Assembly (NCBI GenBank): GCA_964566225.1
Contig: CAZMHV010000003.1
Span: forward strand, 6,658-70,657
Reading direction: 5' to 3'
Source of the DNA: an uncultured Gammaproteobacteria bacterium
GTDB taxonomy: Bacteria > Patescibacteriota > Patescibacteriia > Magasanikbacterales > UBA922
DNA length: 64,000 nucleotides
The translations under genes and the position numbers were made by a program. Position 1 is the stretch's first letter. Each line of letters opens with the position of its first letter. The notes under the pieces are model-generated. The model saw nothing but the letters and a program-made list of their open reading frames with translations, did no database searches and had not been told where the DNA came from. Shown here piece after piece: positions 1 to 64,000 of this stretch.

Positions 1-531
1 GCACACAATGGAATGAAAGTTGGAGATACTGTTCTCTCATCACAAAATAAAGTAGAAGCAGCTCCTGGCAATCGTATGCCCCTTGAACATATTCCAGTTG
101 GTCTATTCATCTTCAATGTTGAATTGACTCCAGGAAAAGGTGGTCAGCTCGTTCGCGGTGCTGGTTCATCTGCACAACTTCAAGCAATTGAAGGAAAATA
201 TGCTCAAATTAAGTTGCCTTCTGGAGAAATGCGTTTGATTCTGAAAACCTGTTTAGCAACAATTGGTGTGGTAGGAAATTCAGATTACCGATTGGTTCGT
301 TACGGAAAAGCTGGACGTATGCGTTATCGTGGTATTCGTCCACGTGTAAAAGGAAAGAACATGAACCCTGTAGACCATCCACACGGTGGTGGTGAAGGAC
401 ACAGTCCAATTGGTCTTCGTGGAGGTCCAAAAACTCCATGGGGAAAGAAAGCAATGGGTGTAAAAACTCGTAATAAAACAAAGTGGAATAATCACATGAT
501 TGTCGAAAGACGTAAAGGAAAGAAAAAATAA
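1..531 (+). CDS. rplB: 50S ribosomal protein L2 (5'-partial, C-terminal part)
   Basis: Frame open from position 1. Translation carries the L2 hallmark '...[13 protein letters not shown]...' and sits in conserved operon position upstream of rpsS. Confidence 0.9.
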
Positions 532-540
532 TAATCACTT

Positions 541-861
541 ATGTCAAGAAGTTTAAAAAAAGGACCATACATTGATCCGAGACTCATGGAAAAAGTAGAA
601 AAAGCTTTGAAAGCAAATGATAAAAAAGCTATTCGTACTTGGGCTCGTCAATCAACAATTACTCCACAAATGGTTGGAATGAGTTTTGAAGTACATAACG
701 GAAAAAACTTTATTCCAGTATTTGTTGACGAAAACATGGTTGGTCATAAGCTGGGAGAATTTTCACCAACTCGTAAATTTATTCGTCACGGTGGAAAGAT
801 GGCCAAAGATCAGGCAAGTGGCGGATCAAGTAAACCAGCAGCACCCGCAGCGAAAAAGTAA
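541..861 (+). CDS. rpsS: 30S ribosomal protein S19
   Basis: 106 aa with the 'GPYIDP...KKAIRTWAR...' S19 signature. Gene order L2-S19-L22-S3. Confidence 0.9.
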
Positions 862-882
862 TAGTTAGTTCATCACTATTTT

Positions 883-1347
883 ATGAAAATGGAAACAACT
901 GCAAAACTGAGACAACTTCGAATGAGTCCACGTAAAGTGAGATTACTCACCGATTTGATTAAAGGAAAATCTGTAGAGCAGGCAATGATTCAGCTTGCTA
1001 TGCAAGCCAAAGATGCTGCACAACCTGTAAAAAAACTTTTGGCATCTGCTGTTGCCAATGCTGAACATAATCATGCGATTGATGCCGCAACATTGGTAGT
1101 GAAAAATGCTTTTGTTGACGGGGGTCCAGTATTGAAACGTTTCACCCCACGCGCTTTTGGAAGAGCTTCTGCTATTCATAAACGAACTTCTCATGTAACT
1201 TTGGTTCTTGAAGGTGAAGTTGATGAAAAAAAAGCAAAAGCAAAAACTGAAGTGAAAGAAGTAGAAAGTCACGAAGGTCATGATCATGTTCATGAAGAAG
1301 TGAAAGAAGTGAAAAAAACTACACGAAAAACAAAGAAAGCCGAATAA
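883..1347 (+). CDS. rplV: 50S ribosomal protein L22 with charged C-terminal extension
   Basis: L22-like core ('SPRKVRLL...') in conserved position. Carries an extra Lys/Glu/His-rich tail of about 40 aa. Confidence 0.85.
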   Translation: MKMETTAKLRQLRMSPRKVRLLTDLIKGKSVEQAMIQLAMQAKDAAQPVKKLLASAVANAEHNHAIDAATLVVKNAFVDGGPVLKRFTPRAFGRASAIHKRTSHVTLVLEGEVDEKKAKAKTEVKEVESHEGHDHVHEEVKEVKKTTRKTKKAE

Positions 1348-1372
1348 TTTAGAAATTTGAAATTTTCTCCGT

Positions 1373-2059
1373 ATGGGTCATAAAGTCCATCCAAAAATTC
1401 ACAGAATGCAGGTTATTTCCAGTTGGGACTCACGTTGGTTCTCACAAAATAATTATGCTTTGTTTGCCAAGCAAGATTTGGCTGTGAGAAAATATTTGCT
1501 CAAAAAGTTCAAAGAAGCAAATATTGACTCTATGAGTATTGAACGCGGTCCAAAAAATATGACCGTAACGATTCTTGCTGCTAAGCCAGGCTTTATTATT
1601 GGAAGAAGTGGACAAGGACTTGATGCTGTGAGAAAATATATTGAAACCAAGATTTTACAAATGACCTTGAAAGTAAAACTTCAAGTACGAGAACTTCGTT
1701 CTCCAGCACTTTCTGCGATGGTCGTTGCCCAAACATTGGCAGCCGAAACAGAAAGACGTGTTCCATTTAGACGTCTTATGAAACAGACCATTGAACGCGT
1801 CATGAAAGCTGGTGGAAAGGGAGTAAAAATCCGCATGTCTGGACGTTTGAATGGTGTTGAAATCGCTCGTACAGAAAAACTTGCTGTCGGAAAAGTTCCT
1901 CTTATTACTCTTCGTAGTGATGTTGACTATGCTAATGTGACTGCTCATACTTTGTATGGAGCCATTGGTATCAAGGTTTGGATCTACCATGGAGAAGTAT
2001 TTGGAAGAAAAGATAAATTCGCAGATGCAAATGTAACTACTGAAAAAAGTAAAGAATAA
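1373..2059 (+). CDS. rpsC: 30S ribosomal protein S3
   Basis: 228 aa, 'GHKVHP...' N-terminus and KH-like core typical of S3. Operon position after L22. Confidence 0.9.
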   Translation: MGHKVHPKIHRMQVISSWDSRWFSQNNYALFAKQDLAVRKYLLKKFKEANIDSMSIERGPKNMTVTILAAKPGFIIGRSGQGLDAVRKYIETKILQMTLKVKLQVRELRSPALSAMVVAQTLAAETERRVPFRRLMKQTIERVMKAGGKGVKIRMSGRLNGVEIARTEKLAVGKVPLITLRSDVDYANVTAHTLYGAIGIKVWIYHGEVFGRKDKFADANVTTEKSKE

Positions 2060-2086
2060 TGGCTTTGAGCATAAGTGTTCCCTTAT

Positions 2087-2500
2087 ATGTTATTACCAAA
2101 AAAAGTAAAACACAGAAAATGGCATAGACTTGGCAAACGTCATGTTGGTGTCGCAACTCGTCTTAACACTGTGGCCTTTGGCCAATTTGGTTTGATGAGT
2201 GAAGACCACGCATGGGTTTCAAGTCGCCAAATTGAAGCAGCACGTCGTGTGCTCACCCGTTATATTAAACGTGGTGGAAAAGTATGGATTCGCGTTTTTC
2301 CAGACCGACCAGTTACCAAAAAAGGTTCTGAAGTTCCTATGGGTGGAGGAAAAGGTGCGCCAGATTTCTTTGTTTGTACGGTAAAACCAGGAACAGTATT
2401 ATTTGAAATGAGTGGTATCACTGAAGACCAAGCAAAAGAAGCACTTATCAATGCTTCACACAAATTGCCTCTTCGTGGAAAATTTTTGAACCGTGTTTAG
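2087..2500 (+). CDS. rplP: 50S ribosomal protein L16
   Basis: 'MLLPKKVKHRKWHR...' matches the L16 N-terminus. The ORF-track start at 2075 is an alternative. Confidence 0.85.
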   Translation: MLLPKKVKHRKWHRLGKRHVGVATRLNTVAFGQFGLMSEDHAWVSSRQIEAARRVLTRYIKRGGKVWIRVFPDRPVTKKGSEVPMGGGKGAPDFFVCTVKPGTVLFEMSGITEDQAKEALINASHKLPLRGKFLNRV

Positions 2501-2514
2501 TTTCTCACTTTACT

Positions 2515-2688
2515 ATGCAATTCGCAGATTTAAAAGACAAATCAAAAGAAGAACTCAAAGAACTCTTGAGTGAAAAAAAACAACAGCTTCAAGCGTTGAA
2601 GTTTAAAGTGAGTGAAGCTCAGCTCAAGCAAATTCATTTGATCAAACAAATCCGTCAAGAAATTGCGTGGATTCAAACTTTGCTCTAA
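2515..2688 (+). CDS. rpmC: 50S ribosomal protein L29
   Basis: 57-aa ORF (below the track cutoff) 'MQFADLKDKSKEELKELLSEKKQQLQALKF...', helical L29-like, between rplP and rpsQ. Confidence 0.75.
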   Translation: MQFADLKDKSKEELKELLSEKKQQLQALKFKVSEAQLKQIHLIKQIRQEIAWIQTLL

Positions 2689-2714
2689 AATATATCCGAA
2701 TCACTAATAATGAT

Positions 2715-2984
2715 ATGAACAAACAGTCAACCGTACAATCAGCTCCTCAAGTCTTGAAACGTCAGTTTACAGGAGTAGTTTTAAGTGCAAAAGAGCAAAA
2801 AACGATCCATGTAAATGTGAAGACTATCAAAATGGACGCAAAATATAGAAAACAATATTCAACGTCAAAAAAGTTTGCTGTTCACGATGAAAAAGGAACT
2901 GCAAAAGCAGGGGACACCGTTGTTTTTGAAGAATGTCGCCCATTAAGTAAAACAAAGCGTTGGAGAGTAATTCAAGTAATGTAA
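2715..2984 (+). CDS. rpsQ: 30S ribosomal protein S17
   Basis: S17-like OB-fold sequence '...[16 protein letters not shown]...' in operon position. The upstream in-frame ATG at 2667 overlaps rpmC and is a less likely start. Confidence 0.8.
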
Positions 2985-3006
2985 CCCGACGTATAGCTAC
3001 CTATAT

Positions 3007-3378
3007 ATGATTCAGCATCGAACCATGTTACAAGTTGGAGATAATTCAGGAGCAAAAAAACTCCAGTGTTTGCGCGTGCTTGGTGGATACCAAAAACGTT
3101 ATGCTCGCATTGGTGATATTATTACTTGCTCTGTAAAAGAGGCTGCTCCACGTGGAATGGTAAAAAAAGGTGAAGTTATTCACGCTGTTGTTGTCCGCCA
3201 AAAGAAAGAAATGCGCCGTAAAGACGGAACCTATATTCGTTTTGATGAAAATGCAGCGGTTATTATTGATCAAAAAACAAAAGAACCAAAAGGTACTCGT
3301 ATTTTTGGACCGGTTGCTCGTGAGCTTCGTTCTCAGGGTTACCAAAAAATTATTTCTTTAGCGCCAGAAGTACTCTAA
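3007..3378 (+). CDS. rplN: 50S ribosomal protein L14
   Basis: 123 aa, alignable along its length to canonical L14 ('MIQ..TML.V.DNSGA... IISLAPEVL' C-terminus). Confidence 0.92.
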
Positions 3379-3402
3379 GGCTTTTCCTATAAGTGTTCCC
3401 AT

Positions 3403-3726
3403 ATGAAAATAAAAACAGGTGACAAAGTAAAAGTAATTGCTGGAAGAAAAGAGAACCAAGGAAAGACTGGTAAGGTTCTTCAGATTTTAAAAAATGAAAG
3501 TAAAAATCAGGCATATGTGGTAGTTGAAGGTGTAAACCTTCGCAAAAAGCACCTTCGTTCACGCCGTGCTGGTGAAAAAGGTCAAACCATTGAGCTTGCA
3601 AGTCCTATCCATATTAGTAACGTGATGCTTATTGATCCTAAATCAGATAAACCAACTCGCGTTGGATATAAAATCGAAGGAGACAAAAAAGTTCGTGTTG
3701 CGAAAGTTTCTGGAGAAATAATCTAA
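3403..3726 (+). CDS. rplX: 50S ribosomal protein L24
   Basis: 107 aa with KOW-like 'KIKTGDKVKVIAGRK' N-terminus, positioned after rplN. Confidence 0.88.
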   Translation: MKIKTGDKVKVIAGRKENQGKTGKVLQILKNESKNQAYVVVEGVNLRKKHLRSRRAGEKGQTIELASPIHISNVMLIDPKSDKPTRVGYKIEGDKKVRVAKVSGEII

Positions 3727-3731
3727 TACCT

Positions 3732-4277
3732 ATGGAATCCGCTTTATATACACATTATAAAAAAACCGTTGTACCAGCTTTGAAAACAGAGTTTGGTTTC
3801 AAAAACATCATGCAGGTACCAAAAGTGACCAAGGTTGTTTTGAACGTTGGATATGGACGTCATGCCAAAGAAGGCGCATATATTGAAAATGTTGAAAAGA
3901 CATTGACAGCCATTAGTGGTCAAAAACCAGTCCACAACAAAGCCAAAAAAGCTATTTCAAACTTTAAAACACGTTTGGGAATGGATATTGGTATGTCTGT
4001 GACACTTCGTGGACCACGTATGTACGAATTTTTATACCGTTTGATTCACATTACTTTTCCTCGTGTTCGTGATTTTCGTGGACTTACTCTGACTGGATTT
4101 GATAAACAAGGAAATTTCACTGTTGGATTTAAAGAAAACATTGCATTTCCTGAATCACGTATTGAAACACCAGATAAGATTCATGGACTGCAAGTAGTTG
4201 TTTCTACCACTGCAAGTAATAAAGCCGAAGGTGTGGCTCTCCTCAAACAACTTGGATTTCCTTTTAAAGATAAATAG
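3732..4277 (+). CDS. rplE: 50S ribosomal protein L5
   Basis: 181 aa with L5 signature, positioned after rplX. Confidence 0.88.
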   Translation: MESALYTHYKKTVVPALKTEFGFKNIMQVPKVTKVVLNVGYGRHAKEGAYIENVEKTLTAISGQKPVHNKAKKAISNFKTRLGMDIGMSVTLRGPRMYEFLYRLIHITFPRVRDFRGLTLTGFDKQGNFTVGFKENIAFPESRIETPDKIHGLQVVVSTTASNKAEGVALLKQLGFPFKDK

Positions 4278-4282
4278 AAGTT

Positions 4283-4468
4283 ATGGCTACTCAAGGACAA
4301 ATTGCAAAATCAAATAGAAAACCAAAATTTAGTACTCGTATAGTTCGACGATGTTTTCGTTGTGGTCGTCGACGTGGGTTCATGAGACATTTTCAGCTGT
4401 GTCGTATTTGTTTTCGTGAACTTGCCAACAGTGGGATGCTCCCTGGTGTACGAAAATCAAGTTGGTAA
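4283..4468 (+). CDS. rpsZ: 30S ribosomal protein S14 type Z (zinc-binding, 61 aa)
   Basis: 61 aa carrying a CxxC...CxxC motif ('CFRCGRRRGFMRHFQLCRIC'), typical of short S14 type Z. Confidence 0.88.
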   Translation: MATQGQIAKSNRKPKFSTRIVRRCFRCGRRRGFMRHFQLCRICFRELANSGMLPGVRKSSW

Positions 4469-4524
4469 TTAAACTATTTACTATTTAATAATAGAAATCA
4501 AAAGTTAAATAAAGTATTAATCTT

Positions 4525-4914
4525 ATGATGACGGATCCAATTGCAGACATGCTTACCCGTATTCGAAACGCTCAGGCTTCACGCAAGCGTTCTCTTGAGA
4601 TTCCTTTTTCAAAATTAAAAATGAAAATTGCGGAAATTTTGAAAAAAGAAGGTTTTATCGGAGAAATCAGTAAAACAGAAGCAATGCCTGCAATGCTTGT
4701 GGTTGAACTTAAGTATAGTGGAAAGATTCCTGCTATTCAGGCTATTAAACGTGAAAGTAAACCAGGACACCGCATGTATCGAAAAGCTGAAGAAATGCCA
4801 AATATTTTGAATGGCTATGGTTTGGCTATTGTTTCTACTTCAGAAGGATTAATGACTGGTAAAGAAGCCAAGAAAAAAGGTATCGGTGGTGAAGTTATTT
4901 GTTCTGTATATTAA
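4525..4914 (+). CDS. rpsH: 30S ribosomal protein S8
   Basis: 'DPIADMLTRIRNA' S8 signature. Confidence 0.9.
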   Translation: MMTDPIADMLTRIRNAQASRKRSLEIPFSKLKMKIAEILKKEGFIGEISKTEAMPAMLVVELKYSGKIPAIQAIKRESKPGHRMYRKAEEMPNILNGYGLAIVSTSEGLMTGKEAKKKGIGGEVICSVY

Positions 4915-4922
4915 AATTTTGT

Positions 4923-5459
4923 ATGTCACGTATTGGAAAAAAGACAATTCAAATTCCTGCGGGAGTTACCATGGAACAAAAAGATAAAGTGGTAACCGTA
5001 AAAGGTCCAAAAGGTACATTGACTCGTGTAGTAAGTCCTTTGGTCACTGTGAATATTGCTGGTTCTGAAGCGACTGTTGATGTTGTGAATAAAGAAGATA
5101 AAAAAGAACGATCACTCTGGGGAACTTTTGCTGCCCACCTTCAAAATATGGTAGAAGGAGTTACTCAAGGTTTCAAAAAACAACTTGAAGTAAATGGAGT
5201 AGGTTACCGTGTTGCTATGCAAGGAAAAGATTTGAAGCTCGAACTCGGATTTTCTCACTCTGTGGTATTCAAAATTCCAGAAGGAATGACTGCTTCAGTA
5301 GAAAAGAATATGATTACACTTGAAAGTAGTAATATTGAATTACTTGGACAAACCGCTTCTGAAATTCGATCACTTCGTAAACCTGAACCATATAAAGGAA
5401 AAGGAATTAAATACGCTGAAGAAGTAATCCGTCGCAAGGCAGGAAAAACTGCAAAATAG
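4923..5459 (+). CDS. rplF: 50S ribosomal protein L6
   Basis: 'MSRIGKKTIQIP...' L6 N-terminus. The ORF-track start at 4899 overlaps rpsH, so the internal ATG at 4923 is preferred. Confidence 0.85.
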   Translation: MSRIGKKTIQIPAGVTMEQKDKVVTVKGPKGTLTRVVSPLVTVNIAGSEATVDVVNKEDKKERSLWGTFAAHLQNMVEGVTQGFKKQLEVNGVGYRVAMQGKDLKLELGFSHSVVFKIPEGMTASVEKNMITLESSNIELLGQTASEIRSLRKPEPYKGKGIKYAEEVIRRKAGKTAK

Positions 5460-5495
5460 TAGTTTGACGAGATCACCCTAAAATACTATATTATT

Positions 5496-5870
5496 ATGAG
5501 TAAAGTAACTCTCACAAAACAAGACAAAAGAAACAGACGACGTAATCGCGTTCGTAAAGTTGTAATTGGAAGCATGATTCGTCCACGTTTGAATGTATTT
5601 CGCTCTTTGCGAGGTATGTTTGCGCAAATTATTGATGATAACACCAGTAAAACATTGGTGAGTGTTCACTCAAAATCTGACGCAGCGTCAGGAGATGCAG
5701 GAGAACGATCTGGAAAAGTTGCTGTGAGTTACAAATTAGGACTTCGTCTTGCTGAAAAAGCTAAAGAAAAAGGAATTACTGCCGTTGTTTTTGATCGAGC
5801 GGGCTACCGTTTTCACGGTCGTGTGAAAGCTGTTGCCGATGGGGCTCGCGATGGCGGACTTCAATTTTAA
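5496..5870 (+). CDS. rplR: 50S ribosomal protein L18
   Basis: 124 aa, L18-like with basic N-terminus and '...AVVFDRAGYRFHGRVKA...'. Confidence 0.88.
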   Translation: MSKVTLTKQDKRNRRRNRVRKVVIGSMIRPRLNVFRSLRGMFAQIIDDNTSKTLVSVHSKSDAASGDAGERSGKVAVSYKLGLRLAEKAKEKGITAVVFDRAGYRFHGRVKAVADGARDGGLQF

Positions 5871-5905
5871 TGTTACTTAGAGCATTCCATTAACTTAACA
5901 TCTGT

Positions 5906-6556
5906 ATGCAAGGTAAAGGAAAAGGTAATAAAATGAAACCAAAAAAAGAACGACCTGAGTTTGATCAGCATATTGTTGATTTGGCTCGTGTTACTCGTGT
6001 GACCGAAGGTGGAAAACATTTAAGTTTTCGTGCCTGTGTGGTTATCGGAGACCGCAATGGTCGTGTTGGATTTGGTGTTGAAAAAGGACCAGATGTGCAG
6101 ATTGCTGTGGAAAAAGCAGTGAACCAAGCAAAAAAGAACATTATTCGTGTTCCTCTTGTAAGTGAATCAATCCCACATCGTGTGGAAGCCAAATATAAAG
6201 CAGCCAAAGTAATGCTCAAACCAGCTCCAAAAGGTTCTGGAGTTATTGCTGGAAGTGCGATTCGTGTTATTTTGGAAATGGCTGGTGTACCAAATGCATC
6301 TTCAAAAATGCTTGGAAAAACCAGTAATAAAATTGCCAATGTAAAAGCCGTTTTTCAAGCATTACAATCATTTAATTACCGATCACTCAATGGACGCAAG
6401 CAAAAAGAAAGAGTTGATGCTGATGTAACTGTTCCAGAAGAAAAAGTAGAAGCTTTGAAAGCAAAGACCGGTATTCAAGATGATGCTCCTCAAGCAAAGA
6501 CAGCTGCTAAACCAGCAGCTCGTACTGTGCGAAAGGCAGCTCCCAAAAAAGCCTAA
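5906..6556 (+). CDS. rpsE: 30S ribosomal protein S5 with Ala/Lys-rich C-terminal extension
   Basis: S5 core ('...GDRNGRVGFG...GSGVIAG...') plus an extension of about 50 aa. Followed directly by rplO with no rpmD (L30). Confidence 0.88.
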   Translation: MQGKGKGNKMKPKKERPEFDQHIVDLARVTRVTEGGKHLSFRACVVIGDRNGRVGFGVEKGPDVQIAVEKAVNQAKKNIIRVPLVSESIPHRVEAKYKAAKVMLKPAPKGSGVIAGSAIRVILEMAGVPNASSKMLGKTSNKIANVKAVFQALQSFNYRSLNGRKQKERVDADVTVPEEKVEALKAKTGIQDDAPQAKTAAKPAARTVRKAAPKKA

Positions 6557-6565
6557 TAGATTTTT

Positions 6566-7006
6566 ATGGAATTAACACCTCACACAATTAAAAGTTCAAA
6601 GGGATCAAAACGCAGTAGTAAACGCGTTGGACGTGGTGGCGGTTCAGGTAAAGGAACCACTGCAGCTCGTGGACAAAAAGGTCAACGTGCTCGTTCTGGC
6701 GGTACTCGTGGTATTGCGCGTCGTGCTCTCAAAGCAAATATTCAAAAAGTTCCAAAACTCCGTGGTTTCCGCAGTATGTATGCTAAACCTGAAACGGTTA
6801 CTTTGACTACTCTCAATGCTAAATTTACTGACGGAGATGTAGTAACTCCAACTATTTTGAAGCAAAAGAAATTGATTCAAGGTAACAAAGCAGTAAAAGT
6901 ACTTGCTTCTGGACAGCTCACCAAAAAAATAACTATCAAAGGATGTTTGACTACCAAAAAAGTAGCAGAAATCGTTGAAAAAGTTGGTGGAAAAGTAGTA
7001 TTCTAA
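6566..7006 (+). CDS. rplO: 50S ribosomal protein L15
   Basis: 146 aa, Gly/Arg-rich N-terminus '...GRGGGSGKGTTAARGQKGQ...' typical of L15. Confidence 0.88.
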   Translation: MELTPHTIKSSKGSKRSSKRVGRGGGSGKGTTAARGQKGQRARSGGTRGIARRALKANIQKVPKLRGFRSMYAKPETVTLTTLNAKFTDGDVVTPTILKQKKLIQGNKAVKVLASGQLTKKITIKGCLTTKKVAEIVEKVGGKVVF

Positions 7007-7029
7007 ATATTGTCTTATTCTATAATTGC

Positions 7030-7104
7030 AATCCGAATCTGTCTCATGGCAGACAGGCCTACACAGTGAGTCTGTCAGGTATGAGAAAGATTCGGATTTT
7101 TTTT
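7030..7104 (+). promoter_or_regulatory. Nested stem-loop with U-tract in the rplO–secY spacer (candidate attenuator/terminator)
   Basis: AATCCGAATCT (7030–7040) pairs with AGATTCGGATT (7088–7098) and is followed by T8. An inner CTGTCT/AGACAG hairpin lies at 7039–7056. Confidence 0.5.
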
Positions 7105-7133
7105 CGGAAAATTTACGCAGTAACTTTAACACT

Positions 7134-8405
7134 ATGTTAGAAAAATTTGAAAGAATTTGGAAAATAAAAGATATTCGTAATAGTATTTTATTTGTCCTTG
7201 GAATGCTTTTTATTTTTCGTGTGGCAGCACATATTCCTGTCCCAGGAATTAATGTACAAAATTTACAGAAGTTTTTGGAAGGTAACCAAGTACTTGGACT
7301 CCTCAATATTTTTTCTGGTGGCACATTACAAAATTTTTCTGTTGTGATGCTTGGCGTTGCTCCATATATCACCGCTTCAATTATTTTTCAATTGTTGCAA
7401 ATGGTAATTCCTTCATTTGAAGAAATGGCCAAAGAAGGTGAGTCAGGAAAACAAAAAATTCAAATGTACACTCGTATTGCTGCAGTGCCACTCGCATTTT
7501 TGCAAGCTTTTGGTTTGATTCAGTTGCTCCGTACCTCTCAACTCAATATCTTACCAGATTTGAATACCTTTGGTTTTGTGACTATTATGCTCACTGCTGC
7601 TGCGGGAACGATTTTCCTTATGTGGATTGGTGAACTTATTACTGAAAGAAAACTCGGAAACGGTTTGTCACTGCTTATTTTTGCTGGTATCGTTGCTGCA
7701 TTGCCAAGTGCTGTTCAGCAAATTATTTTGAACTATAACCCATCAGATTTGTTGACTTACGTTTTCTTTGCACTTATTATCATTGTAACAGTCGTTGGTG
7801 TTGTCGTTATTAGTGAAGGACAACGAAATATTCCTGTACAGTATGCCAAACAAGCTATTGGATCACGAAGATTTTCTGGTGCAAATTCAACATTGCCACT
7901 TCGTATCAATATGGCTGGCGTGATTCCAATTATCTTTGCGGTTTCGCTTATTTTATTCCCATCCATGATTGCTCAGTTTTTTGTGAACAAACCTGGAATG
8001 CTTGGACAGATTGCACAAGAAACCATTCGTTTGTTTCAAAATCAGTGGTTTTATGGAATTTTGTATTTTCTCTTGGTATTTGGCTTTACCTACTTTTATA
8101 CTGCTGTGGTATTTCAACCAGAAAAAATTGCAGAGAACTTACAAAAGCAGGGTGGCTATATTCCAGGTATTCGTCCTGGAAAAGAAACTGAACAGTATTT
8201 GAGTAAAATCATGGGTCGTCTTATTTTGACTGGTGCGCTTTTCTTGGGTCTTATTGCTATATTACCTTTGGTCTTACAAGGAATTACTGGAACTCAGTCA
8301 CTTGCTGTGGGTGGTACGAGTCTTCTCATTTTGGTGAGTGTCGCTATTGAAACCACCAAACAAATTGATGCACAACTTACTGTGCATGAATACGATCGAG
8401 CCTAA
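7134..8405 (+). CDS. secY: Preprotein translocase subunit SecY
   Basis: About 10 TM segments and SecY-like sequence from 'MLEKFERIWKIKDIRN...'. The ORF-track start at 7026 lies inside the upstream hairpin, so 7134 is preferred. Confidence 0.88.
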   Translation: MLEKFERIWKIKDIRNSILFVLGMLFIFRVAAHIPVPGINVQNLQKFLEGNQVLGLLNIFSGGTLQNFSVVMLGVAPYITASIIFQLLQMVIPSFEEMAKEGESGKQKIQMYTRIAAVPLAFLQAFGLIQLLRTSQLNILPDLNTFGFVTIMLTAAAGTIFLMWIGELITERKLGNGLSLLIFAGIVAALPSAVQQIILNYNPSDLLTYVFFALIIIVTVVGVVVISEGQRNIPVQYAKQAIGSRRFSGANSTLPLRINMAGVIPIIFAVSLILFPSMIAQFFVNKPGMLGQIAQETIRLFQNQWFYGILYFLLVFGFTYFYTAVVFQPEKIAENLQKQGGYIPGIRPGKETEQYLSKIMGRLILTGALFLGLIAILPLVLQGITGTQSLAVGGTSLLILVSVAIETTKQIDAQLTVHEYDRA

Positions 8406-8432
8406 GATTTTTGGTTCAAAAATATTTTCAAG

Positions 8433-8466
8433 ATCCCGCCTCGTTTTTTACGGGCGGGATTTCTTG
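8433..8466 (+). terminator. Rho-independent terminator after secY
   Basis: ATCCCGCC(tcgtttttta)CGGGCGGGAT hairpin followed by TTCTT. Confidence 0.6.
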
Positions 8467-8529
8467 TCAGAGAGGATGTTTTTTGTTATAGTGATTACGT
8501 TGAAAGCTTCTTTGAATTAATTTTTTTGT

Positions 8530-8829
8530 ATGTCTACATTTAACGATGTCATGAGTTCACTCTTTGGTGGAAACAGTTATTCTACTACTCCTCGAACTTT
8601 GTCAGAAAGTGAAATTCGAACGCTTATCTCTGAAACTAGAATCTCTTCACTTTCTCAAAAAGAAGTGGCTATTGTAGAAGATGCTTTGGTCCATGGAAGA
8701 AATGGAAGTATGATTTCACTTTCCAAAATTGATCAAATACTGAGGCATTTGGAACAAACAAGACAAATTACTCGTTATGACCGTGATAGTGTAATGAAAG
8801 TTTTTAAGAGTCACATGGGAACTCGATAA
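8530..8829 (+). CDS. Hypothetical protein (99 aa) inserted between secY and adk
   Basis: ORF with no recognisable motifs. Its position interrupts the usual secY-adk adjacency. Confidence 0.45.
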   Translation: MSTFNDVMSSLFGGNSYSTTPRTLSESEIRTLISETRISSLSQKEVAIVEDALVHGRNGSMISLSKIDQILRHLEQTRQITRYDRDSVMKVFKSHMGTR

Positions 8830-8839
8830 TTTTATTTTT

Positions 8840-9508
8840 ATGAATGAACAAATTATTATTCTTCTTGGAGTACCCGGCAGTGGTAAAGGAACCCAAGCCA
8901 AGCGACTCCATGACCAGTATGGTTTTGCACACATTTCAAGTGGTGACTTGCTCCGCGCACTGGATGCGAACCCAGATGCTGACCCAGCGCTCAAAGCAAA
9001 GTTAGCAGACATGAAAGCGGGAAAACTCGTTGCCAGTGACTTAATTTATCAACTGGTGTTTGCTGAAATTGAAAAGCAAGTTGCTGATGGAAAAAATATT
9101 GTGCTTGATGGTGCCGTACGAAGTGTTGATCAGGCCCAGGCTTTTGATGCATTTTTTGCACAAAAGAATTTGACCGATCGTGTGCGTGTAGTGGAATTTA
9201 CCATGCCTGATGATTTGAGTTTGCTTCGTCTCACCAAGCGAAAAAACTGCAGTCAGTGTGGACACATTATTTCTTATAGTCCAGAGAATGATGCCAAGAC
9301 TATTTGTGAAAAGTGTGGCGGAGCTTTGGTCGTTCGATCTGATGATACTCCAGAAATTGCCATGAAGCGCATTGCAGAGCAGGGGAATGCTGTAGTGGCG
9401 CCTGTGCGTGCCTACTATCAGCAAGCTGGAAATTATATTGCTGTAGATGCCGTGCAAGATATTGATGGCATGGAACGGGATTTGGTAAGAGAACTTCACC
9501 TTGCTTAA
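8840..9508 (+). CDS. adk: Adenylate kinase (long form with zinc-binding lid)
   Basis: P-loop 'GVPGSGKGTQ' and lid 'CSQCGHIISYS...CEKCGG' with four Cys. Confidence 0.9.
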   Translation: MNEQIIILLGVPGSGKGTQAKRLHDQYGFAHISSGDLLRALDANPDADPALKAKLADMKAGKLVASDLIYQLVFAEIEKQVADGKNIVLDGAVRSVDQAQAFDAFFAQKNLTDRVRVVEFTMPDDLSLLRLTKRKNCSQCGHIISYSPENDAKTICEKCGGALVVRSDDTPEIAMKRIAEQGNAVVAPVRAYYQQAGNYIAVDAVQDIDGMERDLVRELHLA

Positions 9509-9527
9509 TTTGGTATAAACCACAAAA

Positions 9528-9558
9528 GTTAGCTTAAAATAGCTAATTTTTGTTTTTT
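9528..9558 (+). terminator. Rho-independent terminator after adk
   Basis: TTAGCT(taaaat)AGCTAA hairpin followed by TTTTTGTTTTTT. Confidence 0.55.
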
Positions 9559-9598
9559 CACTCTTGATTTTCCTGTATATTTTGATAGACTTACCTAT

Positions 9599-10393
9599 AT
9601 GTCCTACATAAAAACTCCCCAAGAACTCAAACAAATTATTGAAGGCGGCCAAAAAATGGGCGAAATTTTGGAACAGCTCGAACCCATGATTCAAGCAGGG
9701 GTGAGTGGTTTTGAAATTGATGCCGAAGCTGAGCGTCTTATTCGTGCCTCTGGCGGCGTGCCTGCGTTCAAAGGATACAAATCTCGCAAAAGTGATCCAC
9801 CATTTCCTGGAACGCTCTGTTTTTGTCTCAACGACGAGGTAGTACATGGAATTCCTACCAAACAAAAAATTATTCAAAAGGGTGACCTGGTAACTTTGGA
9901 TATTGGCATGCAGTGGCCTGCAAAAGGTGGTTACTTTACTGATACCGCACTGACCGTGCCTGTGGGCAAAGTTCCTGTGCGTGTGCGCAATTTGCTTGCG
10001 GTCACCAGTGAAGCACTTGAAATTGGGATTGAACAAGTAAAAATTGGTAACACGATTGCAGATATTGGACGTGCCATTGAAAAGTATGTACACAAACAAG
10101 GCAAATATGGCATTGTAGAGGACTTAGTGGGTCATGGCGTAGGTCATGCTGTGCACGAAGATCCTCGTGTACCAAATTATGAAGACAGAGATTTAGAAGA
10201 ATGGGAGATTGTGCCTGGTGTGGTGATTGCTATTGAACCAATGATTACTCTCGGTACCCACAAAGTTGTGATGGCCGCAGATGGCTGGAGTATTTTGACT
10301 GCAGACCAGAGTTTAAGTGCACACTTTGAACATACGATTGCTGTGACAGAAGAGGGACCTGTGGTGGTGACCAGGAGACCGAGTGAACGATAA
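9599..10393 (+). CDS. map: Methionine aminopeptidase type I
   Basis: 264 aa with metal-binding residues in MAP-I context ('...DIGMQW...', 'HGVGHAVHEDP', 'EPMITLG'). Confidence 0.88.
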   Translation: MSYIKTPQELKQIIEGGQKMGEILEQLEPMIQAGVSGFEIDAEAERLIRASGGVPAFKGYKSRKSDPPFPGTLCFCLNDEVVHGIPTKQKIIQKGDLVTLDIGMQWPAKGGYFTDTALTVPVGKVPVRVRNLLAVTSEALEIGIEQVKIGNTIADIGRAIEKYVHKQGKYGIVEDLVGHGVGHAVHEDPRVPNYEDRDLEEWEIVPGVVIAIEPMITLGTHKVVMAADGWSILTADQSLSAHFEHTIAVTEEGPVVVTRRPSER

Positions 10394-11033
10394 TATGAAT
10401 TCATTTGAAAGTGTAGAAAAGATCGTTGAAAGAATTCAACGGGGGGAAATTGTTATTGTGCTTGACGAACAAAGAGAACACGAAGCTGACCTTATTGTTT
10501 CTGCTGAGCTGGTTACTCCAGAGCATATTAATTTTATGATTACGTGGGGCAGGGGACTGGTGTGTGTGCCCATGGAAGCAAATCGTTTAAAAGAACTTCA
10601 GTTAGGACCGATCGAACGTTCGTCAGATCCTTTTGGGACAAAATGGTGCACTTCAGTTGATGCACGTGAAGGAATTACCACAGGGATTTCTGCATTTGAT
10701 CGTGCTCGAACGATTCGTCTGCTTGCTTGTGATGGAATCTCTGAAGATTTTACAACTCCTGGCCATATATTTCCGCTCCAAGGAGCATTGGGAGGAATGA
10801 GTGAACGTCAGGGTCATACAGAAAGTTCTTTGGCCCTTATGAAAGCAGCAGGACTTGCTCCTGCCGCAGTTATTTGTGAGATTCTTCGAGATGATGGTCA
10901 TGTGGCTCAGTTATCTGACTTGATGGATTTTGCAAAAAAACATGGTTTAGGGATGTGTACGATTGAACAAATTATTTCGTTTACAAAGGATATAAATTAT
11001 ACAGAGTATGAATATTCCATACCTTCTCGTTGA
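10383..11033 (+). CDS. ribB: 3,4-dihydroxy-2-butanone 4-phosphate synthase-like protein
   Basis: 'VLDEQREHEADLIVSAE' matches the DHBP synthase active-site region (RExEGDL-like). 216 aa. An alternative start at 10395 avoids the overlap with map. Confidence 0.7.
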   Translation: MNDNMNSFESVEKIVERIQRGEIVIVLDEQREHEADLIVSAELVTPEHINFMITWGRGLVCVPMEANRLKELQLGPIERSSDPFGTKWCTSVDAREGITTGISAFDRARTIRLLACDGISEDFTTPGHIFPLQGALGGMSERQGHTESSLALMKAAGLAPAAVICEILRDDGHVAQLSDLMDFAKKHGLGMCTIEQIISFTKDINYTEYEYSIPSR

Positions 11034-11043
11034 CTTTAATGAA

Positions 11044-11310
11044 ATGGTTGATTCTGATACCGTATTGCTTTCATCGGATGATAAAAAAATTGATTTTGAA
11101 GGGAATGAGATTCTTTTGGAGGAAGGGCAAAAAGTTTTTGTATATATGCCAGACATTGATGAACAAGGGAATTTTGATACTTTAGCGGCTCAAGGAACAG
11201 TCGTCAAAAATTCTTACGATGTTGTTTGGACCCAAAAGGCAAAGTGGGTGTGTAAAATAGATAACAATGGTATACGACATAAATCAGAAATTTTAGACAA
11301 TGGAGTATAA
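11044..11310 (+). CDS. Hypothetical protein
   Basis: ORF 11008–11310 trimmed to the internal ATG to avoid a 26-nt overlap with ribB. Acidic, no motifs. Confidence 0.35.
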   Translation: MVDSDTVLLSSDDKKIDFEGNEILLEEGQKVFVYMPDIDEQGNFDTLAAQGTVVKNSYDVVWTQKAKWVCKIDNNGIRHKSEILDNGV

Positions 11311-11319
11311 AATTTTTTT

Positions 11320-11703
11320 ATGAATATTCTCGGCATTGACTTTGGACAAAAACGCATTGGCTTGGCTTGGGTTCAACAAGGCCTTGATGTTATTTTGCCA
11401 TACGGTTTGATACAAAATTCTCCAGAACAAATAGTCCCTGATGAACTGGTAACACTCATCAAAGAAGAACGAATCAATAAAGTAGTTATTGGTGTGCCAC
11501 TTGGAATGGAAGGCGAAGAGAATACGAACACCAAACGTGTTCGTGCCTTTGGCGAAGAACTCGGCAAGCAAATTGATTTGCCCATTGAATTTATTGACGA
11601 ACGATTTACCACGCATGAAGCGAGTCGAATGGGTGGCACAGCAAGCATTGATGAAAAGTCTGCCATGCTGATTTTGGAAACATACATGGAACTCCACAAA
11701 TAG
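11320..11703 (+). CDS. ruvX: Putative pre-16S rRNA nuclease / Holliday-junction resolvase-like YqgF (RuvX)
   Basis: 'ILGIDFGQKRIGLA' N-terminus, RNase H-like YqgF signature. 127 aa. Confidence 0.82.
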   Translation: MNILGIDFGQKRIGLAWVQQGLDVILPYGLIQNSPEQIVPDELVTLIKEERINKVVIGVPLGMEGEENTNTKRVRAFGEELGKQIDLPIEFIDERFTTHEASRMGGTASIDEKSAMLILETYMELHK

Positions 11704-11725
11704 AAATGTTTGGTTGTGAAAATAT

Positions 11726-12481
11726 ATGCAAGCTATTGTTTTGTCGCGGCAGGACTTCAAAGAATACGATCAAATTATTTCTTTGTACACGCGTGAAGAG
11801 GGAAGACGAGATTTGCTCGCGCGTGGCATCAAAAAAATTGTGAGTAAAAATGCGGCTCAACTCGAGCCCTGTTCTGTGGTAGAAGTTGGTGTGGCACATG
11901 GCAAGGATTTGGATATTGTGACCAATGTGCAAATAGAAAAATATTTTCCACAGATTCGACGGAGTTACTACAAATCACTCCTGGGACTTTGGGCGACTGA
12001 CCTCACCAAAGTTTTTTTTACTTCACCCGAGCGTGACGAACGAGTATTTTTACTGCTTTCGTCGTGGCTTGCTCACGTTGACGCTGCTCCACAAATTTCG
12101 CCATATATTCTCGATGCTCTTGTATTACGCAGCTTAAGTTTTTTGGGGCTGACTCCGGTGATTGATCATTGTGCCGAGTGTGAACGGGTGAGAGCAGGGG
12201 AGACATTTTTCTTTTCACCGTCACGGGGTGGAATTGTGTGTTCGTCTTGCCGAAACCAAAAGACGCTTCCGAGCGAAGTGTGGTACCGTGTGAGTAAAGA
12301 CTTTTTGCAAGGGATCTCTGAAATTCTTTTTTCTCCTTGGGAGCAACTTTCGGCCTTTTCGCGTGACAAAAAGGCCTATGTGCAGCTCCACCGCCTTACT
12401 TTGTCATTTGTTCAGTATCACCATGAGGCCAATCTCAAAGACTGGTGGAAAATAGCTAAATTAAGCAAATTTTTTATATAA
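11726..12481 (+). CDS. recO: DNA repair protein RecO
   Basis: OB-fold N-terminus followed by Cys4 zinc motif 'CAEC...CSSC'. 251 aa. Confidence 0.75.
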   Translation: MQAIVLSRQDFKEYDQIISLYTREEGRRDLLARGIKKIVSKNAAQLEPCSVVEVGVAHGKDLDIVTNVQIEKYFPQIRRSYYKSLLGLWATDLTKVFFTSPERDERVFLLLSSWLAHVDAAPQISPYILDALVLRSLSFLGLTPVIDHCAECERVRAGETFFFSPSRGGIVCSSCRNQKTLPSEVWYRVSKDFLQGISEILFSPWEQLSAFSRDKKAYVQLHRLTLSFVQYHHEANLKDWWKIAKLSKFFI

Positions 12482-12513
12482 ACCAGAAGACCAGGGTGGG
12501 GATGAATACCCCC

Positions 12514-12542
12514 TTGACTTCTGTCTCAAAATCCAGTATACT
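12514..12542 (+). promoter_or_regulatory. Sigma70-like promoter for rpmG
   Basis: TTGACT (12514–12519), a 17-nt spacer, then TATACT (12537–12542), about 40 nt upstream of the rpmG start. Confidence 0.5.
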
Positions 12543-12583
12543 GTTCTCACTTATACAAATTCCGACTTTTTAAGCCTTACTCT

Positions 12584-12739
12584 ATGGCACGCGCTAAAAA
12601 CAATGCAAAAATGGAATGTTCTGTCTGCAAAATGACAAATTATTTTCCAAACAAAAATAAAAAGCTCAAGACCAAACTCGAGCTGAGTAAGTACTGCCAA
12701 CACTGCGGACACCACGAAACACATAAAGAAACCAAGTAA
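12584..12739 (+). CDS. rpmG: 50S ribosomal protein L33 (zinc-ribbon type)
   Basis: 51-aa ORF 'MARAKNNAKMECSVCKMTNYFPNKNKKLKTKLELSKYCQHCGHHETHKETK' with CxxC...CxxC. Below the ORF-track cutoff. Confidence 0.75.
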   Translation: MARAKNNAKMECSVCKMTNYFPNKNKKLKTKLELSKYCQHCGHHETHKETK

Positions 12740-12745
12740 AAACCT

Positions 12746-12773
12746 GAGGCCGACCATATCGGCCTCTTGATTT
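12746..12773 (+). terminator. Hairpin after rpmG
   Basis: GAGGCCG(accatat)CGGCCTC followed by TTGATTT. Confidence 0.45.
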
Positions 12774-12808
12774 ATATCTGGATTTTGGGTAAAATATTCA
12801 AACCAAAT

Positions 12809-12879
12809 GGGCGCGTCGTATAATGGTAGTACTGCGGTCTCCAAAACCGTATGCGTGGGTTCGATTCCCCCCGCGCCTG
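12809..12879 (+). tRNA. tRNA-Trp (anticodon CCA)
   Basis: Manual fold: 7-bp acceptor stem (one G-U), D-arm, anticodon stem GCGGT/ACCGT with loop cuCCAaa, T-loop GGTTCGATTCC, discriminator G. CCA is not encoded. Confidence 0.75.
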
Positions 12880-12890
12880 CTAGTGAAAAT

Positions 12891-12916
12891 AGAGCTTCAT
12901 TGAGCTCTGTTTTTTG
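12891..12916 (+). terminator. Rho-independent terminator after tRNA-Trp
   Basis: AGAGCT(tcattg)AGCTCT followed by GTTTTTT. Confidence 0.55.
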
Positions 12917-13018
12917 TATACCCGCAAGTGGAATCGAACTATTCTTTGGAAAAATATAGATTTTTTTATGAGATACTGTTAAAATAAAAACAATTTATAA
13001 TATGTGTGAATTAATTTT

Positions 13019-15004
13019 ATGAAGACAAAAAGTCGTAAACAGCAATATAAGCTTTACCTTGCTAGTGGCATTACTCTCTGGAAAACATATTTTCATAAAA
13101 ATTACTCACCTTTTTTTAATAAAAAAGTGGGGCTTTTTGAGCCTGGGACTTTAGATAATCCGAATGATCACCGTTTTATTCCTATTGGAATTGCTTGTTA
13201 CGATCTCAACGAGATTAACCATGCAGACGCACTTCTTGTGTATATGAAGCATTACCAATCTCTTGATGGATCTCCAACTGGTACAGATAGTACTTGGGAA
13301 TGTGGATATGCAATTGGAAAAGGGAAACCCGTAGTTATGCTGATTGAAGATAAGGACCATATTGATTACTACGCTTCACAGTGGATGGTAAGTTTTAGTA
13401 TTAATGCTATTCTTACCGTTCATAAAGAAGTGGCAGAGATTGTAAAAAAACATCCAAAATTTGTTCATACCACTGTTCTTTTGGCAGAAAACAAAAATCA
13501 ATTTGAGACAAAAGTAACTGAATATCTAGATAATTATTATAGATCAATATATTCTCGTTCAGGGGTCATTAATTACGCAGTAGATAAAAGAGCTCGAGAA
13601 CTTTTTAGTAGAAAGAGTTTATCGGATATAATTTTTACAGAGAGTGCACCTCATAAAAAAGTAGTTGAAAAATTGAATAATTTGGAGGATTTAAAATTTA
13701 CGTCAGACGAAGATGCTCTGGTAGTCTGTGCAATAGAAAGATATATTTCGGAGTTGTTTAAAAGATCTCTTTCTGAAGAGGGGATTGATTCAGCAATTTC
13801 AGCGGTGATAAAAGTTTGGAACAAAAAGGAAAATTATATCTTGGATTGTTTAGAATACTCTTTAATACCACCTTTCGCAGAGGTAAAAAATAGACATTCA
13901 GGTATAAAAAAAATAAGACCAGAATTATTTTTTGAGTTGTATGACTTAGTAAACCATCATGTAGTTTCGGAAGCTCGTTCGATCAAGTCAGAATCTTTCC
14001 CTTATGATATCGGCGCAGTAGTGGAACTGTATAATTGGATGAATACCTATGCTTTAGATGACGTGTTCGATAATTCTGAAATGAGACAGCGTTCAAAAAC
14101 TGTCTGGAAAGCATTTTCCAGAAGAGACGCAATATATACTGGTTTATTAGGCCATTTATTACCACTGAAGTACTTCTTTATTATTGCCACTGAAAATAAA
14201 CAGATAGGTGAAGGTCTGGCAAAGGTAATGAATGATTATAATTATATAATGTACCAAGGACAGGTTTTTGATTTACAACTCACGTTTAATTCAGAAAAAA
14301 AGAAAAAGCTTCTCCAAAAGAAGAATTTGGAAGAAATGCTTCGAATATACTTACAAAGAATTTATGGGATTTGTGGAGGCTTTTTTGAAGCGATTGGCGA
14401 ATTGTCTGCGAAAGCAGGGGATAAAGAAGAACAAATTATGAACGCTGCGGAAATTGATGTCGTTGCTCCGATAATTGGTATGTATTATGGGATTATTCAG
14501 ATGATACGAAATGACCTTGGAGATTATATTATTGTTGAAGAAGTTTCTGGAATGAGTAAAGGTATGAAAGGGGTATCTCATTGCGATATTACTGAGGGGA
14601 AAGTTGATATTACCTATTTGATAGCGATGTACTCATCCGTTTTGGATAAAAAAGAGAAAAAGTTTTTATATGAGTCTTTGTTTAAAAAATTGAGTCAAAA
14701 ACAGAAGTTAAAGATTAATGAGCTACTTTGGAAATCAGGAGCTATAGATCTCACCGTTGAATTGATTCATAATATCATTAAACATGTTAATACTACACTA
14801 CTGACGAAGTATCACGAAACCCCCACACGCACAAAGTGGATGTTCAGTTTAATGGATATTACAAAGGAAGTGTTGATCCCATTCAAGGATCAAGCCTCAA
14901 AATTTGGTTGGATGAAGTATGAATATGATAAAGAACTTCTTGAAGATGTGACAAAGAAAGTTTTAAGCTTAGAAAATAAAACAAAGGGACAGAGGTTGAA
15001 ATAA
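13019..15004 (+). CDS. Fusion protein: N-terminal nucleoside 2-deoxyribosyltransferase-like domain, C-terminal polyprenyl (isoprenyl diphosphate) synthase-like domain
   Basis: N-terminus '...DSTWECGYAIGKGKPVVML' resembles the NDT/flavodoxin-fold 'DSGTxFExGYAxAxGKPV' motif. C-terminus has FARM-like 'ALDDVFDNSEMRQR', then 'GICGGFFEAIGELSAKAGDKEEQI...IQMIRNDLGDY...KGMKGVSHCDITEGKVDITYLIAMY', collinear with trans-prenyltransferase SARM regions. The second Asp-rich motif is degenerate (NDLGD). Confidence 0.5.
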   Translation: MKTKSRKQQYKLYLASGITLWKTYFHKNYSPFFNKKVGLFEPGTLDNPNDHRFIPIGIACYDLNEINHADALLVYMKHYQSLDGSPTGTDSTWECGYAIGKGKPVVMLIEDKDHIDYYASQWMVSFSINAILTVHKEVAEIVKKHPKFVHTTVLLAENKNQFETKVTEYLDNYYRSIYSRSGVINYAVDKRARELFSRKSLSDIIFTESAPHKKVVEKLNNLEDLKFTSDEDALVVCAIERYISELFKRSLSEEGIDSAISAVIKVWNKKENYILDCLEYSLIPPFAEVKNRHSGIKKIRPELFFELYDLVNHHVVSEARSIKSESFPYDIGAVVELYNWMNTYALDDVFDNSEMRQRSKTVWKAFSRRDAIYTGLLGHLLPLKYFFIIATENKQIGEGLAKVMNDYNYIMYQGQVFDLQLTFNSEKKKKLLQKKNLEEMLRIYLQRIYGICGGFFEAIGELSAKAGDKEEQIMNAAEIDVVAPIIGMYYGIIQMIRNDLGDYIIVEEVSGMSKGMKGVSHCDITEGKVDITYLIAMYSSVLDKKEKKFLYESLFKKLSQKQKLKINELLWKSGAIDLTVELIHNIIKHVNTTLLTKYHETPTRTKWMFSLMDITKEVLIPFKDQASKFGWMKYEYDKELLEDVTKKVLSLENKTKGQRLK

Positions 15005-15055
15005 ATAGTGAGTAGGCTAGGGGACTAGGAATGAATAAAGTTTGGAATATAAACA

Positions 15056-15151
15056 TATCCCTTTTCTCCTTTCAAAATAGTTCCAACTTCCTCCACAATG
15101 GCCTGCAGATAAAAACATAGCTCGATCATGCTATGTTTTTTTGTACAAATG
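15056..15151 (+). repeat. Conserved intergenic element, copy A (ends in terminator hairpin 15111–15143)
   Basis: Shares the core '...TTCCAAC..CC.CACAATGGCCTGCA.AT.AAAACATAGCT..[hairpin]..TTTTTT.TA(C)AAA' with copies B and C. Confidence 0.7.
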
Positions 15152-15261
15152 AAAAAAATTATCGATAAAAATAGACTTAAATAAGCAATAATCTTTCTGA
15201 ATGATTGAATTATCATTCAAATAGTGTTAAGGTATAAACTCTGTACTTTTAAAAAGAATCT

Positions 15262-16635
15262 ATGATTTCAGTAATAATTCCCATTTTGAACGAAGAAAAA
15301 ACAATACAAAATATTATTCGATCTGTTCAAAAATATAAAGAAGTAACTGAAATTATTGTTGTTGATGATAAATCAATTGATCGGAGTGTGGAGATTGTAA
15401 AGTTATTGGGTGTTAAGATTATTACGAGCACAAAACTTGGGAAAGGAGCATCAATGCGTGATGGAGTTTTATTTGCAAAAAATGATATTATTGTTTTTCT
15501 CGATGGTGATATAAAAAAATATGCTGATGGTTTTTTAAAAAAAATAACGAAGCCAATTTTAAGTGGAAAGTGTGATTTTGTAAAAACGACATTTGATAGA
15601 GAAGCGGGGAGGGTAACGGAGTTAGTAGCGAAGCCTTTGTTAAGTTTATTATTTCCAAAATTGGCAAAATTTTCTCAACCTTTGAGTGGCATAATCGCAG
15701 GGAAAAAGGAATATTTTGAAAAGATTACTTTTGAAGATGATTATGGTGTTGATATTGGAATTTTGATTGATATGCATCAACTTGGAGCGAAAATATGTGA
15801 AGTTAAGATTGGAAAAATTGAGCATAAAATGAAGATGTGGCAAGAACTGAGCTCTATGTCAAAAGATGTTTCGAAGGCAATACTAAAAAGAGCCAATAAT
15901 TCTTCAACATTGGCTTTGAATCAGTTGGAAACAATTAGTATTATTCGTGATCAAATGGGGTTCGCTATCAAGGAATCTTTGAAAAAAATGAAAAAAATGG
16001 TTATTTTTGATATGGATGATACTATATTGAAGGGAAGATTTGTTTATGAATTTGCGACTCGATTTGGTTTTAAAAGGGAGTTGTTAAAAATTGTTCGTCT
16101 TCATAAAGATCCACTTATTCGTACTAAACGTATTGCCAATTTAATGCGTGGATTTGATATAGGTCAAATAATTGAATTTGTCGAAGCTATGCCAATAGTT
16201 TCAGATATTACTGAAACTATTAAAATTTTAAAATCGAGAGGGTATGTTGTTGGAATTATTAGTGATAGTTATGATGTCGTTGCTCAACATATCAAACATA
16301 AGGTAGATGCTGATTTTTCTTTGGCGAACGAGTTAGAATTTTCTAAAAGTGTCACAACTGGTGAAGTAAAAATTCCATCTTTTTTTATTAAAAATAAAGA
16401 CAGTAAGTGTCAACATAGTGTATGCAAAAGTAATGCGTTGCTGAGTGTAAGCAAATCGTATTCAATCGGTATACGGAATATTATTTCTGTGGGTGATGGT
16501 GAAGGAGATATTTGTATGGTAAAATATTCAGGATTAGGAGTCGCATTTTGTTCTAAAAACAAAGACCTAAAAAAAATTGCCCAAGTTGAAATTTTGAAAA
16601 GAGAGTTTTTACCAATGCTTCATATCGCCTTATAA
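15262..16635 (+). CDS. Bifunctional-looking glycosyltransferase (GT2/GT81-like, GpgS/MpgS-like) fused to HAD-superfamily phosphatase
   Basis: N-terminus 'VIIPILNEEKTI...VVDDKSIDRS...FLDGD' has the GT-A fold with DxD. C-terminus 'MVIFDMDDTIL ... SVGDGEGDI' shows HAD motifs I and IV. 457 aa. Confidence 0.6.
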   Translation: MISVIIPILNEEKTIQNIIRSVQKYKEVTEIIVVDDKSIDRSVEIVKLLGVKIITSTKLGKGASMRDGVLFAKNDIIVFLDGDIKKYADGFLKKITKPILSGKCDFVKTTFDREAGRVTELVAKPLLSLLFPKLAKFSQPLSGIIAGKKEYFEKITFEDDYGVDIGILIDMHQLGAKICEVKIGKIEHKMKMWQELSSMSKDVSKAILKRANNSSTLALNQLETISIIRDQMGFAIKESLKKMKKMVIFDMDDTILKGRFVYEFATRFGFKRELLKIVRLHKDPLIRTKRIANLMRGFDIGQIIEFVEAMPIVSDITETIKILKSRGYVVGIISDSYDVVAQHIKHKVDADFSLANELEFSKSVTTGEVKIPSFFIKNKDSKCQHSVCKSNALLSVSKSYSIGIRNIISVGDGEGDICMVKYSGLGVAFCSKNKDLKKIAQVEILKREFLPMLHIAL

Positions 16636-16638
16636 AAT

Positions 16639-17115
16639 ATGACCCAAAATAAAAAAAAGAATCAAGCAAATTTAATCGCTTCACTCCTTCATATTTTTGG
16701 ACTTTGTATTGTTGTCATTTTGGTAAGTATTTCTGTAATTCATAGGTCATCTCTTATCGGGTGGGCATTAATTTTTCTCGGTCTTTTTTGTTTGGCAAGT
16801 TTATCTTTTTTGAAGATCAGTTTGAAATCTCTTCAACCAGATATTATTTTTGGTATTATTGATAATGGTATTTTAGTTGTTACTGCACTTTTTGGAGCTC
16901 ATTTTGCAGGAGTTTCTGGTGCGGTTGTTGGTGGGGTAGTTGGAAACGCTCTCACCGATGGTATCGCAGGAGTGTTTGAGGGCTATTCTGCTGAAAAACT
17001 TCGTTCTTTGGAAATTTCAGAACAACGAACGGTTTTAAAGTCAGCCGTTGGGAAAATGGCTGGGTGTCTTTTGGGAGCAGGTTTTGTTTTAATGGTGGTT
17101 GAATTTTTATTTTAG
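16639..17115 (+). CDS. Hypothetical membrane protein
   Basis: 158 aa with 4 predicted TM segments and Gly-rich helices. Confidence 0.5.
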   Translation: MTQNKKKNQANLIASLLHIFGLCIVVILVSISVIHRSSLIGWALIFLGLFCLASLSFLKISLKSLQPDIIFGIIDNGILVVTALFGAHFAGVSGAVVGGVVGNALTDGIAGVFEGYSAEKLRSLEISEQRTVLKSAVGKMAGCLLGAGFVLMVVEFLF

Positions 17116-17210
17116 ACTTTTGATTTTTTCTGTTATTGGATCTGTTTGATTCTGAGGTATTGTTTTTGATAAACTAAATCTGACACGGTGTCAAATGAAG
17201 GATATAAATG

Positions 17211-17306
17211 TATCCTTTGTTTTCTTGGAAAGTAATTTCAATATCCTTCACGATGGCCTGCACATGAAAACATAGCTTCAATGAGCTGTGTTTTTTTATA
17301 CAAAAT
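17211..17306 (+). repeat. Conserved intergenic element, copy B (terminator hairpin 17267–17297)
   Basis: 'TATCCTTTG...TTTCAATATCCTTCACGATGGCCTGCACATGAAAACATAGCTtcaatgAGCTGTGTTTTTTTATACAAAATGG', alignable to copies A and C. Confidence 0.7.
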
Positions 17307-17392
17307 GGACGAATGTGTTGAAAGTTGGTACACTAATTTAAACTCCAATATTTAGTTTTTAACTATATCTGATTTAGATGTAAAGACAAAAT

Positions 17393-18034
17393 ATGCAGAT
17401 AGCTAATAAAATATCTTCGTGGCAAGAACTTTCAAAACGAGATAAAGTAATTTTTTTGGCGTACTATTTTCTTATTTGTATTTTCCCAATAATTTCTATA
17501 CTTGCCTTTCTTGATTTATCTCCACTTTCAAAATTTTCAGAAGGACTTTCTGGATTTATTGGTGTGGGGTTATTTTTGTTGTTTCCTGTTATTACATTTA
17601 CTTTGCTTCAAGAACGAATACATTTAATACTTCGCTCTCCTCTTCGTTTTTTTTCTCCTTTTTTTATACAGGCAGGCTTTTTGATATTTAATTTTTTCCT
17701 TCATAGAGAAGACGTTATTCAAAGTATTATTATTTCTGTGCTTTCTGAATTTTGTGGTTTATTTTTAATCTTGTCATCTAGTATCATTTTTCTTATTTAC
17801 AAAAAACGGATTGCTCGGGTAGAACGAATTGGTGACAAGTTGGTAAAGTTAGGTTTTGGGTTATTTATTACACTATTTTTATGGATACCTTTGGTGGCTT
17901 TGGGCTATGCTTACTTTATGAATAGCTTGAAGTTCACTCCACTTTTTGCATTCATTGCGATCATACAGTTTTTTACCGGCGTTATCACTGTGGCTCTTTC
18001 ACAAAAAAAATTATTAAAAGATGGCACTATATAA
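17393..18034 (+). CDS. Hypothetical polytopic membrane protein
   Basis: 213 aa with about 6 TM segments and no motifs. Confidence 0.5.
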   Translation: MQIANKISSWQELSKRDKVIFLAYYFLICIFPIISILAFLDLSPLSKFSEGLSGFIGVGLFLLFPVITFTLLQERIHLILRSPLRFFSPFFIQAGFLIFNFFLHREDVIQSIIISVLSEFCGLFLILSSSIIFLIYKKRIARVERIGDKLVKLGFGLFITLFLWIPLVALGYAYFMNSLKFTPLFAFIAIIQFFTGVITVALSQKKLLKDGTI

Positions 18035-18054
18035 ATTAAATTTTTGAATATAGA

Positions 18055-18152
18055 CAATACTTTTTTTCTTCTTGTAGAATAGTTCCAACCTTGCTTACTC
18101 TGGCCTGCACGCTAAAACACTGCTAATATAAGCTGTATTTTTTATACATTGC
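18055..18152 (+). repeat. Conserved intergenic element, copy C (degenerate hairpin followed by T6)
   Basis: '...TAGAATAGTTCCAACCTTGCTTACTCTGGCCTGCACGCTAAAACACTGCTaatataAGCTGTATTTTTTATACATTG'. The hairpin has two mismatches. Confidence 0.65.
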
Positions 18153-18230
18153 CCAGTTTTTGTTTAAGCCTTGAAAGAAAACCCTCTTCTTGATAGTGTT
18201 ATATGTATTATTTCCCTTATTTTTCATTGT

Positions 18231-18695
18231 ATGGCAGATGTATCCAAAAATAAAAATGTACTCATCGCGGTTTTGGTGATTGGTGTTTTGGCTGCTGGAT
18301 CTTTTGGTATATATCGTTCATCAGTATCAAATACTGTGGGTGCTCCTACAAATCCACCCGTTTCACAGCAAGATGTCCCTTCTGCGGTAAGTGCTTCGTA
18401 CAAAGATGGAGACTATACTGCTGTTGGTACCTACACAGCACCAAATGGACAGGAAACAATTGGTGTGAATGTAACATTAAAAAATAACGTAATTACCAAT
18501 GTTGCTGTACAAGCACAATCAACACAACCCCAATCGAAACGATTTCAAGATATGTTTGCCGAGAATGTTCAGGGTGCCGTAGTTGGAAAAAATATCAGTG
18601 AAATTAATCTCAAAAAAGTTTCTGGTTCATCTTTGACACCAAAAGGCTTCAATGATGCCCTCAATAAAATCAAAACACAGGCTGCTCAGGCGTAA
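18231..18695 (+). CDS. FMN-binding domain protein (NqrC/RnfG-like, extracytoplasmic, membrane-anchored)
   Basis: N-terminal TM helix, 'YKDGDYTAVGTYTAPNGQETIGVNVTLKNNVITNV' FMN_bind fold, and a C-terminal 'KKVSGSSLT' candidate flavinylation motif ([DN]xx[ST]G[AS][ST]). ORF-track start is 18171. Confidence 0.6.
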   Translation: MADVSKNKNVLIAVLVIGVLAAGSFGIYRSSVSNTVGAPTNPPVSQQDVPSAVSASYKDGDYTAVGTYTAPNGQETIGVNVTLKNNVITNVAVQAQSTQPQSKRFQDMFAENVQGAVVGKNISEINLKKVSGSSLTPKGFNDALNKIKTQAAQA

Positions 18696-18712
18696 TATCT
18701 TTTTGCACATTT

Positions 18713-19597
18713 TTGAGTATGCACCCTTCGAACTATACATTTGAAGCGATTGGTACTCATTGGCAGATAGATGTGTATGATGTTTTGACACCTGCTCAAG
18801 AAAAAAACTTGTTGACGAGAATACAAGATCGAATTGAATTATTTGATCGCACGTATTCTCGTTTTCGTTTTGATTCTCTTGTTACCAAAATGTCACAAGA
18901 AGCAGGGGAGTATGAGTTGCCTCCTGATGCAGTACCACTGTTTGACCTGTATAAAAAGTTGTATGATTTGACCCAAGGTTTTTTTACCCCGCTCATTGGT
19001 CAAACATTGGTAGAGGCTGGGTATGATGCAGAGTATTCTTTGCAGTCGAAAACACTTCATCATCCCAAGCGATGGGAAGACGTGATGGAATTCCGTGCAC
19101 CGTATTTGTTGGTCAAACAGCCAGTGCTGCTGGATATTGGAGCGGCTGGCAAAGGGTACCTCATTGATATTGTGGGGCGACTGCTTGAAGAAAATGGTAT
19201 ACACAATTATTGTGTTGATGCGGGTGGAGATATTTTGCACCGTAGTACAAGTGGTGAGTCACTTCAAATTGGACTGGAACACCCACAAAATTTGGAGCAG
19301 GTGATTGGGGTGGTCAATGTCTGGAACCAAAGTTTGTGTGGTTCTGCGGGCAATCGTCGAGCGTGGGGAGAGTTTCATCACATCATCAATCCCTTTACAC
19401 TTTCTTCACCACGGAGTATTCTAGCGGTGTGGGTAATGGCAGACTCAACTTTACTTGCTGACGGACTTTCCACGTGTTTGTTTTTTGTTCCTGCTGAGAC
19501 ATTGCAAACAAAATTCGAATTTGAATATTTAATCGTACGTGACGACTATTCAGTTGAAAAATCTTCTGGTTTTGATGCTGAACTTTTTTTTAGATAA
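18713..19597 (+). CDS. apbE: FAD:protein FMN transferase (ApbE family)
   Basis: 'LDIGAAGKGYLID', 'HHIINP' and overall ApbE-like sequence. 294 aa. Confidence 0.75.
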   Translation: MSMHPSNYTFEAIGTHWQIDVYDVLTPAQEKNLLTRIQDRIELFDRTYSRFRFDSLVTKMSQEAGEYELPPDAVPLFDLYKKLYDLTQGFFTPLIGQTLVEAGYDAEYSLQSKTLHHPKRWEDVMEFRAPYLLVKQPVLLDIGAAGKGYLIDIVGRLLEENGIHNYCVDAGGDILHRSTSGESLQIGLEHPQNLEQVIGVVNVWNQSLCGSAGNRRAWGEFHHIINPFTLSSPRSILAVWVMADSTLLADGLSTCLFFVPAETLQTKFEFEYLIVRDDYSVEKSSGFDAELFFR

Positions 19598-19602
19598 ATT
19601 GT

Positions 19603-21123
19603 ATGCTCAAGTTTATTGATAAATTTCTCAACTCCATTACCATGTACAAATTGGTTTTGTCGGGACTCTCGGGGCTCGCTGTTTTGAGCATTGTGCTTAG
19701 TTTTGCTGGAGTATTGCCATTTACTGGTTTGCAATTACTCGGTTCACTTTTGGTGTTAGTGGGTACGTGTTATCTTACGAATGAAATTACTGGCCGCTTG
19801 CTCAAGGCTCCTCGCAATAGTGAATCATATTTCATTACTGCCCTTATTTTGTTTTTTGTTGTTGCACCATTTATTGGGAGTAAAGAATTTTTTATGGTCG
19901 TGGGAATCGCTGTGTTGGCCATGGCTTCCAAGTACATTTTTGCCATTCACAAAAAACATTTGTTTAACCCTGCAGCCATTTCCGTACTGATTGCCGGGCT
20001 TCTCGGCAGTGGACTTTCTATTTGGTGGGTGGGCAGCGCAGTGCTTTCTCCGTTTACCGCTCTTTTGGGACTTTTGATTGTACGAAAAATTCGTCGTTTT
20101 TCTTTGTTTGTTTCATTTGTGGTGACCAGTTTGATAGTGATGATTTTGTTTGGTATCAAAAATGGCCTTGGCATTTCGAGTGTCTTGGTTGAAGCTTTTA
20201 TTTCTTGGCCGCTTGTGTTTTTTGCTTCTGTTATGCTCACCGAACCACTCACCACACCTCCCACGCGTCAGTGGCAAATAGTGTATGGAGCATTGGTCGG
20301 GGCCTTGTTTAGTTCATCGTTTCACTTTGGACCAATCTCAGCGACTCCAGAATTTGCTTTGGTCGTCGGAAATATTTTTTCATATATTGTAAGTTCCAAA
20401 CAAAAGCTGTTGCTCACCCTCAAAGAAAAGAAAATGATTGTGCCAGGTATTTACGAATTTATTTTTACTCCCAATCAAAAATTGGCATTTATTCCGGGGC
20501 AATATTTGGAATGGACCTTGCCACATGCCAAGGCAGACAGCCGAGGAAACAGACGGTACTTTACCATTGCTTCTTCACCAACTGAAGACGAAATAAAATT
20601 GGGAGTACGTATCAATGAAAAAGAATCGAGTAGTTTCAAAAAAGCACTTCTGCAAATGCAAAATGGTGATGTGATGGTGGCGTCACAACTTGCTGGAGAT
20701 TTTACGTTGCCTCAGGATTCCAAAAAGAAACTGGTGTTTATTGCCGGTGGCATTGGCATTACACCGTTTCGCAGTATGGTTCAGTATTTACTCGATAAAA
20801 ACGAAAAACGTGATGTAACGTTATTTTATTCTACACTCGATCCCAATACGTGTGCATACAATCCAGTCTTTGAAGAAGCCGTACAAAAAATTGGTCTCAA
20901 AAATATTTGTGTGATCTCGGATGCGAGTAGAATTCCTTCGGGTTGGGCAGGGGAGAGTGGATATATTACTTCTGAAATGATTCAAAAGCATATTCCAAAT
21001 TTTGCTGATCATGTGTTTTATCTGTCTGGGCCCAATGCCATGGTGGAAAATTACAAAAAGTTGCTCCTGGGTATGGGGGTTGCCAAAAAGAATATTGAAA
21101 CAGATTATTTCCCTGGGTTTTAA
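19603..21123 (+). CDS. Fusion: NqrB/RnfD-like membrane domain plus ferredoxin-NADP reductase-like FAD/NAD(P)-binding oxidoreductase domain
   Basis: N-terminal half has about 6 TM segments with the 'FNPAAISVL' motif characteristic of NqrB/RnfD. C-terminal half has 'RRYFTIASSP' (FAD RxYS), 'GGIGITPF' and 'FYLSGP' (NAD-binding). Confidence 0.6.
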   Translation: MLKFIDKFLNSITMYKLVLSGLSGLAVLSIVLSFAGVLPFTGLQLLGSLLVLVGTCYLTNEITGRLLKAPRNSESYFITALILFFVVAPFIGSKEFFMVVGIAVLAMASKYIFAIHKKHLFNPAAISVLIAGLLGSGLSIWWVGSAVLSPFTALLGLLIVRKIRRFSLFVSFVVTSLIVMILFGIKNGLGISSVLVEAFISWPLVFFASVMLTEPLTTPPTRQWQIVYGALVGALFSSSFHFGPISATPEFALVVGNIFSYIVSSKQKLLLTLKEKKMIVPGIYEFIFTPNQKLAFIPGQYLEWTLPHAKADSRGNRRYFTIASSPTEDEIKLGVRINEKESSSFKKALLQMQNGDVMVASQLAGDFTLPQDSKKKLVFIAGGIGITPFRSMVQYLLDKNEKRDVTLFYSTLDPNTCAYNPVFEEAVQKIGLKNICVISDASRIPSGWAGESGYITSEMIQKHIPNFADHVFYLSGPNAMVENYKKLLLGMGVAKKNIETDYFPGF

Positions 21124-21135
21124 AGAGATTTGATA

Positions 21136-21165
21136 AAAAATACAGCTTCATCGGCTGTATTTTTT
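21136..21165. terminator. Bidirectional rho-independent terminator between convergent genes
   Basis: AAAAATACAGC(ttcatcg)GCTGTATTTTTT, a perfect hairpin flanked by A and T runs. Confidence 0.65.
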
Positions 21166-22951
21166 AAATTTGTTTTTCAATCTCTGCAATCACTCCTTGC
21201 ACCTCCATCCACTCTTTTTCTTTTTCTTCAATCACACCAGTCACATCATGCAGCTTCTGTGTTTTCTCAAGTGAAAACTCAGTAGTATGCTTTTCAAACC
21301 ATTTAAGCAGTTTTTGTTTGTCTCGCTCCAGTTCCATAATTTCCACTTCCACGTCATGCAGTTTTCGTTTTTCTTTTTTAAGTTGTTCACGCATTTCCTT
21401 TTTTTGATCTTCGGTGGTTGGTTCAGATTTGGCGTCAACAGATTTTGGTTGAATGCCCAAATCTTTTTCAAGTTCTTGCTCCAAGTGCCACACATATTCT
21501 TCGTAGTTGTGGTGGTATCGTTTCACCCGACCATTTTTGACTTCAATAATGGCCGAGGCAACCAGGTTTACAAAGGTACGGTTGTGACTAATAAACATAA
21601 CCGTGGCATTACAATTTTGCAGGGCTGCCCCGAGTGCTTCAACTGTTTCAAAGTCCAAGTGGTTGGTCGGTTCATCGAGCAGCAATACTTGATTTTTTTG
21701 CAGCAAAATTCCAGCAAGACAGAGTCTGGCTTTTTCTCCACCACTGAGGACTGAAATTGGTTTACTTAGGTCGTCTCCAGAAAACAAAAAGTTTCCAGCA
21801 ATCTCGAGTACTTCTTCGGTTTTAACTTCGGCATTCGCAGTGCGACGCAAATATGCATTTACGGTTTCACTTGGGTTCAGCATACTTGGTACATGCTGCG
21901 CATAGTAGCCAACTTTAATATGTGGCCCCCAGCGATAAGTTCCAGCGAGAGAAGGAAGTTCATCGGCAATGGTTTTGAGAAATGTGGTTTTTCCTTGTCC
22001 ATTGTCCCCAACAATTGCCACATGTTCACCGCGTTCAATATCAAGCGTAATATCATTGGCAATAACTTTTTCGCCATAACCAATTACCAGTTCGTTGATA
22101 GTCAAAGCAATTCCTTTGCGATCTTCAACGCGGGGAATACGAATGCGCGTGGTGGACAGGGGATGCAAAATATCTATGGTTTTGAGTTTGGCAATTTGTT
22201 TGAGTTTGGATTGTGCCTGTGTTGCTTTACTTGCCTTGTAACGGAATCGATCCACAAATTCAGTGAGGTGTTTTTTTTCTTGTTCCACTTTTTTGTTGTA
22301 GCGTTTCATCATCTCCAGTTGATCTTCTTTGTATTGCAAATATTCTTCAATATCTCCGGGATACATGGTGGTTTTGCCCTGTTCAATTTCAAGTGTACTC
22401 GTGCACGTATTTTTCAAAAATTCACGGTCGTGTGAAATGAGCAGGAATGTGCCATTGTAGGTTTGCAAAAATTGTTCGAGCAAGAGCAATGTGGAAAGGT
22501 CAAGGTAGTTGGTCGGTTCATCGAGGAGTAACAAGTTTGGATCATGCAAAAGTAAATCAATCAGTTTCACACGCATTTGGTATCCACCTGCAAGCGCCCC
22601 AATTTTACGGTTGAGCATTTCATTTTTTATCTGAAATTTCCCCGCCATTTTGGCACACTGCCATTCTTCTTTGCCAGTGGAGCGAAGCAAAAATTCCATC
22701 ACTGTTTCATCAAAACTATATGGGTCGTGCTGGGTCAGGTAGCCAAGCCGAGTAGTATCATGAATCAAAACCTCGCCTGATGTTTTTTCTTCGTCACCTA
22801 CCACAATCCGAAACAGGGTCGATTTGCCTGCACCATTGCGCCCAATCACTCCAATTTTTTGCTTTTCAGCAATCGTAAGAGTCACGTTATCAAGGATAAC
22901 GCGTGGGCCAAAGGATTTGTGCAGGTTGTTGACTTGGAGGAGGGTGGACAT
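21164..22951 (-). CDS. ABC-F family ATPase (two ABC ATPase cassettes, C-terminal coiled coil; EttA/Uup-like)
   Basis: Two Walker A motifs ('GRNGAGKST', 'GDNGQGKTT'), two LSGG signature motifs, no TM domain, charged coiled-coil tail. 595 aa. Confidence 0.85.
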   Translation of the reverse strand: MSTLLQVNNLHKSFGPRVILDNVTLTIAEKQKIGVIGRNGAGKSTLFRIVVGDEEKTSGEVLIHDTTRLGYLTQHDPYSFDETVMEFLLRSTGKEEWQCAKMAGKFQIKNEMLNRKIGALAGGYQMRVKLIDLLLHDPNLLLLDEPTNYLDLSTLLLLEQFLQTYNGTFLLISHDREFLKNTCTSTLEIEQGKTTMYPGDIEEYLQYKEDQLEMMKRYNKKVEQEKKHLTEFVDRFRYKASKATQAQSKLKQIAKLKTIDILHPLSTTRIRIPRVEDRKGIALTINELVIGYGEKVIANDITLDIERGEHVAIVGDNGQGKTTFLKTIADELPSLAGTYRWGPHIKVGYYAQHVPSMLNPSETVNAYLRRTANAEVKTEEVLEIAGNFLFSGDDLSKPISVLSGGEKARLCLAGILLQKNQVLLLDEPTNHLDFETVEALGAALQNCNATVMFISHNRTFVNLVASAIIEVKNGRVKRYHHNYEEYVWHLEQELEKDLGIQPKSVDAKSEPTTEDQKKEMREQLKKEKRKLHDVEVEIMELERDKQKLLKWFEKHTTEFSLEKTQKLHDVTGVIEEKEKEWMEVQGVIAEIEKQI

Positions 22952-23094
22952 ATATGGGGCTTATACTAGCAGAAAAGATGGAATTGGTAAAGTCTTTCTG
23001 CTTGAATTTTTGAGGTGTAAGTGATATGGTAGAAAAATAGATATTTGAGAAGTGTTTTTTATGCAACATGAAGAAAAAAAAGAAAAATAATACT

Positions 23095-24228
23095 ATGCAA
23101 AATTTTACCAATATTCCAATTATTCGAAATATTCTCTCTCATACTGGCCGTCTCGACGGCGACGACACCGGTTTTCGTTCAGTCGCTTTGAGTCCACTTG
23201 ATAAAATTAACCCAGATCCACTTGTTCTCATAAACAAGAGAGTAAAGTGTTATCCAAGAAATAGAAAATTCCAACGCAATAATTTTGATCCTATTATTTG
23301 TGATGGCAGTGTAAAAGATGAAAGAATGTTTTTGCGTGAGCCTGCTATACGTGCCATAGAAGAAGTAAATAATTTGCTAGAACCTTATGGAAGAGAGTTG
23401 GTACTCGTTGGTGCGTTTCGTCATGTTCACTCACAAGCGCTTGTTTTTTCGGACGCTTTCAATCGTTGGCTTGGTGAAAAAGAGTACGATCAACTCACTG
23501 TAACCGAACAAATACAACTCGGACGTAAAGCCAATGAAGCTGCTTTGTTTGTAGACATTTTACAAGATGATTTGTACGAAGGTGAAAAACAAAAAATAAA
23601 AATGAGTGATACTTTTTATGACATAATTTCTGCGGCAAAAAATTTAGAAAAAACTCCAGATCAGATAATTGACGAACTTTTCATTTATGAAACGAATCTT
23701 GGAAAATTGAATCTCAACCTTGATAAAATTGCGTCCACTGCACATGGAAATGGAGGTTCTGTTGACGCTTGGGTTATTGATTCTTCAAGTGGTAAATTTG
23801 TAAATCGTGGTGTACCAGCTGCATATAACCATGCTCCTGCTGTAATGGATTATTTTGAATGGGCTACGGTAGAAATGTTTGAAGACGAGAGACAAAAGAG
23901 TCCTGTACTCGATGCCTATCTGAGTGGTTATGGAGTAGAAAAAATAACAGAATCTGTTATGAAAGAAATTCGTAATGAACGAAGAATCTTGTTTCACGCC
24001 ATGATGCATGTGGGTGCAACGTATTTTTCTTTGGGCAAAACAGAAGGTGAATGTTGGCATTTTAATTTTGGAAATGAACGGGGAGGAAATCAGTTTGATG
24101 TATTGCCCTTTGGTGGTGGAGCACCACATTCTTTGTTAAAAAATATACGAGAGAAACACACAGAAGAAGTTACTGCTTGTTGGACCAATGAAGTAGCACA
24201 TAACATGTATGATCAATTGATGAAATAA
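23095..24228 (+). CDS. Peptidase M15 family protein (VanX-like D-Ala-D-Ala dipeptidase-like)
   Basis: 'STAHGNGGSVDAWV' resembles the M15 'SxHxxGxAVD' zinc-ligand motif. Start taken after the poly-Lys region (ORF track 23068). Confidence 0.45.
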   Translation: MQNFTNIPIIRNILSHTGRLDGDDTGFRSVALSPLDKINPDPLVLINKRVKCYPRNRKFQRNNFDPIICDGSVKDERMFLREPAIRAIEEVNNLLEPYGRELVLVGAFRHVHSQALVFSDAFNRWLGEKEYDQLTVTEQIQLGRKANEAALFVDILQDDLYEGEKQKIKMSDTFYDIISAAKNLEKTPDQIIDELFIYETNLGKLNLNLDKIASTAHGNGGSVDAWVIDSSSGKFVNRGVPAAYNHAPAVMDYFEWATVEMFEDERQKSPVLDAYLSGYGVEKITESVMKEIRNERRILFHAMMHVGATYFSLGKTEGECWHFNFGNERGGNQFDVLPFGGGAPHSLLKNIREKHTEEVTACWTNEVAHNMYDQLMK

Positions 24229-24265
24229 ACAATTTTTTATACATCGAAAAAATTAATTTCAACCA

Positions 24266-24300
24266 ATAAAAAAATTCTGATGATACATCAGAATTTTTTT
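24266..24300. terminator. Bidirectional terminator
   Basis: AAAAAATTCTGATG(ata)CATCAGAATTTTTTT. Confidence 0.6.
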
Positions 24301-24342
24301 CACTTTTGTTGTGACGAATAGTTCGTCATCACAAAGGCAGGC

Positions 24343-24386
24343 GGCTCGGCGACGACTGGACCGAAGTGGTCAGCGTCGCCGAGTCG
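24343..24386 (-). terminator. GC-rich hairpin just downstream of the high-GC lipoprotein gene
   Basis: CTCGGCGACG(19-nt loop)CGTCGCCGAG, a perfect 10-bp GC stem. Confidence 0.45.
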
Positions 24387-24441
24387 TGAATTGAGGATTG
24401 AGAGATGTTGATCGAGTCTCGCCGTGGAGGCGAGTGGAGTG

Positions 24442-25431
24442 TCAGCGCTTGGCCGCGGCCGCCGATCCGTTGCAGTCCAGCAACGACTTCTGGTTCTCCG
24501 TGAGGCTGGCCTCAAGGTCTTCGCAGAGTCGTTCACCGAGCCGCTCTTTGTCGTTGAGATTCTGTTCGCCGTATTTCTCCCCGTCCTTCGGAAGCTTCTT
24601 CCAGGTCTCGATGAGCTCGACGATGCCCTTGAGCTTCTTCTGGGCGACCATCTCCGGGGTCAGACCGTTGTAGATCTGGTTGGGCTGGGATTTGCCCTCG
24701 GAGACGAAACCAGAGAACTTGTCGACCAGGCTCACCCGATCGCCGTCGTCGCAATTCGGAGAGCTCACGCAGAAGAAGGTGGTGCTGGGGAAGGGCTTGT
24801 CGAAGAACACGATGTTGGCCAGAGCCTTGAGGTGGGCCAGGTTCAGCTCGTCGAGCTTCGCCTGGATCTTCTCGTCCGAGACCTCGTTGTTCGTCGTCAC
24901 CCCACTGGGAGAAGGGTGCTTCCTGAACCGCTCGAGGGGGTGTTCACAGGCGCTCAGCATGCTGAGTGCCTTCATGTACTCGTCGCGCAGTCGTCCCGCG
25001 CCGGTCTTGTCCTGCGCCGTGGCGGGCGTGGCCGCGGCGTTGACCTGGTTCGCGAAGTCCTTGGCGCCGAGGGGGTTCTCTCCATTCAGGCAGGCAGTGG
25101 CCTCCTTGGTGAGCCTGGCGAAGTTCTCCTTTTCTCCCGACGTGCTGCCGGGCGCGGCGCTTGTGGGCTCGAGGGCGCCCGATCCGCCGACCTTGACGGG
25201 TTCGGCGAACCGCGAGGTGAGCAACATGCTCAGTTTGTTGATGCATGCCTGCGCCGACATGAACTCTTCCGGTGTGCCGGTCGGGCACACGACCTCCACG
25301 TCATTGGCCGTGGGGGGTTCGTGGTAGTTGTAGGAGGACGAATCTTCCTCCACTTCTCCGTTGCAGCCGGCGAAGACTGTGGCCAGGATGGCGAGGAAGG
25401 CGGCGAGCGCCAGGACGATGCGGATCGGCAT
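24442..25431 (-). CDS. Putative lipoprotein encoded in a compositionally foreign (about 60% GC) segment
   Basis: 329 aa with signal peptide plus lipobox 'ATVFAGC'. Codon usage is strongly GC3-biased, unlike all neighbours. No known domain recognised. Confidence 0.6.
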   Translation of the reverse strand: MPIRIVLALAAFLAILATVFAGCNGEVEEDSSSYNYHEPPTANDVEVVCPTGTPEEFMSAQACINKLSMLLTSRFAEPVKVGGSGALEPTSAAPGSTSGEKENFARLTKEATACLNGENPLGAKDFANQVNAAATPATAQDKTGAGRLRDEYMKALSMLSACEHPLERFRKHPSPSGVTTNNEVSDEKIQAKLDELNLAHLKALANIVFFDKPFPSTTFFCVSSPNCDDGDRVSLVDKFSGFVSEGKSQPNQIYNGLTPEMVAQKKLKGIVELIETWKKLPKDGEKYGEQNLNDKERLGERLCEDLEASLTENQKSLLDCNGSAAAAKR

Positions 25432-25713
25432 CGGGGGATTCCTTTCAACAAGACACTATTTGGTTTCTCTCGATCTCTCGATCCAGCTTCTTTAGTCCCT
25501 AAAAACTAGGAAACCAAAAAAGCTGGATCGAAATTCTCTCAATTCAGTTGTAAAATAACGTGATTTAAGCGCAAAAATTGAGCTAAATCAACGAGCGAAT
25601 ATACCATAAAAAGAGAAGTTTGTCAAGTATATGTGAATAAATTTGCTTGTATAGAGCAAAATTTATAAGTTTTTTTAAAAATACTCATGATTTTATGATA
25701 TACTTTCTGTACT

Positions 25714-26541
25714 ATGCTCTCCATTCTCGACCCCCAATTTAGCAGCACCCACAATTACAAAAACGACGAAATGCTCCGCCGTCGACGAGCTTTGTATGAA
25801 TACGAAGTCAACCGTGTTGATATTTTTGCCGAGCTCATGGATGTTGTCGGTCAACACCCTGCATCGACACTGCTAGATGTGGCCTGTGGGTTTGGAGATT
25901 TTTTGATTCGTTTGCGTACGGAAAGAAAATTTGAGGGGAGATTGGTTGGAATTGACGCCTCGTCTGGAATGCTCCAAAAACCAATACAAATAGCTTTAGA
26001 AAAAAATTTGAATATTAAATTTGAATCTGCTGACGTGCATCACTTACCTTTTGGCGACGAAGAGTTTGAGAGTATTACGTGCAATTTTGCTTTGTATGCT
26101 TTTGAAAATATGCCACAGGCAATTACCGAAATACACCGATGTCTCAAAAAGGGTGGGTATTTTATTGGTGCTGTGCATGGAGAAAATAACCGACCAAAGT
26201 GGTCATCTTACTTGCATAAAATCTCAGATATGTTAGGGTTAGAAAGTCAGCCATTTGCTTGGGATCGTGTGAATATCCAAAACATTGATTCATCGTTATC
26301 GGGTTTTGTTGTAAAAGAGAAAAAATATTTTGAAACCATTATTCGACTACAAAATGCTGAACCCTTTGTTGACTATACTGATACTTTTCGTGACTTGCGA
26401 TATAACCCCGTGCCAACGGATGATCAGTGGAGTCAGGCACTTGACCTGGTGAGAAGTGAAGTGAACAAAGAAATTGAGCAAAATGGCTTTTTTGAAGAGA
26501 TTTCAAAAACAGGAATATTTATTGCACAAAAATTAGGATAA
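25714..26541 (+). CDS. Class I SAM-dependent methyltransferase
   Basis: Motif I 'LLDVACGFGDF' and Rossmann-fold MTase layout. 275 aa. Confidence 0.7.
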   Translation: MLSILDPQFSSTHNYKNDEMLRRRRALYEYEVNRVDIFAELMDVVGQHPASTLLDVACGFGDFLIRLRTERKFEGRLVGIDASSGMLQKPIQIALEKNLNIKFESADVHHLPFGDEEFESITCNFALYAFENMPQAITEIHRCLKKGGYFIGAVHGENNRPKWSSYLHKISDMLGLESQPFAWDRVNIQNIDSSLSGFVVKEKKYFETIIRLQNAEPFVDYTDTFRDLRYNPVPTDDQWSQALDLVRSEVNKEIEQNGFFEEISKTGIFIAQKLG

Positions 26542-26556
26542 AACCTTTTTCAACCT

Positions 26557-27843
26557 ATGTCCGACGTCGCCATACAAATTTTTTTCATTTTTCTGTTGTT
26601 TTTGTTCAACGGTCTTTTGGCCATGTCCGAAATTGCCATTATCACGTCTCGCCGCGCGCGGCTGGAACAACTCAAAGAAGAAGGAGACAAGCGGGCTGAA
26701 CTGGCTATTGAACTTTCTCAGAAGTCCGATGAGTTTTTGTCGACCATTCAAATTGGTATTACTCTGGTAGGAATTTTTGCTGGAGTATTTGGAGGAGCCA
26801 CGCTCACCAGTCGGTTAGAATCTTTTTTGAATACAACTTTTTTTTCTCCCTACAGTTCGGTGTTGAGTTTTGTGGTTATCGTTGGTGGCATCACATTTTT
26901 TTCTTTGCTCATAGGCGAGCTTGCCCCCAAACGCATTGCACTCAACAACCCCGAAAAAATTGCTCTGCGAATGGCACGACCACTCAAAATGCTTTCTCAC
27001 ATTACCTATCCATTTGTAAAAATTTTAAGTATTTCAAGTACCTTACTTCTCAAAATGATTGGGAGTTCGCCTCTCAGTCAGCCGCCCGTGAGTGAAGAAG
27101 AAGTAAAGTATCTTATTAAAGAGGGAACTGAGGCAGGTGTGTTTGAAGAAGCCGAACAAGACATGATGGAAAGTGTTTTGAAGCTTGGCAACAAGCCCAT
27201 TGGTGCACTCATGACTCCGCGAACCGAAATTGAGTGGCACGATATTGAAGATTCACTTGAAAAATTTCACGAAACCATTACCCAAAGTTCTCGGTCTGTG
27301 TTTCCTGTTGGAAAGGGAAGTCTTGATAATGTACTTGGTGTGATTCATACCAAAGATTATTTGTCCAAAAAACTTTCGAGCGATGTTTTTCCTTTGGAAG
27401 AAATTATCAAAGACAGTTTGTTTATTTTAGAGAGTACTCCTGTGCTAAAAGTCGTAGAAATGTTTAAACGCAGTGCCATACACATTGCTTTTATTATTGA
27501 CGAACATGGTGTGGTGCAAGGACTCGTGACCATCAATGATGTTCTTGAATCAATTATTGGTGATATTTCCCTCACAGGTGAACCTGAGTCAGTGCAGCGC
27601 GAAGACGGCTCGTGGCTCATTGATGGCATGCTTCCTCTCGACGAATTCAAAAAGATTTTCAATATTGAAAAATGGGCTGGTGAAGAAAAAGGACACTATC
27701 ACACTATGGGTGGTCTCATTTTGGTGCACTTTGGCAAAATTCCTTCTGTTGGAAATAATTTTGAGTGGAATGGATTTCGGTTTGAAGTGGTAGACATGGA
27801 TGGCAGACGGGTTGACAAGATACTCGTGACGAAAAAAATATAA
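26557..27843 (+). CDS. CNNM/CorC/TlyC-family membrane protein (DUF21 + CBS pair + CorC_HlyC domain)
   Basis: N-terminal 4-TM DUF21 ('MSEIAIITSRRARLEQL'), tandem CBS domains and C-terminal transporter-associated domain. 428 aa. Confidence 0.8.
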   Translation: MSDVAIQIFFIFLLFLFNGLLAMSEIAIITSRRARLEQLKEEGDKRAELAIELSQKSDEFLSTIQIGITLVGIFAGVFGGATLTSRLESFLNTTFFSPYSSVLSFVVIVGGITFFSLLIGELAPKRIALNNPEKIALRMARPLKMLSHITYPFVKILSISSTLLLKMIGSSPLSQPPVSEEEVKYLIKEGTEAGVFEEAEQDMMESVLKLGNKPIGALMTPRTEIEWHDIEDSLEKFHETITQSSRSVFPVGKGSLDNVLGVIHTKDYLSKKLSSDVFPLEEIIKDSLFILESTPVLKVVEMFKRSAIHIAFIIDEHGVVQGLVTINDVLESIIGDISLTGEPESVQREDGSWLIDGMLPLDEFKKIFNIEKWAGEEKGHYHTMGGLILVHFGKIPSVGNNFEWNGFRFEVVDMDGRRVDKILVTKKI

Positions 27844-27904
27844 TTTTGAAAAAAAATATGTTATACTACTGACAGAATCACCTGTCAGTTTTTATAATAC
27901 AACT

Positions 27905-29245
27905 ATGCTTTCACTTCCATTTCGTTTTTTGTTTGCACTGCTTATTGGTGCCATTATTGGTTTAGAACGTGAAAGTAGTCGCAATGACAGTGAACGTGAA
28001 ACCGAAACAACTTCTGCCGGAGGAATTCGAACCTATGCCCTCATATCACTCCTTGGAGGATTGGCAGGGTTTTTTTATTTGCAAAACATGCCAATGATGT
28101 TTTTGCTGTTGTCTGCCTTTGCAGCCATTCTGGTACTTTTGTATTATGCTATTGGGTCATCTATCACCAAGCACTTTGGTATGACCAGTGAAATTTCTAT
28201 TTTGATTACCTATATACTTGGGTTCTTGGCCATGTTTGAGGGAGTCTCAACGCAGCTCGTGGTTATTTTGCTTGTGGTCACCCTGCTTATTCTTTCTCTC
28301 AAGTCAAAAACACACAAGCTCGTAAATGGCATTTCACCCAATGAAATACGTTCTTTCATTAGTTATGCACTCATTGCACTTGTTGTATTGCCAATTCTTC
28401 CCAATACTCCAGTTACTCTTTCTAAAATTACGTTTCTTCATGATTTGCTCCAAAGTTATGGTGTTGATTTGGGGCAATTTGCTACCCTTGAAATTTTTAA
28501 TCCACGAAAAGTGTGGTTTGTGGTTGCCTTGGTTACAGGAATCGATGTGTTTGGATACATATTGGCCAAACTGGTTGGGGGGAAAAAAAGTTTTACACTT
28601 ACCAGTTTTGTAGCCGGTTTTATTTCGTCTACTTCGGCAACCGCTGCCTTGGCTCGAAAGAGTAACAAAGCATCCGATGTCCGACCTCTTGTGGGATCAG
28701 CGCTTCTGGCCAACATGGCAAGTTTTTTTCAAATTTTTCTTTTGGTCGGGCCAGTCAACGGTGCCTTTTTGGTAAGTTTAACTCCGACACTTCTTGCCAT
28801 TATTTTTGCTTCGGCTGGTTGTAGTGTGTATTTCCTTTCAAGAAAAGAAAAGTCTGTTCACATTTCAAAAGAAACCGAAAAAGAACCTGCAGAACGAGAA
28901 ATTTTTGCTCTCAAGCCTGCACTCAAATTTGCTGCTCTTTTGATTATCGTAAAACTCGTAACCAAAATTTCCCTTATCCTTTTTGGAAATTCTGGTTTTA
29001 TGGTAAGTTCGGTCATTGCCTCGGTTGCCGGTATTGATGCTATTCTTATCAACTTGGCTGACCTTGTCGGCAAAGGAATTACGATTGAAACAGGAATTTT
29101 GACCTTTATTTTGGTGAATGCAACCAATTTGCTTACCAAGTCACTGCTCAGTTATCTCAATGGGGGACGTGCTTTTGCCAAAAAGTTTTTTGCGTGTGTA
29201 CTCATTGTTATTGCCGCCAGTCTCATTGGATTTTTTCTCAAATAA
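27905..29245 (+). CDS. MgtC/SapB family membrane protein with DUF4010-like C-terminal domain
   Basis: 'LLIGAIIGLERE' MgtC signature at the N-terminus. Polytopic, 446 aa. Confidence 0.7.
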   Translation: MLSLPFRFLFALLIGAIIGLERESSRNDSERETETTSAGGIRTYALISLLGGLAGFFYLQNMPMMFLLLSAFAAILVLLYYAIGSSITKHFGMTSEISILITYILGFLAMFEGVSTQLVVILLVVTLLILSLKSKTHKLVNGISPNEIRSFISYALIALVVLPILPNTPVTLSKITFLHDLLQSYGVDLGQFATLEIFNPRKVWFVVALVTGIDVFGYILAKLVGGKKSFTLTSFVAGFISSTSATAALARKSNKASDVRPLVGSALLANMASFFQIFLLVGPVNGAFLVSLTPTLLAIIFASAGCSVYFLSRKEKSVHISKETEKEPAEREIFALKPALKFAALLIIVKLVTKISLILFGNSGFMVSSVIASVAGIDAILINLADLVGKGITIETGILTFILVNATNLLTKSLLSYLNGGRAFAKKFFACVLIVIAASLIGFFLK

Positions 29246-29380
29246 TTTGTCTGGGGATAACTTCACTTGCCTAAAAAGTACTTTCAGTATACAGTAAATA
29301 TATATGAAGCAACTCACTCTCAATAATAACAATAATAATACCCTCAATACGTAGGTGAGTTTTTCTTTTTCAAAATCAAA

Positions 29381-29410
29381 AGACTCTCCTATGTGGAGGG
29401 TCTTTTCTTT
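29381..29410 (+). terminator. Terminator after MgtC-like gene
   Basis: AGACTCTCC(tatgtg)GAGGGTCT followed by TTTCTTTT. Confidence 0.5.
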
Positions 29411-29436
29411 TGTGGGGGAATTTTTGCCCCATATAT

Positions 29437-29508
29437 TCCCGGGTAGTTGAGTGGTACAACACCTCGCTGTTAACGAGGATATCGCTGGTTCGAGTCCAGC
29501 CCTGGGAG
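29437..29508 (+). tRNA. tRNA-Asn (anticodon GTT); integration target of the mobile element
   Basis: Manual fold: acceptor TCCCGGG/CCTGGGA (one G-U), D-arm GTTG/CAAC, anticodon stem CCTCG/CGAGG with loop cuGTTaa, T-arm GCTGG-TTCGAGT-CCAGC, discriminator G. The 3' end is overlapped by the recombinase ORF. Confidence 0.8.
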
Positions 29509-30975
29509 CATGGCTGGACGTTCCTTATATTCAGCGAGTGCCTGAAGGGGACTTCTTAGCTCAAATAAAAGGTTTTTACCTCTCAACTGTAAGTTCTGAA
29601 ATACAAAGTTGAGTATTTGGCGTTTCTCTTCGATTTCAGAACTTTTGAAAATGTCAGAAGCTCTTTGTGCTAAAGAAAGAAGCTGTGTTGCGCTGAGGCT
29701 ATAGTTTTCATCTGCATTTGTGTGGTCTTCTAGTTGAAGCTCAATATCTCGTTGCTTTTCTTTGATCTGTTTGAATTTTTTATCATAGACGTCCTTAGTA
29801 ATACTACGGTCGAGCATAAAGTCAAGTAGGGTATCAGATTGTGCTTGAAGGGCGTCATATTCGTTTCTAAGCGTGTTTACAGCCTGAGAGTGATATTTAC
29901 TCTTTGTTTCGTTCATCGTGTGTATTTTAGCCGTAATTTCTGCCACTTGTATATCTGAAAGTTGGATACTATTGAATGCCTCATAAACAGGTTTTAAGAG
30001 ATCATTTTCATTTACATAGATACGTTTGCAAGTATATTTTGAGTTTGTACAACTATAATGGTTATATATCTTTTTGTGTCGCTCAGCGGTAACTCGACAA
30101 CCACAGTTGGCACATGAAATAAGTCCTTTAAAGATAAAGGGGTGTGAGATTGATTTAAACGGAGTCTTTTTCTTTGATAAGCGTATTTTTGTAGCTTGTT
30201 CAAAAGTATAGCGAGAGATAATTGGCTCGTATTTATGTGGATAGGGTTTAGTTTTAGAGATCATCGTTCCACAATAGAAAGGATTTTTCAATATACATTC
30301 AATCATGCTTTTGGAGAGTATTTTCCCATTAGCACTTTTTAATCCTTCTTTTTCCATTATATTTTTTATATCAAGCATTGATGTGGTGCCAGATATGTAC
30401 AGATCAAAAATCTTTTTTATATATTGCCTTCGAGATTCATCGACTATAATATCTCGTTGATTTTTTTCTTCACCAATATTGAGGTAGCCAATAGGTGCTC
30501 GGCCTATCCATTCGCCGTTTCGTAGTTTTTGTTCGTAAGCACGTTTAACATTATCACTGATTGCGTCAGAGTAGTATTTTGCTAGGTGTAGATTCATTCC
30601 AAAGTGAAATTTTTCTGTTGCAGAGGTTTTTTGATCTATGACAAGATTTTCAGATGTAAAGTGCAACTCAATTTTTCCTTGTTGAGCCATTTCGTATAAA
30701 AGGGGAACACGCTTGTCAAAGACATTGCGTGAAAGACGATCCACCTTATCAAAGCAGACAGCAACTGTTTCCTTTTGGTTTTTAAGATATTCAAGAGCTT
30801 TATCAAATTCGTCTCGTTTTTGTTTATACGCACTTTCGTCAAAGACAAACTGTTTATCTATTTTTAATCCTTTTCTATCACAATAATCCTCGAGTCGTTT
30901 AACTTGAGCGGGTAGAGAGTTACCAGCTTCTTTTTGTTCTTCGGTAGAGACTCGTGCTAGAATTATCGATTTCAT
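29470..30975 (-). CDS. Large serine recombinase (integrase), copy 1; C-terminus altered by the attL junction
   Basis: N-terminal resolvase domain 'ILARVSTEEQ...' with catalytic Ser, recombinase domain, zinc ribbon 'CANCGCRV...YNHYSC', coiled coil. The last 10 aa differ from copy 2 because the ORF crosses the att crossover into the tRNA. Confidence 0.85.
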   Translation of the reverse strand: MKSIILARVSTEEQKEAGNSLPAQVKRLEDYCDRKGLKIDKQFVFDESAYKQKRDEFDKALEYLKNQKETVAVCFDKVDRLSRNVFDKRVPLLYEMAQQGKIELHFTSENLVIDQKTSATEKFHFGMNLHLAKYYSDAISDNVKRAYEQKLRNGEWIGRAPIGYLNIGEEKNQRDIIVDESRRQYIKKIFDLYISGTTSMLDIKNIMEKEGLKSANGKILSKSMIECILKNPFYCGTMISKTKPYPHKYEPIISRYTFEQATKIRLSKKKTPFKSISHPFIFKGLISCANCGCRVTAERHKKIYNHYSCTNSKYTCKRIYVNENDLLKPVYEAFNSIQLSDIQVAEITAKIHTMNETKSKYHSQAVNTLRNEYDALQAQSDTLLDFMLDRSITKDVYDKKFKQIKEKQRDIELQLEDHTNADENYSLSATQLLSLAQRASDIFKSSEIEEKRQILNFVFQNLQLRGKNLLFELRSPLQALAEYKERPAMLPGLDSNQRYPR

Positions 30976-30988
30976 ATGCTTTGTATTG

Positions 30989-33817
30989 TTAACTTGTCAA
31001 TAGCTTCTTCTGAAAATCTATTGCAAAGTCGCCTTCGCCACGAGTATCAGAGTTATAGAACTTTATGCCGATTGGCTTTATTACTTTGTAGCCGTGCTTA
31101 CTCATTTCAGCTAGATAATCTTTGTAGGCCTGCTTGTCGTTTTCGCCTGCATCAAACACAACATCACTGTCATCGTTCAGACTTATCAAGGCTTCTTCTT
31201 TCCAAGCGTCTTGTGCTAGCAAGTGACCACCCTTCGGCTCAATAATTACCTGATAATACAGTTCGTTGCGAGCCACATCATTGATGATGAGTACATAGTC
31301 TGGGCTAAACCTACGACCATCTTTTATGTTATATAGCCAATAGTCCAGTTCGTTACGAATAAGATATATTTCAGCACCTTCGTATCTAGTGTGTAAGTCG
31401 GCAATCTGGCTCGCTAAATATTTCACGAAGCGTTTTTCTTCACTTGTGCCATAGTTTTCACTATACGCATACCAGTCAGCATCTTTTATGTTGAACTGTA
31501 ATTCAGGGTTGTCGTGGTCGCTTTGAGCTTTAGCACGTTCATCAGAACTTATAAACACCTTTTCGCCCGTTACTGGGTCAACGGATGGAAACGACATCAA
31601 ATAAATGTCCTTTTCTTTGCTAAACACCTGCGATAATGACACTGGACGGAACTTGTTGCTACCAGCTTCACGTGGCATATAAATATCTATTCGCCTACGG
31701 ACTTCTGGCAATATCGCACCAACTAGCAGTTGGAGTTTTTCTTGAGCGTTTAGCGAGCCAATATCTTTACCGTCTTCGTAGGTATAAGTAATTGCGTATT
31801 TCGGCAGGTATTTGTTCATCAGTTCATCAACCGTTTGTAGTTCGGGTATATGATGACGTAGGTTGTTGAATCGGAAGAAGTTGGCTTCGGCACATACCAA
31901 CGCTTTGCGAATTATTGGTTCCGCAAAGAACTCATCGGTAATGCGTATAACTTTGGTTTTCTGACTCGCAATTTGTTGATTTTGCTCGTAATCGTTCAAA
32001 GCCCTTGCTCGCAGGTTATACAAGCCCGCTTTGATGGTGCGATTGAAGGTAGTGTCAATTTCTTCGTCAGTTGTTTTGTTGCGTTTTGTCGTGTGGTTGA
32101 CCAGCACAAATCCTTTTTTATACGTTTCGCTTTCTAAAAAGTGTTGTTTGAGTGTAATGGTCTTCTGTTCAATACCTTCATTAATAATACCTTCGCCCAG
32201 CAAATCACGTTGTAAGTTTTCTAGAAACATACCCGTTTTTACAAAGTGATACACGAAAGTTTCCAGCACACGCCCACGTTCAAACGGTGCTTTATCAAAT
32301 TTACGCTTGTACTTATCAAACTCTATATTTCGCTGTGTAAATTCAAATGTTTGGTTCTCTCTTTCGTCTGGCTTATACGAGCTTGGTAGTTCATAAGGGA
32401 AATACCTAGCCCCACGCCCAATCAACTGAATATCTTGTAACGACACCTTCTTGGCTTCACTAATATCAAAGTGAATAATGTCGTATAAACTCAATACGTC
32501 CCATCCTTCATTCAGAGCATTGACGCTAAATATGGCACGAATGGTGTTTCGTTGACTGTCTAACAGTGGCAATAGCTCGGCTTTTTCTTTCTTCTGACTG
32601 TTATATATCAACGTGTTGTCATGTGCAAAGCTTGCTCGTATTTCGCTAACAAACTTATTTAGTCCATCCCAATCGCCTTGTGTTACAAAGCCATTTTTAG
32701 GCTCCCTCAGCCAATCAAACAAATCTTTTAATATCTCGTGTTCACGATTGTTGTTTTCTTGACCCAATTCTTTTAGGTGGTTCAAATCTTCTGGTCGCAA
32801 ACTACTTATGACAGTATCAAAAAATGCACGGTCTTCTTCGCTTTGTGCGATTTTGACAGACTTTATCAACACCACAGGCTTCATCTCTACGCCCATTTCA
32901 CGCTGAGCAAGCAATCTACGATATTCGCTTAACACTACGGCATTGACTATCAGTAGGCGTTTTTGGTCTTCAGTGTGAACCTCTTTGTTGTATAGGAACT
33001 TCACGTCTTTGCTATACCTATCACGATTGAACTCCAAGAAATCGTAACGATGAACGAGCTTATCGCTATATTTAGTATGTATTGCTTCATTCGCCAAATC
33101 TACGGTTGCAGTATATTCAAGTAATAAGTTTTCTTCACGAGCCTTAACTGCCTTCATCACAGCAGTTTCCCAATTTCGCACTTCTTCTATATCGCCTTTA
33201 TTTTTACTGCGAGTATCTACGTTCAAACGGTGGGCTTCATCGGCAATAATCACCACGTTGTTATCGGCAAAATCTTGAGCTGTTAGTCCATTTTCTTTGT
33301 CTTCAATTAGATGGTTATACAGCAGTGAAGTGCTAAAAAACATAAAGTTGATAGCATTACGATCTGCGTCCGCTATACTTGGCACAGCTTTTATACCTAC
33401 ATTACGCCCATTTATTTTGACGCCTTTTGGGTTGAACAAATATTTTTCAAACTTGTAATCGGTAAAGTTTTTGAGCGCTTGGTCTTTAATTTGTATTTGA
33501 TGGACTAAAAATAGGAAGTTGCGGTAGCCTTGTGCGTATAGATACAGTACTACAGACGCCATTACGAGCGTTTTCCCAGTTCCAGTCGCCATATTGAACA
33601 GCACATGCTTGGCTTTTGCCCTGTCGCTTTCATACAGCCAAATAAAGTGTTTCAAGGCTCGCACTTGGTACTCACGCAGGGTTTTGCTCAAATTGTCCGT
33701 GATATATTCAGGCACAATAAATGAGCGTTCCCATATTTGGTAGGTAGGGTTGTTTTCTATTTGGTTGAATAGAAAATCGCCTAATGTTGCATTGATTTTA
33801 GTTTTCGTTTTCACCAT
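30989..33817 (-). CDS. res: Type III restriction-modification system, restriction subunit (Res; SF2 helicase + PD-ExK endonuclease)
   Basis: Walker A 'MATGTGKTLVMA', DEAH box 'IIADEAHRL', helicase motifs, C-terminal 'PDYVLII...IIEPKG' nuclease motif. Overlaps mod by 20 nt. Confidence 0.85.
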   Translation of the reverse strand: MVKTKTKINATLGDFLFNQIENNPTYQIWERSFIVPEYITDNLSKTLREYQVRALKHFIWLYESDRAKAKHVLFNMATGTGKTLVMASVVLYLYAQGYRNFLFLVHQIQIKDQALKNFTDYKFEKYLFNPKGVKINGRNVGIKAVPSIADADRNAINFMFFSTSLLYNHLIEDKENGLTAQDFADNNVVIIADEAHRLNVDTRSKNKGDIEEVRNWETAVMKAVKAREENLLLEYTATVDLANEAIHTKYSDKLVHRYDFLEFNRDRYSKDVKFLYNKEVHTEDQKRLLIVNAVVLSEYRRLLAQREMGVEMKPVVLIKSVKIAQSEEDRAFFDTVISSLRPEDLNHLKELGQENNNREHEILKDLFDWLREPKNGFVTQGDWDGLNKFVSEIRASFAHDNTLIYNSQKKEKAELLPLLDSQRNTIRAIFSVNALNEGWDVLSLYDIIHFDISEAKKVSLQDIQLIGRGARYFPYELPSSYKPDERENQTFEFTQRNIEFDKYKRKFDKAPFERGRVLETFVYHFVKTGMFLENLQRDLLGEGIINEGIEQKTITLKQHFLESETYKKGFVLVNHTTKRNKTTDEEIDTTFNRTIKAGLYNLRARALNDYEQNQQIASQKTKVIRITDEFFAEPIIRKALVCAEANFFRFNNLRHHIPELQTVDELMNKYLPKYAITYTYEDGKDIGSLNAQEKLQLLVGAILPEVRRRIDIYMPREAGSNKFRPVSLSQVFSKEKDIYLMSFPSVDPVTGEKVFISSDERAKAQSDHDNPELQFNIKDADWYAYSENYGTSEEKRFVKYLASQIADLHTRYEGAEIYLIRNELDYWLYNIKDGRRFSPDYVLIINDVARNELYYQVIIEPKGGHLLAQDAWKEEALISLNDDSDVVFDAGENDKQAYKDYLAEMSKHGYKVIKPIGIKFYNSDTRGEGDFAIDFQKKLLTS

Positions 33818-35513
33818 AGAACTTCTCGGTTAGTGCCTTTTCATCTTTCGATACTGTGTGCCGTGTATCGTTCATATCGGCGTAATTTAGGTATAGCTGG
33901 TTTTCGTCTAGTATGTCGGCAAGTGCCTGCTTGCGACCAGCCAAATCAAGCTTGCGAAAGTTTTCGTCTTTTTCAAACTCGGCACGGTCAAACCAGAACT
34001 TCAAGAAGGCGTTGTTACGCATATCTACATACAGGTTTTCCAGTTCTTTGATACTCGTGGCTTCCATAATAGCGTCAATATATTCTTGGTTGTATTTCTT
34101 CAACTCAAAGTAAACAAACGAGGTGTTGCTGTAATACTTTTTTATGGCATTTTCTAAACGCTTGAAGGTAACGTTATTTACATAGTCCATCTGTTCAATC
34201 AAGATGAACTTACGACTACCACCATCTTCGGCATTTTGAGCCATCACAGCCTGTGCGGTAGTGCCTGAACCACCAAAAAAGTCCAGCACGATGTCATCGG
34301 GCTCAGTGCTGATTTGTATACTGTCTTTGACCATAGCAACTGACTTAGGGTAACTAAATACTTTGCCACCAATCATGTCTTTCAAGTCGCTAGTCCCCGT
34401 TGTTCCAGAGTATTCAGGTCTAAACCAAAGCGATTTTGGTCGTTCTCCCTTTATACGAAGTTTAGTGTATATTTTATATTCGCCATTGACTTTTCTTACT
34501 TCCGTTTCGGTTTTCCATTTTTCCATAAGTGTATCTCTGCCCCAACGCCATCTTCGTTCAATTCCATTACTATCAATCGGTAGCATTTCAACACCGTTTT
34601 CAGATTTTGAGATAGACACTTCTTTTGTGTCGGGGTCGTAATAGACAGGGTAAAAAAGATTTGGTCGGTCTTCTCGCCGTGAGCCATCACCACTACGCTG
34701 TAATGGTATGCTTTTATATTTACTTATTTCATCTTCTTGCGGGTAACTGCTTGAATTATCAAAGTTGAAGTCTTTAATTTTTGCGTATTTGGCATTTTTA
34801 GCATATACAATCTTATTCTCGTGTGCGGGCGAAAAAAACTCGTTATATCTTCCCTTTAAATTATGGACAACAGCAAGCACACCAAGCCTATTTTCATAAC
34901 CAAAAATCTCGTCAGCCAAAACGCCCAAATAAAACAATTCGTAGTGGTCAATATCTATAAAAATCATACCATCTTCGGTCAGCAACTCTTTGGCTACTTC
35001 AAGTCTGTTTTTCATAAATGTAAGCCACGAACTGTGATTGAAGTTATTGTTATAGGCAAAGGTGTTGGCGTCCGTGCGGGTATTGTAAGGCGGGTCAATA
35101 TAAATGAACTTAACTTTGCCCGCTAAGCGTTCACGCAGGGTATAAAGTGCTAACAGGTTGTTGCCCTTGATAAGCAGGTTTTGTTTTAGATTGTCGTCTT
35201 CGTCAAAAAACTGAATATCGCTATCGGCGGTCAGTGCCTTTTCTCCGTCTTTGTCTATAAGGCGAAAGTCAGTTAGAACCTTCGGTTCTTCTAGTGTGTC
35301 TATATCTTTACTATCTAGCGTTTGATGTAAAAAGCGTTCATCACGCCCTACATCTTCTTTGCTCATACCCGCTTCCAGCACAGCGTCCTTGAACGGAAAT
35401 GATAACACTACATCGTTATCGTTTTTGATAAAACTGCCCTTACTCGTACTGACCAACCCTATCTTATTCGGATATTGCGTATATCTTCCTTTTTTAGATG
35501 AATTATTTGTCAT
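33798..35513 (-). CDS. mod: Type III R-M modification methyltransferase (Mod; beta-class N6A/N4C MTase)
   Basis: Motif IV 'IYIDPPYNT' precedes motif I 'LDFFGGSGTTAQA' (beta-class order typical of Type III Mod). 571 aa. Confidence 0.85.
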   Translation of the reverse strand: MTNNSSKKGRYTQYPNKIGLVSTSKGSFIKNDNDVVLSFPFKDAVLEAGMSKEDVGRDERFLHQTLDSKDIDTLEEPKVLTDFRLIDKDGEKALTADSDIQFFDEDDNLKQNLLIKGNNLLALYTLRERLAGKVKFIYIDPPYNTRTDANTFAYNNNFNHSSWLTFMKNRLEVAKELLTEDGMIFIDIDHYELFYLGVLADEIFGYENRLGVLAVVHNLKGRYNEFFSPAHENKIVYAKNAKYAKIKDFNFDNSSSYPQEDEISKYKSIPLQRSGDGSRREDRPNLFYPVYYDPDTKEVSISKSENGVEMLPIDSNGIERRWRWGRDTLMEKWKTETEVRKVNGEYKIYTKLRIKGERPKSLWFRPEYSGTTGTSDLKDMIGGKVFSYPKSVAMVKDSIQISTEPDDIVLDFFGGSGTTAQAVMAQNAEDGGSRKFILIEQMDYVNNVTFKRLENAIKKYYSNTSFVYFELKKYNQEYIDAIMEATSIKELENLYVDMRNNAFLKFWFDRAEFEKDENFRKLDLAGRKQALADILDENQLYLNYADMNDTRHTVSKDEKALTEKFYGENEN

Positions 35514-35516
35514 AAT

Positions 35517-35882
35517 TTATTGGGTACTTACTTGTTTTAAAAATGTATCAAACTCTTTTTGATCAATTCTGTATTCTTTACCAATTTTATATGCTGTTAA
35601 TTTTCCAGCTTTGATATAACGATAAATGGTCATCGGGTTAACCCTTAGTTTATTTGCTAGTTCTTCTACTAAGTAAAAGTCATTTTTATTTTCTTGTTTT
35701 GACAGATCTATTTTTACTATAGGAGCTTCTTGGTTATTTTTAGGAATTGGTTTATAAACCAGTTTTACCAACTGTAAAAGTTTATGTGCCTGTTGAAAGG
35801 CATCGTCCTTGGATAATCTTTCGCCAAACTGTTCCTCGTATAACTTTTGAAACTCTTCTAGAGCTTTATCATCTATTTTCAT
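35517..35882 (-). CDS. Excisionase-family HTH DNA-binding protein (candidate recombination directionality factor or regulator)
   Basis: C-terminus 'MTIYRYIKAGKLTAYKIGKEYRIDQKEF' matches the HTH_17/Xis-MerR-like motif. 121 aa. Confidence 0.6.
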   Translation of the reverse strand: MKIDDKALEEFQKLYEEQFGERLSKDDAFQQAHKLLQLVKLVYKPIPKNNQEAPIVKIDLSKQENKNDFYLVEELANKLRVNPMTIYRYIKAGKLTAYKIGKEYRIDQKEFDTFLKQVSTQ

Positions 35883-35923
35883 ATGTTTATAGTTAATGTA
35901 ATTATACTTTACTTTGGTTTACA

Positions 35924-37045
35924 TTACAAACTGAGTTTATAGGGCTCAAAAGTGGATAACTCTTTTTCAATATCTTGAACAAAACCATGGGTATTTATGG
36001 GGAAAGGAGGGGATTTAAAACGTGCCAAGTCTCTTTTAACGTCATTCCAATCTGCCTTGGGTCTATAAGAAGCCACAATAGTCCTGAGTTGTCTCATTCC
36101 TTGGTCTTTGGCTAATAAATTAAAGCCTACAGCCTTAACGGCTTGTTTTATGCTTAGTGTTGGGTCGTGGTGAAGTGTCCTTTTAAGGATAGAAAGTGGA
36201 TTCGTATCCATATCAAGTACAAATTTGTTATTATCGTTAAAAAAGTCAGACCAATATTTTTGAAGGATGTTTTGGGAACGTTCATGGCTTAGGATATCTT
36301 TAAGGGTAGGATTTTGTTTATAGCCAAGTTTGAATAATGTCTTGTTTACGTATTTTTTGGTGGAAAGGCGTATTTCAATTCGTAATAATTTGTGAGATAT
36401 TATCGAGTTTTTTACTTTGTCAAAAAGAGAAAGTTGTTTATCAGTTTTATCTTGATCCATTGAACGTTTTTGAGGCCTTGGTATATCTGCAAACTTGTCG
36501 TACATAACAAAAGAATGTGAGTTAGTATAAAACTGGTAAGCATACCCTTCGTTACGAAAGTCGGCCTTATTTGTATCCATACGTTTGGATATGTCAATTT
36601 TTGCAAGTTCCTGTATGGCGAGGGTGGCTGTGTATCCGTCAGACAAAGGTATATTCTTTCCTACGTGAAAGGCTACAACTGGAGCCTCTAAAAGATGATC
36701 TGTGAGTATCATAACTCCACGTTCAAACATTCTTTTCCTTAAGGTATCTATTGCTTTTGTATAGTCTTCTTGAGTATATTCGTTTATATTTTCACCGTCG
36801 TTTATGAGCTTTGGGATAGAGCATTCTACTTTCAAAACACGTGTTTGGGCATAGTATTGTGTCGTATAGAGTGTCATGCGTGGATAGTAATGACTTTCTT
36901 TTTCCTGTTTGCTCGGGTTATTTTTGAAGTTGGTTCCAGGGAAAAATCTAAGACTCCCAACGCCATCTGTTGGAGGTGAAAATTTATCGTGGTGCATTAT
37001 TTGATAACGTCCCCAAGGAATGAGGAATATAACAGTATCTACCAT
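35924..37045 (-). CDS. Hypothetical protein of the element (possible replication-initiation/Rep-like function; unverified)
   Basis: 373 aa with no confident motif. Its position between Xis-like and SpoVG-like genes is typical of replication/maintenance modules. Functional guess only. Confidence 0.35.
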   Translation of the reverse strand: MVDTVIFLIPWGRYQIMHHDKFSPPTDGVGSLRFFPGTNFKNNPSKQEKESHYYPRMTLYTTQYYAQTRVLKVECSIPKLINDGENINEYTQEDYTKAIDTLRKRMFERGVMILTDHLLEAPVVAFHVGKNIPLSDGYTATLAIQELAKIDISKRMDTNKADFRNEGYAYQFYTNSHSFVMYDKFADIPRPQKRSMDQDKTDKQLSLFDKVKNSIISHKLLRIEIRLSTKKYVNKTLFKLGYKQNPTLKDILSHERSQNILQKYWSDFFNDNNKFVLDMDTNPLSILKRTLHHDPTLSIKQAVKAVGFNLLAKDQGMRQLRTIVASYRPKADWNDVKRDLARFKSPPFPINTHGFVQDIEKELSTFEPYKLSL

Positions 37046-37073
37046 ATCATTACATCTTTTGGGCCTTACAATT

Positions 37074-37334
37074 TTATATAATTTCTTTAACTTTTTTAGT
37101 GATTGCGTCTTCTATTGCTTTGCTTGTCTCTTTATCTATCGGGTGGTATATGTTAAAACTCTTTTCTGCTACTTTTTTGGTAGGATAGGTTATTCTATAT
37201 CCTGAGCCATCTAGCTTAAGGTGTACGCCTATGGACCCAAGGTAGAGAGAGTTGTCTATAACTATAGAGGCCATAGCAATTAGGCCATCTTTAGGCTTTA
37301 TTGGTACTATCTGTACTTCTGTTACGTTTTTCAT
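37074..37334 (-). CDS. spoVG: SpoVG-family protein (mobile-element encoded)
   Basis: 'MKNVTEVQIVPIKPKDGLIAMASIVIDNSLYLGSIGVHL...YPTKK...HPIDKETSKAIEDAI' is collinear with SpoVG (MKVTDVRLRK...ALVSITLDEAFVIHDLRVI...). 86 aa. Confidence 0.7.
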   Translation of the reverse strand: MKNVTEVQIVPIKPKDGLIAMASIVIDNSLYLGSIGVHLKLDGSGYRITYPTKKVAEKSFNIYHPIDKETSKAIEDAITKKVKEII

Positions 37335-37454
37335 AAAGTTGTGGATTATTACGTTTATCTATTTCCCAAAGCAAAGCAAAAAACTGAGCAAGATTTGTGA
37401 TCTGTCCGTTTGTAGAGGGGATCTGGTTGTCAGTCTCTTTTGGATACATAAAAC

Positions 37455-37483
37455 CTGATGGTGTTATCATCAGGTTATCATTG
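37455..37483 (-). terminator. Terminator after the 273-aa element gene
   Basis: AACCTGATG(gtgttat)CATCAGGTT with a T-run on the minus strand (GGTTTTATG). Confidence 0.5.
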
Positions 37484-37518
37484 CTTTACATTTGAAGATA
37501 AGAAGTTAGTGACCCACG

Positions 37519-38340
37519 TTAAATTTCTTTTGATCTTCTTTGTTTTTCGAGTTGAATGAGTTTGGTTATTTCGTGATAAATCAAGCCATTTTTAGGAAAC
37601 TTTTCATTAAGCTTTTCTTTGATCTTTTTTGCGGGAAGTGTCTTGTTTTCCCAGATAAAATCAATCATTTCTTGGCTATGTTTTCTTTTTCGTATTTTAA
37701 AGGCTTTTTCTTGATATAAAGTTTGAGCATTTTCAATCCATTTCCACCTTTTTTCAATATAATCTAAAACATCTCTTTTTGAAGCTTTTTGATTTATACA
37801 AATAGCTATTGGATAAGAAGCAAGCATCAACTGACGTTTTGTATTAAGATATATAATTTCTTCACCTTTATTGGCTGGATTTAATTCATCATCACAAAAA
37901 TCAACTAACTGACACATATCCACGATCGAACCCGCTTGAAGAGACAACTGAGGATAGGGATCGGTCTCGTCGATTAACGCCTTAGCAAACATGAGAAGAT
38001 CCAGGTCAAGTCCATATTTGGAAGCTATCTTTTCTTCTTGAATAAAATACTTAGTTCTTAAAAGCTTTTTACATCTTTTGCGCAATAACTCGTATCCCTT
38101 GATAATAAAGTCAAACTCATTGTTAAAATCGTTATGTCTTTTCTTTTGTTCTGGTGTATAGGTATCAAAATTTCCACTGCCATCTAAAGCATTCTGTTTT
38201 TTTTCAAATTGTCGCAACTTCTTGATATCTTTACGAAAGTTTTTATTTCTAATCAGGTCTTCAATGTAACGAAGCATTTTATTTGTCCCTTGGGTAGGGG
38301 GCCAGCTATGACCTTCTTCAGCTATTTTTACACTTTTCAT
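37519..38340 (-). CDS. Hypothetical protein (first gene of the element operon)
   Basis: 273 aa, Lys-rich, no motif recognised. Confidence 0.5.
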   Translation of the reverse strand: MKSVKIAEEGHSWPPTQGTNKMLRYIEDLIRNKNFRKDIKKLRQFEKKQNALDGSGNFDTYTPEQKKRHNDFNNEFDFIIKGYELLRKRCKKLLRTKYFIQEEKIASKYGLDLDLLMFAKALIDETDPYPQLSLQAGSIVDMCQLVDFCDDELNPANKGEEIIYLNTKRQLMLASYPIAICINQKASKRDVLDYIEKRWKWIENAQTLYQEKAFKIRKRKHSQEMIDFIWENKTLPAKKIKEKLNEKFPKNGLIYHEITKLIQLEKQRRSKEI

Positions 38341-38434
38341 ATTCTTTACAATTGTTAAGTATTGTAAAGAATAACAGAATTTGGTATAAAATTAAAGTGA
38401 AAGTAGTCCTTTATAATGAACTGGCGGCACTGTT

Positions 38435-38692
38435 GTGGGCTTTTTATATCGTTACGTCACTTTAGCCGTTCCCGATAGGAACTGTATGGTTCTTATCTTG
38501 GAACGGGCTAAAAGTCGAACGTTTCTATTTATTCAGTCTGTATTTGACTTTTCTATGAAAAATAGAATGACAAGTAAGAGTGTCGCTCGTAAAGCTTCAG
38601 GGCTTTTACGAGCTAGTGTTACCAAGACTGTGAAAGCAGTTGCTGGTAGTGCTCTTTCTCAGAGGGCTCCTAAAAGAGCGACTCGGAAATAA
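38435..38692 (+). CDS. Small basic ORF in the element control region (uncertain; overlaps a structured inverted repeat)
   Basis: 85-aa ORF divergent from the operon. Contains IR TTAGCCGTTCC...GGAACGGGCTAA (38462–38511). May be non-coding. Confidence 0.25.
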   Translation: MGFLYRYVTLAVPDRNCMVLILERAKSRTFLFIQSVFDFSMKNRMTSKSVARKASGLLRASVTKTVKAVAGSALSQRAPKRATRK

Positions 38693-38730
38693 CTCTTAAA
38701 ACTTGCCGCCAGTTTATTGTAAATGAATTT

Positions 38731-40293
38731 TTAGTGAGTGGTTATATTTTTAAAACGTGATAATAGTTCAGTTCCATTTAATAGGTTTCTCCATTCTACA
38801 GTTCTGAACGCGTCCAGCAAGGGGAGCATGGCTGGACGTTCCTTATATTCAGCGAGTGCCTGAAGGGGACTTCTTAGCTCAAATAAAAGGTTTTTACCTC
38901 TCAACTGTAAGTTCTGAAATACAAAGTTGAGTATTTGGCGTTTCTCTTCGATTTCAGAACTTTTGAAAATGTCAGAAGCTCTTTGTGCTAAAGAAAGAAG
39001 CTGTGTTGCGCTGAGGCTATAGTTTTCATCTGCATTTGTGTGGTCTTCTAGTTGAAGCTCAATATCTCGTTGCTTTTCTTTGATCTGTTTGAATTTTTTA
39101 TCATAGACGTCCTTAGTAATACTACGGTCGAGCATAAAGTCAAGTAGGGTATCAGATTGTGCTTGAAGGGCGTCATATTCGTTTCTAAGCGTGTTTACAG
39201 CCTGAGAGTGATATTTACTCTTTGTTTCGTTCATCGTGTGTATTTTAGCCGTAATTTCTGCCACTTGTATATCTGAAAGTTGGATACTATTGAATGCCTC
39301 ATAAACAGGTTTTAAGAGATCATTTTCATTTACATAGATACGTTTGCAAGTATATTTTGAGTTTGTACAACTATAATGGTTATATATCTTTTTGTGTCGC
39401 TCAGCGGTAACTCGACAACCACAGTTGGCACATGAAATAAGTCCTTTAAAGATAAAGGGGTGTGAGATTGATTTAAACGGAGTCTTTTTCTTTGATAAGC
39501 GTATTTTTGTAGCTTGTTCAAAAGTATAGCGAGAGATAATTGGCTCGTATTTATGTGGATAGGGTTTAGTTTTAGAGATCATCGTTCCACAATAGAAAGG
39601 ATTTTTCAATATACATTCAATCATGCTTTTGGAGAGTATTTTCCCATTAGCACTTTTTAATCCTTCTTTTTCCATTATATTTTTTATATCAAGCATTGAT
39701 GTGGTGCCAGATATGTACAGATCAAAAATCTTTTTTATATATTGCCTTCGAGATTCATCGACTATAATATCTCGTTGATTTTTTTCTTCACCAATATTGA
39801 GGTAGCCAATAGGTGCTCGGCCTATCCATTCGCCGTTTCGTAGTTTTTGTTCGTAAGCACGTTTAACATTATCACTGATTGCGTCAGAGTAGTATTTTGC
39901 TAGGTGTAGATTCATTCCAAAGTGAAATTTTTCTGTTGCAGAGGTTTTTTGATCTATGACAAGATTTTCAGATGTAAAGTGCAACTCAATTTTTCCTTGT
40001 TGAGCCATTTCGTATAAAAGGGGAACACGCTTGTCAAAGACATTGCGTGAAAGACGATCCACCTTATCAAAGCAGACAGCAACTGTTTCCTTTTGGTTTT
40101 TAAGATATTCAAGAGCTTTATCAAATTCGTCTCGTTTTTGTTTATACGCACTTTCGTCAAAGACAAACTGTTTATCTATTTTTAATCCTTTTCTATCACA
40201 ATAATCCTCGAGTCGTTTAACTTGAGCGGGTAGAGAGTTACCAGCTTCTTTTTGTTCTTCGGTAGAGACTCGTGCTAGAATTATCGATTTCAT
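38731..40293 (-). CDS. Large serine recombinase, copy 2 (native attP-spanning C-terminus, 520 aa)
   Basis: Identical to copy 1 except for the C-terminal tail ('...LPLLDAFRTVEWRNLLNGTELLSRFKNITTH'), which is encoded across the element-element junction. Confidence 0.85.
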   Translation of the reverse strand: MKSIILARVSTEEQKEAGNSLPAQVKRLEDYCDRKGLKIDKQFVFDESAYKQKRDEFDKALEYLKNQKETVAVCFDKVDRLSRNVFDKRVPLLYEMAQQGKIELHFTSENLVIDQKTSATEKFHFGMNLHLAKYYSDAISDNVKRAYEQKLRNGEWIGRAPIGYLNIGEEKNQRDIIVDESRRQYIKKIFDLYISGTTSMLDIKNIMEKEGLKSANGKILSKSMIECILKNPFYCGTMISKTKPYPHKYEPIISRYTFEQATKIRLSKKKTPFKSISHPFIFKGLISCANCGCRVTAERHKKIYNHYSCTNSKYTCKRIYVNENDLLKPVYEAFNSIQLSDIQVAEITAKIHTMNETKSKYHSQAVNTLRNEYDALQAQSDTLLDFMLDRSITKDVYDKKFKQIKEKQRDIELQLEDHTNADENYSLSATQLLSLAQRASDIFKSSEIEEKRQILNFVFQNLQLRGKNLLFELRSPLQALAEYKERPAMLPLLDAFRTVEWRNLLNGTELLSRFKNITTH

Positions 40294-40306
40294 ATGCTTT
40301 GTATTG

Positions 40307-43135
40307 TTAACTTGTCAATAGCTTCTTCTGAAAATCTATTGCAAAGTCGCCTTCGCCACGAGTATCAGAGTTATAGAACTTTATGCCGATTGGCTTTATT
40401 ACTTTGTAGCCGTGCTTACTCATTTCAGCTAGATAATCTTTGTAGGCCTGCTTGTCGTTTTCGCCTGCATCAAACACAACATCACTGTCATCGTTCAGAC
40501 TTATCAAGGCTTCTTCTTTCCAAGCGTCTTGTGCTAGCAAGTGACCACCCTTCGGCTCAATAATTACCTGATAATACAGTTCGTTGCGAGCCACATCATT
40601 GATGATGAGTACATAGTCTGGGCTAAACCTACGACCATCTTTTATGTTATATAGCCAATAGTCCAGTTCGTTACGAATAAGATATATTTCAGCACCTTCG
40701 TATCTAGTGTGTAAGTCGGCAATCTGGCTCGCTAAATATTTCACGAAGCGTTTTTCTTCACTTGTGCCATAGTTTTCACTATACGCATACCAGTCAGCAT
40801 CTTTTATGTTGAACTGTAATTCAGGGTTGTCGTGGTCGCTTTGAGCTTTAGCACGTTCATCAGAACTTATAAACACCTTTTCGCCCGTTACTGGGTCAAC
40901 GGATGGAAACGACATCAAATAAATGTCCTTTTCTTTGCTAAACACCTGCGATAATGACACTGGACGGAACTTGTTGCTACCAGCTTCACGTGGCATATAA
41001 ATATCTATTCGCCTACGGACTTCTGGCAATATCGCACCAACTAGCAGTTGGAGTTTTTCTTGAGCGTTTAGCGAGCCAATATCTTTACCGTCTTCGTAGG
41101 TATAAGTAATTGCGTATTTCGGCAGGTATTTGTTCATCAGTTCATCAACCGTTTGTAGTTCGGGTATATGATGACGTAGGTTGTTGAATCGGAAGAAGTT
41201 GGCTTCGGCACATACCAACGCTTTGCGAATTATTGGTTCCGCAAAGAACTCATCGGTAATGCGTATAACTTTGGTTTTCTGACTCGCAATTTGTTGATTT
41301 TGCTCGTAATCGTTCAAAGCCCTTGCTCGCAGGTTATACAAGCCCGCTTTGATGGTGCGATTGAAGGTAGTGTCAATTTCTTCGTCAGTTGTTTTGTTGC
41401 GTTTTGTCGTGTGGTTGACCAGCACAAATCCTTTTTTATACGTTTCGCTTTCTAAAAAGTGTTGTTTGAGTGTAATGGTCTTCTGTTCAATACCTTCATT
41501 AATAATACCTTCGCCCAGCAAATCACGTTGTAAGTTTTCTAGAAACATACCCGTTTTTACAAAGTGATACACGAAAGTTTCCAGCACACGCCCACGTTCA
41601 AACGGTGCTTTATCAAATTTACGCTTGTACTTATCAAACTCTATATTTCGCTGTGTAAATTCAAATGTTTGGTTCTCTCTTTCGTCTGGCTTATACGAGC
41701 TTGGTAGTTCATAAGGGAAATACCTAGCCCCACGCCCAATCAACTGAATATCTTGTAACGACACCTTCTTGGCTTCACTAATATCAAAGTGAATAATGTC
41801 GTATAAACTCAATACGTCCCATCCTTCATTCAGAGCATTGACGCTAAATATGGCACGAATGGTGTTTCGTTGACTGTCTAACAGTGGCAATAGCTCGGCT
41901 TTTTCTTTCTTCTGACTGTTATATATCAACGTGTTGTCATGTGCAAAGCTTGCTCGTATTTCGCTAACAAACTTATTTAGTCCATCCCAATCGCCTTGTG
42001 TTACAAAGCCATTTTTAGGCTCCCTCAGCCAATCAAACAAATCTTTTAATATCTCGTGTTCACGATTGTTGTTTTCTTGACCCAATTCTTTTAGGTGGTT
42101 CAAATCTTCTGGTCGCAAACTACTTATGACAGTATCAAAAAATGCACGGTCTTCTTCGCTTTGTGCGATTTTGACAGACTTTATCAACACCACAGGCTTC
42201 ATCTCTACGCCCATTTCACGCTGAGCAAGCAATCTACGATATTCGCTTAACACTACGGCATTGACTATCAGTAGGCGTTTTTGGTCTTCAGTGTGAACCT
42301 CTTTGTTGTATAGGAACTTCACGTCTTTGCTATACCTATCACGATTGAACTCCAAGAAATCGTAACGATGAACGAGCTTATCGCTATATTTAGTATGTAT
42401 TGCTTCATTCGCCAAATCTACGGTTGCAGTATATTCAAGTAATAAGTTTTCTTCACGAGCCTTAACTGCCTTCATCACAGCAGTTTCCCAATTTCGCACT
42501 TCTTCTATATCGCCTTTATTTTTACTGCGAGTATCTACGTTCAAACGGTGGGCTTCATCGGCAATAATCACCACGTTGTTATCGGCAAAATCTTGAGCTG
42601 TTAGTCCATTTTCTTTGTCTTCAATTAGATGGTTATACAGCAGTGAAGTGCTAAAAAACATAAAGTTGATAGCATTACGATCTGCGTCCGCTATACTTGG
42701 CACAGCTTTTATACCTACATTACGCCCATTTATTTTGACGCCTTTTGGGTTGAACAAATATTTTTCAAACTTGTAATCGGTAAAGTTTTTGAGCGCTTGG
42801 TCTTTAATTTGTATTTGATGGACTAAAAATAGGAAGTTGCGGTAGCCTTGTGCGTATAGATACAGTACTACAGACGCCATTACGAGCGTTTTCCCAGTTC
42901 CAGTCGCCATATTGAACAGCACATGCTTGGCTTTTGCCCTGTCGCTTTCATACAGCCAAATAAAGTGTTTCAAGGCTCGCACTTGGTACTCACGCAGGGT
43001 TTTGCTCAAATTGTCCGTGATATATTCAGGCACAATAAATGAGCGTTCCCATATTTGGTAGGTAGGGTTGTTTTCTATTTGGTTGAATAGAAAATCGCCT
43101 AATGTTGCATTGATTTTAGTTTTCGTTTTCACCAT
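40307..43135 (-). CDS. res: Type III R-M restriction subunit Res (copy 2)
   Basis: Identical to 30989–33817. Confidence 0.85.
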   Translation of the reverse strand: MVKTKTKINATLGDFLFNQIENNPTYQIWERSFIVPEYITDNLSKTLREYQVRALKHFIWLYESDRAKAKHVLFNMATGTGKTLVMASVVLYLYAQGYRNFLFLVHQIQIKDQALKNFTDYKFEKYLFNPKGVKINGRNVGIKAVPSIADADRNAINFMFFSTSLLYNHLIEDKENGLTAQDFADNNVVIIADEAHRLNVDTRSKNKGDIEEVRNWETAVMKAVKAREENLLLEYTATVDLANEAIHTKYSDKLVHRYDFLEFNRDRYSKDVKFLYNKEVHTEDQKRLLIVNAVVLSEYRRLLAQREMGVEMKPVVLIKSVKIAQSEEDRAFFDTVISSLRPEDLNHLKELGQENNNREHEILKDLFDWLREPKNGFVTQGDWDGLNKFVSEIRASFAHDNTLIYNSQKKEKAELLPLLDSQRNTIRAIFSVNALNEGWDVLSLYDIIHFDISEAKKVSLQDIQLIGRGARYFPYELPSSYKPDERENQTFEFTQRNIEFDKYKRKFDKAPFERGRVLETFVYHFVKTGMFLENLQRDLLGEGIINEGIEQKTITLKQHFLESETYKKGFVLVNHTTKRNKTTDEEIDTTFNRTIKAGLYNLRARALNDYEQNQQIASQKTKVIRITDEFFAEPIIRKALVCAEANFFRFNNLRHHIPELQTVDELMNKYLPKYAITYTYEDGKDIGSLNAQEKLQLLVGAILPEVRRRIDIYMPREAGSNKFRPVSLSQVFSKEKDIYLMSFPSVDPVTGEKVFISSDERAKAQSDHDNPELQFNIKDADWYAYSENYGTSEEKRFVKYLASQIADLHTRYEGAEIYLIRNELDYWLYNIKDGRRFSPDYVLIINDVARNELYYQVIIEPKGGHLLAQDAWKEEALISLNDDSDVVFDAGENDKQAYKDYLAEMSKHGYKVIKPIGIKFYNSDTRGEGDFAIDFQKKLLTS

Positions 43136-44831
43136 AGAACTTCTCGGTTAGTGCCTTTTCATCTTTCGATACTGTGTGCCGTGTATCGTTCATATCGGCG
43201 TAATTTAGGTATAGCTGGTTTTCGTCTAGTATGTCGGCAAGTGCCTGCTTGCGACCAGCCAAATCAAGCTTGCGAAAGTTTTCGTCTTTTTCAAACTCGG
43301 CACGGTCAAACCAGAACTTCAAGAAGGCGTTGTTACGCATATCTACATACAGGTTTTCCAGTTCTTTGATACTCGTGGCTTCCATAATAGCGTCAATATA
43401 TTCTTGGTTGTATTTCTTCAACTCAAAGTAAACAAACGAGGTGTTGCTGTAATACTTTTTTATGGCATTTTCTAAACGCTTGAAGGTAACGTTATTTACA
43501 TAGTCCATCTGTTCAATCAAGATGAACTTACGACTACCACCATCTTCGGCATTTTGAGCCATCACAGCCTGTGCGGTAGTGCCTGAACCACCAAAAAAGT
43601 CCAGCACGATGTCATCGGGCTCAGTGCTGATTTGTATACTGTCTTTGACCATAGCAACTGACTTAGGGTAACTAAATACTTTGCCACCAATCATGTCTTT
43701 CAAGTCGCTAGTCCCCGTTGTTCCAGAGTATTCAGGTCTAAACCAAAGCGATTTTGGTCGTTCTCCCTTTATACGAAGTTTAGTGTATATTTTATATTCG
43801 CCATTGACTTTTCTTACTTCCGTTTCGGTTTTCCATTTTTCCATAAGTGTATCTCTGCCCCAACGCCATCTTCGTTCAATTCCATTACTATCAATCGGTA
43901 GCATTTCAACACCGTTTTCAGATTTTGAGATAGACACTTCTTTTGTGTCGGGGTCGTAATAGACAGGGTAAAAAAGATTTGGTCGGTCTTCTCGCCGTGA
44001 GCCATCACCACTACGCTGTAATGGTATGCTTTTATATTTACTTATTTCATCTTCTTGCGGGTAACTGCTTGAATTATCAAAGTTGAAGTCTTTAATTTTT
44101 GCGTATTTGGCATTTTTAGCATATACAATCTTATTCTCGTGTGCGGGCGAAAAAAACTCGTTATATCTTCCCTTTAAATTATGGACAACAGCAAGCACAC
44201 CAAGCCTATTTTCATAACCAAAAATCTCGTCAGCCAAAACGCCCAAATAAAACAATTCGTAGTGGTCAATATCTATAAAAATCATACCATCTTCGGTCAG
44301 CAACTCTTTGGCTACTTCAAGTCTGTTTTTCATAAATGTAAGCCACGAACTGTGATTGAAGTTATTGTTATAGGCAAAGGTGTTGGCGTCCGTGCGGGTA
44401 TTGTAAGGCGGGTCAATATAAATGAACTTAACTTTGCCCGCTAAGCGTTCACGCAGGGTATAAAGTGCTAACAGGTTGTTGCCCTTGATAAGCAGGTTTT
44501 GTTTTAGATTGTCGTCTTCGTCAAAAAACTGAATATCGCTATCGGCGGTCAGTGCCTTTTCTCCGTCTTTGTCTATAAGGCGAAAGTCAGTTAGAACCTT
44601 CGGTTCTTCTAGTGTGTCTATATCTTTACTATCTAGCGTTTGATGTAAAAAGCGTTCATCACGCCCTACATCTTCTTTGCTCATACCCGCTTCCAGCACA
44701 GCGTCCTTGAACGGAAATGATAACACTACATCGTTATCGTTTTTGATAAAACTGCCCTTACTCGTACTGACCAACCCTATCTTATTCGGATATTGCGTAT
44801 ATCTTCCTTTTTTAGATGAATTATTTGTCAT
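43116..44831 (-). CDS. mod: Type III R-M Mod methyltransferase (copy 2)
   Basis: Identical to 33798–35513. Confidence 0.85.
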   Translation of the reverse strand: MTNNSSKKGRYTQYPNKIGLVSTSKGSFIKNDNDVVLSFPFKDAVLEAGMSKEDVGRDERFLHQTLDSKDIDTLEEPKVLTDFRLIDKDGEKALTADSDIQFFDEDDNLKQNLLIKGNNLLALYTLRERLAGKVKFIYIDPPYNTRTDANTFAYNNNFNHSSWLTFMKNRLEVAKELLTEDGMIFIDIDHYELFYLGVLADEIFGYENRLGVLAVVHNLKGRYNEFFSPAHENKIVYAKNAKYAKIKDFNFDNSSSYPQEDEISKYKSIPLQRSGDGSRREDRPNLFYPVYYDPDTKEVSISKSENGVEMLPIDSNGIERRWRWGRDTLMEKWKTETEVRKVNGEYKIYTKLRIKGERPKSLWFRPEYSGTTGTSDLKDMIGGKVFSYPKSVAMVKDSIQISTEPDDIVLDFFGGSGTTAQAVMAQNAEDGGSRKFILIEQMDYVNNVTFKRLENAIKKYYSNTSFVYFELKKYNQEYIDAIMEATSIKELENLYVDMRNNAFLKFWFDRAEFEKDENFRKLDLAGRKQALADILDENQLYLNYADMNDTRHTVSKDEKALTEKFYGENEN

Positions 44832-44834
44832 AAT

Positions 44835-45200
44835 TTATTGGGTACTTACTTGTTTTAAAAATGTATCAAACTCTTTTTGATCAATTCTGTATTCTTTACC
44901 AATTTTATATGCTGTTAATTTTCCAGCTTTGATATAACGATAAATGGTCATCGGGTTAACCCTTAGTTTATTTGCTAGTTCTTCTACTAAGTAAAAGTCA
45001 TTTTTATTTTCTTGTTTTGACAGATCTATTTTTACTATAGGAGCTTCTTGGTTATTTTTAGGAATTGGTTTATAAACCAGTTTTACCAACTGTAAAAGTT
45101 TATGTGCCTGTTGAAAGGCATCGTCCTTGGATAATCTTTCGCCAAACTGTTCCTCGTATAACTTTTGAAACTCTTCTAGAGCTTTATCATCTATTTTCAT
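44835..45200 (-). CDS. Excisionase-family HTH protein (copy 2)
   Basis: Identical to 35517–35882. Confidence 0.6.
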   Translation of the reverse strand: MKIDDKALEEFQKLYEEQFGERLSKDDAFQQAHKLLQLVKLVYKPIPKNNQEAPIVKIDLSKQENKNDFYLVEELANKLRVNPMTIYRYIKAGKLTAYKIGKEYRIDQKEFDTFLKQVSTQ

Positions 45201-45241
45201 ATGTTTATAGTTAATGTAATTATACTTTACTTTGGTTTACA

Positions 45242-46363
45242 TTACAAACTGAGTTTATAGGGCTCAAAAGTGGATAACTCTTTTTCAATATCTTGAACAA
45301 AACCATGGGTATTTATGGGGAAAGGAGGGGATTTAAAACGTGCCAAGTCTCTTTTAACGTCATTCCAATCTGCCTTGGGTCTATAAGAAGCCACAATAGT
45401 CCTGAGTTGTCTCATTCCTTGGTCTTTGGCTAATAAATTAAAGCCTACAGCCTTAACGGCTTGTTTTATGCTTAGTGTTGGGTCGTGGTGAAGTGTCCTT
45501 TTAAGGATAGAAAGTGGATTCGTATCCATATCAAGTACAAATTTGTTATTATCGTTAAAAAAGTCAGACCAATATTTTTGAAGGATGTTTTGGGAACGTT
45601 CATGGCTTAGGATATCTTTAAGGGTAGGATTTTGTTTATAGCCAAGTTTGAATAATGTCTTGTTTACGTATTTTTTGGTGGAAAGGCGTATTTCAATTCG
45701 TAATAATTTGTGAGATATTATCGAGTTTTTTACTTTGTCAAAAAGAGAAAGTTGTTTATCAGTTTTATCTTGATCCATTGAACGTTTTTGAGGCCTTGGT
45801 ATATCTGCAAACTTGTCGTACATAACAAAAGAATGTGAGTTAGTATAAAACTGGTAAGCATACCCTTCGTTACGAAAGTCGGCCTTATTTGTATCCATAC
45901 GTTTGGATATGTCAATTTTTGCAAGTTCCTGTATGGCGAGGGTGGCTGTGTATCCGTCAGACAAAGGTATATTCTTTCCTACGTGAAAGGCTACAACTGG
46001 AGCCTCTAAAAGATGATCTGTGAGTATCATAACTCCACGTTCAAACATTCTTTTCCTTAAGGTATCTATTGCTTTTGTATAGTCTTCTTGAGTATATTCG
46101 TTTATATTTTCACCGTCGTTTATGAGCTTTGGGATAGAGCATTCTACTTTCAAAACACGTGTTTGGGCATAGTATTGTGTCGTATAGAGTGTCATGCGTG
46201 GATAGTAATGACTTTCTTTTTCCTGTTTGCTCGGGTTATTTTTGAAGTTGGTTCCAGGGAAAAATCTAAGACTCCCAACGCCATCTGTTGGAGGTGAAAA
46301 TTTATCGTGGTGCATTATTTGATAACGTCCCCAAGGAATGAGGAATATAACAGTATCTACCAT
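45242..46363 (-). CDS. Hypothetical element protein (copy 2)
   Basis: Identical to 35924–37045. Confidence 0.35.
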   Translation of the reverse strand: MVDTVIFLIPWGRYQIMHHDKFSPPTDGVGSLRFFPGTNFKNNPSKQEKESHYYPRMTLYTTQYYAQTRVLKVECSIPKLINDGENINEYTQEDYTKAIDTLRKRMFERGVMILTDHLLEAPVVAFHVGKNIPLSDGYTATLAIQELAKIDISKRMDTNKADFRNEGYAYQFYTNSHSFVMYDKFADIPRPQKRSMDQDKTDKQLSLFDKVKNSIISHKLLRIEIRLSTKKYVNKTLFKLGYKQNPTLKDILSHERSQNILQKYWSDFFNDNNKFVLDMDTNPLSILKRTLHHDPTLSIKQAVKAVGFNLLAKDQGMRQLRTIVASYRPKADWNDVKRDLARFKSPPFPINTHGFVQDIEKELSTFEPYKLSL

Positions 46364-46391
46364 ATCATTACATCTTTTGGGCCTTACAATT

Positions 46392-46652
46392 TTATATAAT
46401 TTCTTTAACTTTTTTAGTGATTGCGTCTTCTATTGCTTTGCTTGTCTCTTTATCTATCGGGTGGTATATGTTAAAACTCTTTTCTGCTACTTTTTTGGTA
46501 GGATAGGTTATTCTATATCCTGAGCCATCTAGCTTAAGGTGTACGCCTATGGACCCAAGGTAGAGAGAGTTGTCTATAACTATAGAGGCCATAGCAATTA
46601 GGCCATCTTTAGGCTTTATTGGTACTATCTGTACTTCTGTTACGTTTTTCAT
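46392..46652 (-). CDS. spoVG: SpoVG-family protein (copy 2)
   Basis: Identical to 37074–37334. Confidence 0.7.
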   Translation of the reverse strand: MKNVTEVQIVPIKPKDGLIAMASIVIDNSLYLGSIGVHLKLDGSGYRITYPTKKVAEKSFNIYHPIDKETSKAIEDAITKKVKEII

Positions 46653-46836
46653 AAAGTTGTGGATTATTACGTTTATCTATTTCCCAAAGCAAAGCAAAAA
46701 ACTGAGCAAGATTTGTGATCTGTCCGTTTGTAGAGGGGATCTGGTTGTCAGTCTCTTTTGGATACATAAAACCTGATGGTGTTATCATCAGGTTATCATT
46801 GCTTTACATTTGAAGATAAGAAGTTAGTGACCCACG

Positions 46837-47658
46837 TTAAATTTCTTTTGATCTTCTTTGTTTTTCGAGTTGAATGAGTTTGGTTATTTCGTGATAAATC
46901 AAGCCATTTTTAGGAAACTTTTCATTAAGCTTTTCTTTGATCTTTTTTGCGGGAAGTGTCTTGTTTTCCCAGATAAAATCAATCATTTCTTGGCTATGTT
47001 TTCTTTTTCGTATTTTAAAGGCTTTTTCTTGATATAAAGTTTGAGCATTTTCAATCCATTTCCACCTTTTTTCAATATAATCTAAAACATCTCTTTTTGA
47101 AGCTTTTTGATTTATACAAATAGCTATTGGATAAGAAGCAAGCATCAACTGACGTTTTGTATTAAGATATATAATTTCTTCACCTTTATTGGCTGGATTT
47201 AATTCATCATCACAAAAATCAACTAACTGACACATATCCACGATCGAACCCGCTTGAAGAGACAACTGAGGATAGGGATCGGTCTCGTCGATTAACGCCT
47301 TAGCAAACATGAGAAGATCCAGGTCAAGTCCATATTTGGAAGCTATCTTTTCTTCTTGAATAAAATACTTAGTTCTTAAAAGCTTTTTACATCTTTTGCG
47401 CAATAACTCGTATCCCTTGATAATAAAGTCAAACTCATTGTTAAAATCGTTATGTCTTTTCTTTTGTTCTGGTGTATAGGTATCAAAATTTCCACTGCCA
47501 TCTAAAGCATTCTGTTTTTTTTCAAATTGTCGCAACTTCTTGATATCTTTACGAAAGTTTTTATTTCTAATCAGGTCTTCAATGTAACGAAGCATTTTAT
47601 TTGTCCCTTGGGTAGGGGGCCAGCTATGACCTTCTTCAGCTATTTTTACACTTTTCAT
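46837..47658 (-). CDS. Hypothetical protein (copy 2)
   Basis: Identical to 37519–38340. Confidence 0.5.
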   Translation of the reverse strand: MKSVKIAEEGHSWPPTQGTNKMLRYIEDLIRNKNFRKDIKKLRQFEKKQNALDGSGNFDTYTPEQKKRHNDFNNEFDFIIKGYELLRKRCKKLLRTKYFIQEEKIASKYGLDLDLLMFAKALIDETDPYPQLSLQAGSIVDMCQLVDFCDDELNPANKGEEIIYLNTKRQLMLASYPIAICINQKASKRDVLDYIEKRWKWIENAQTLYQEKAFKIRKRKHSQEMIDFIWENKTLPAKKIKEKLNEKFPKNGLIYHEITKLIQLEKQRRSKEI

Positions 47659-48145
47659 ATTCTTTACAATTGTTAAGTATTGTAAAGAATAACAGAATTT
47701 GGTATAAAATTAAAGTGAAAGTAGTCCTTTATAATGAACTGGCGGCACTGTTGTGGGCTTTTTATATCGTTACGTCACTTTAGCCGTTCCCGATAGGAAC
47801 TGTATGGTTCTTATCTTGGAACGGGCTAAAAGTCGAACGTTTCTATTTATTCAGTCTGTATTTGACTTTTCTATGAAAAATAGAATGACAAGTAAGAGTG
47901 TCGCTCGTAAAGCTTCAGGGCTTTTACGAGCTAGTGTTACCAAGACTGTGAAAGCAGTTGCTGGTAGTGCTCTTTCTCAGAGGGCTCCTAAAAGAGCGAC
48001 TCGGAAATAACTCTTAAAACTTGCCGCCAGTTTATTGTAAATGAATTTTTAGTGAGTGGTTATATTTTTAAAACGTGATAATAGTTCAGTTCCATTTAAT
48101 AGGTTTCTCCATTCTACAGTTCTGAACGCGTCCAGCAAGGGGAGC

Positions 48146-48742
48146 TGAATCGGCCATCACTAACTCCCTAACGGGTACGGTGGTGGCTTTTTTTGTTTCA
48201 TTGGGCAGAACGTTTACCCAATTTTCAGCGTGAAGGGCAGAACTCGAATTTTGAACGAAATCAATTGAATTGGGCTCTGTAACAAATGAAATTTTAATGG
48301 TTTGAGGGGAATAATTAATTTTTTGAATTGTTCGTTTCGCCAATAAATTGCTGCTCTGTCCCGTTTCGGTTTTTACCTTTGAAATAAACGATTGAAGTGT
48401 CTGAGTGACCATTTCAGGTGTGAGTTGGGATTGACTTGGACTGAGTTCGAGCCCTGCCTGGCCACCAATAGACTCATTTTTTAGTCTAAAGACAAAACTC
48501 TCGACATATTCTTTATCCACAGCAATTCTTCCCAGATTTTCTACGATATATTGTTCAAGCCTTTCAGCACTCACTTGTTTAGTGCTGCATGCCTCCCAAT
48601 CTCGTTTTGTAACACTACTACATCGATAATAATTATACCTCTTCATTTTGCCTTCTCTCCATTTGTTTGTGAAACACCCTGACATATATGCACCACATTC
48701 CGTACAGGTGATAAGCCCTCCGAAAAGATAATGTTTGAACAA
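48146..48742 (-). pseudogene. Remnant of a related large serine recombinase (zinc-ribbon plus coiled-coil C-terminal half only)
   Basis: 'LFGGLITCTECGAY...YNYYRC' parallels 'FKGLISCANCGCRV...YNHYSC' of the intact integrase. The N-terminal catalytic domain is absent. The ORF tail (to 48086) runs into element end sequence. Confidence 0.5.
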
Positions 48743-48938
48743 CCTATATTTCCAAAAATCCTTTTACAAAAAGAACCGCTACAATGATAAGTAAAATTGA
48801 CACACTAGAAACAAGAGCGATTAATTTCGGTCTTTTTATTTTTTTTGTGACAGAGGTTGCTTCATTCTCTGTTGGCACAGGTTGATTTGTGGAAAATGTA
48901 TTATCCATATGGTTTCTTATATAATTATAAATAAAATG

Positions 48939-49604
48939 TTATGGAGTAACGGATTTTAATTCTCCTTCTATTTTTTCTTTGAGTTTTTCATAACTTGGCA
49001 CTCCTGAGATTATTTTACCATTCAGAAAGAACGTTGGTGTACCTTTAACACCCAGTGCTATGCCATCATTTTTGTCACGGTTTATTTTTTCTTTATAAGC
49101 ATCGCTACTTAAAGATGCACTAAATTTTTCCATATCAAGGCCAAGGGTCTGGGCATACTGTGTAAATAATTCAGTCTGCGGTGTCTGCTTTTCTCCCCAA
49201 GCTGTTTGGTTTTCAAATAGGAGATTATTCATTTCCCAGAATTTTCCTTGTTCACCGGCCGCTTCCGCAGATTTAGCAGCGAGAACTGAGTTACCATGAA
49301 GCGGAAAGTTACGTAAAACAAACGTTATTTTTCCTTCATACTCACTGAGTATTTTTTTGACTATTGGATAGGCTGCACGACAGGCTTCGCACTCAAAATC
49401 TGTAAATTCTACGAGGGTCACGGAAGCGGTGGAACTGGTTATTTTTTGACTATCTTCACGTACGAGTTTGTCCATATTTTCAGGGGCTACCGTTGTAATC
49501 TCTTGCTGTAATGATGGAGTACGAGAAGATAGTGCTATAAGACCAGTGAAGATGACCAGGGTCACTCCAATAATTCCTCCAATTACTTTAGCGTCAGTTG
49601 ACAT
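48939..49604 (-). CDS. DsbA-like thiol:disulfide oxidoreductase (membrane-anchored thioredoxin-fold protein)
   Basis: N-terminal TM anchor, 'FECEACRAAYP' CxxC active site, thioredoxin fold. Confidence 0.7.
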   Translation of the reverse strand: MSTDAKVIGGIIGVTLVIFTGLIALSSRTPSLQQEITTVAPENMDKLVREDSQKITSSTASVTLVEFTDFECEACRAAYPIVKKILSEYEGKITFVLRNFPLHGNSVLAAKSAEAAGEQGKFWEMNNLLFENQTAWGEKQTPQTELFTQYAQTLGLDMEKFSASLSSDAYKEKINRDKNDGIALGVKGTPTFFLNGKIISGVPSYEKLKEKIEGELKSVTP

Positions 49605-49615
49605 AGAAAAAATAG

Positions 49616-50095
49616 TTAAGATTGTAACTTAAAATTTAATTTTTTTTGAATAAGATAACAGATAGCACCACTCACAATGAACACGTCGGCCAGATTGATA
49701 ATACCAGTAAATATTCGTATATAATCTACTGTTTGGTGTCTGAATAAACGATCAAAGCTATTTGATAATGCTCCAGCTAAGATGAGTGTAAGGGAAAGAG
49801 TTACCAAAACATTTGTCACCTTTAGATTATCTTTATCAAGAGGAGAAGAAAGATGGCGAACCAAAAAATAAATTAATAAAATTATAATTGGTGCAGATAA
49901 AATGAGGGTCAACCAGTAGGGCATAGGAATACTAAAAGCAATCCCTGGATTCAGAAATGGCTCCCAACCAAAAAAACTTGTAAGCGACCAGGGTTGATAC
50001 CAAGAATACAATGATTGAAGTTTCAAGAGTTGATCTATTATCAGCAAGCAAGCTCCTGCTACTAGAATGACAAAGTTTTGTTTTTTCAAGGACAT
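49616..50095 (-). CDS. lspA: Lipoprotein signal peptidase (signal peptidase II)
   Basis: 4 TM segments, 'NPGIAFS' and 'SNSFDRL...INLADVF' conserved LspA motifs. Confidence 0.75.
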   Translation of the reverse strand: MSLKKQNFVILVAGACLLIIDQLLKLQSLYSWYQPWSLTSFFGWEPFLNPGIAFSIPMPYWLTLILSAPIIILLIYFLVRHLSSPLDKDNLKVTNVLVTLSLTLILAGALSNSFDRLFRHQTVDYIRIFTGIINLADVFIVSGAICYLIQKKLNFKLQS

Positions 50096-50098
50096 ATT

Positions 50099-50476
50099 TC
50101 ATTTTCTTTTTAGGGAACATACAGGAGGATTGGCAATCTTACGACAAGTTATGTAGACACTTATACTGGAAATTATGAAGGCGATGACTCCGAATTCTTT
50201 CCCTTGGGCAGGAAGTAGAGTGAGAAGCGATGTAGCAACTCCTATGCCAAGCACAGAAGAAAGTAGTACTGACCCACATGAGGCACACCCTGCCTCCAGT
50301 AGTCCAAGCACCATTCCAATTCCACTTGTGAGTCCGCCACGCATTGCAACCATCCGAGCCTTTTGAAAGAGAGTGAGTGCCACATTGATGCCTATGAGTA
50401 TCTCTGTACTAAATAGGAAAGTGAGTGACCAAGCAGTATTATTGATCCACAAAATTTCAATAAAACTTTGAGGCAA
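50099..50476 (-). CDS. Membrane protein with CxSC motif (possibly split or frameshifted; an upstream 46-aa TM ORF lies in another frame)
   Basis: 125 aa, 3–4 TM segments, 'GCASCGS'. An adjacent small minus-strand ORF (about 50497–50640) may be the N-terminus of the same gene. Confidence 0.35.
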   Translation of the reverse strand: MPQSFIEILWINNTAWSLTFLFSTEILIGINVALTLFQKARMVAMRGGLTSGIGMVLGLLEAGCASCGSVLLSSVLGIGVATSLLTLLPAQGKEFGVIAFIISSISVYITCRKIANPPVCSLKRK

Positions 50477-50642
50477 TGAGGGAAATCCACTTTACTTTAC
50501 GGTAAAAGCAAGAAGATTAAAGTAAATAATATTGACTACAACAACTATGAAAAGTGTCGCCACCCCGAGGGTGATCAACCAATATCGTGGTGTATCAAAA
50601 ACCATCACCAAAGCAGTTTTGACACTTTTCATAGTATGTTCG

Positions 50643-51479
50643 TTACTTTAATTTGGTGTCAAGAGCTGCCTTAAGTGATTCGTAGGGTACTGCTCCTGAA
50701 ATAAGTTCAGACTTTCCATCCTTACCAATTAAGAACGTTCCAGGTGTACCAGAGACACCGGCAACACTACCAGCGTTCATTTCATCTTTTACATGTTGAG
50801 CGAATTTTCCACTGTTAAGACAGCTTTTAAATTTGCTTTCGTTCAGTCCCAATTCTTTGGCGAGTGGGACTAACTGATCAAGAGCAAAGCCTGTCCCATT
50901 TGACGTTGTACGTTCAATGAGTGCGTCGAGATACTTCCAAAAGGCATCATTTCCACCAATTTCATTGGCACATTCAGTGGCCTCAGCTTCTTTTTGAGCA
51001 TTAGCATGGAAGGAGAGTGGAAAATGACGATACACCCATCGTACTTTTCCTTTATACTCATCCATAATCTTGAGCATGGTAGGATGAAAACGTTTGCAGA
51101 AGGGACATTCAATATCCGAGTATTCTACCAATGTGACAGAACCAGTGCCTCGAATATGATCTTGTTTGGTTACAGGAGGGACTGGACCAGCAGCAGGTGC
51201 GGTTGGTTGTGGAGCGCTATCAAGAGGCGCAGAAGGCACGTTTGTGGGAGCATTGGCGAGAGCTCTGTTGACTTTACCGTCCATACTGATGTTTCCAGTC
51301 AATATGAGCGAAAGCATTATAAAAAAACCAATAGTCCCGAGTACTAATACTCCTCCGATACCACCCAGCAGCAGAGCTGTTTTGGGTGGTAATTGATTAA
51401 ACAAGGAGGATGATTTAACTGGGCGTGTAGCCGTAGGTTCCAAATCTTGATCTTGTGATATATTATTTTGATGAGTCAT
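50643..51479 (-). CDS. DsbA-like thioredoxin-domain protein with N-terminal membrane anchor and Pro/Ala-rich linker
   Basis: 'IECPFCKRFHP' CxxC, thioredoxin fold. 278 aa. Confidence 0.7.
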   Translation of the reverse strand: MTHQNNISQDQDLEPTATRPVKSSSLFNQLPPKTALLLGGIGGVLVLGTIGFFIMLSLILTGNISMDGKVNRALANAPTNVPSAPLDSAPQPTAPAAGPVPPVTKQDHIRGTGSVTLVEYSDIECPFCKRFHPTMLKIMDEYKGKVRWVYRHFPLSFHANAQKEAEATECANEIGGNDAFWKYLDALIERTTSNGTGFALDQLVPLAKELGLNESKFKSCLNSGKFAQHVKDEMNAGSVAGVSGTPGTFLIGKDGKSELISGAVPYESLKAALDTKLK

Positions 51480-51558
51480 ATTAGATACATTAAAAATAAT
51501 TAAGTTTAAATATATTGTTGCGCTTTGCTGAAAGAGTTAGGGAAAAGAAGTCTCATAC

Positions 51559-52464
51559 TCAACCAGATCTACAATTTTCTTCACCATCGAGGAAACAATT
51601 CTCTCCTTCTTCTTCAATTTCAATCGTAGAGTGATGAATTTCATACTTTTCAAATATCTCTTTTGCTCGAAATTTTATATTCACTTTATCTTCCTGAGAC
51701 AATCCTTTTTTAAGCATGAAGTTGGTTGTCAAAATATTATTTTCTCCGTCTAGACTCCACACATGCGTATCATGCATTTGCACAATCTCAGGAAAATTTT
51801 TGATCTTAGATTCAATCTCTTCAATTTTAATTTCCTTTGGTACACCTTGAAGAAAAATAAAAGCCGTGGCTTTCAAATTCTTCATGACTTTATAAAGAAT
51901 GTAGATAGAAATAAGGATAGAAAGAATTGGATCAAGAATATGAATATCTTTTATGAGAGCAAAGATACTTACGATCAAAACTGCTATCCAGCCAAAGACA
52001 TCTTCAAACAAATGCCAAGAAACCATTTTTTCATTCATCGAATGACCTTTTTTGAGTCGAAGAGCGGCAAACCCATTTACCGCAATTCCAATAAGAGCAA
52101 ACAAGAGCATGCCCTTCGCATTGGCATGTTCTGGATTTATAAGACGAGGGATAGCTTTTGAGAGGACTATGAGAGAGCCCACAAGAAGAATCGCTCCATT
52201 GATAAAAGCGGCTAACAGAGAAAATCGTTTATAACCATAAGAGAACCCAGTGGTACGCTTTCGTTTGGAAACTTTTTCCAGAACAAAAGAAATTCCCAAA
52301 GACATACTGTCTCCAAAATCATGAAGAGCGTCAGAAATAATGGCGAGACTATTTGTATAGATTCCACCAATCAACTCAAAAATTGCAAAACCAAGATTCA
52401 GGAAAAAAGCGAAACGAATATTTTTGAGACTTTTTTGTTCACTGGGTTTGGAGTGTGGATTCAT
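51559..52464 (-). CDS. Cation diffusion facilitator family transporter (CzcD-like)
   Basis: 6 TM segments, 'SDALHDFGD' metal-site motif, C-terminal cytoplasmic domain. 301 aa. Confidence 0.8.
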   Translation of the reverse strand: MNPHSKPSEQKSLKNIRFAFFLNLGFAIFELIGGIYTNSLAIISDALHDFGDSMSLGISFVLEKVSKRKRTTGFSYGYKRFSLLAAFINGAILLVGSLIVLSKAIPRLINPEHANAKGMLLFALIGIAVNGFAALRLKKGHSMNEKMVSWHLFEDVFGWIAVLIVSIFALIKDIHILDPILSILISIYILYKVMKNLKATAFIFLQGVPKEIKIEEIESKIKNFPEIVQMHDTHVWSLDGENNILTTNFMLKKGLSQEDKVNIKFRAKEIFEKYEIHHSTIEIEEEGENCFLDGEENCRSG

Positions 52465-53330
52465 AGTTCTTGTTTATCATTTTTAAAAGGAAGAGTCTCT
52501 GAAGAAACCAATGCCCAAAGAGCCTCCTTATTTAGTTCCCAGTCATTTTCTACATGATCAGTAAGTTCTACGGTAATAGAGGGTTTTTGGAAGGTTTCCC
52601 AAAACCATAATGTTGCTGTCCCGACATACGTCCACTCGTCATAGTACGAATATCCTGTTTTTTTTTCATACCACTTTGCTAAAGCAATAGAGCTTTCATT
52701 CTCTTCTGGTGAAACTAGACCTCCTTGAGAATGGAAAGCAATCATAACCTCAGGTCGATACCTTTCTACCGTTTGCTTGAGAGCAATACTTTCATCTTCT
52801 GAAAAGGGCTTAGATCCTGCAGAGACTCCCTCTTGTTCGTAGGGTTTCCACTCTTTCGCGTCAAAATTTCGGTTAAGGTTTACGCCATTTACATTTAAAT
52901 TGTCCGATCGTTCATAGTATCCATCAGGATTGACAATTGGGATGACTACCAGTTTTTTTGAATCTGAAATACTTTCAGGATTTGCTCGAACTTCTTCGAC
53001 AAACTTATTTAGTAAGTCAGCAGTGTTTTTTTCATCTCCATGTATTGCTCCAAATAAAAACACAGTTTCTTTTCCTCTTCCAATCTCATACCCATAAATA
53101 CTTCTTCCTTTCGTAGAATATCCAAAAAATTTCTCCTTAACTTCTGTTTGAGGTTTGGGGATTAGGAGGGGCTCCTCGTCAGTAGAATTAATAGTTGCAG
53201 GAGAAGTAGACTCATAAGAAACGGATGTATCTCTCTGCAAGAATAAGTATGCCATAGCCAAAAGCAGTGCAATACTCACAATACTTATACAGTAGAGATA
53301 GATTTTTTTTGTATGTATTTTCGTGACCAT
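52461..53330 (-). CDS. M14-family zinc carboxypeptidase-like protein (secreted or anchored)
   Basis: N-terminal TM or signal sequence, 'FGAIHGDE' Zn-binding HxxE motif. 289 aa. Confidence 0.55.
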   Translation of the reverse strand: MVTKIHTKKIYLYCISIVSIALLLAMAYLFLQRDTSVSYESTSPATINSTDEEPLLIPKPQTEVKEKFFGYSTKGRSIYGYEIGRGKETVFLFGAIHGDEKNTADLLNKFVEEVRANPESISDSKKLVVIPIVNPDGYYERSDNLNVNGVNLNRNFDAKEWKPYEQEGVSAGSKPFSEDESIALKQTVERYRPEVMIAFHSQGGLVSPEENESSIALAKWYEKKTGYSYYDEWTYVGTATLWFWETFQKPSITVELTDHVENDWELNKEALWALVSSETLPFKNDKQEL

Positions 53331-53379
53331 AGATTTCTTTAAAGCAAAATACTTCCTCGATCCAAGAATCTAGGTAAAC

Positions 53380-53820
53380 TTATTTTTCCGAAACATTCTT
53401 TTCGGAATTAAGCTTAATAAAGGTGATCAAACATATCGTAATAACAGTAAAGGCTACCAGTGAAAGAAACGGAATAGTCACAAATCCAAACCATTCAAAA
53501 AATTTGGTGGTACAGGATACACCAATCTTACAAGGTTGAATACTCTCAGGTAAAATACCGTAGTAGAGAAGATTTTGATAAATGGCAATCACCAAACCTA
53601 TTATAGATAATGGAAGTGCATACCAGACTACATTTTTATCCTTTCTCATAAGGCCAACAATAAAAATCGCTACTAAGGGGTACATAGCAATTCTTTGATA
53701 CCAACAGAGTACACAGGGAGGAAGTTTCATTACCTCACTAAAATAGAGACTTCCAAACAGGGCAATGACTGGCTGGGTAAATGCTAGATACAAGATATTG
53801 TTTTGAATGAATTTTTTCAT
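53380..53820 (-). CDS. Disulfide bond formation protein B (DsbB/BdbC family)
   Basis: 4 TM segments, 'PCVLCWYQR' and a second Cys pair 'CKIGVSC'. 146 aa. Confidence 0.75.
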   Translation of the reverse strand: MKKFIQNNILYLAFTQPVIALFGSLYFSEVMKLPPCVLCWYQRIAMYPLVAIFIVGLMRKDKNVVWYALPLSIIGLVIAIYQNLLYYGILPESIQPCKIGVSCTTKFFEWFGFVTIPFLSLVAFTVITICLITFIKLNSEKNVSEK

Positions 53821-53886
53821 ATATTATATTTACTAAAAATAAAAAAACTATTTCAATAACAGAAGCTTAAAGATTGTTTTGAATTT

Positions 53887-54282
53887 TTAGTAGATTTTTG
53901 GATGAATCAGGCCAAGACGAAAATGTTGACCATAAGATTCAAAAACTTTAAAACTGCCAAATCTTCTCCGTATAGAAGAGCAATATAACAATATAATTGT
54001 ACAGGAGAAAACCGTTACTGAGAAAATGAAAAAAGAGGTATATAAATTTAATATCTTAAAAAAATTCGGCACCACCACTTTAATAAAATGACCTGTTTCA
54101 TTTGCTTCAGTCACTAAACTACAACAGTTCGTATTATCATCACTATTCACGTATGCCTGAAAAGGCAAAGAAGTTCCATGTAACCAAGTACTGAAAAAAA
54201 CATGCGTTATTGATTTACAAAAAAACGCTATACTGAGTATAATTATCCCTATAGAAAAAATTTTGAATAGCTTCATAGTCAT
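53887..54282 (-). CDS. Hypothetical membrane/secreted protein
   Basis: 131 aa, hydrophobic N- and C-termini, no motif. Confidence 0.4.
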   Translation of the reverse strand: MTMKLFKIFSIGIIILSIAFFCKSITHVFFSTWLHGTSLPFQAYVNSDDNTNCCSLVTEANETGHFIKVVVPNFFKILNLYTSFFIFSVTVFSCTIILLYCSSIRRRFGSFKVFESYGQHFRLGLIHPKIY

Positions 54283-54411
54283 TCTTTAAGGACAATTATA
54301 TCGTAAAACCGTTTATAAATCAACAGGCAGCCTCCATTACATTTTTATATTCTAGTTAAAATAAAAACAACAACGGTTAGCGTTGTTGTTATATAAATTA
54401 CACTGAACGTT

Positions 54412-55353
54412 TTAAATCCGCCCATCTTTAACAAGTCTCCAATAATGGTAGCCTAAAGCTGTAAGCTTACACGATTTTGAGTTTTGTGCTGCGAAATACA
54501 TAAATTCTTCGTCAACAGGAATAACTAATCCCACGCTTTGAAATTTTTGCAAGTGTTTAAAGATTGCTACATTTTCTGGTTTTGCAATTTCTTTATTTGT
54601 ATCTTCAAATGTGGGATCCAAAGGGAATTGAAATTCTGGAGCAGGAAAGTAAGTTGTTATCTTTCGTAACTTTTCTAAAGGTACAGGTGGCTGGATTTCT
54701 CTTAAAGATGTGAACTGAGTTACATTGGTTTTAAAGATAGGTCGTTGATCCCATGGACCTAATGCTTGGTCAATATGAGCGTAGACGCTTCCAGGTGTAA
54801 TATGTCCTCTTAAATCTGCTGCTCCTCCATGTAGGGCACTTAAAAGTAAATTTGTAAAAATTCCATGTCCATTAACTTCTGCCGCGGTTTCATTATCTCG
54901 GCACGCAGTCAATACCGTAGTCCCTTCTTTTATTTGAGTTGTTGCACCACCTGAAACAGCTGGGGAACCAAAAGCACCCGAATTACAGCAGTCTAGAATA
55001 ATTATCTTATTTTTTACCATTGATTCGTTTGCAAGGATAAGAATGTTGTCCATTGATATGCCGACATCGTGTTCTTGGTGATCCGGTGTTACTATAAAAC
55101 CGCCTAACTCGTCTAACATTCCGTGGCCAGAAAAATATAATAAAGAAGCGTCACCATCTCCCTTAAACAACTCTTTGATCATCCCCAGTAGCTCATTCTT
55201 TTTTTGGATGTCAGTTTTTAGAACAACGGAAAAATTTGGTGATCCATCTCCATTTCTTTCTAAAATACTTGAAAGTGCAATTGCGTCATTAACGCAACCT
55301 GCTAGGGGTTTGCTTGAATATTGGTTTATGCCAACGATGAGTGCCTTTTTCAT
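54412..55353 (-). CDS. Caspase-like peptidase (C14 / metacaspase-like) with uncharacterised C-terminal domain of about 110 aa
   Basis: 'ALIVGINQYSSKPLAGCVNDAIAL', catalytic dyad context 'YFSGHG' (His) and 'IIILDCCNSG' (Cys). Lies 4 nt downstream of the TIR-like gene on the same strand. Confidence 0.7.
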   Translation of the reverse strand: MKKALIVGINQYSSKPLAGCVNDAIALSSILERNGDGSPNFSVVLKTDIQKKNELLGMIKELFKGDGDASLLYFSGHGMLDELGGFIVTPDHQEHDVGISMDNILILANESMVKNKIIILDCCNSGAFGSPAVSGGATTQIKEGTTVLTACRDNETAAEVNGHGIFTNLLLSALHGGAADLRGHITPGSVYAHIDQALGPWDQRPIFKTNVTQFTSLREIQPPVPLEKLRKITTYFPAPEFQFPLDPTFEDTNKEIAKPENVAIFKHLQKFQSVGLVIPVDEEFMYFAAQNSKSCKLTALGYHYWRLVKDGRI

Positions 55354-55356
55354 AGT

Positions 55357-55746
55357 TTATGCTCGGTCAACCAGGTCTTTAACATTTTGCCACGTCCAAA
55401 CATAATATCCATTAAGTCCGGCTGGACGAGGACAAGTTTTATCTTTATAACCTTGTATGCCGTAGACGGGTTTGCCAGCTTCATTCGCCATGTCAATTTC
55501 GGCTTTAACCCCGCTACAGGTAGAAGTTTTTTCTCCAACCATTACAAGCACTAAATCACACTTTTTAATTTTTGTTAAACATCTTTCTTTCCAAACACTT
55601 TGATTCCAGGGCTGCTTTACAGACCAGTCCTCCATATCAAAGGGCGAACCTTCATTTTTTGCTTGACCGATAAGTGAAGTTCTTAGGAATTCATCATTAT
55701 CAAAGTCAAAACTTACGAACACCTTCTTTTTTTGTAGAGTATACAT
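55357..55746 (-). CDS. TIR-like domain protein (DUF1863/MTH538 ThsB-like)
   Basis: 'KVFVSFDFDNDEFL' N-terminal strand-loop and '...CDLVLVMVGEKTSTCSGVKAEIDMANEAGKPVYGI' resemble the TIR-like 'FISF..xD' and 'S.WV..EI..A...KPIIGV' pattern. 129 aa. Confidence 0.6.
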   Translation of the reverse strand: MYTLQKKKVFVSFDFDNDEFLRTSLIGQAKNEGSPFDMEDWSVKQPWNQSVWKERCLTKIKKCDLVLVMVGEKTSTCSGVKAEIDMANEAGKPVYGIQGYKDKTCPRPAGLNGYYVWTWQNVKDLVDRA

Positions 55747-55877
55747 AGTAAAATGAAATTAATATTTAACACTATTTGTCAAAAATTATACTATTATCAC
55801 TCTCTATAGTCAAGTGATAACTTTTTAAAAAACAGCCCAATAAATAAGCTGCTTTTTGGCGTGCCCGAGCGTTGATA

Positions 55878-57422
55878 TTAAGAAGAAGTGGGAGTATTAG
55901 TTTCATCTGTAGGAATAACTTCTGATATGTTAGAAGTTATCCCAGTCCCTAATAATTGAAAAGACTCAGCCTTCGGTAACTCTTGCACATCTCGAAGTTT
56001 TCTTTCAATAGCACGAGATCGTACACCTGCCTCATCAATAACGTTGCTTGCTTCAGTAAGTTTCTTTTGCGTTTTATCTAGTATATCTCCAAAGCGACCA
56101 AACTCTGTTTTTACAGCTCCTAAGATTTCCCAAACCTCGCTTGAACGTTTTTCAATAGCCAGAGTTCTAAAGCCCATTTGCAGACTATTCAAAAATGCTG
56201 AAAGTGTAGTCGGACCGACGATAGTTACTTTAAAATCTCGCTGTAAACATTCAAATAGTCCATTACATCTTAGGACTTCAGCATACAATCCTTCAAAGGG
56301 AAGAAACATTATTCCAAAATCTGTTGTACCTGGTGGATCAATATATTTATCTCGAATATCTTTGGCAAAAGTTTTTATACGATTTGCTAACTGCTTACTA
56401 GCACTTTCAATAAGTTCTTTGTCTGACTTTTCATAGGCTTCTAGGAGTAGTTGGTAATCTTCACTTGGAAACTTAGAATCAATAGGGAGAAGTACCACTT
56501 TACTTTGATCCTCGCGACCAGGAAGTTTGATAGCAAATTCTACCATAGCATCACTACCTGCTTTGGTTTTTATATTCTTTTGGTATTGCTCAGGAGTAAA
56601 AAGTTGTTCCAGAATATTTGCTAGCTGATACTCTCCCAGTACACCTCTAGTTTTCACATTCGATAAAACTTTCTTTAAATCTCCAACTCCAGTGGCTAGT
56701 ACTTGCATTTCTCCTAATCCTTTGTGTACGAGATCAAGTTTATCTGTTACCAATTTAAAGGATTGGCCAAGCCGTGTTTCCAAAGTATGGTGGAGTTTCT
56801 CATCAACCGTAGCACGCATTTTTTCAAGCTTCTCATTGTTATCGTCCTGCATGAGTTTGAGCTTGCCTTCTACTATTTCTCTCATTTTTTCCAGTCTTGT
56901 TTCAATGGTCTGAATAAGTTCAGTCTGTTTCGTGTGGAGACTATCTAGTTTCTGCTTTTGTCCCTCATTCAGTTCTTTTATACCTGTTCCAAGAGTCGCT
57001 TCAAATGATTTGAAAGCAACCCGTAATTCATCTCTAGTGTCTTTATTTGCTTGGTTTATCTGAGTTGCAAACGAGATGAGTTGATCTTTCTGCAAAGTAG
57101 CAATATCTAACACTTGCTTGGTAAGAGAACTCCCAAATATATTGAGAGACTGGCTCAGCTCTTCTCGGGCTGTTTTATTCCCTTGAGCGGCTTCTGTACG
57201 ATTCCGAGCCAACTCATCTTTGAGGAGAATTTCAAACCTGTTTACACAGCTGTCTATATTGTCAAGAAGTCCCTTAAGCTCAGAGGAATCGCTCCCATTT
57301 TTGGCTTTCCTTAAAAGAAAAACGATATATCCACTCAAAGCCAGAGAAAGGATGGAGAGGGTAAGAGCAAGAATAGTCATATACGTCCCTATTAAGAGTA
57401 CAATAAGGAACCATGGGTACAA
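55878..57422 (-). CDS. rmuC: DNA recombination protein RmuC
   Basis: N-terminal TM, long coiled coil, C-terminal RmuC domain ('GEYQLANILEQ...'). 514 aa. Confidence 0.75.
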   Translation of the reverse strand: MYPWFLIVLLIGTYMTILALTLSILSLALSGYIVFLLRKAKNGSDSSELKGLLDNIDSCVNRFEILLKDELARNRTEAAQGNKTAREELSQSLNIFGSSLTKQVLDIATLQKDQLISFATQINQANKDTRDELRVAFKSFEATLGTGIKELNEGQKQKLDSLHTKQTELIQTIETRLEKMREIVEGKLKLMQDDNNEKLEKMRATVDEKLHHTLETRLGQSFKLVTDKLDLVHKGLGEMQVLATGVGDLKKVLSNVKTRGVLGEYQLANILEQLFTPEQYQKNIKTKAGSDAMVEFAIKLPGREDQSKVVLLPIDSKFPSEDYQLLLEAYEKSDKELIESASKQLANRIKTFAKDIRDKYIDPPGTTDFGIMFLPFEGLYAEVLRCNGLFECLQRDFKVTIVGPTTLSAFLNSLQMGFRTLAIEKRSSEVWEILGAVKTEFGRFGDILDKTQKKLTEASNVIDEAGVRSRAIERKLRDVQELPKAESFQLLGTGITSNISEVIPTDETNTPTSS

Positions 57423-57430
57423 TCACTAGT

Positions 57431-57533
57431 CAATCCTAACACTTGCATTCAGAGCTTTTAGGCTTTAAGAGAGGAGTATCAATAACCCAACCGCAGAGAG
57501 ATAAATTTTTTCCATGAGCAAGTGTTAGGATTG
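57431..57533. repeat. MITE-like unit: 17-bp perfect terminal inverted repeats flanking a 70-nt spacer
   Basis: TCAATCCTAACACTTGC (57430–57446) and GCAAGTGTTAGGATTGA (57518–57534). Confidence 0.5.
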
Positions 57534-57863
57534 AGGGGTGGTGGATTGTTTAGTGTTAGTGTTTAGTGTAAAGAGAATCTAGAAGAGAGAGTATTACAGT
57601 ATCAAGAAGATATTACAGAATAAAGTCAGAAGTAATTAATATATGTCGTTCAGTAGATTCTCTGGTGAGATTAGTATTCACAGTTTTTTGAGAGTAAAAT
57701 TTGTTTAGATTCAGATATTTTTTAGCCTCTGGGTACTTGACCCAGGAGTCAAGTACTTGGTCAAGCACTTTGTCATTAATTTTATCTTACCATACCTCTC
57801 AAAAACTGTGCAAGTTTTTCAACGGTTGCGTTTTCTCTTCCTGAAACCAGGCGTCTTCAACCC

Positions 57864-59267
57864 GTGAACCGAATTTGGTATGGTCAATGTGAAAGTTTGT
57901 GGTTGAATTGTAACGCGAGCACTCTTTTTTGTTTTCTTTTCCTTGCTACCAATGCTATAATAAGGCAGCTTGTTTTTATTATTTTCATTGTGTCAGTGCT
58001 TTCTCTCAAACGTTTGTTTCATAGTGCCAAGGCAGATAATTTTATTACGAGCAGTATGGTGCTTTTTGCGGGGTCTGTGCTTGTAGGTGGGGTGAACTAT
58101 GTATACCAGTTTTTGATGGCTAGAATGTTGCCTGTAGATAAATATGGTGAGCTCCAGTCACTCTTGGCAATTTTAGCGGTTATCGCTGTATTTAGTAATG
58201 CTATTTCTTTTATCATTACCAAGTACAGCGCTGACTTTGCTGCAAAACAGGAGTGGCATAAAGTCTATTCTCTCGTAATTGTTTTTTCTCAAAAAATTTT
58301 TCTTGCCTCTGGGATTGGCTTGATTGTGTATGTGCTCTTGAGTGGTCACATTGCCACATTTTTAAACTTATCTTCTCGTTTTGAGGTCATTTTGCTTGCG
58401 GTAGCACTTATTTTTGGATTTACCAGTTCCGTAACCTTGGGTATTTTGCGTGGTTTAGAAAAATTTAAAGAAGTTTCCCTCATCTTATTTTGTATAGCCT
58501 TAGTGAAACTTATTTTCTCTCTTTTTTTGTTAAAATTAGGGTTATCTGTTGATGGAGCGGTAGGTGCGGTAGGAATTGCCGCGGTGGTAGGGTATGGTAT
58601 TTCTTTTTATCCTATAAAATTTTTATATGGTAAAAAAAGAGAACCTGTGGGTGGCAAAAAAATATTTATTTATTCACTTCCAGTCTTGGCTTCACTGTTA
58701 TTTACCACACTTCTTTGGAGTATGGATATGATTTTAGTAAAGCACTTTTTTGCCTCAGAAACTGCGGGGGAGTATGCTGCGCTCTCTATGCTTGGGCATA
58801 TTCTCTTTTTTGTACTTGGTCCTATTGGTTTAGTTATGTTCCCTCTGGCCGCCAAAGCTGAAGCAAATAATGAGTATCCTGCAAAGATTTTAAAAAAGGC
58901 ATTGTATTTGACGGTTATTCTGGGATTCCTCCAAATTTCTTTTTTTTCCCTTTTTCCTCAATTGGTAATTCACTTTTTAGTGAGTGATAAGTTTCTTTCA
59001 CTTGTTCCGTATGTTGGGTGGTTTACTTTTTCTATGTTGTTGTATTCATTGGTAACTCTCATATCCAGTTATTTTCTTGCCGTTGGTAAGACAAAAAGTG
59101 TATGGATTCTTTTTTTGGGTGCCTTGACACAAATTATACTCTTGGTTCTTTTTCATGATACTATGTGGAATATTGTGTGGGTTATGAATGGTTCTCTTTT
59201 GTTTACTTTAGTACTTCTTATTGGGTATTTTATTCGAATCTACTATTTATGTCCTCGCCAAAAATGA
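57864..59267 (+). CDS. Polysaccharide biosynthesis flippase (Wzx-like, MOP superfamily)
   Basis: About 12 TM segments in a typical Wzx layout. The true start may be downstream (for example 58056). Confidence 0.65.
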   Translation: MNRIWYGQCESLWLNCNASTLFCFLFLATNAIIRQLVFIIFIVSVLSLKRLFHSAKADNFITSSMVLFAGSVLVGGVNYVYQFLMARMLPVDKYGELQSLLAILAVIAVFSNAISFIITKYSADFAAKQEWHKVYSLVIVFSQKIFLASGIGLIVYVLLSGHIATFLNLSSRFEVILLAVALIFGFTSSVTLGILRGLEKFKEVSLILFCIALVKLIFSLFLLKLGLSVDGAVGAVGIAAVVGYGISFYPIKFLYGKKREPVGGKKIFIYSLPVLASLLFTTLLWSMDMILVKHFFASETAGEYAALSMLGHILFFVLGPIGLVMFPLAAKAEANNEYPAKILKKALYLTVILGFLQISFFSLFPQLVIHFLVSDKFLSLVPYVGWFTFSMLLYSLVTLISSYFLAVGKTKSVWILFLGALTQIILLVLFHDTMWNIVWVMNGSLLFTLVLLIGYFIRIYYLCPRQK

Positions 59268-60220
59268 TTTCTATAGTAGTTCCAGTTTTCAATGAAGAAC
59301 AAAATATTGTTCTTTTTTGTGATGCTTTTTTTCAAATGTGGCAAAGTCTGAAAGAAAAATATTGCTATGAACTAATTTTTGTAGATGATGGAAGTACTGA
59401 CGGTTCTGCGGAAGTACTCGAACGTTTTTCTCACCAGTATGAAAATTTGCATTTTTTGCAATTTTCGAGAAATTTTGGAAAAGAAACCGCCCTTTCTGCG
59501 GGCATTGATGCGGCACACGGGGATGCGGTTATCATGGTTGATGTGGACTTACAGCATCCACTTTCTCTGTTTCCTCAGTTTATCAAAAAATGGGAAGAGG
59601 GAGCAGAAGTGGTGGTTGGGGTGAGAGAAAAAAACTCAGGCGAGGGAATTATTAAAAAATATGGATCTATTTTGTTTTATACAATAATGGATGCTATTGG
59701 TGAAACACGAATCACTCCACGTGCCACTGACTATCGGTTGATAGATAAAAAAGTTGTAAGGGAATTTCGTCGATTTACTGAGCATTCGCGTATGACTCGA
59801 GGCCTTATTGACTGGCTTGGGTTTAAAAGGGACTATATCTCGTTTGTGGCTGACGCTCGTAGGGGAGTAGCTCCTGCACGGTATAGTAAAATTAAACTTT
59901 TGAGGCTTGCTTTGAGTACCTTTATCTCACACAGCTTGTTTCCTTTGAAGCTCGCAGGTTATTTGGGTCTTTTTATCACAACTGTTTTTGGGGGTATAGG
60001 AATCTTTTTGTTGCTTGGAAGATATGTCTTTCAAAATCCGTTTGCTCTGAGTTTTACGGGAACGGCTCAGCTGGCAATTATGATTCTTTTTTTGGTAGGG
60101 GTTATTCTGTCTTGTCTCGGTCTTGTTGCTTTGTATATTGGTACCATAAATGACGAGGTTTCAAATCGTCCACGATATGTGATTCGTAAAGATTCACGGG
60201 AATTTTACGATCAAAAGTAG
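59264..60220 (+). CDS. Family 2 glycosyltransferase, polyprenol-phosphate sugar transferase type (GtrB/DPM1-like) with 2 C-terminal TM helices
   Basis: 'ISIVVPVFNEEQNI', 'FVDDGSTDGS', 'VDVDLQHP' and C-terminal TM pair. Start ATGA overlaps the flippase stop. Confidence 0.75.
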   Translation: MISIVVPVFNEEQNIVLFCDAFFQMWQSLKEKYCYELIFVDDGSTDGSAEVLERFSHQYENLHFLQFSRNFGKETALSAGIDAAHGDAVIMVDVDLQHPLSLFPQFIKKWEEGAEVVVGVREKNSGEGIIKKYGSILFYTIMDAIGETRITPRATDYRLIDKKVVREFRRFTEHSRMTRGLIDWLGFKRDYISFVADARRGVAPARYSKIKLLRLALSTFISHSLFPLKLAGYLGLFITTVFGGIGIFLLLGRYVFQNPFALSFTGTAQLAIMILFLVGVILSCLGLVALYIGTINDEVSNRPRYVIRKDSREFYDQK

Positions 60221-60221
60221 T

Positions 60222-61337
60222 ATGAAAATACTCTGGTTTACGTGGAAAGACAAGAAACACCCCCTGGCCGGTGGTGCCGAGACCATAAATGAGGCTATTT
60301 GTGAGCGTTTGGTGCTTGCAGGACATGAAGTAACCTTGGTTGTGGGTAGCTTTTTGGGTGCCCCAAAAGATGAAATGGTTCGTGGCTATCGAGTTATTCG
60401 ATTAGGAAGTCGTTATACTGTCTATATACAAGCGTATTTGTACTACAAAAAAAATCTCCAGGGTTGGGCAGATGTGGTGATTGATGAAGTAAATACCATG
60501 CCATTTTTTTGTAAGTTGTATGTCCGTGAAAAAAATATACTGTTTATCCATCAACTCTGTCGTGAAATTTGGTTCTATCAAATGATATTCCCATTTTCAC
60601 TCCTTGGCTATATTTTTGAGCCAGTGTATTTGAGACTCTTAAAAAACCAAGTTGTTTTTACTATTTCACAGAGTACAAAAAGTGAGCTCATTCGTTTTGG
60701 ATTTTCTGCTCAAAAAATACATATTCTTTCAGAGGGAATTGAAATTTCTCCGCTTGAACAACTTTCTGAATCAGTGGATAAATTTCAACCTATAACGCTT
60801 CTGTCACTTGGTTCATTGCGTCCAATGAAGCGAACCTTGCATATTGTAAAAGCTTTTGAATTTGTGAGGGCACGGGGTTATGTGATACAATTAAAAATCA
60901 CTGGTGATGCAACAAGCCGTTACGGAAAAAAAGTCTTCAAATATTGTCAGTCATCAGCTTATAAAAATGAAATAATTTTTTTGGGGCGTGTCACCACGGA
61001 ACAAAAAATTGAGTTGCTCCGTAATTCTACGTTACTCTGTGTAACTTCGTTAAAAGAAGGCTGGGGACTCGTCGTGACCGAAGCCAATAGTCAAGGTACT
61101 CCTGCTGTAGTGTACAATGTAGATGGACTTCGTGATAGTGTTCAAGACAGTGTAACTGGTTGGACCTGTAAGTCCAATACTCCTCAAAATTTAGCAGATC
61201 AAATCGTGAAAGCTATTTCTGATAGAAATCAGTATATACAAATAAGAAAATCAGCATATAATTGGAGTGTACAAATTACGTTTGAAAAAAGTTTTCAAGA
61301 CTTTTTGTATGCACTCGAGTCTCTAAAAAATGTATAA
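60222..61337 (+). CDS. Glycosyltransferase family 1 (GT4-like)
   Basis: C-terminal 'SLKEGWGLVVTEANSQGTPAVV' E-x7-E-like GT1 motif. 371 aa. Confidence 0.75.
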   Translation: MKILWFTWKDKKHPLAGGAETINEAICERLVLAGHEVTLVVGSFLGAPKDEMVRGYRVIRLGSRYTVYIQAYLYYKKNLQGWADVVIDEVNTMPFFCKLYVREKNILFIHQLCREIWFYQMIFPFSLLGYIFEPVYLRLLKNQVVFTISQSTKSELIRFGFSAQKIHILSEGIEISPLEQLSESVDKFQPITLLSLGSLRPMKRTLHIVKAFEFVRARGYVIQLKITGDATSRYGKKVFKYCQSSAYKNEIIFLGRVTTEQKIELLRNSTLLCVTSLKEGWGLVVTEANSQGTPAVVYNVDGLRDSVQDSVTGWTCKSNTPQNLADQIVKAISDRNQYIQIRKSAYNWSVQITFEKSFQDFLYALESLKNV

Positions 61338-62175
61338 TCTTTTGACTTTCATGTCACATCCTCTCGTTTCAGTCATTGTCCCAACCAAAAACTCTTCTCG
61401 TACTTTGGGGGCTTGCCTCCAATCGCTTCAGTTGCAAACCTATACTGCAATAGAAGTTATTGTCGTTGATAATTCGAGTACTGATACTACACCTGATATT
61501 GCACATCAATACACCAGTTTATTTTTTACCAAAGGCCCAGAAAGAAGTGCGCAAAGAAATTTTGGAGCAAGCCAAGCAAAAGGTAAATATACGGTCTTTA
61601 TTGATAGTGACATGAAATTGTCCAATACGGTTATTGAAGATTGTGTCAAAATAATGGAAAGTAACAAAGACTTTTCAGGGGTCATTATCCCCGAAGAGTC
61701 CTTTGGACAAGGATTTTGGGCGCAATGTAAAAAGCTTGAAAGAAGTTTTTATGTTGGTGTTGACTGGATGGAGGCCGCAAGATTTTTTCGAACCACTGAT
61801 GTTTTGAAAATAGGTGGATACGATGAACGGCTGCTCAGTGGTGAAGATTGGGATCTTTCAGCCAAAATGGAACGTTTTGGAAGTTTTGCACGAATACCTT
61901 CTTATATATATCACGATGAAGGAGTTTTAAAACTTTGTTCAACAATTCAAAAGAAATTTTTTTATGCAACAGAGTTTCGCAAGTATCTTGATGTAAATAA
62001 AAAAAATCATCATGTATTACGACAGGTTCATATTTTTAGTAGATATAAATTGTTTTTTTCTCAGCCCAAAAAATTATTTCAAAATCCTCTCATTGGTATT
62101 GGAATGATTTTTATGAAGACCTGTGAATTCTTTTTTGGGATTTTTGGGATTCTTTTTGCAAAATACAAAAAGTAA
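61330..62175 (+). CDS. Glycosyltransferase family 2
   Basis: 'VSVIVPTKNSSRTL...VIVVDNSSTD...DSD' GT-A motifs. 281 aa. Confidence 0.75.
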   Translation: MYNLLTFMSHPLVSVIVPTKNSSRTLGACLQSLQLQTYTAIEVIVVDNSSTDTTPDIAHQYTSLFFTKGPERSAQRNFGASQAKGKYTVFIDSDMKLSNTVIEDCVKIMESNKDFSGVIIPEESFGQGFWAQCKKLERSFYVGVDWMEAARFFRTTDVLKIGGYDERLLSGEDWDLSAKMERFGSFARIPSYIYHDEGVLKLCSTIQKKFFYATEFRKYLDVNKKNHHVLRQVHIFSRYKLFFSQPKKLFQNPLIGIGMIFMKTCEFFFGIFGILFAKYKK

Positions 62176-62180
62176 TAACA

Positions 62181-62897
62181 TTGTCTGTTCAAATTTGTAT
62201 GAAAAACGTTCTTGATCAAAAACCAACATTAGATTTACCGGCACGTCTCCAAGGCTGTGCTGACTTTGTATCAGACACGGATATTTTGGGTAAAACGGTG
62301 TTAGATGTGGGGTGTGGTTTTGGTTCATTTGTACTGTATTTGCTTGAAAAAGGAGCGACTCAAGCGACTGGCGTTGAAATTACTGAGTCTGATATAAAAA
62401 CGGCCAAGCAAAATATTCATTCAGAAAAAACTAATTTTTTAGTAGGGAGTGCAATTCAAATTCCTGTTCCGGATAATTCATTTGATACGGTGGTAAGTTT
62501 TGATGTTATTGAACATATTCCCAAACATACTGAGCCTCAGATGTTTTCAGAAGTAATGCGAGTACTCAAGCCAGGGGGATCATTTTATCTTTCTACTCCT
62601 TTTCAATCCGTGGGTTCCAATATTTGTGATCCCGCATGGTTTGTGGCAGGGCATAGGCACTATAGCCAAAAAGAACTCCAAAAATTTGGATCTGATCAGG
62701 GATTTTTTTGTGAGTTAGTGGAAACCAGGGGAGGCTGGTGGAGCTTTTGGGGAATTTTGAATATGTATATTTCCAAATGGATATTTCGTAGACCCGTATT
62801 CTTTCAAGAATTTTTTCAAAAAAAAGAAACTCGAGAGTATTTGAAGAACGGTGGATTTATCAATATTTTAGTGCATTATAAAAAACCTTTGTTATGA
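62181..62897 (+). CDS. Class I SAM-dependent methyltransferase
   Basis: Motif I 'VLDVGCGFGSF', 'VLKPGGSFYLS' post-II. 238 aa. Confidence 0.7.
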   Translation: MSVQICMKNVLDQKPTLDLPARLQGCADFVSDTDILGKTVLDVGCGFGSFVLYLLEKGATQATGVEITESDIKTAKQNIHSEKTNFLVGSAIQIPVPDNSFDTVVSFDVIEHIPKHTEPQMFSEVMRVLKPGGSFYLSTPFQSVGSNICDPAWFVAGHRHYSQKELQKFGSDQGFFCELVETRGGWWSFWGILNMYISKWIFRRPVFFQEFFQKKETREYLKNGGFINILVHYKKPLL

Positions 62898-63319
62898 GTC
62901 AATTTTTACAAAATTTATACCAAAGCGCAGTAGACTTGAATCATAAAAATATATTTGAACTTTTTAAAAAGAATCCAGGTGCTCGATTGTTAGATTTAGG
63001 ATGTGACGATGGTGTGCTCTCAATCCGAATGGCAGAAGCGGTTGGAACAAAAAATATTTTTGGTGTAGAAATTGTTGCCGAGAGTGCTGCCCAGGCACGG
63101 CTCAAAGGAATTACGGTAAAAGAATTTGATATCAACAATACATTTGATCTGGAAGATAATTTTTTTACTATGGACGAACCATTCAGCGGTACCGTAAAAA
63201 GAATAAACAAATATCAAAAACACAGTTTTTGTTTTTTCGACCATCTTTTAAAAAAATACAAAAAGAGCTCCGTCCATCGTCAAAATTATTTATCTATTTT
63301 TATTTATATTTATTTATAA
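62894..63319 (+). CDS. Small methyltransferase-domain protein (possibly truncated)
   Basis: 'LLDLGCDDGVLSI' motif I-like. Only 141 aa, with no clear post-motifs. Confidence 0.4.
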   Translation: MSQFLQNLYQSAVDLNHKNIFELFKKNPGARLLDLGCDDGVLSIRMAEAVGTKNIFGVEIVAESAAQARLKGITVKEFDINNTFDLEDNFFTMDEPFSGTVKRINKYQKHSFCFFDHLLKKYKKSSVHRQNYLSIFIYIYL

Positions 63320-63381
63320 AATATGCGGCTGGTCTTTGTGGTATGCTCATGGGACCTCCAAAGAGTTTAAGATAACCCTCT

Positions 63382-64000
63382 ATGAAAAATTTTACAGAGT
63401 TTCTCTCCAATCGAAAAACAGCCTCAGACTTCAATGCTCGTCTGAAAAATTTTATTGAACAATATAAACTTTATGCCAAAGATAAACCTCAAAAATTAAA
63501 ACTGCTCGATGTTGGTTGTGGAACTCGTTGTGAACTCTTTACTCACAAACGTCCACAGGATACTTACACTGGATGTGATTTTTATGATAATGTTGATGCT
63601 CCTATTGATGGATACAAAAAAATTAACTTAAATGATCAAAAGCTAACAGATGTTTTTCCGGGAGAAACATTCGATGTTATTTTTTGTGGAGAGGTTATTG
63701 AGCATTTGTTTAGCCCTGACACCCTCCTGTCGGAAATAAAATCACTCATGCATAAAGATACTATTTTGATCCTTTCTACTCCCAATCTCGCATATTATTT
63801 AAATCGTATTATGCTTTTGTTTGGAATTTCTCCTTTTTTCCTTGAAAATTCATCAGAACAAAAGTTGGGAAGATTTTTTAAATTTTTGGGACAAGGAAAT
63901 GTTACCGAGGGGCATATCCGTATGTTTACATTCCGAGCATTAAAAGATCTCTTAGCACTTCAAAAATTTGAGATTGTAACGATAAAACCTGTGTACTTTT
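63382..64000 (+). CDS. SAM-dependent methyltransferase (type 11-like), 3'-partial at window edge
   Basis: 'LLDVGCGTRCE' motif I, 'FCGEVIEHL', 'LILSTPN'. The frame is open to the end of the window. Confidence 0.65.
   Translation, partial: MKNFTEFLSNRKTASDFNARLKNFIEQYKLYAKDKPQKLKLLDVGCGTRCELFTHKRPQDTYTGCDFYDNVDAPIDGYKKINLNDQKLTDVFPGETFDVIFCGEVIEHLFSPDTLLSEIKSLMHKDTILILSTPNLAYYLNRIMLLFGISPFFLENSSEQKLGRFFKFLGQGNVTEGHIRMFTFRALKDLLALQKFEIVTIKPVYF

What the first reader, a model, noticed from the sequence alone, without database searches (positions are those of the whole stretch)
29437..48160. Perfect tandem duplication of a 9,318-bp serine-recombinase/Type III R-M integrative element at tRNA-Asn
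Seen directly: every ORF between 29.5 and 38.8 kb recurs identically at +9,318 nt. The recombinase, mod/res, Xis-like, hypothetical, SpoVG-like and second hypothetical genes all sit on the minus strand. The array is bounded by hybrid junctions, attL at the tRNA-Asn 3' end and attR at about 48.14 kb, with an attP-like junction between the copies. Tandem head-to-tail copies of a serine-integrase element are unusual. They could arise from integration of a dimeric circle or from a second integration event, or this could be an assembly artefact of a single copy. The element carries no conjugation or phage structural genes. It is therefore a compact R-M-carrying integrative (mobilisable?) island, which is rarely described for low-GC, CPR-like genomes.
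Basis: partly seen in the sequence, partly recalled or inferred. Interest (0 to 1): 0.75.

Follow-up and report, generated by a model that had tools for sequence, protein, structure and literature searches.

The report
Integrative R-M element, doubtful tandem copy
A 9.3-kb mobile element carrying a restriction-modification system sits at a tRNA-Asn gene of a candidate-phyla-radiation bacterium; the assembly shows two perfect head-to-tail copies, but independent read assemblies suggest one integrated copy plus a circular or minority tandem form.

Summary
Window 29504-38827 equals 38822-48145 with 0 mismatches, at a period of 9,318 nt. It is bounded by attL at the tRNA-Asn 3' end and by attR, with a complete attP-type junction between the copies.

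The unit is an integrative element. It encodes a large serine recombinase whose ORF crosses attP, a Type III Mod/Res pair, an HTH_17 protein, a SpoVG-like protein, a 273-aa helical protein and a 373-aa protein.

Relatives in other Patescibacteria contigs keep this backbone in single copy and swap the R-M cargo.

Independent k=31 contigs of run SRR16481187 break exactly at the two branch points the junction predicts. Contigs of sister run SRR16481186 run straight through attL and attR. In both runs the element shows low-depth gaps that would be unlikely at double depth. The 520-aa junction form of the recombinase occurs only in the NCBI source contig.

So the junction is biological but not fixed. 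The two-copy layout is most likely an assembler threading a loop made by an integrated copy plus a circular form. A true tandem dimer is not excluded.

The parts
29437..29509 (+). tRNA-Asn (GTT). Integration target; left intact by the insertion.
   Evidence: ARAGORN; Rfam RF00005, 67.5 bits.
29504..29509 (.). attL core GGGAGC, formed by the last bases of the tRNA and the start of the element's P' arm.
   Evidence: Alignment of the three junctions.
29504..38821 (-). Element copy 1 (9,318 nt).
   Evidence: Identical to 38822-48139.
38822..48139 (-). Element copy 2 (9,318 nt), as assembled.
   Evidence: The 520-aa junction ORF is found only in the NCBI source contig.
29470..30975 (-). Large serine recombinase, attL form (501 aa). 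The last 10 codons are read from the reverse complement of the tRNA.
   Evidence: Pfam Resolvase 3.3e-22, Recombinase 5.9e-13, Zn_ribbon_recom 1.1e-6; phrog_95 integrase 3.4e-74.
38731..40293 (-). Large serine recombinase, attP/junction form (520 aa). The ORF crosses the crossover site.
30989..33817 (-). Type III restriction subunit Res (942 aa). Second copy at 40307-43135.
   Evidence: Pfam ResIII 4.9e-28; PADLOC REase_III 5.6e-100.
33798..35513 (-). Type III methyltransferase Mod (571 aa), overlapping res by 20 nt. Second copy at 43116-44831.
   Evidence: Pfam N6_N4_Mtase 2.5e-34; PADLOC MTase_III 1.2e-107.
35517..35882 (-). HTH_17 / excisionase-family DNA-binding protein (121 aa). Candidate regulator or directionality factor. 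Second copy at 44835-45200.
   Evidence: Pfam HTH_17 2e-12; TIGR01764 1.4e-12. Conserved next to the Rep-like gene in relatives.
35924..37045 (-). 373-aa Rep_trans-fold protein. Probable rolling-circle replication initiator, or a MobT-like relaxase. Second copy at 45242-46363.
37074..37334 (-). SpoVG-like protein (86 aa). Second copy at 46392-46652.
   Evidence: Pfam SpoVG 7.5e-10. Conserved upstream of the Rep-like gene in L008, L021, L022, L026 and L046.
37519..38340 (-). 273-aa helical protein with an HTH-like module; function unknown. Second copy at 46837-47658.
38340..38373 (.). 34-nt imperfect palindrome overlapping promoter-like hexamers upstream of the 273-aa gene. Candidate operator or origin element. 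Second copy at 47658-47691.
   Evidence: Function inferred only.
38435..38692 (+). Small ORF (85 aa) whose basic C-terminal 45 aa match phrog_5079. Second copy at 47753-48010.
   Evidence: 1.1e-8. It was called as a gene on Logan contig L003.
38811..38838 (.). Internal attP-type junction. Inverted repeat CGTCCAGC (38811-38818) / GCTGGACG (38831-38838) around a 12-nt spacer. The spacer centre GA (38824-38825) lies inside the 6-nt core.
   Evidence: Read directly from the sequence.
48140..48145 (.). attR core GGGAGC.
48086..48742 (-). Remnant (C-terminal half) of a different large serine recombinase. Its 3' end runs across attR. Relic of an earlier element at the same tRNA.
   Evidence: NCBIfam CcrB 6.3e-13; Pfam Zn_ribbon_recom 5.2e-12. 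Only 36% identity to the resident recombinase, over 39 aa.

Best explanation
The unit is a 9,318-bp integrative element of a Patescibacteria (CPR) bacterium. Its large serine recombinase joins an attP site, which lies in the 3' end of its own gene, to the last bases of tRNA-Asn. The crossover is most likely the GA at the centre of a 6-bp identity GGGAGC. The tRNA is left intact. The backbone also encodes a Rep_trans-fold rolling-circle initiator, an HTH_17 protein, a SpoVG-like protein and a 273-aa DNA-binding-like protein. A Type III R-M system occupies the cargo slot. I think the second copy in the assembly is most likely not the predominant chromosomal state. The population carries one integrated copy, plus molecules bearing the attP junction. 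These are probably an excised, Rep-replicated circle coexisting with the integrated copy, or possibly a tandem dimer in a minority of cells. The assembler then followed the only path that uses every edge (flank - element - junction - element - flank), which automatically yields two perfectly identical copies. Shown: the anatomy, the att sites, the protein families and folds, the presence of the junction in one run and its absence in the sister run. Inferred: the crossover dinucleotide, the replication function, the circular form, and the assembler's behaviour.
Against: No reads or depth values could be examined, and the sequencing platform and assembler of the source contig are unknown. If the contig came from long reads spanning attL, a full unit and the junction, the tandem is real. 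The depth argument rests on one clearly characterised gap plus one break of unknown type in SRR16481187, and it assumes random coverage. All contig breaks lie near T/A homopolymers, so sequence-specific dropout is possible. A junction frequent enough to break contigs in a low-depth run, with no detectable attB, is also exactly what a tandem dimer in many cells would give. No circular contig of this element or its relatives was found.
Confidence: 0.55

Rival explanations
1. A genuine chromosomal tandem dimer in the sequenced population. One route is that a head-to-tail dimeric circle, produced by rolling-circle replication that failed to terminate or by recombination between monomers, integrated through one of its two attP sites. 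The other route is that an excised monomer recombined by homologous recombination with the resident copy. Both give attL - E - attP - E - attR with identical copies. The internal attP would stay inert because a serine integrase alone pairs only attP with attB.
For: The junction is a complete attP, with an 8-bp inverted repeat around the core. Junction k-mers are abundant enough to break contigs in a low-depth run, while no attB branch is seen. The element encodes a Rep_trans-fold initiator that could generate multimers. Tandem arrays of identical integrative elements are known for SGI1 (PMC2297512) and CTXphi (PMC4439123). The two flank SNPs between the window and run SRR16481186 allow the two runs to hold different genotypes.
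Against: The sister run has no junction. There are k-mer depth gaps inside the element in both runs. The 520-aa ORF is absent from all independent assemblies. No tandem was found in any relative. Perfect identity is uninformative, because a twice-traversed graph edge gives it automatically.
Confidence: 0.33
2. A second integrase-mediated insertion of a monomer into attL or attR of the resident copy (accretion), as happens with tyrosine-recombinase islands.
For: It would give the same final sequence. The element did integrate next to the relic of an earlier serine-recombinase element, so its right half-site is older element DNA rather than naïve host DNA. That shows repeated use of this tRNA.
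Against: From established knowledge of large serine integrases (phiC31, Bxb1, A118), integrase alone synapses attP only with attB, not with attL or attR. The relic's arm next to the core bears little resemblance to the resident P' arm, so it served as an ordinary B' arm.
Confidence: 0.05
3. A pure assembly error with no biological junction, such as a mis-join or a duplicated contig end.
For: Only the NCBI contig shows two copies.
Against: Independent Logan contigs of SRR16481187 stop to the base at both branch points the junction requires (29533 and 38827). The junction also has the dyad symmetry of a real attP.
Confidence: 0.03

Closest known systems
Integrative and mobilizable elements (IMEs) and ICEs of Firmicutes that encode MobT/Rep_trans proteins (Tn916/ICEBs1/ICESt3 lineage; review PMC5704250)
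   Same: These are small integrated elements with a site-specific recombinase, a Rep_trans-related protein and cargo such as R-M systems. In those elements the Rep_trans relative both nicks DNA for transfer and drives rolling-circle replication of the excised circle. Tandem accretion with decayed elements at the same site is common.
   Different: Here the Rep-like protein does not reach the Pfam Rep_trans threshold and belongs to an unannotated family of its own: 1,356 clusters at 50% identity, with no hit in annotated plasmids or phages. No coupling protein, oriT or helper conjugative system is evident. The host is a CPR bacterium. According to that review, serine-recombinase IMEs usually insert inside protein-coding genes, not at tRNA 3' ends.
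Integrative rolling-circle plasmids of actinomycetes (AICEs such as pSAM2; PMC2440964)
   Same: About 10-kb elements at tRNA genes that carry int, xis and a rolling-circle rep. From my own knowledge, they can exist as an integrated copy and a free replicating circle at once.
   Different: AICEs use tyrosine integrases and carry a TraB-type transfer gene. This element uses a large serine recombinase and has no recognisable transfer gene.
CTXphi and other integrated filamentous phages (PMC4439123); phiRSM-type inoviruses, which use a serine recombinase at a tRNA gene (Askora et al. 2011, reference 22 of PMC7192596)
   Same: A rolling-circle initiator combined with chromosomal integration. CTXphi typically integrates in tandem, and free copies are made by a rolling-circle-like process between tandem prophages. 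As I recall it, phiRSM is a precedent for serine-recombinase integration at a tRNA gene; only the reference title was seen here, and it does not name the integration site.
   Different: No morphogenesis or coat genes were detected. CTXphi uses host XerCD. phiRSM uses a small resolvase-like enzyme, not a roughly 500-aa large serine recombinase.
SCC elements (CcrAB/CcrC large serine recombinases at rlmH/orfX)
   Same: Large-serine-recombinase cassettes that carry defence or resistance cargo, insert at the 3' end of a conserved gene and pile up in tandem composites.
   Different: The Ccr NCBIfam scores are far below cut-off (84 bits against 900). The target is a tRNA. The element has its own Rep-like gene. 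The copies here are identical rather than different cassettes.
Loop unrolling or concatemer artefacts in metagenome assemblies of elements present in both integrated and circular form
   Same: Two exactly identical head-to-tail copies joined by an attP junction, with a branch structure in the de Bruijn graph at both ends of the element.
   Different: The assembler and read type of the source contig are unknown, so this resemblance could not be tested directly.

Membership tests
Large serine recombinase (serine integrase) | N-terminal resolvase catalytic domain with the nucleophilic serine | tested here: met
   Pfam Resolvase 3.3e-22, residues 4-156. N-terminus MKSIILARVSTEEQ carries the conserved Ser10 (read directly).
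Large serine recombinase (serine integrase) | C-terminal Recombinase domain plus zinc-ribbon domain | tested here: met
   Pfam Recombinase 5.9e-13 and Zn_ribbon_recom 1.1e-6, both above gathering score. Weak PDB sequence match to A118 integrase residues 37-318.
Large serine recombinase (serine integrase) | Short att sites with imperfect dyad symmetry and a central crossover within a few bases of identity | tested here: met
   Identity of only 6 bp (GGGAGC) at attL, the junction and attR. attP has 8-bp inverted arms 12 nt apart, centred on GA.
Large serine recombinase (serine integrase) | Catalyses attP x attB integration; excision needs a directionality factor | not testable with these tools
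   Requires a recombination assay. The HTH_17 protein is only a candidate directionality factor.
Type III restriction-modification system | Mod methyltransferase of the N6/N4 beta class | tested here: met
   Pfam N6_N4_Mtase 2.5e-34; PADLOC MTase_III 1.2e-107.
Type III restriction-modification system | Res subunit with an SF2 helicase-type ATPase, encoded directly downstream of mod | tested here: met
   Pfam ResIII 4.9e-28; PADLOC REase_III 5.6e-100 covering residues 33-884. mod and res overlap by 20 nt.
Rep_trans rolling-circle replication initiators (pT181 RepC/RepD, RepDE; MobT relaxases) | Sequence membership: Pfam PF02486 at or above its gathering score | tested here: not met
   The window protein scores 15.8 bits against a cut-off of 29.6. 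7 of 47 relatives hit weakly, best 4.4e-5. hhalign of the family profile against pT181 RepC is not significant.
Rep_trans rolling-circle replication initiators (pT181 RepC/RepD, RepDE; MobT relaxases) | Rep_trans fold | tested here: met
Rep_trans rolling-circle replication initiators (pT181 RepC/RepD, RepDE; MobT relaxases) | Catalytic tyrosine | tested here: inconclusive
   Y182-D183-K184 and E224/R226 are invariant in 47 relatives. By eye they resemble RepC's ...RIYNK... and ...WRVEIEL... motifs. No significant alignment supports the equivalence.
Rep_trans rolling-circle replication initiators (pT181 RepC/RepD, RepDE; MobT relaxases) | Cognate double-strand origin with a nick site | tested here: inconclusive
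   Only a 34-nt palindrome at 38340-38373 was found. It is not conserved in relatives.
Genuine chromosomal tandem array | Single molecules spanning attL - unit - junction, with unit depth twice the flanks | not testable with these tools
   No reads were available. Indirect evidence from Logan contigs points to depth of about 1x and a junction present in only one of two runs.
Integrative mobilizable element (IME) | Own integration/excision module | tested here: met
   Recombinase plus att sites.
Integrative mobilizable element (IME) | oriT and/or relaxase that exploits a helper conjugative system | tested here: inconclusive
   The Rep_trans-fold protein could be a MobT-type relaxase (PMC5704250). 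No oriT, coupling protein or helper was identified in the window.

The most novel reading that the evidence does not exclude
The tandem dimer is real and functional. As in CTXphi, the Rep_trans-fold initiator would nick the origin in one integrated copy and terminate at the same origin in the adjacent copy. That would spin off unit-length circles carrying a regenerated attP, with no excision and no directionality factor. This would be a 'copy-out' route for a serine-integrase element in bacteria that lack known conjugation systems and could pass the circles on by natural DNA uptake.
Probability: 0.1. Interest if true: 0.75.

Novelty: new variant of a known kind. Interest (0 to 1): 0.45.

Why it matters
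Little is known about how CPR/Patescibacteria exchange genes. This locus defines a compact element family with a fixed backbone: a 273-aa protein, SpoVG, a Rep_trans-fold protein, an HTH protein and a large serine recombinase. The family swaps whole R-M systems in a single cargo slot. The window carries Type III. Relatives whose recombinase falls in the same 90%-identity cluster carry Eco57I-like Type IIG or Dcm/EcoRII.

Its recombinase belongs to a clade whose gene ends in or against the 3' end of a tRNA or tmRNA gene in more than 15 independent loci. Those loci come from Patescibacteria, Acholeplasmataceae, Chlamydiales and Rickettsiales MAGs. That target class is normally associated with tyrosine integrases.

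The Rep-like protein founds a large unannotated family of 1,356 clusters.

The attP junction in one run shows the element is currently active. For users of such assemblies, it is also a worked example of a perfect tandem duplication in a contig that should not be taken at face value.

Tried and rejected
- Exact look-ups of the 520-aa, 501-aa and 273-aa proteins in the contig index failed. The 501-aa gene is nevertheless present on L020, and the cluster look-up found all three. 'Not on record' was therefore not used as evidence.
- A degenerate DNA pattern covering attB, attP, attL and attR found nothing in IMG/VR or in JGI metagenome contigs. No independent attB or circular attP contig was obtained.
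- The genome-contig scan did not contain the source genome.
- A paper search for the SRA run numbers returned nothing. Platform and assembler remain unknown.
- A profile search of PDB sequences and hhalign against pT181 RepC were both non-significant.
- tblastn of the Rep-like protein against annotated plasmids and phages found no match.
- An inovirus identity was considered and rejected. There is no Zot-like ATPase or coat gene, and the 273-aa protein has no P-loop.
- SCC/Ccr membership was rejected on score.
- I tried to explain the Logan contig breaks inside the element by internal repeats. No repeated k-mers of 15 to 31 nt occur near the breakpoints.
- Indel polymorphism does not reproduce the observed 7-nt overlap between L001 and L003. 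A depth gap fits best.
Full report
**1. The observation**

The repeat finder reported a direct repeat with spacing 9,318. A base-by-base comparison shows that window 29504-38827 is identical to 38822-48145: 9,324 nt with no mismatch. The repeated block is therefore two units of 9,318 nt plus a 6-nt core, GGGAGC. The core occurs three times:
- at the tRNA-Asn 3' end (29504-29509, attL);
- between the copies (38822-38827);
- at the far end (48140-48145, attR).

tRNA-Asn(GTT) lies at 29437-29509. No other 31-mer is repeated in the window.

Two details differ from the finding. First, the recombinase ORF crosses the att site, so it is 501 aa at attL and 520 aa at the internal junction. Second, a small + strand ORF (38435-38692) matches phrog_5079.

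**2. Anatomy of the unit**

All of the following genes lie on the minus strand.
- A large serine recombinase with Resolvase, Recombinase and Zn_ribbon_recom domains, all above gathering score. It also matches phrog_95 integrase at 3.4e-74.
- Type III Res, with ResIII at 4.9e-28 and PADLOC REase_III at 5.6e-100.
- Type III Mod, with N6_N4_Mtase at 2.5e-34 and PADLOC MTase_III at 1.2e-107.
- A 121-aa HTH_17 / excisionase-family protein.
- A 373-aa protein with no family hit.
- A SpoVG-like protein.
- A 273-aa protein with no family hit.

The 373-aa protein has 56 homologues in the word-indexed search. A profile search finds 1,356 clusters at 50% identity. It has no match in annotated plasmids or phages.

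Foldseek against the PDB and hhalign against pT181 RepC were non-significant. I therefore call it a protein with the Rep_trans fold, not a Pfam family member. An invariant Y182-D-K motif resembles RepC's RIYNK by eye only.

**3. The att sites**

The internal junction reads ...ACG CGTCCAGC AAGGGGAGCATG GCTGGACG TT... It has 8-bp inverted arms at 38811-38818 and 38831-38838, 12 nt apart. The centre, GA at 38824-38825, falls in the middle of the 6-bp core.

This is the layout expected of a serine-integrase attP. The crossover dinucleotide itself is inferred.

attL keeps the whole tRNA. The P' arm encodes the recombinase C-terminus (...EYKERPAMLP). It is conserved in relatives up to the point where each joins its own tRNA-Asn.

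To the right of attR lies a 218-aa ORF (48086-48742). It is the zinc-ribbon-onward half of a different large serine recombinase: NCBIfam CcrB 6.3e-13, Zn_ribbon_recom 5.2e-12, and only 36% identity to the resident enzyme over 39 aa. An earlier element therefore used the same tRNA and decayed. Similar C-terminal recombinase relics sit next to tRNAs elsewhere, for example L017-L019 and L038-L045, with L044 beside tRNA-His.

**4. The family**

Recombinase relatives at 28-79% identity come from Patescibacteria/Paceibacterota, Acholeplasmataceae, Chlamydiales and Rickettsiales MAGs and from metagenomes. Nearly all end in or a few bases from the 3' end of a convergent tRNA (Asn, His, Val, Ile, Met, Gln, Tyr, Ser, Leu) or tmRNA gene.

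The backbone (273-aa-like) - SpoVG - Rep-like - HTH - [cargo] - recombinase recurs, wholly or in part, in L005/L030, L006, L008, L021, L022/L023, L025-L028, L032 and L046, always as a single copy.

Elements whose recombinase falls in the same 90%-identity cluster carry different cargo:
- L046 has an Eco57I-like Type IIG enzyme;
- L047 has Dcm plus EcoRII;
- L021 has a DUF5874 protein;
- the window has Type III.

The host's ABC-F protein has its best named relatives in Magasanikbacteria and Peregrinibacteria at about 60-63% identity. The host is therefore a CPR bacterium.

**5. Is the tandem real?**

The source is a 187,920-nt NCBI contig. Independent k=31 Logan contigs from two sister runs match the window.

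In SRR16481187:
- L002 covers 23033-29533. It stops exactly at the last 31-mer before the sequence shared by attL and the junction.
- L003 covers 37535-38827. It stops exactly at the last base shared by the junction and attR.
- L001 covers 30344-37541.

Two breakpoints that coincide to the base with the predicted graph branches show that junction k-mers exist in that run. L002 passes 29509 without stopping, so an empty attB was not detectable.

In SRR16481186:
- L020 (from a 39.9-kb contig) runs from the left flank through attL into res.
- L004 (from a 22-kb contig) runs from the right flank through attR to 48034.
- Neither shows a branch. They differ from the window at only two flank positions, 19199 and 20133.

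The junction is therefore present in one run and absent, or pruned as rare, in the other.

Inside the element, L001 and L003 overlap by 7 nt rather than 30. That means 31-mers spanning 37534-37542 fell below the abundance cut-off. By coordinates inferred from the record length, the two SRR16481186 contigs overlap by 19 nt near 38716-38734.

I made a Lander-Waterman estimate, assuming reads of about 150 nt and a cut-off of 2 (recalled from the Logan description, not checked here). Gaps like this are expected about once per 6-7 kb at the flank depth of SRR16481187. At twice that depth they would be roughly a thousand times rarer.

This argues that the element is not at double depth. It rests on very few events, and all breakpoints lie near A/T homopolymers.

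The 520-aa junction ORF is found only in the NCBI record. Perfect identity of the copies carries no weight, because an assembler that traverses one graph edge twice produces it automatically.

**6. Interpretation**

Four processes all yield exactly the observed sequence:
- integration of a dimeric circle;
- homologous recombination of a circle into the resident copy;
- integrase-mediated attP x attL recombination;
- assembler unrolling of 'integrated copy + circle'.

Sequence alone cannot separate them. I weigh three things: the run-to-run difference, the depth indication, and the presence of a rolling-circle-type Rep that makes a coexisting episome plausible. On that basis I favour 'one integrated copy plus a junction-bearing minority or episomal form, threaded into two copies by the assembler' at about 0.55. 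A genuine tandem dimer stands at about 0.33.

Integrase-mediated second insertion is unlikely, given the known attP x attB restriction of serine integrases. A junction-free assembly error is excluded by the Logan breakpoints.

If the tandem is real, the CTXphi precedent makes a functional role conceivable. In CTXphi, free copies are made by a rolling-circle-like process between tandem prophages (PMC4439123).

**7. Comparison with known systems**

The element works like a small integrative rolling-circle replicon or IME (PMC5704250 and PMC2440964). It differs by combining four features:
- a large serine recombinase that targets a tRNA 3' end;
- an attP inside the recombinase gene;
- a divergent, unannotated Rep_trans-fold family;
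- an exchangeable R-M cargo slot, in CPR hosts.

No paper describing this family was found. The large genomic-island databases may nevertheless already contain members.

Verdict: the repeat is real in the assembly and the junction is real in the reads. The tandem state is unproven and probably not the dominant state. The element is a new variant of a known kind and is of moderate interest.

Noticed in passing
window 48086-48742 (-): Truncated C-terminal half of a second, distantly related large serine recombinase lies directly right of attR, and its reading frame runs into the element's P arm. It is a relic of an earlier element at the same tRNA-Asn.
   Followed up: yes
L007-L015, L021, L022, L026-L028, L033-L035, L044, L049 (recombinase 3' ends): This whole clade of large serine recombinases ends in or within about 35 nt of the 3' end of a convergent tRNA (Asn, His, Val, Ile, Met, Gln, Tyr, Ser, Leu) or tmRNA gene. 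The loci come from CPR, Acholeplasmataceae, Chlamydiales and Rickettsiales MAGs and a human-gut scaffold. tRNA/tmRNA targeting is usually a hallmark of tyrosine integrases.
   Followed up: partly
L046 6326-9997; L047 329-3003; L022 11362-14097; L021 3339-5314: Near-identical backbones (recombinases of L046 and L047 in the same 90% cluster as the window's; SpoVG-Rep-HTH 90% nt identity in L046) carry different defence cargo in the same slot. L046 and L022 have Eco57I-like Type IIG, L047 has Dcm + EcoRII, and L021 has DUF5874.
   Followed up: partly
L023 end (locus 15588; Logan SRR26425193): This contig, carrying a 79%-identical relative, stops 28-29 nt into tRNA-Asn. That is about where a k=31 branch between occupied (attL) and empty (attB) sites, or another tRNA-Asn context, would fall. 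It may indicate site polymorphism in that sample.
   Followed up: no
window 15047-15149 and 17202-17304: A 103-nt direct repeat (76% identity) spaced 2,155 nt apart brackets a glycosyltransferase/HAD gene and a 158-aa gene. It lies in the low-GC (31-34%) stretch at 13-18 kb.
   Followed up: no
window 24000-26000: GC content is 0.50-0.51 against a window average of about 0.38. A 361-aa ORF (24424-25509 +) has a 329-aa antisense ORF. There is no Pfam or Rfam hit.
   Followed up: partly
window about 54400-57400 (- strand; L004 3859-5193 and 2225-3727): A TIR-like (ThsB_TIR, weak) protein sits next to a caspase-like Peptidase_C14 protein, with RmuC alongside. These may be defence genes in the host flank (gene table).
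   Followed up: no
L024 472-10588 (IMGVR_UViG_3300011994_000097): A homologue of the Rep-like protein (38% identity) lies directly downstream of phage tail genes, including a tape-measure protein (phrog_9959 1.1e-17). Either a prophage uses this Rep family or the two elements are adjacent.
   Followed up: partly
window 38435-38692 (+), repeated at 47753-48010: A small ORF between the 273-aa gene and attP has a basic C-terminal 45 aa that match phrog_5079, a family of unknown function, at 1.1e-8. It was not detected in relatives by tblastn.
   Followed up: partly

Follow-up and report, generated by a model that had tools for sequence, protein, structure and literature searches.

A short TIR-like protein is encoded next to a caspase-like protease in the 64,000-nucleotide stretch of DNA analysed here, referred to below as the window. 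An earlier note on this DNA had regarded the combination as undescribed and as a candidate for a new signalling or abortive-infection module. The question raised by the locus is therefore whether the pair represents a new kind of defence system or a member of a known one. The novelty claim did not survive: the operon is a further ordinary copy of an already published system, and the pairing has been known since 2024–2025. On sequence comparison we assign it, with high confidence, to type IV Thoeris.

The two genes and their products

Both ORFs were recovered as described before, lying on the same strand and arranged as an operon (Table 1). The junction reads TAA-ACT-ATG, which leaves a spacer of 3 nt and places the second ATG 4 nt after the stop codon. 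The promoter-like site precedes the start codon of the TIR gene by about 39 nt. The terminator-like hairpin begins 21 nt past the stop codon of the caspase gene and is the sole such site within positions 54200–56000. With promoter-like and terminator-like sites on its flanks, the pair gives the impression of a self-contained transcription unit. The operon is compact (1.4 kb) and apparently intact, it belongs to a low-GC organism, and its closest homologues come from Patescibacteria.

Table 1. Coordinates of the operon, its flanking signals and neighbouring features (numbering of the window)
Feature	Position	Strand	Remarks
thsB-like TIR gene	55357..55746	minus	129 aa, ATG start; predicted phage sensor and signal synthase
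Caspase-like protease gene, whole	54412..55353	minus	313 aa, ATG start
Caspase N-terminal Peptidase_C14 domain	54754..55353	minus	residues ~1–200; Pfam
Caspase C-terminal domain	54412..54753	minus	residues ~201–313 plus stop codon; family-specific, presumed signal-binding module
Promoter-like site	55785..55813	minus	TTGACT, 17-nt spacer, TATAAT; consensus scan, 11/12 positions; pattern match only
Intrinsic-terminator-like hairpin	54366..54390	minus	10-bp stem and T-rich tail
RmuC	55878-57422		next gene upstream of the operon
131-aa hydrophobic ORF	53887-54282	minus	no family match; just downstream of the terminator
Putative integrated mobile element	38731-48742		
Large serine recombinase	38731-40293		in mobile element
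Type III restriction subunit	40307-43135		in mobile element
Type III methylase	43116-44831		in mobile element
HTH_17 excisionase-like protein	44835-45200		in mobile element
Two ORFs without Pfam match	45242-46363, 46837-47658		in mobile element
Recombinase remnant	48086-48742		218 aa, Zn-ribbon domain only; in mobile element

The TIR-like nature of the small protein had been proposed from its sequence, and profile searches bear this out. The protein matches the Pfam family ThsB_TIR (PF08937) with an E-value of 3.5e-7 and 31 bits at a cut-off of 21.2, and the PADLOC ThsB models with an E-value of 1e-11. Compared with PsTIR, the validated TIR protein of Pseudomonas sp. 1-7, it shows 37% identity across 122 of its 129 residues (E=4e-20). 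The catalytic residue E79 of PsTIR aligns with E83 of the window protein, the predicted catalytic glutamate, whose codon is located at 55500..55498. This residue is invariant in 82 caspase-adjacent TIRs from related loci. EcTIR, the TIR protein of the E. coli 328 system, is barely alignable, with 27% identity over 41 aa only. Searching the PDB by sequence yielded two bacterial TIR structures, 8FZ9 and 8WCF; 8FZ9 has a single citation, in a preprint about the BcTir/Tpr system of B. cereus.

Below the cut-offs the protein also matches Nuc_deoxyrib_tr (23.6 bits, cut-off 28.8) and DUF4062, whose folds are related to TIR. These weak matches would suit a reading without any functional relation between the neighbouring genes, the small protein being a Rossmann-like enzyme, for example one resembling nucleoside 2-deoxyribosyltransferase, and the caspase a housekeeping or otherwise regulated protease. 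This is opposed by ThsB_TIR being the sole Pfam match above its curated cut-off and by the full-length homology to PsTIR; the linkage of the two genes, described below, weighs still further against it.

The protease matches Pfam Peptidase_C14 (PF00656) over residues 2–198 with an E-value of 2.3e-19. The motif SGHG starts at residue 75 and contains H77 (codon 55125..55123), and DCCNSG starts at residue 121 and contains C122 and C123, with the codon of C123 at 54987..54985. H77 and C123 are invariant both in an alignment of 12 sequences including the E. coli and Pseudomonas references and in one of 62 sequences built from database homologues, in agreement with the intact His/Cys dyad reported earlier. 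C123 aligns with the single cysteine of ILDSCHSG in the caspase of a Pseudomonas plasmid. Database searches returned more than 7,400 caspase homologues at E<=1e-3, the best 120 of which share 66–100% identity over the full length, well outside what chance would give. Within this set the clade of the window protein is highly conserved, spanning Patescibacteria and Bacteroidota, judged by source names, at 66–73% identity. The NCBIfam model for EACC1-associated caspases (NF047832) was matched with 106.3 bits, below its curated threshold of 140, and the match is limited to the protease domain. The structural neighbours of the caspase are an Arg/Lys-specific paracaspase and metacaspases, which is suggestive only with regard to arginine specificity.

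The extra C-terminal part, noted before as lacking recognisable similarity, indeed gave no match in the Pfam, NCBIfam or PADLOC models for residues ~199–313. It aligns throughout with the type IV Thoeris caspases of E. coli and P. aeruginosa and contains many invariant columns, for instance Q203-R204-P205, F207-K208, L268-Q269, C295 and L297-T298. R218, R230, K266, H303 and W305 are invariant as well. Structure prediction of the full-length caspase with AlphaFold2 and the 62-sequence alignment resulted in a mean pLDDT of 88 and a pTM of 0.83, with values of 91–97 in the C-terminal domain. When this domain was folded alone (residues 203–313, positions 54412-54747, 23-sequence alignment) the pLDDT dropped to 46. 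The domain being confidently modelled only within the full-length protein, its fold may depend on packing against the protease domain. A PDB sequence search with the caspase returned only the yeast metacaspase Yca1 (E ~6e-4); type IV Thoeris effectors were not among the matches. As no solved type IV effector structure was found, the receptor role of this domain has the status of a hypothesis in the reference system too.

Comparison with type IV Thoeris and other caspase-like effectors

Type IV Thoeris was described by Rousset et al. (bioRxiv 10.1101/2024.10.24.620036; cited as Science 387:510-516, 2025) as a system that pairs a short TIR protein with a caspase-like protease and protects E. coli from phage T6 by abortive infection. 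Defence is lost with either PsTIR E79Q or PsCaspase C129A. The protease is activated by small molecules from infected cells in which the TIR protein is expressed, and PsCaspase is also activated by the divergent EcTIR. Once active it is promiscuous and cuts many proteins after arginine. N7-cADPR was determined as the signal and the C-terminal domain was hypothesised to be its receptor (bioRxiv 10.1101/2024.10.24.620036). In later work the effector has been named ThsE. For detection the same authors used a MacSyFinder rule that combines a caspase profile with ThsB (PF08937) or TIR_2 (PF13676) and allows at most one intervening gene. The window locus fits this rule, as its two genes lie on the same strand with the 3-nt spacer and the TIR protein matches PF08937. 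Several Parcubacteria and Nomurabacteria genomes as well as Algoriphagus faecimaris DSM 23095 are listed in Table S1 of that study (bioRxiv 10.1101/2024.10.24.620036), so that the pairing had already been surveyed in Parcubacteria when it was taken to be new.

We compared the window proteins with members of this family. The coding sequences of PsTIR and EcTIR were taken from Table S2 of the same preprint (bioRxiv 10.1101/2024.10.24.620036). An E. coli locus was recovered by means of the EcTIR DNA and a Pseudomonas plasmid locus by means of the PsTIR protein. The homology of the window caspase to the family thus rests on three proxies, the neighbour of EcTIR, the Pseudomonas plasmid protein and the protein of a Table S1 genome, and not on PsCaspase itself. 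EcTIR DNA is present with 100% identity in 14 complete E. coli genomes. In strain 165 (NZ_CP020509) the identical gene is followed after 10 nt by a 321-aa "caspase family protein", to which the window caspase is 46% identical (residues 1–313 against 1–321, E=3e-99). On the P. aeruginosa plasmid a TIR gene whose product is 70% identical to PsTIR precedes a 330-aa caspase, with 47% identity to the window caspase from end to end (E=3e-105). The third proxy, from Algoriphagus faecimaris DSM 23095 (L036), is 62% identical and has TIR ORFs on both sides.

The system of Pseudomonas sp. 1-7 (PsTIR and PsCaspase) has the same gene order as the window operon, with the TIR gene first and the caspase gene within a few nt, and PsTIR is of similar size (123 aa against 129 aa) with its catalytic glutamate aligned. 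Unlike that system, the window operon resides in a low-GC, Patescibacteria-like host, and identity between the two is moderate. The E. coli 328 system (EcTIR and EcCaspase) is likewise a two-gene operon, and the similarity of the EcTIR-adjacent caspase includes the C-terminal domain, whereas EcTIR belongs to a TIR subfamily different from that of the window TIR. The copy in E. coli is carried by a prophage as a moron, whereas the window copy is chromosomal and lies beside rmuC. In strain 165 the operon (L001, 4001-5378) is located in a prophage between a holin/endolysin/Rz lysis cassette and the Q antiterminator. The interval between lysis cassette and Q antiterminator is a classic moron position. 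On the P. aeruginosa plasmid CP136985, a 547-kb IncP-type plasmid, the TIR-caspase pair (L003, 4001-5374) is found where an inverted duplication of the conjugation genes trbF-trbG-trbI-DUF2274 has its junction.

Among other Thoeris systems, types I and II share with the window operon a ThsB-type TIR protein as sensor and signal synthase and abortive infection by a signal-activated effector. Their effector ThsA is a SIR2-SLOG NADase or a Macro-transmembrane protein forming a membrane pore, whereas the window operon encodes a caspase-like protease in this role. SIR2, SLOG and Macro domains are absent from the neighbourhood of the operon, where the adjacent genes encode the caspase, RmuC and the 131-aa ORF. 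Caspase-fold executioners of immunity are also known from PCaspase of type III-B CRISPR-Cas (SAVED-CHAT cascade) and from CHAT/Craspase. PCaspase is promiscuous too and probably directed to arginine. The window caspase falls outside CHAT/Craspase, which is characterised by a CHAT domain (PF12770) and an association with type III CRISPR or SAVED. The eukaryotic C14 proteases MALT1 paracaspase and the metacaspases, which cut after Arg or Lys, show about 22% identity and differ in having other accessory domains and no regulation by a nucleotide signal.

Neither PADLOC 2.0.0 (2023) nor NCBIfam holds a model of type IV Thoeris, PADLOC offering only a generic "caspase" model and the ThsB models, and therefore no curated profile confirms the assignment. 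Since PADLOC 2.0.0 has no label for the system, scans relying on such libraries will keep flagging it as "new". The system, its signal, the activity of its effector and its wide distribution including Parcubacteria have all been published, and the discovery value of the window copy is accordingly small.

Linkage and divergence of the pair across genomes

Co-occurrence of the two genes, proposed in the earlier note as a check, was examined in species-representative genomes. The scan returned at least 511 relatives of the caspase, and the best 80 loci, with 54–72% identity over the full length, were used. They span Patescibacteria, Bacteroidota, Bacillota, several classes of Proteobacteria, Planctomycetota, Verrucomicrobia and methanogenic archaea. 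A TIR-like ORF on the same strand adjoins the caspase gene in 76 of the 80 loci. In three of the four exceptions the caspase gene lies at a contig end, hence an adjacent TIR is present in 76 of 77 informative loci. With a stricter count, admitting only direct phmmer matches to four known TIRs, the number is 70 of 80. Adjacency kept up across bacterial and archaeal phyla effectively refutes the notion of functionally unrelated neighbours, which we consider next to impossible.

The pair also travels together between genomic contexts. A caspase with 91% identity to that of the window (P0002, JGI sample 3300059473) keeps a 129-aa ThsB_TIR partner and is flanked by genes for RNase III and a CN-hydrolase. 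Since the same pair is here accompanied by wholly different flanking genes, the cassette appears to move as a unit. The opposite strand of the same contig encodes, about 2 kb downstream, a 484-aa SEFIR/TIR_2 protein, which may be a second TIR-based system.

Multiple TIR-like ORFs were observed at many of the related loci. In L006, L008, L013, L014, L019, L031, L033, L035, L036 and L041 two to four of them surround one caspase gene. L014, L031 and L041 (~2545-6463) have three upstream TIR-like ORFs each; in L014 and L031 a downstream ORF of 462–504 aa matches an iterated TIR profile, the corresponding downstream match in L041 being 210 aa. Table S1 of Rousset et al. (bioRxiv 10.1101/2024.10.24.620036) contains a column "additional TIR".

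The fourth exception to the linkage is an apparent orphan, a type IV Thoeris-like caspase of a Chitinophagaceae MAG (L056, 4001-4972), with no TIR ORF detected within 4 kb on either side. That a caspase can occur elsewhere without a detectable TIR partner would fit the possibility that the window operon is a decayed or silent copy which no longer works. In the window, however, both ORFs are full length in comparison with their homologues, the catalytic and invariant residues are all intact, and promoter-like and terminator-like sites are present. We judge decay to be highly improbable.

The two proteins differ widely in their degree of conservation. TIR proteins adjacent to the caspases (L004-L083) are 26–46% identical to the window TIR, with one at 73%, as compared with 54–72% for the caspases. 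Such a gap would fit a fast-evolving sensor combined with a conserved effector, and it is in keeping with this that the divergent EcTIR can activate PsCaspase. The window copy confirms that conservation across phyla is strong for the effector and its C-terminal domain, while the TIR sensor diverges. The invariant C-terminal residues could guide mutagenesis of the presumed signal-binding site.

The same divergence bears on whether the architecture is retained with another function. If the TIR product were an ADPR conjugate or a cADPR isomer other than N7-cADPR, or if the protease differed in specificity, the operon would be a functional variant of type IV. In favour of such a variant, the window TIR reaches just 37% identity with PsTIR and is hardly alignable to EcTIR, its counterparts elsewhere are far more divergent (mostly 26–46%) than the caspases, and bacterial TIRs are known from the literature to produce several kinds of signal. 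EcTIR and PsTIR, however, also differ greatly from one another, and metabolites made by EcTIR still activate PsCaspase, so that a different signal does not follow from TIR divergence. Moreover, the window protein has its presumed receptor domain, with many invariant residues, conserved in common with its E. coli and Pseudomonas homologues. We regard the variant as unlikely. Little more credence is given to the related idea that the clade of the window protein is a functional sub-type, adapted to another TIR product in place of N7-cADPR or, in a reduced-genome, Patescibacteria-like host, to a trigger that model phages have not shown.

Proposed mechanism and genomic context

As a type IV Thoeris system the window operon would be expected to act as follows. 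Upon phage infection the 129-aa ThsB-type TIR protein would convert NAD+ to a cyclic ADP-ribose isomer, by homology most likely N7-cADPR, with Glu83 as the catalytic residue; given a TIR identity of 37%, another product could also be made. The signal would then bind the conserved C-terminal domain of the 313-aa caspase, probably across a dimer, and binding would switch on the His77/Cys123 active site. The activated protease would cut many cellular proteins after arginine, translation factors included, and this bulk proteolysis would stop the cell and abort phage replication. Both N7-cADPR signalling and arginine-specific proteolysis are attributed to the window system by homology. The earlier idea of a TIR-made signal acting through a C-terminal sensor on a caspase as abortive-infection effector agrees with the experiments on this family.

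The locus had also been described as having other defence and mobile features, namely rmuC and a Type III R-M element 6 kb away. RmuC is indeed encoded directly upstream of the operon. The Type III R-M genes (40307-44831) are about 9.6 kb away, and it is only the nearest edge of the putative mobile element, the recombinase remnant, that comes within about 5.7 kb. RmuC is a general recombination protein. Beyond the 131-aa ORF downstream of the operon lie genes for DsbB, an M14 peptidase, a probable cation-efflux protein and DsbA-like proteins. We rejected a "defence island" as evidence, since the stretch between the operon and the R-M element is occupied by ordinary membrane, redox and other genes (DsbA/DsbB-like, cation-efflux, M14 peptidase); with these genes intervening and RmuC being of general purpose, the argument is weak. 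The R-M genes have a GC content of about 40% in surroundings of about 35%. The operon, at 35–37% GC, matches its flanks and shows no anomaly, so that composition gives no evidence of recent acquisition.

The 131-aa ORF next to the terminator has a promoter-like site of its own (54323..54295). An ORF at the same position, called with 129 aa, is found in a Logan contig of the same sequence (L084). Since it is absent next to the cassette with the 91%-identical caspase, it is probably not part of the system. On the plus strand, two long ORFs with GTG start codons (57864-59267 and 59165-60220) overlap by about 100 nt. One encodes a polytopic membrane protein and the other, judged by eye, a glycosyltransferase-like protein, and their GTG starts have probably been annotated too far upstream.
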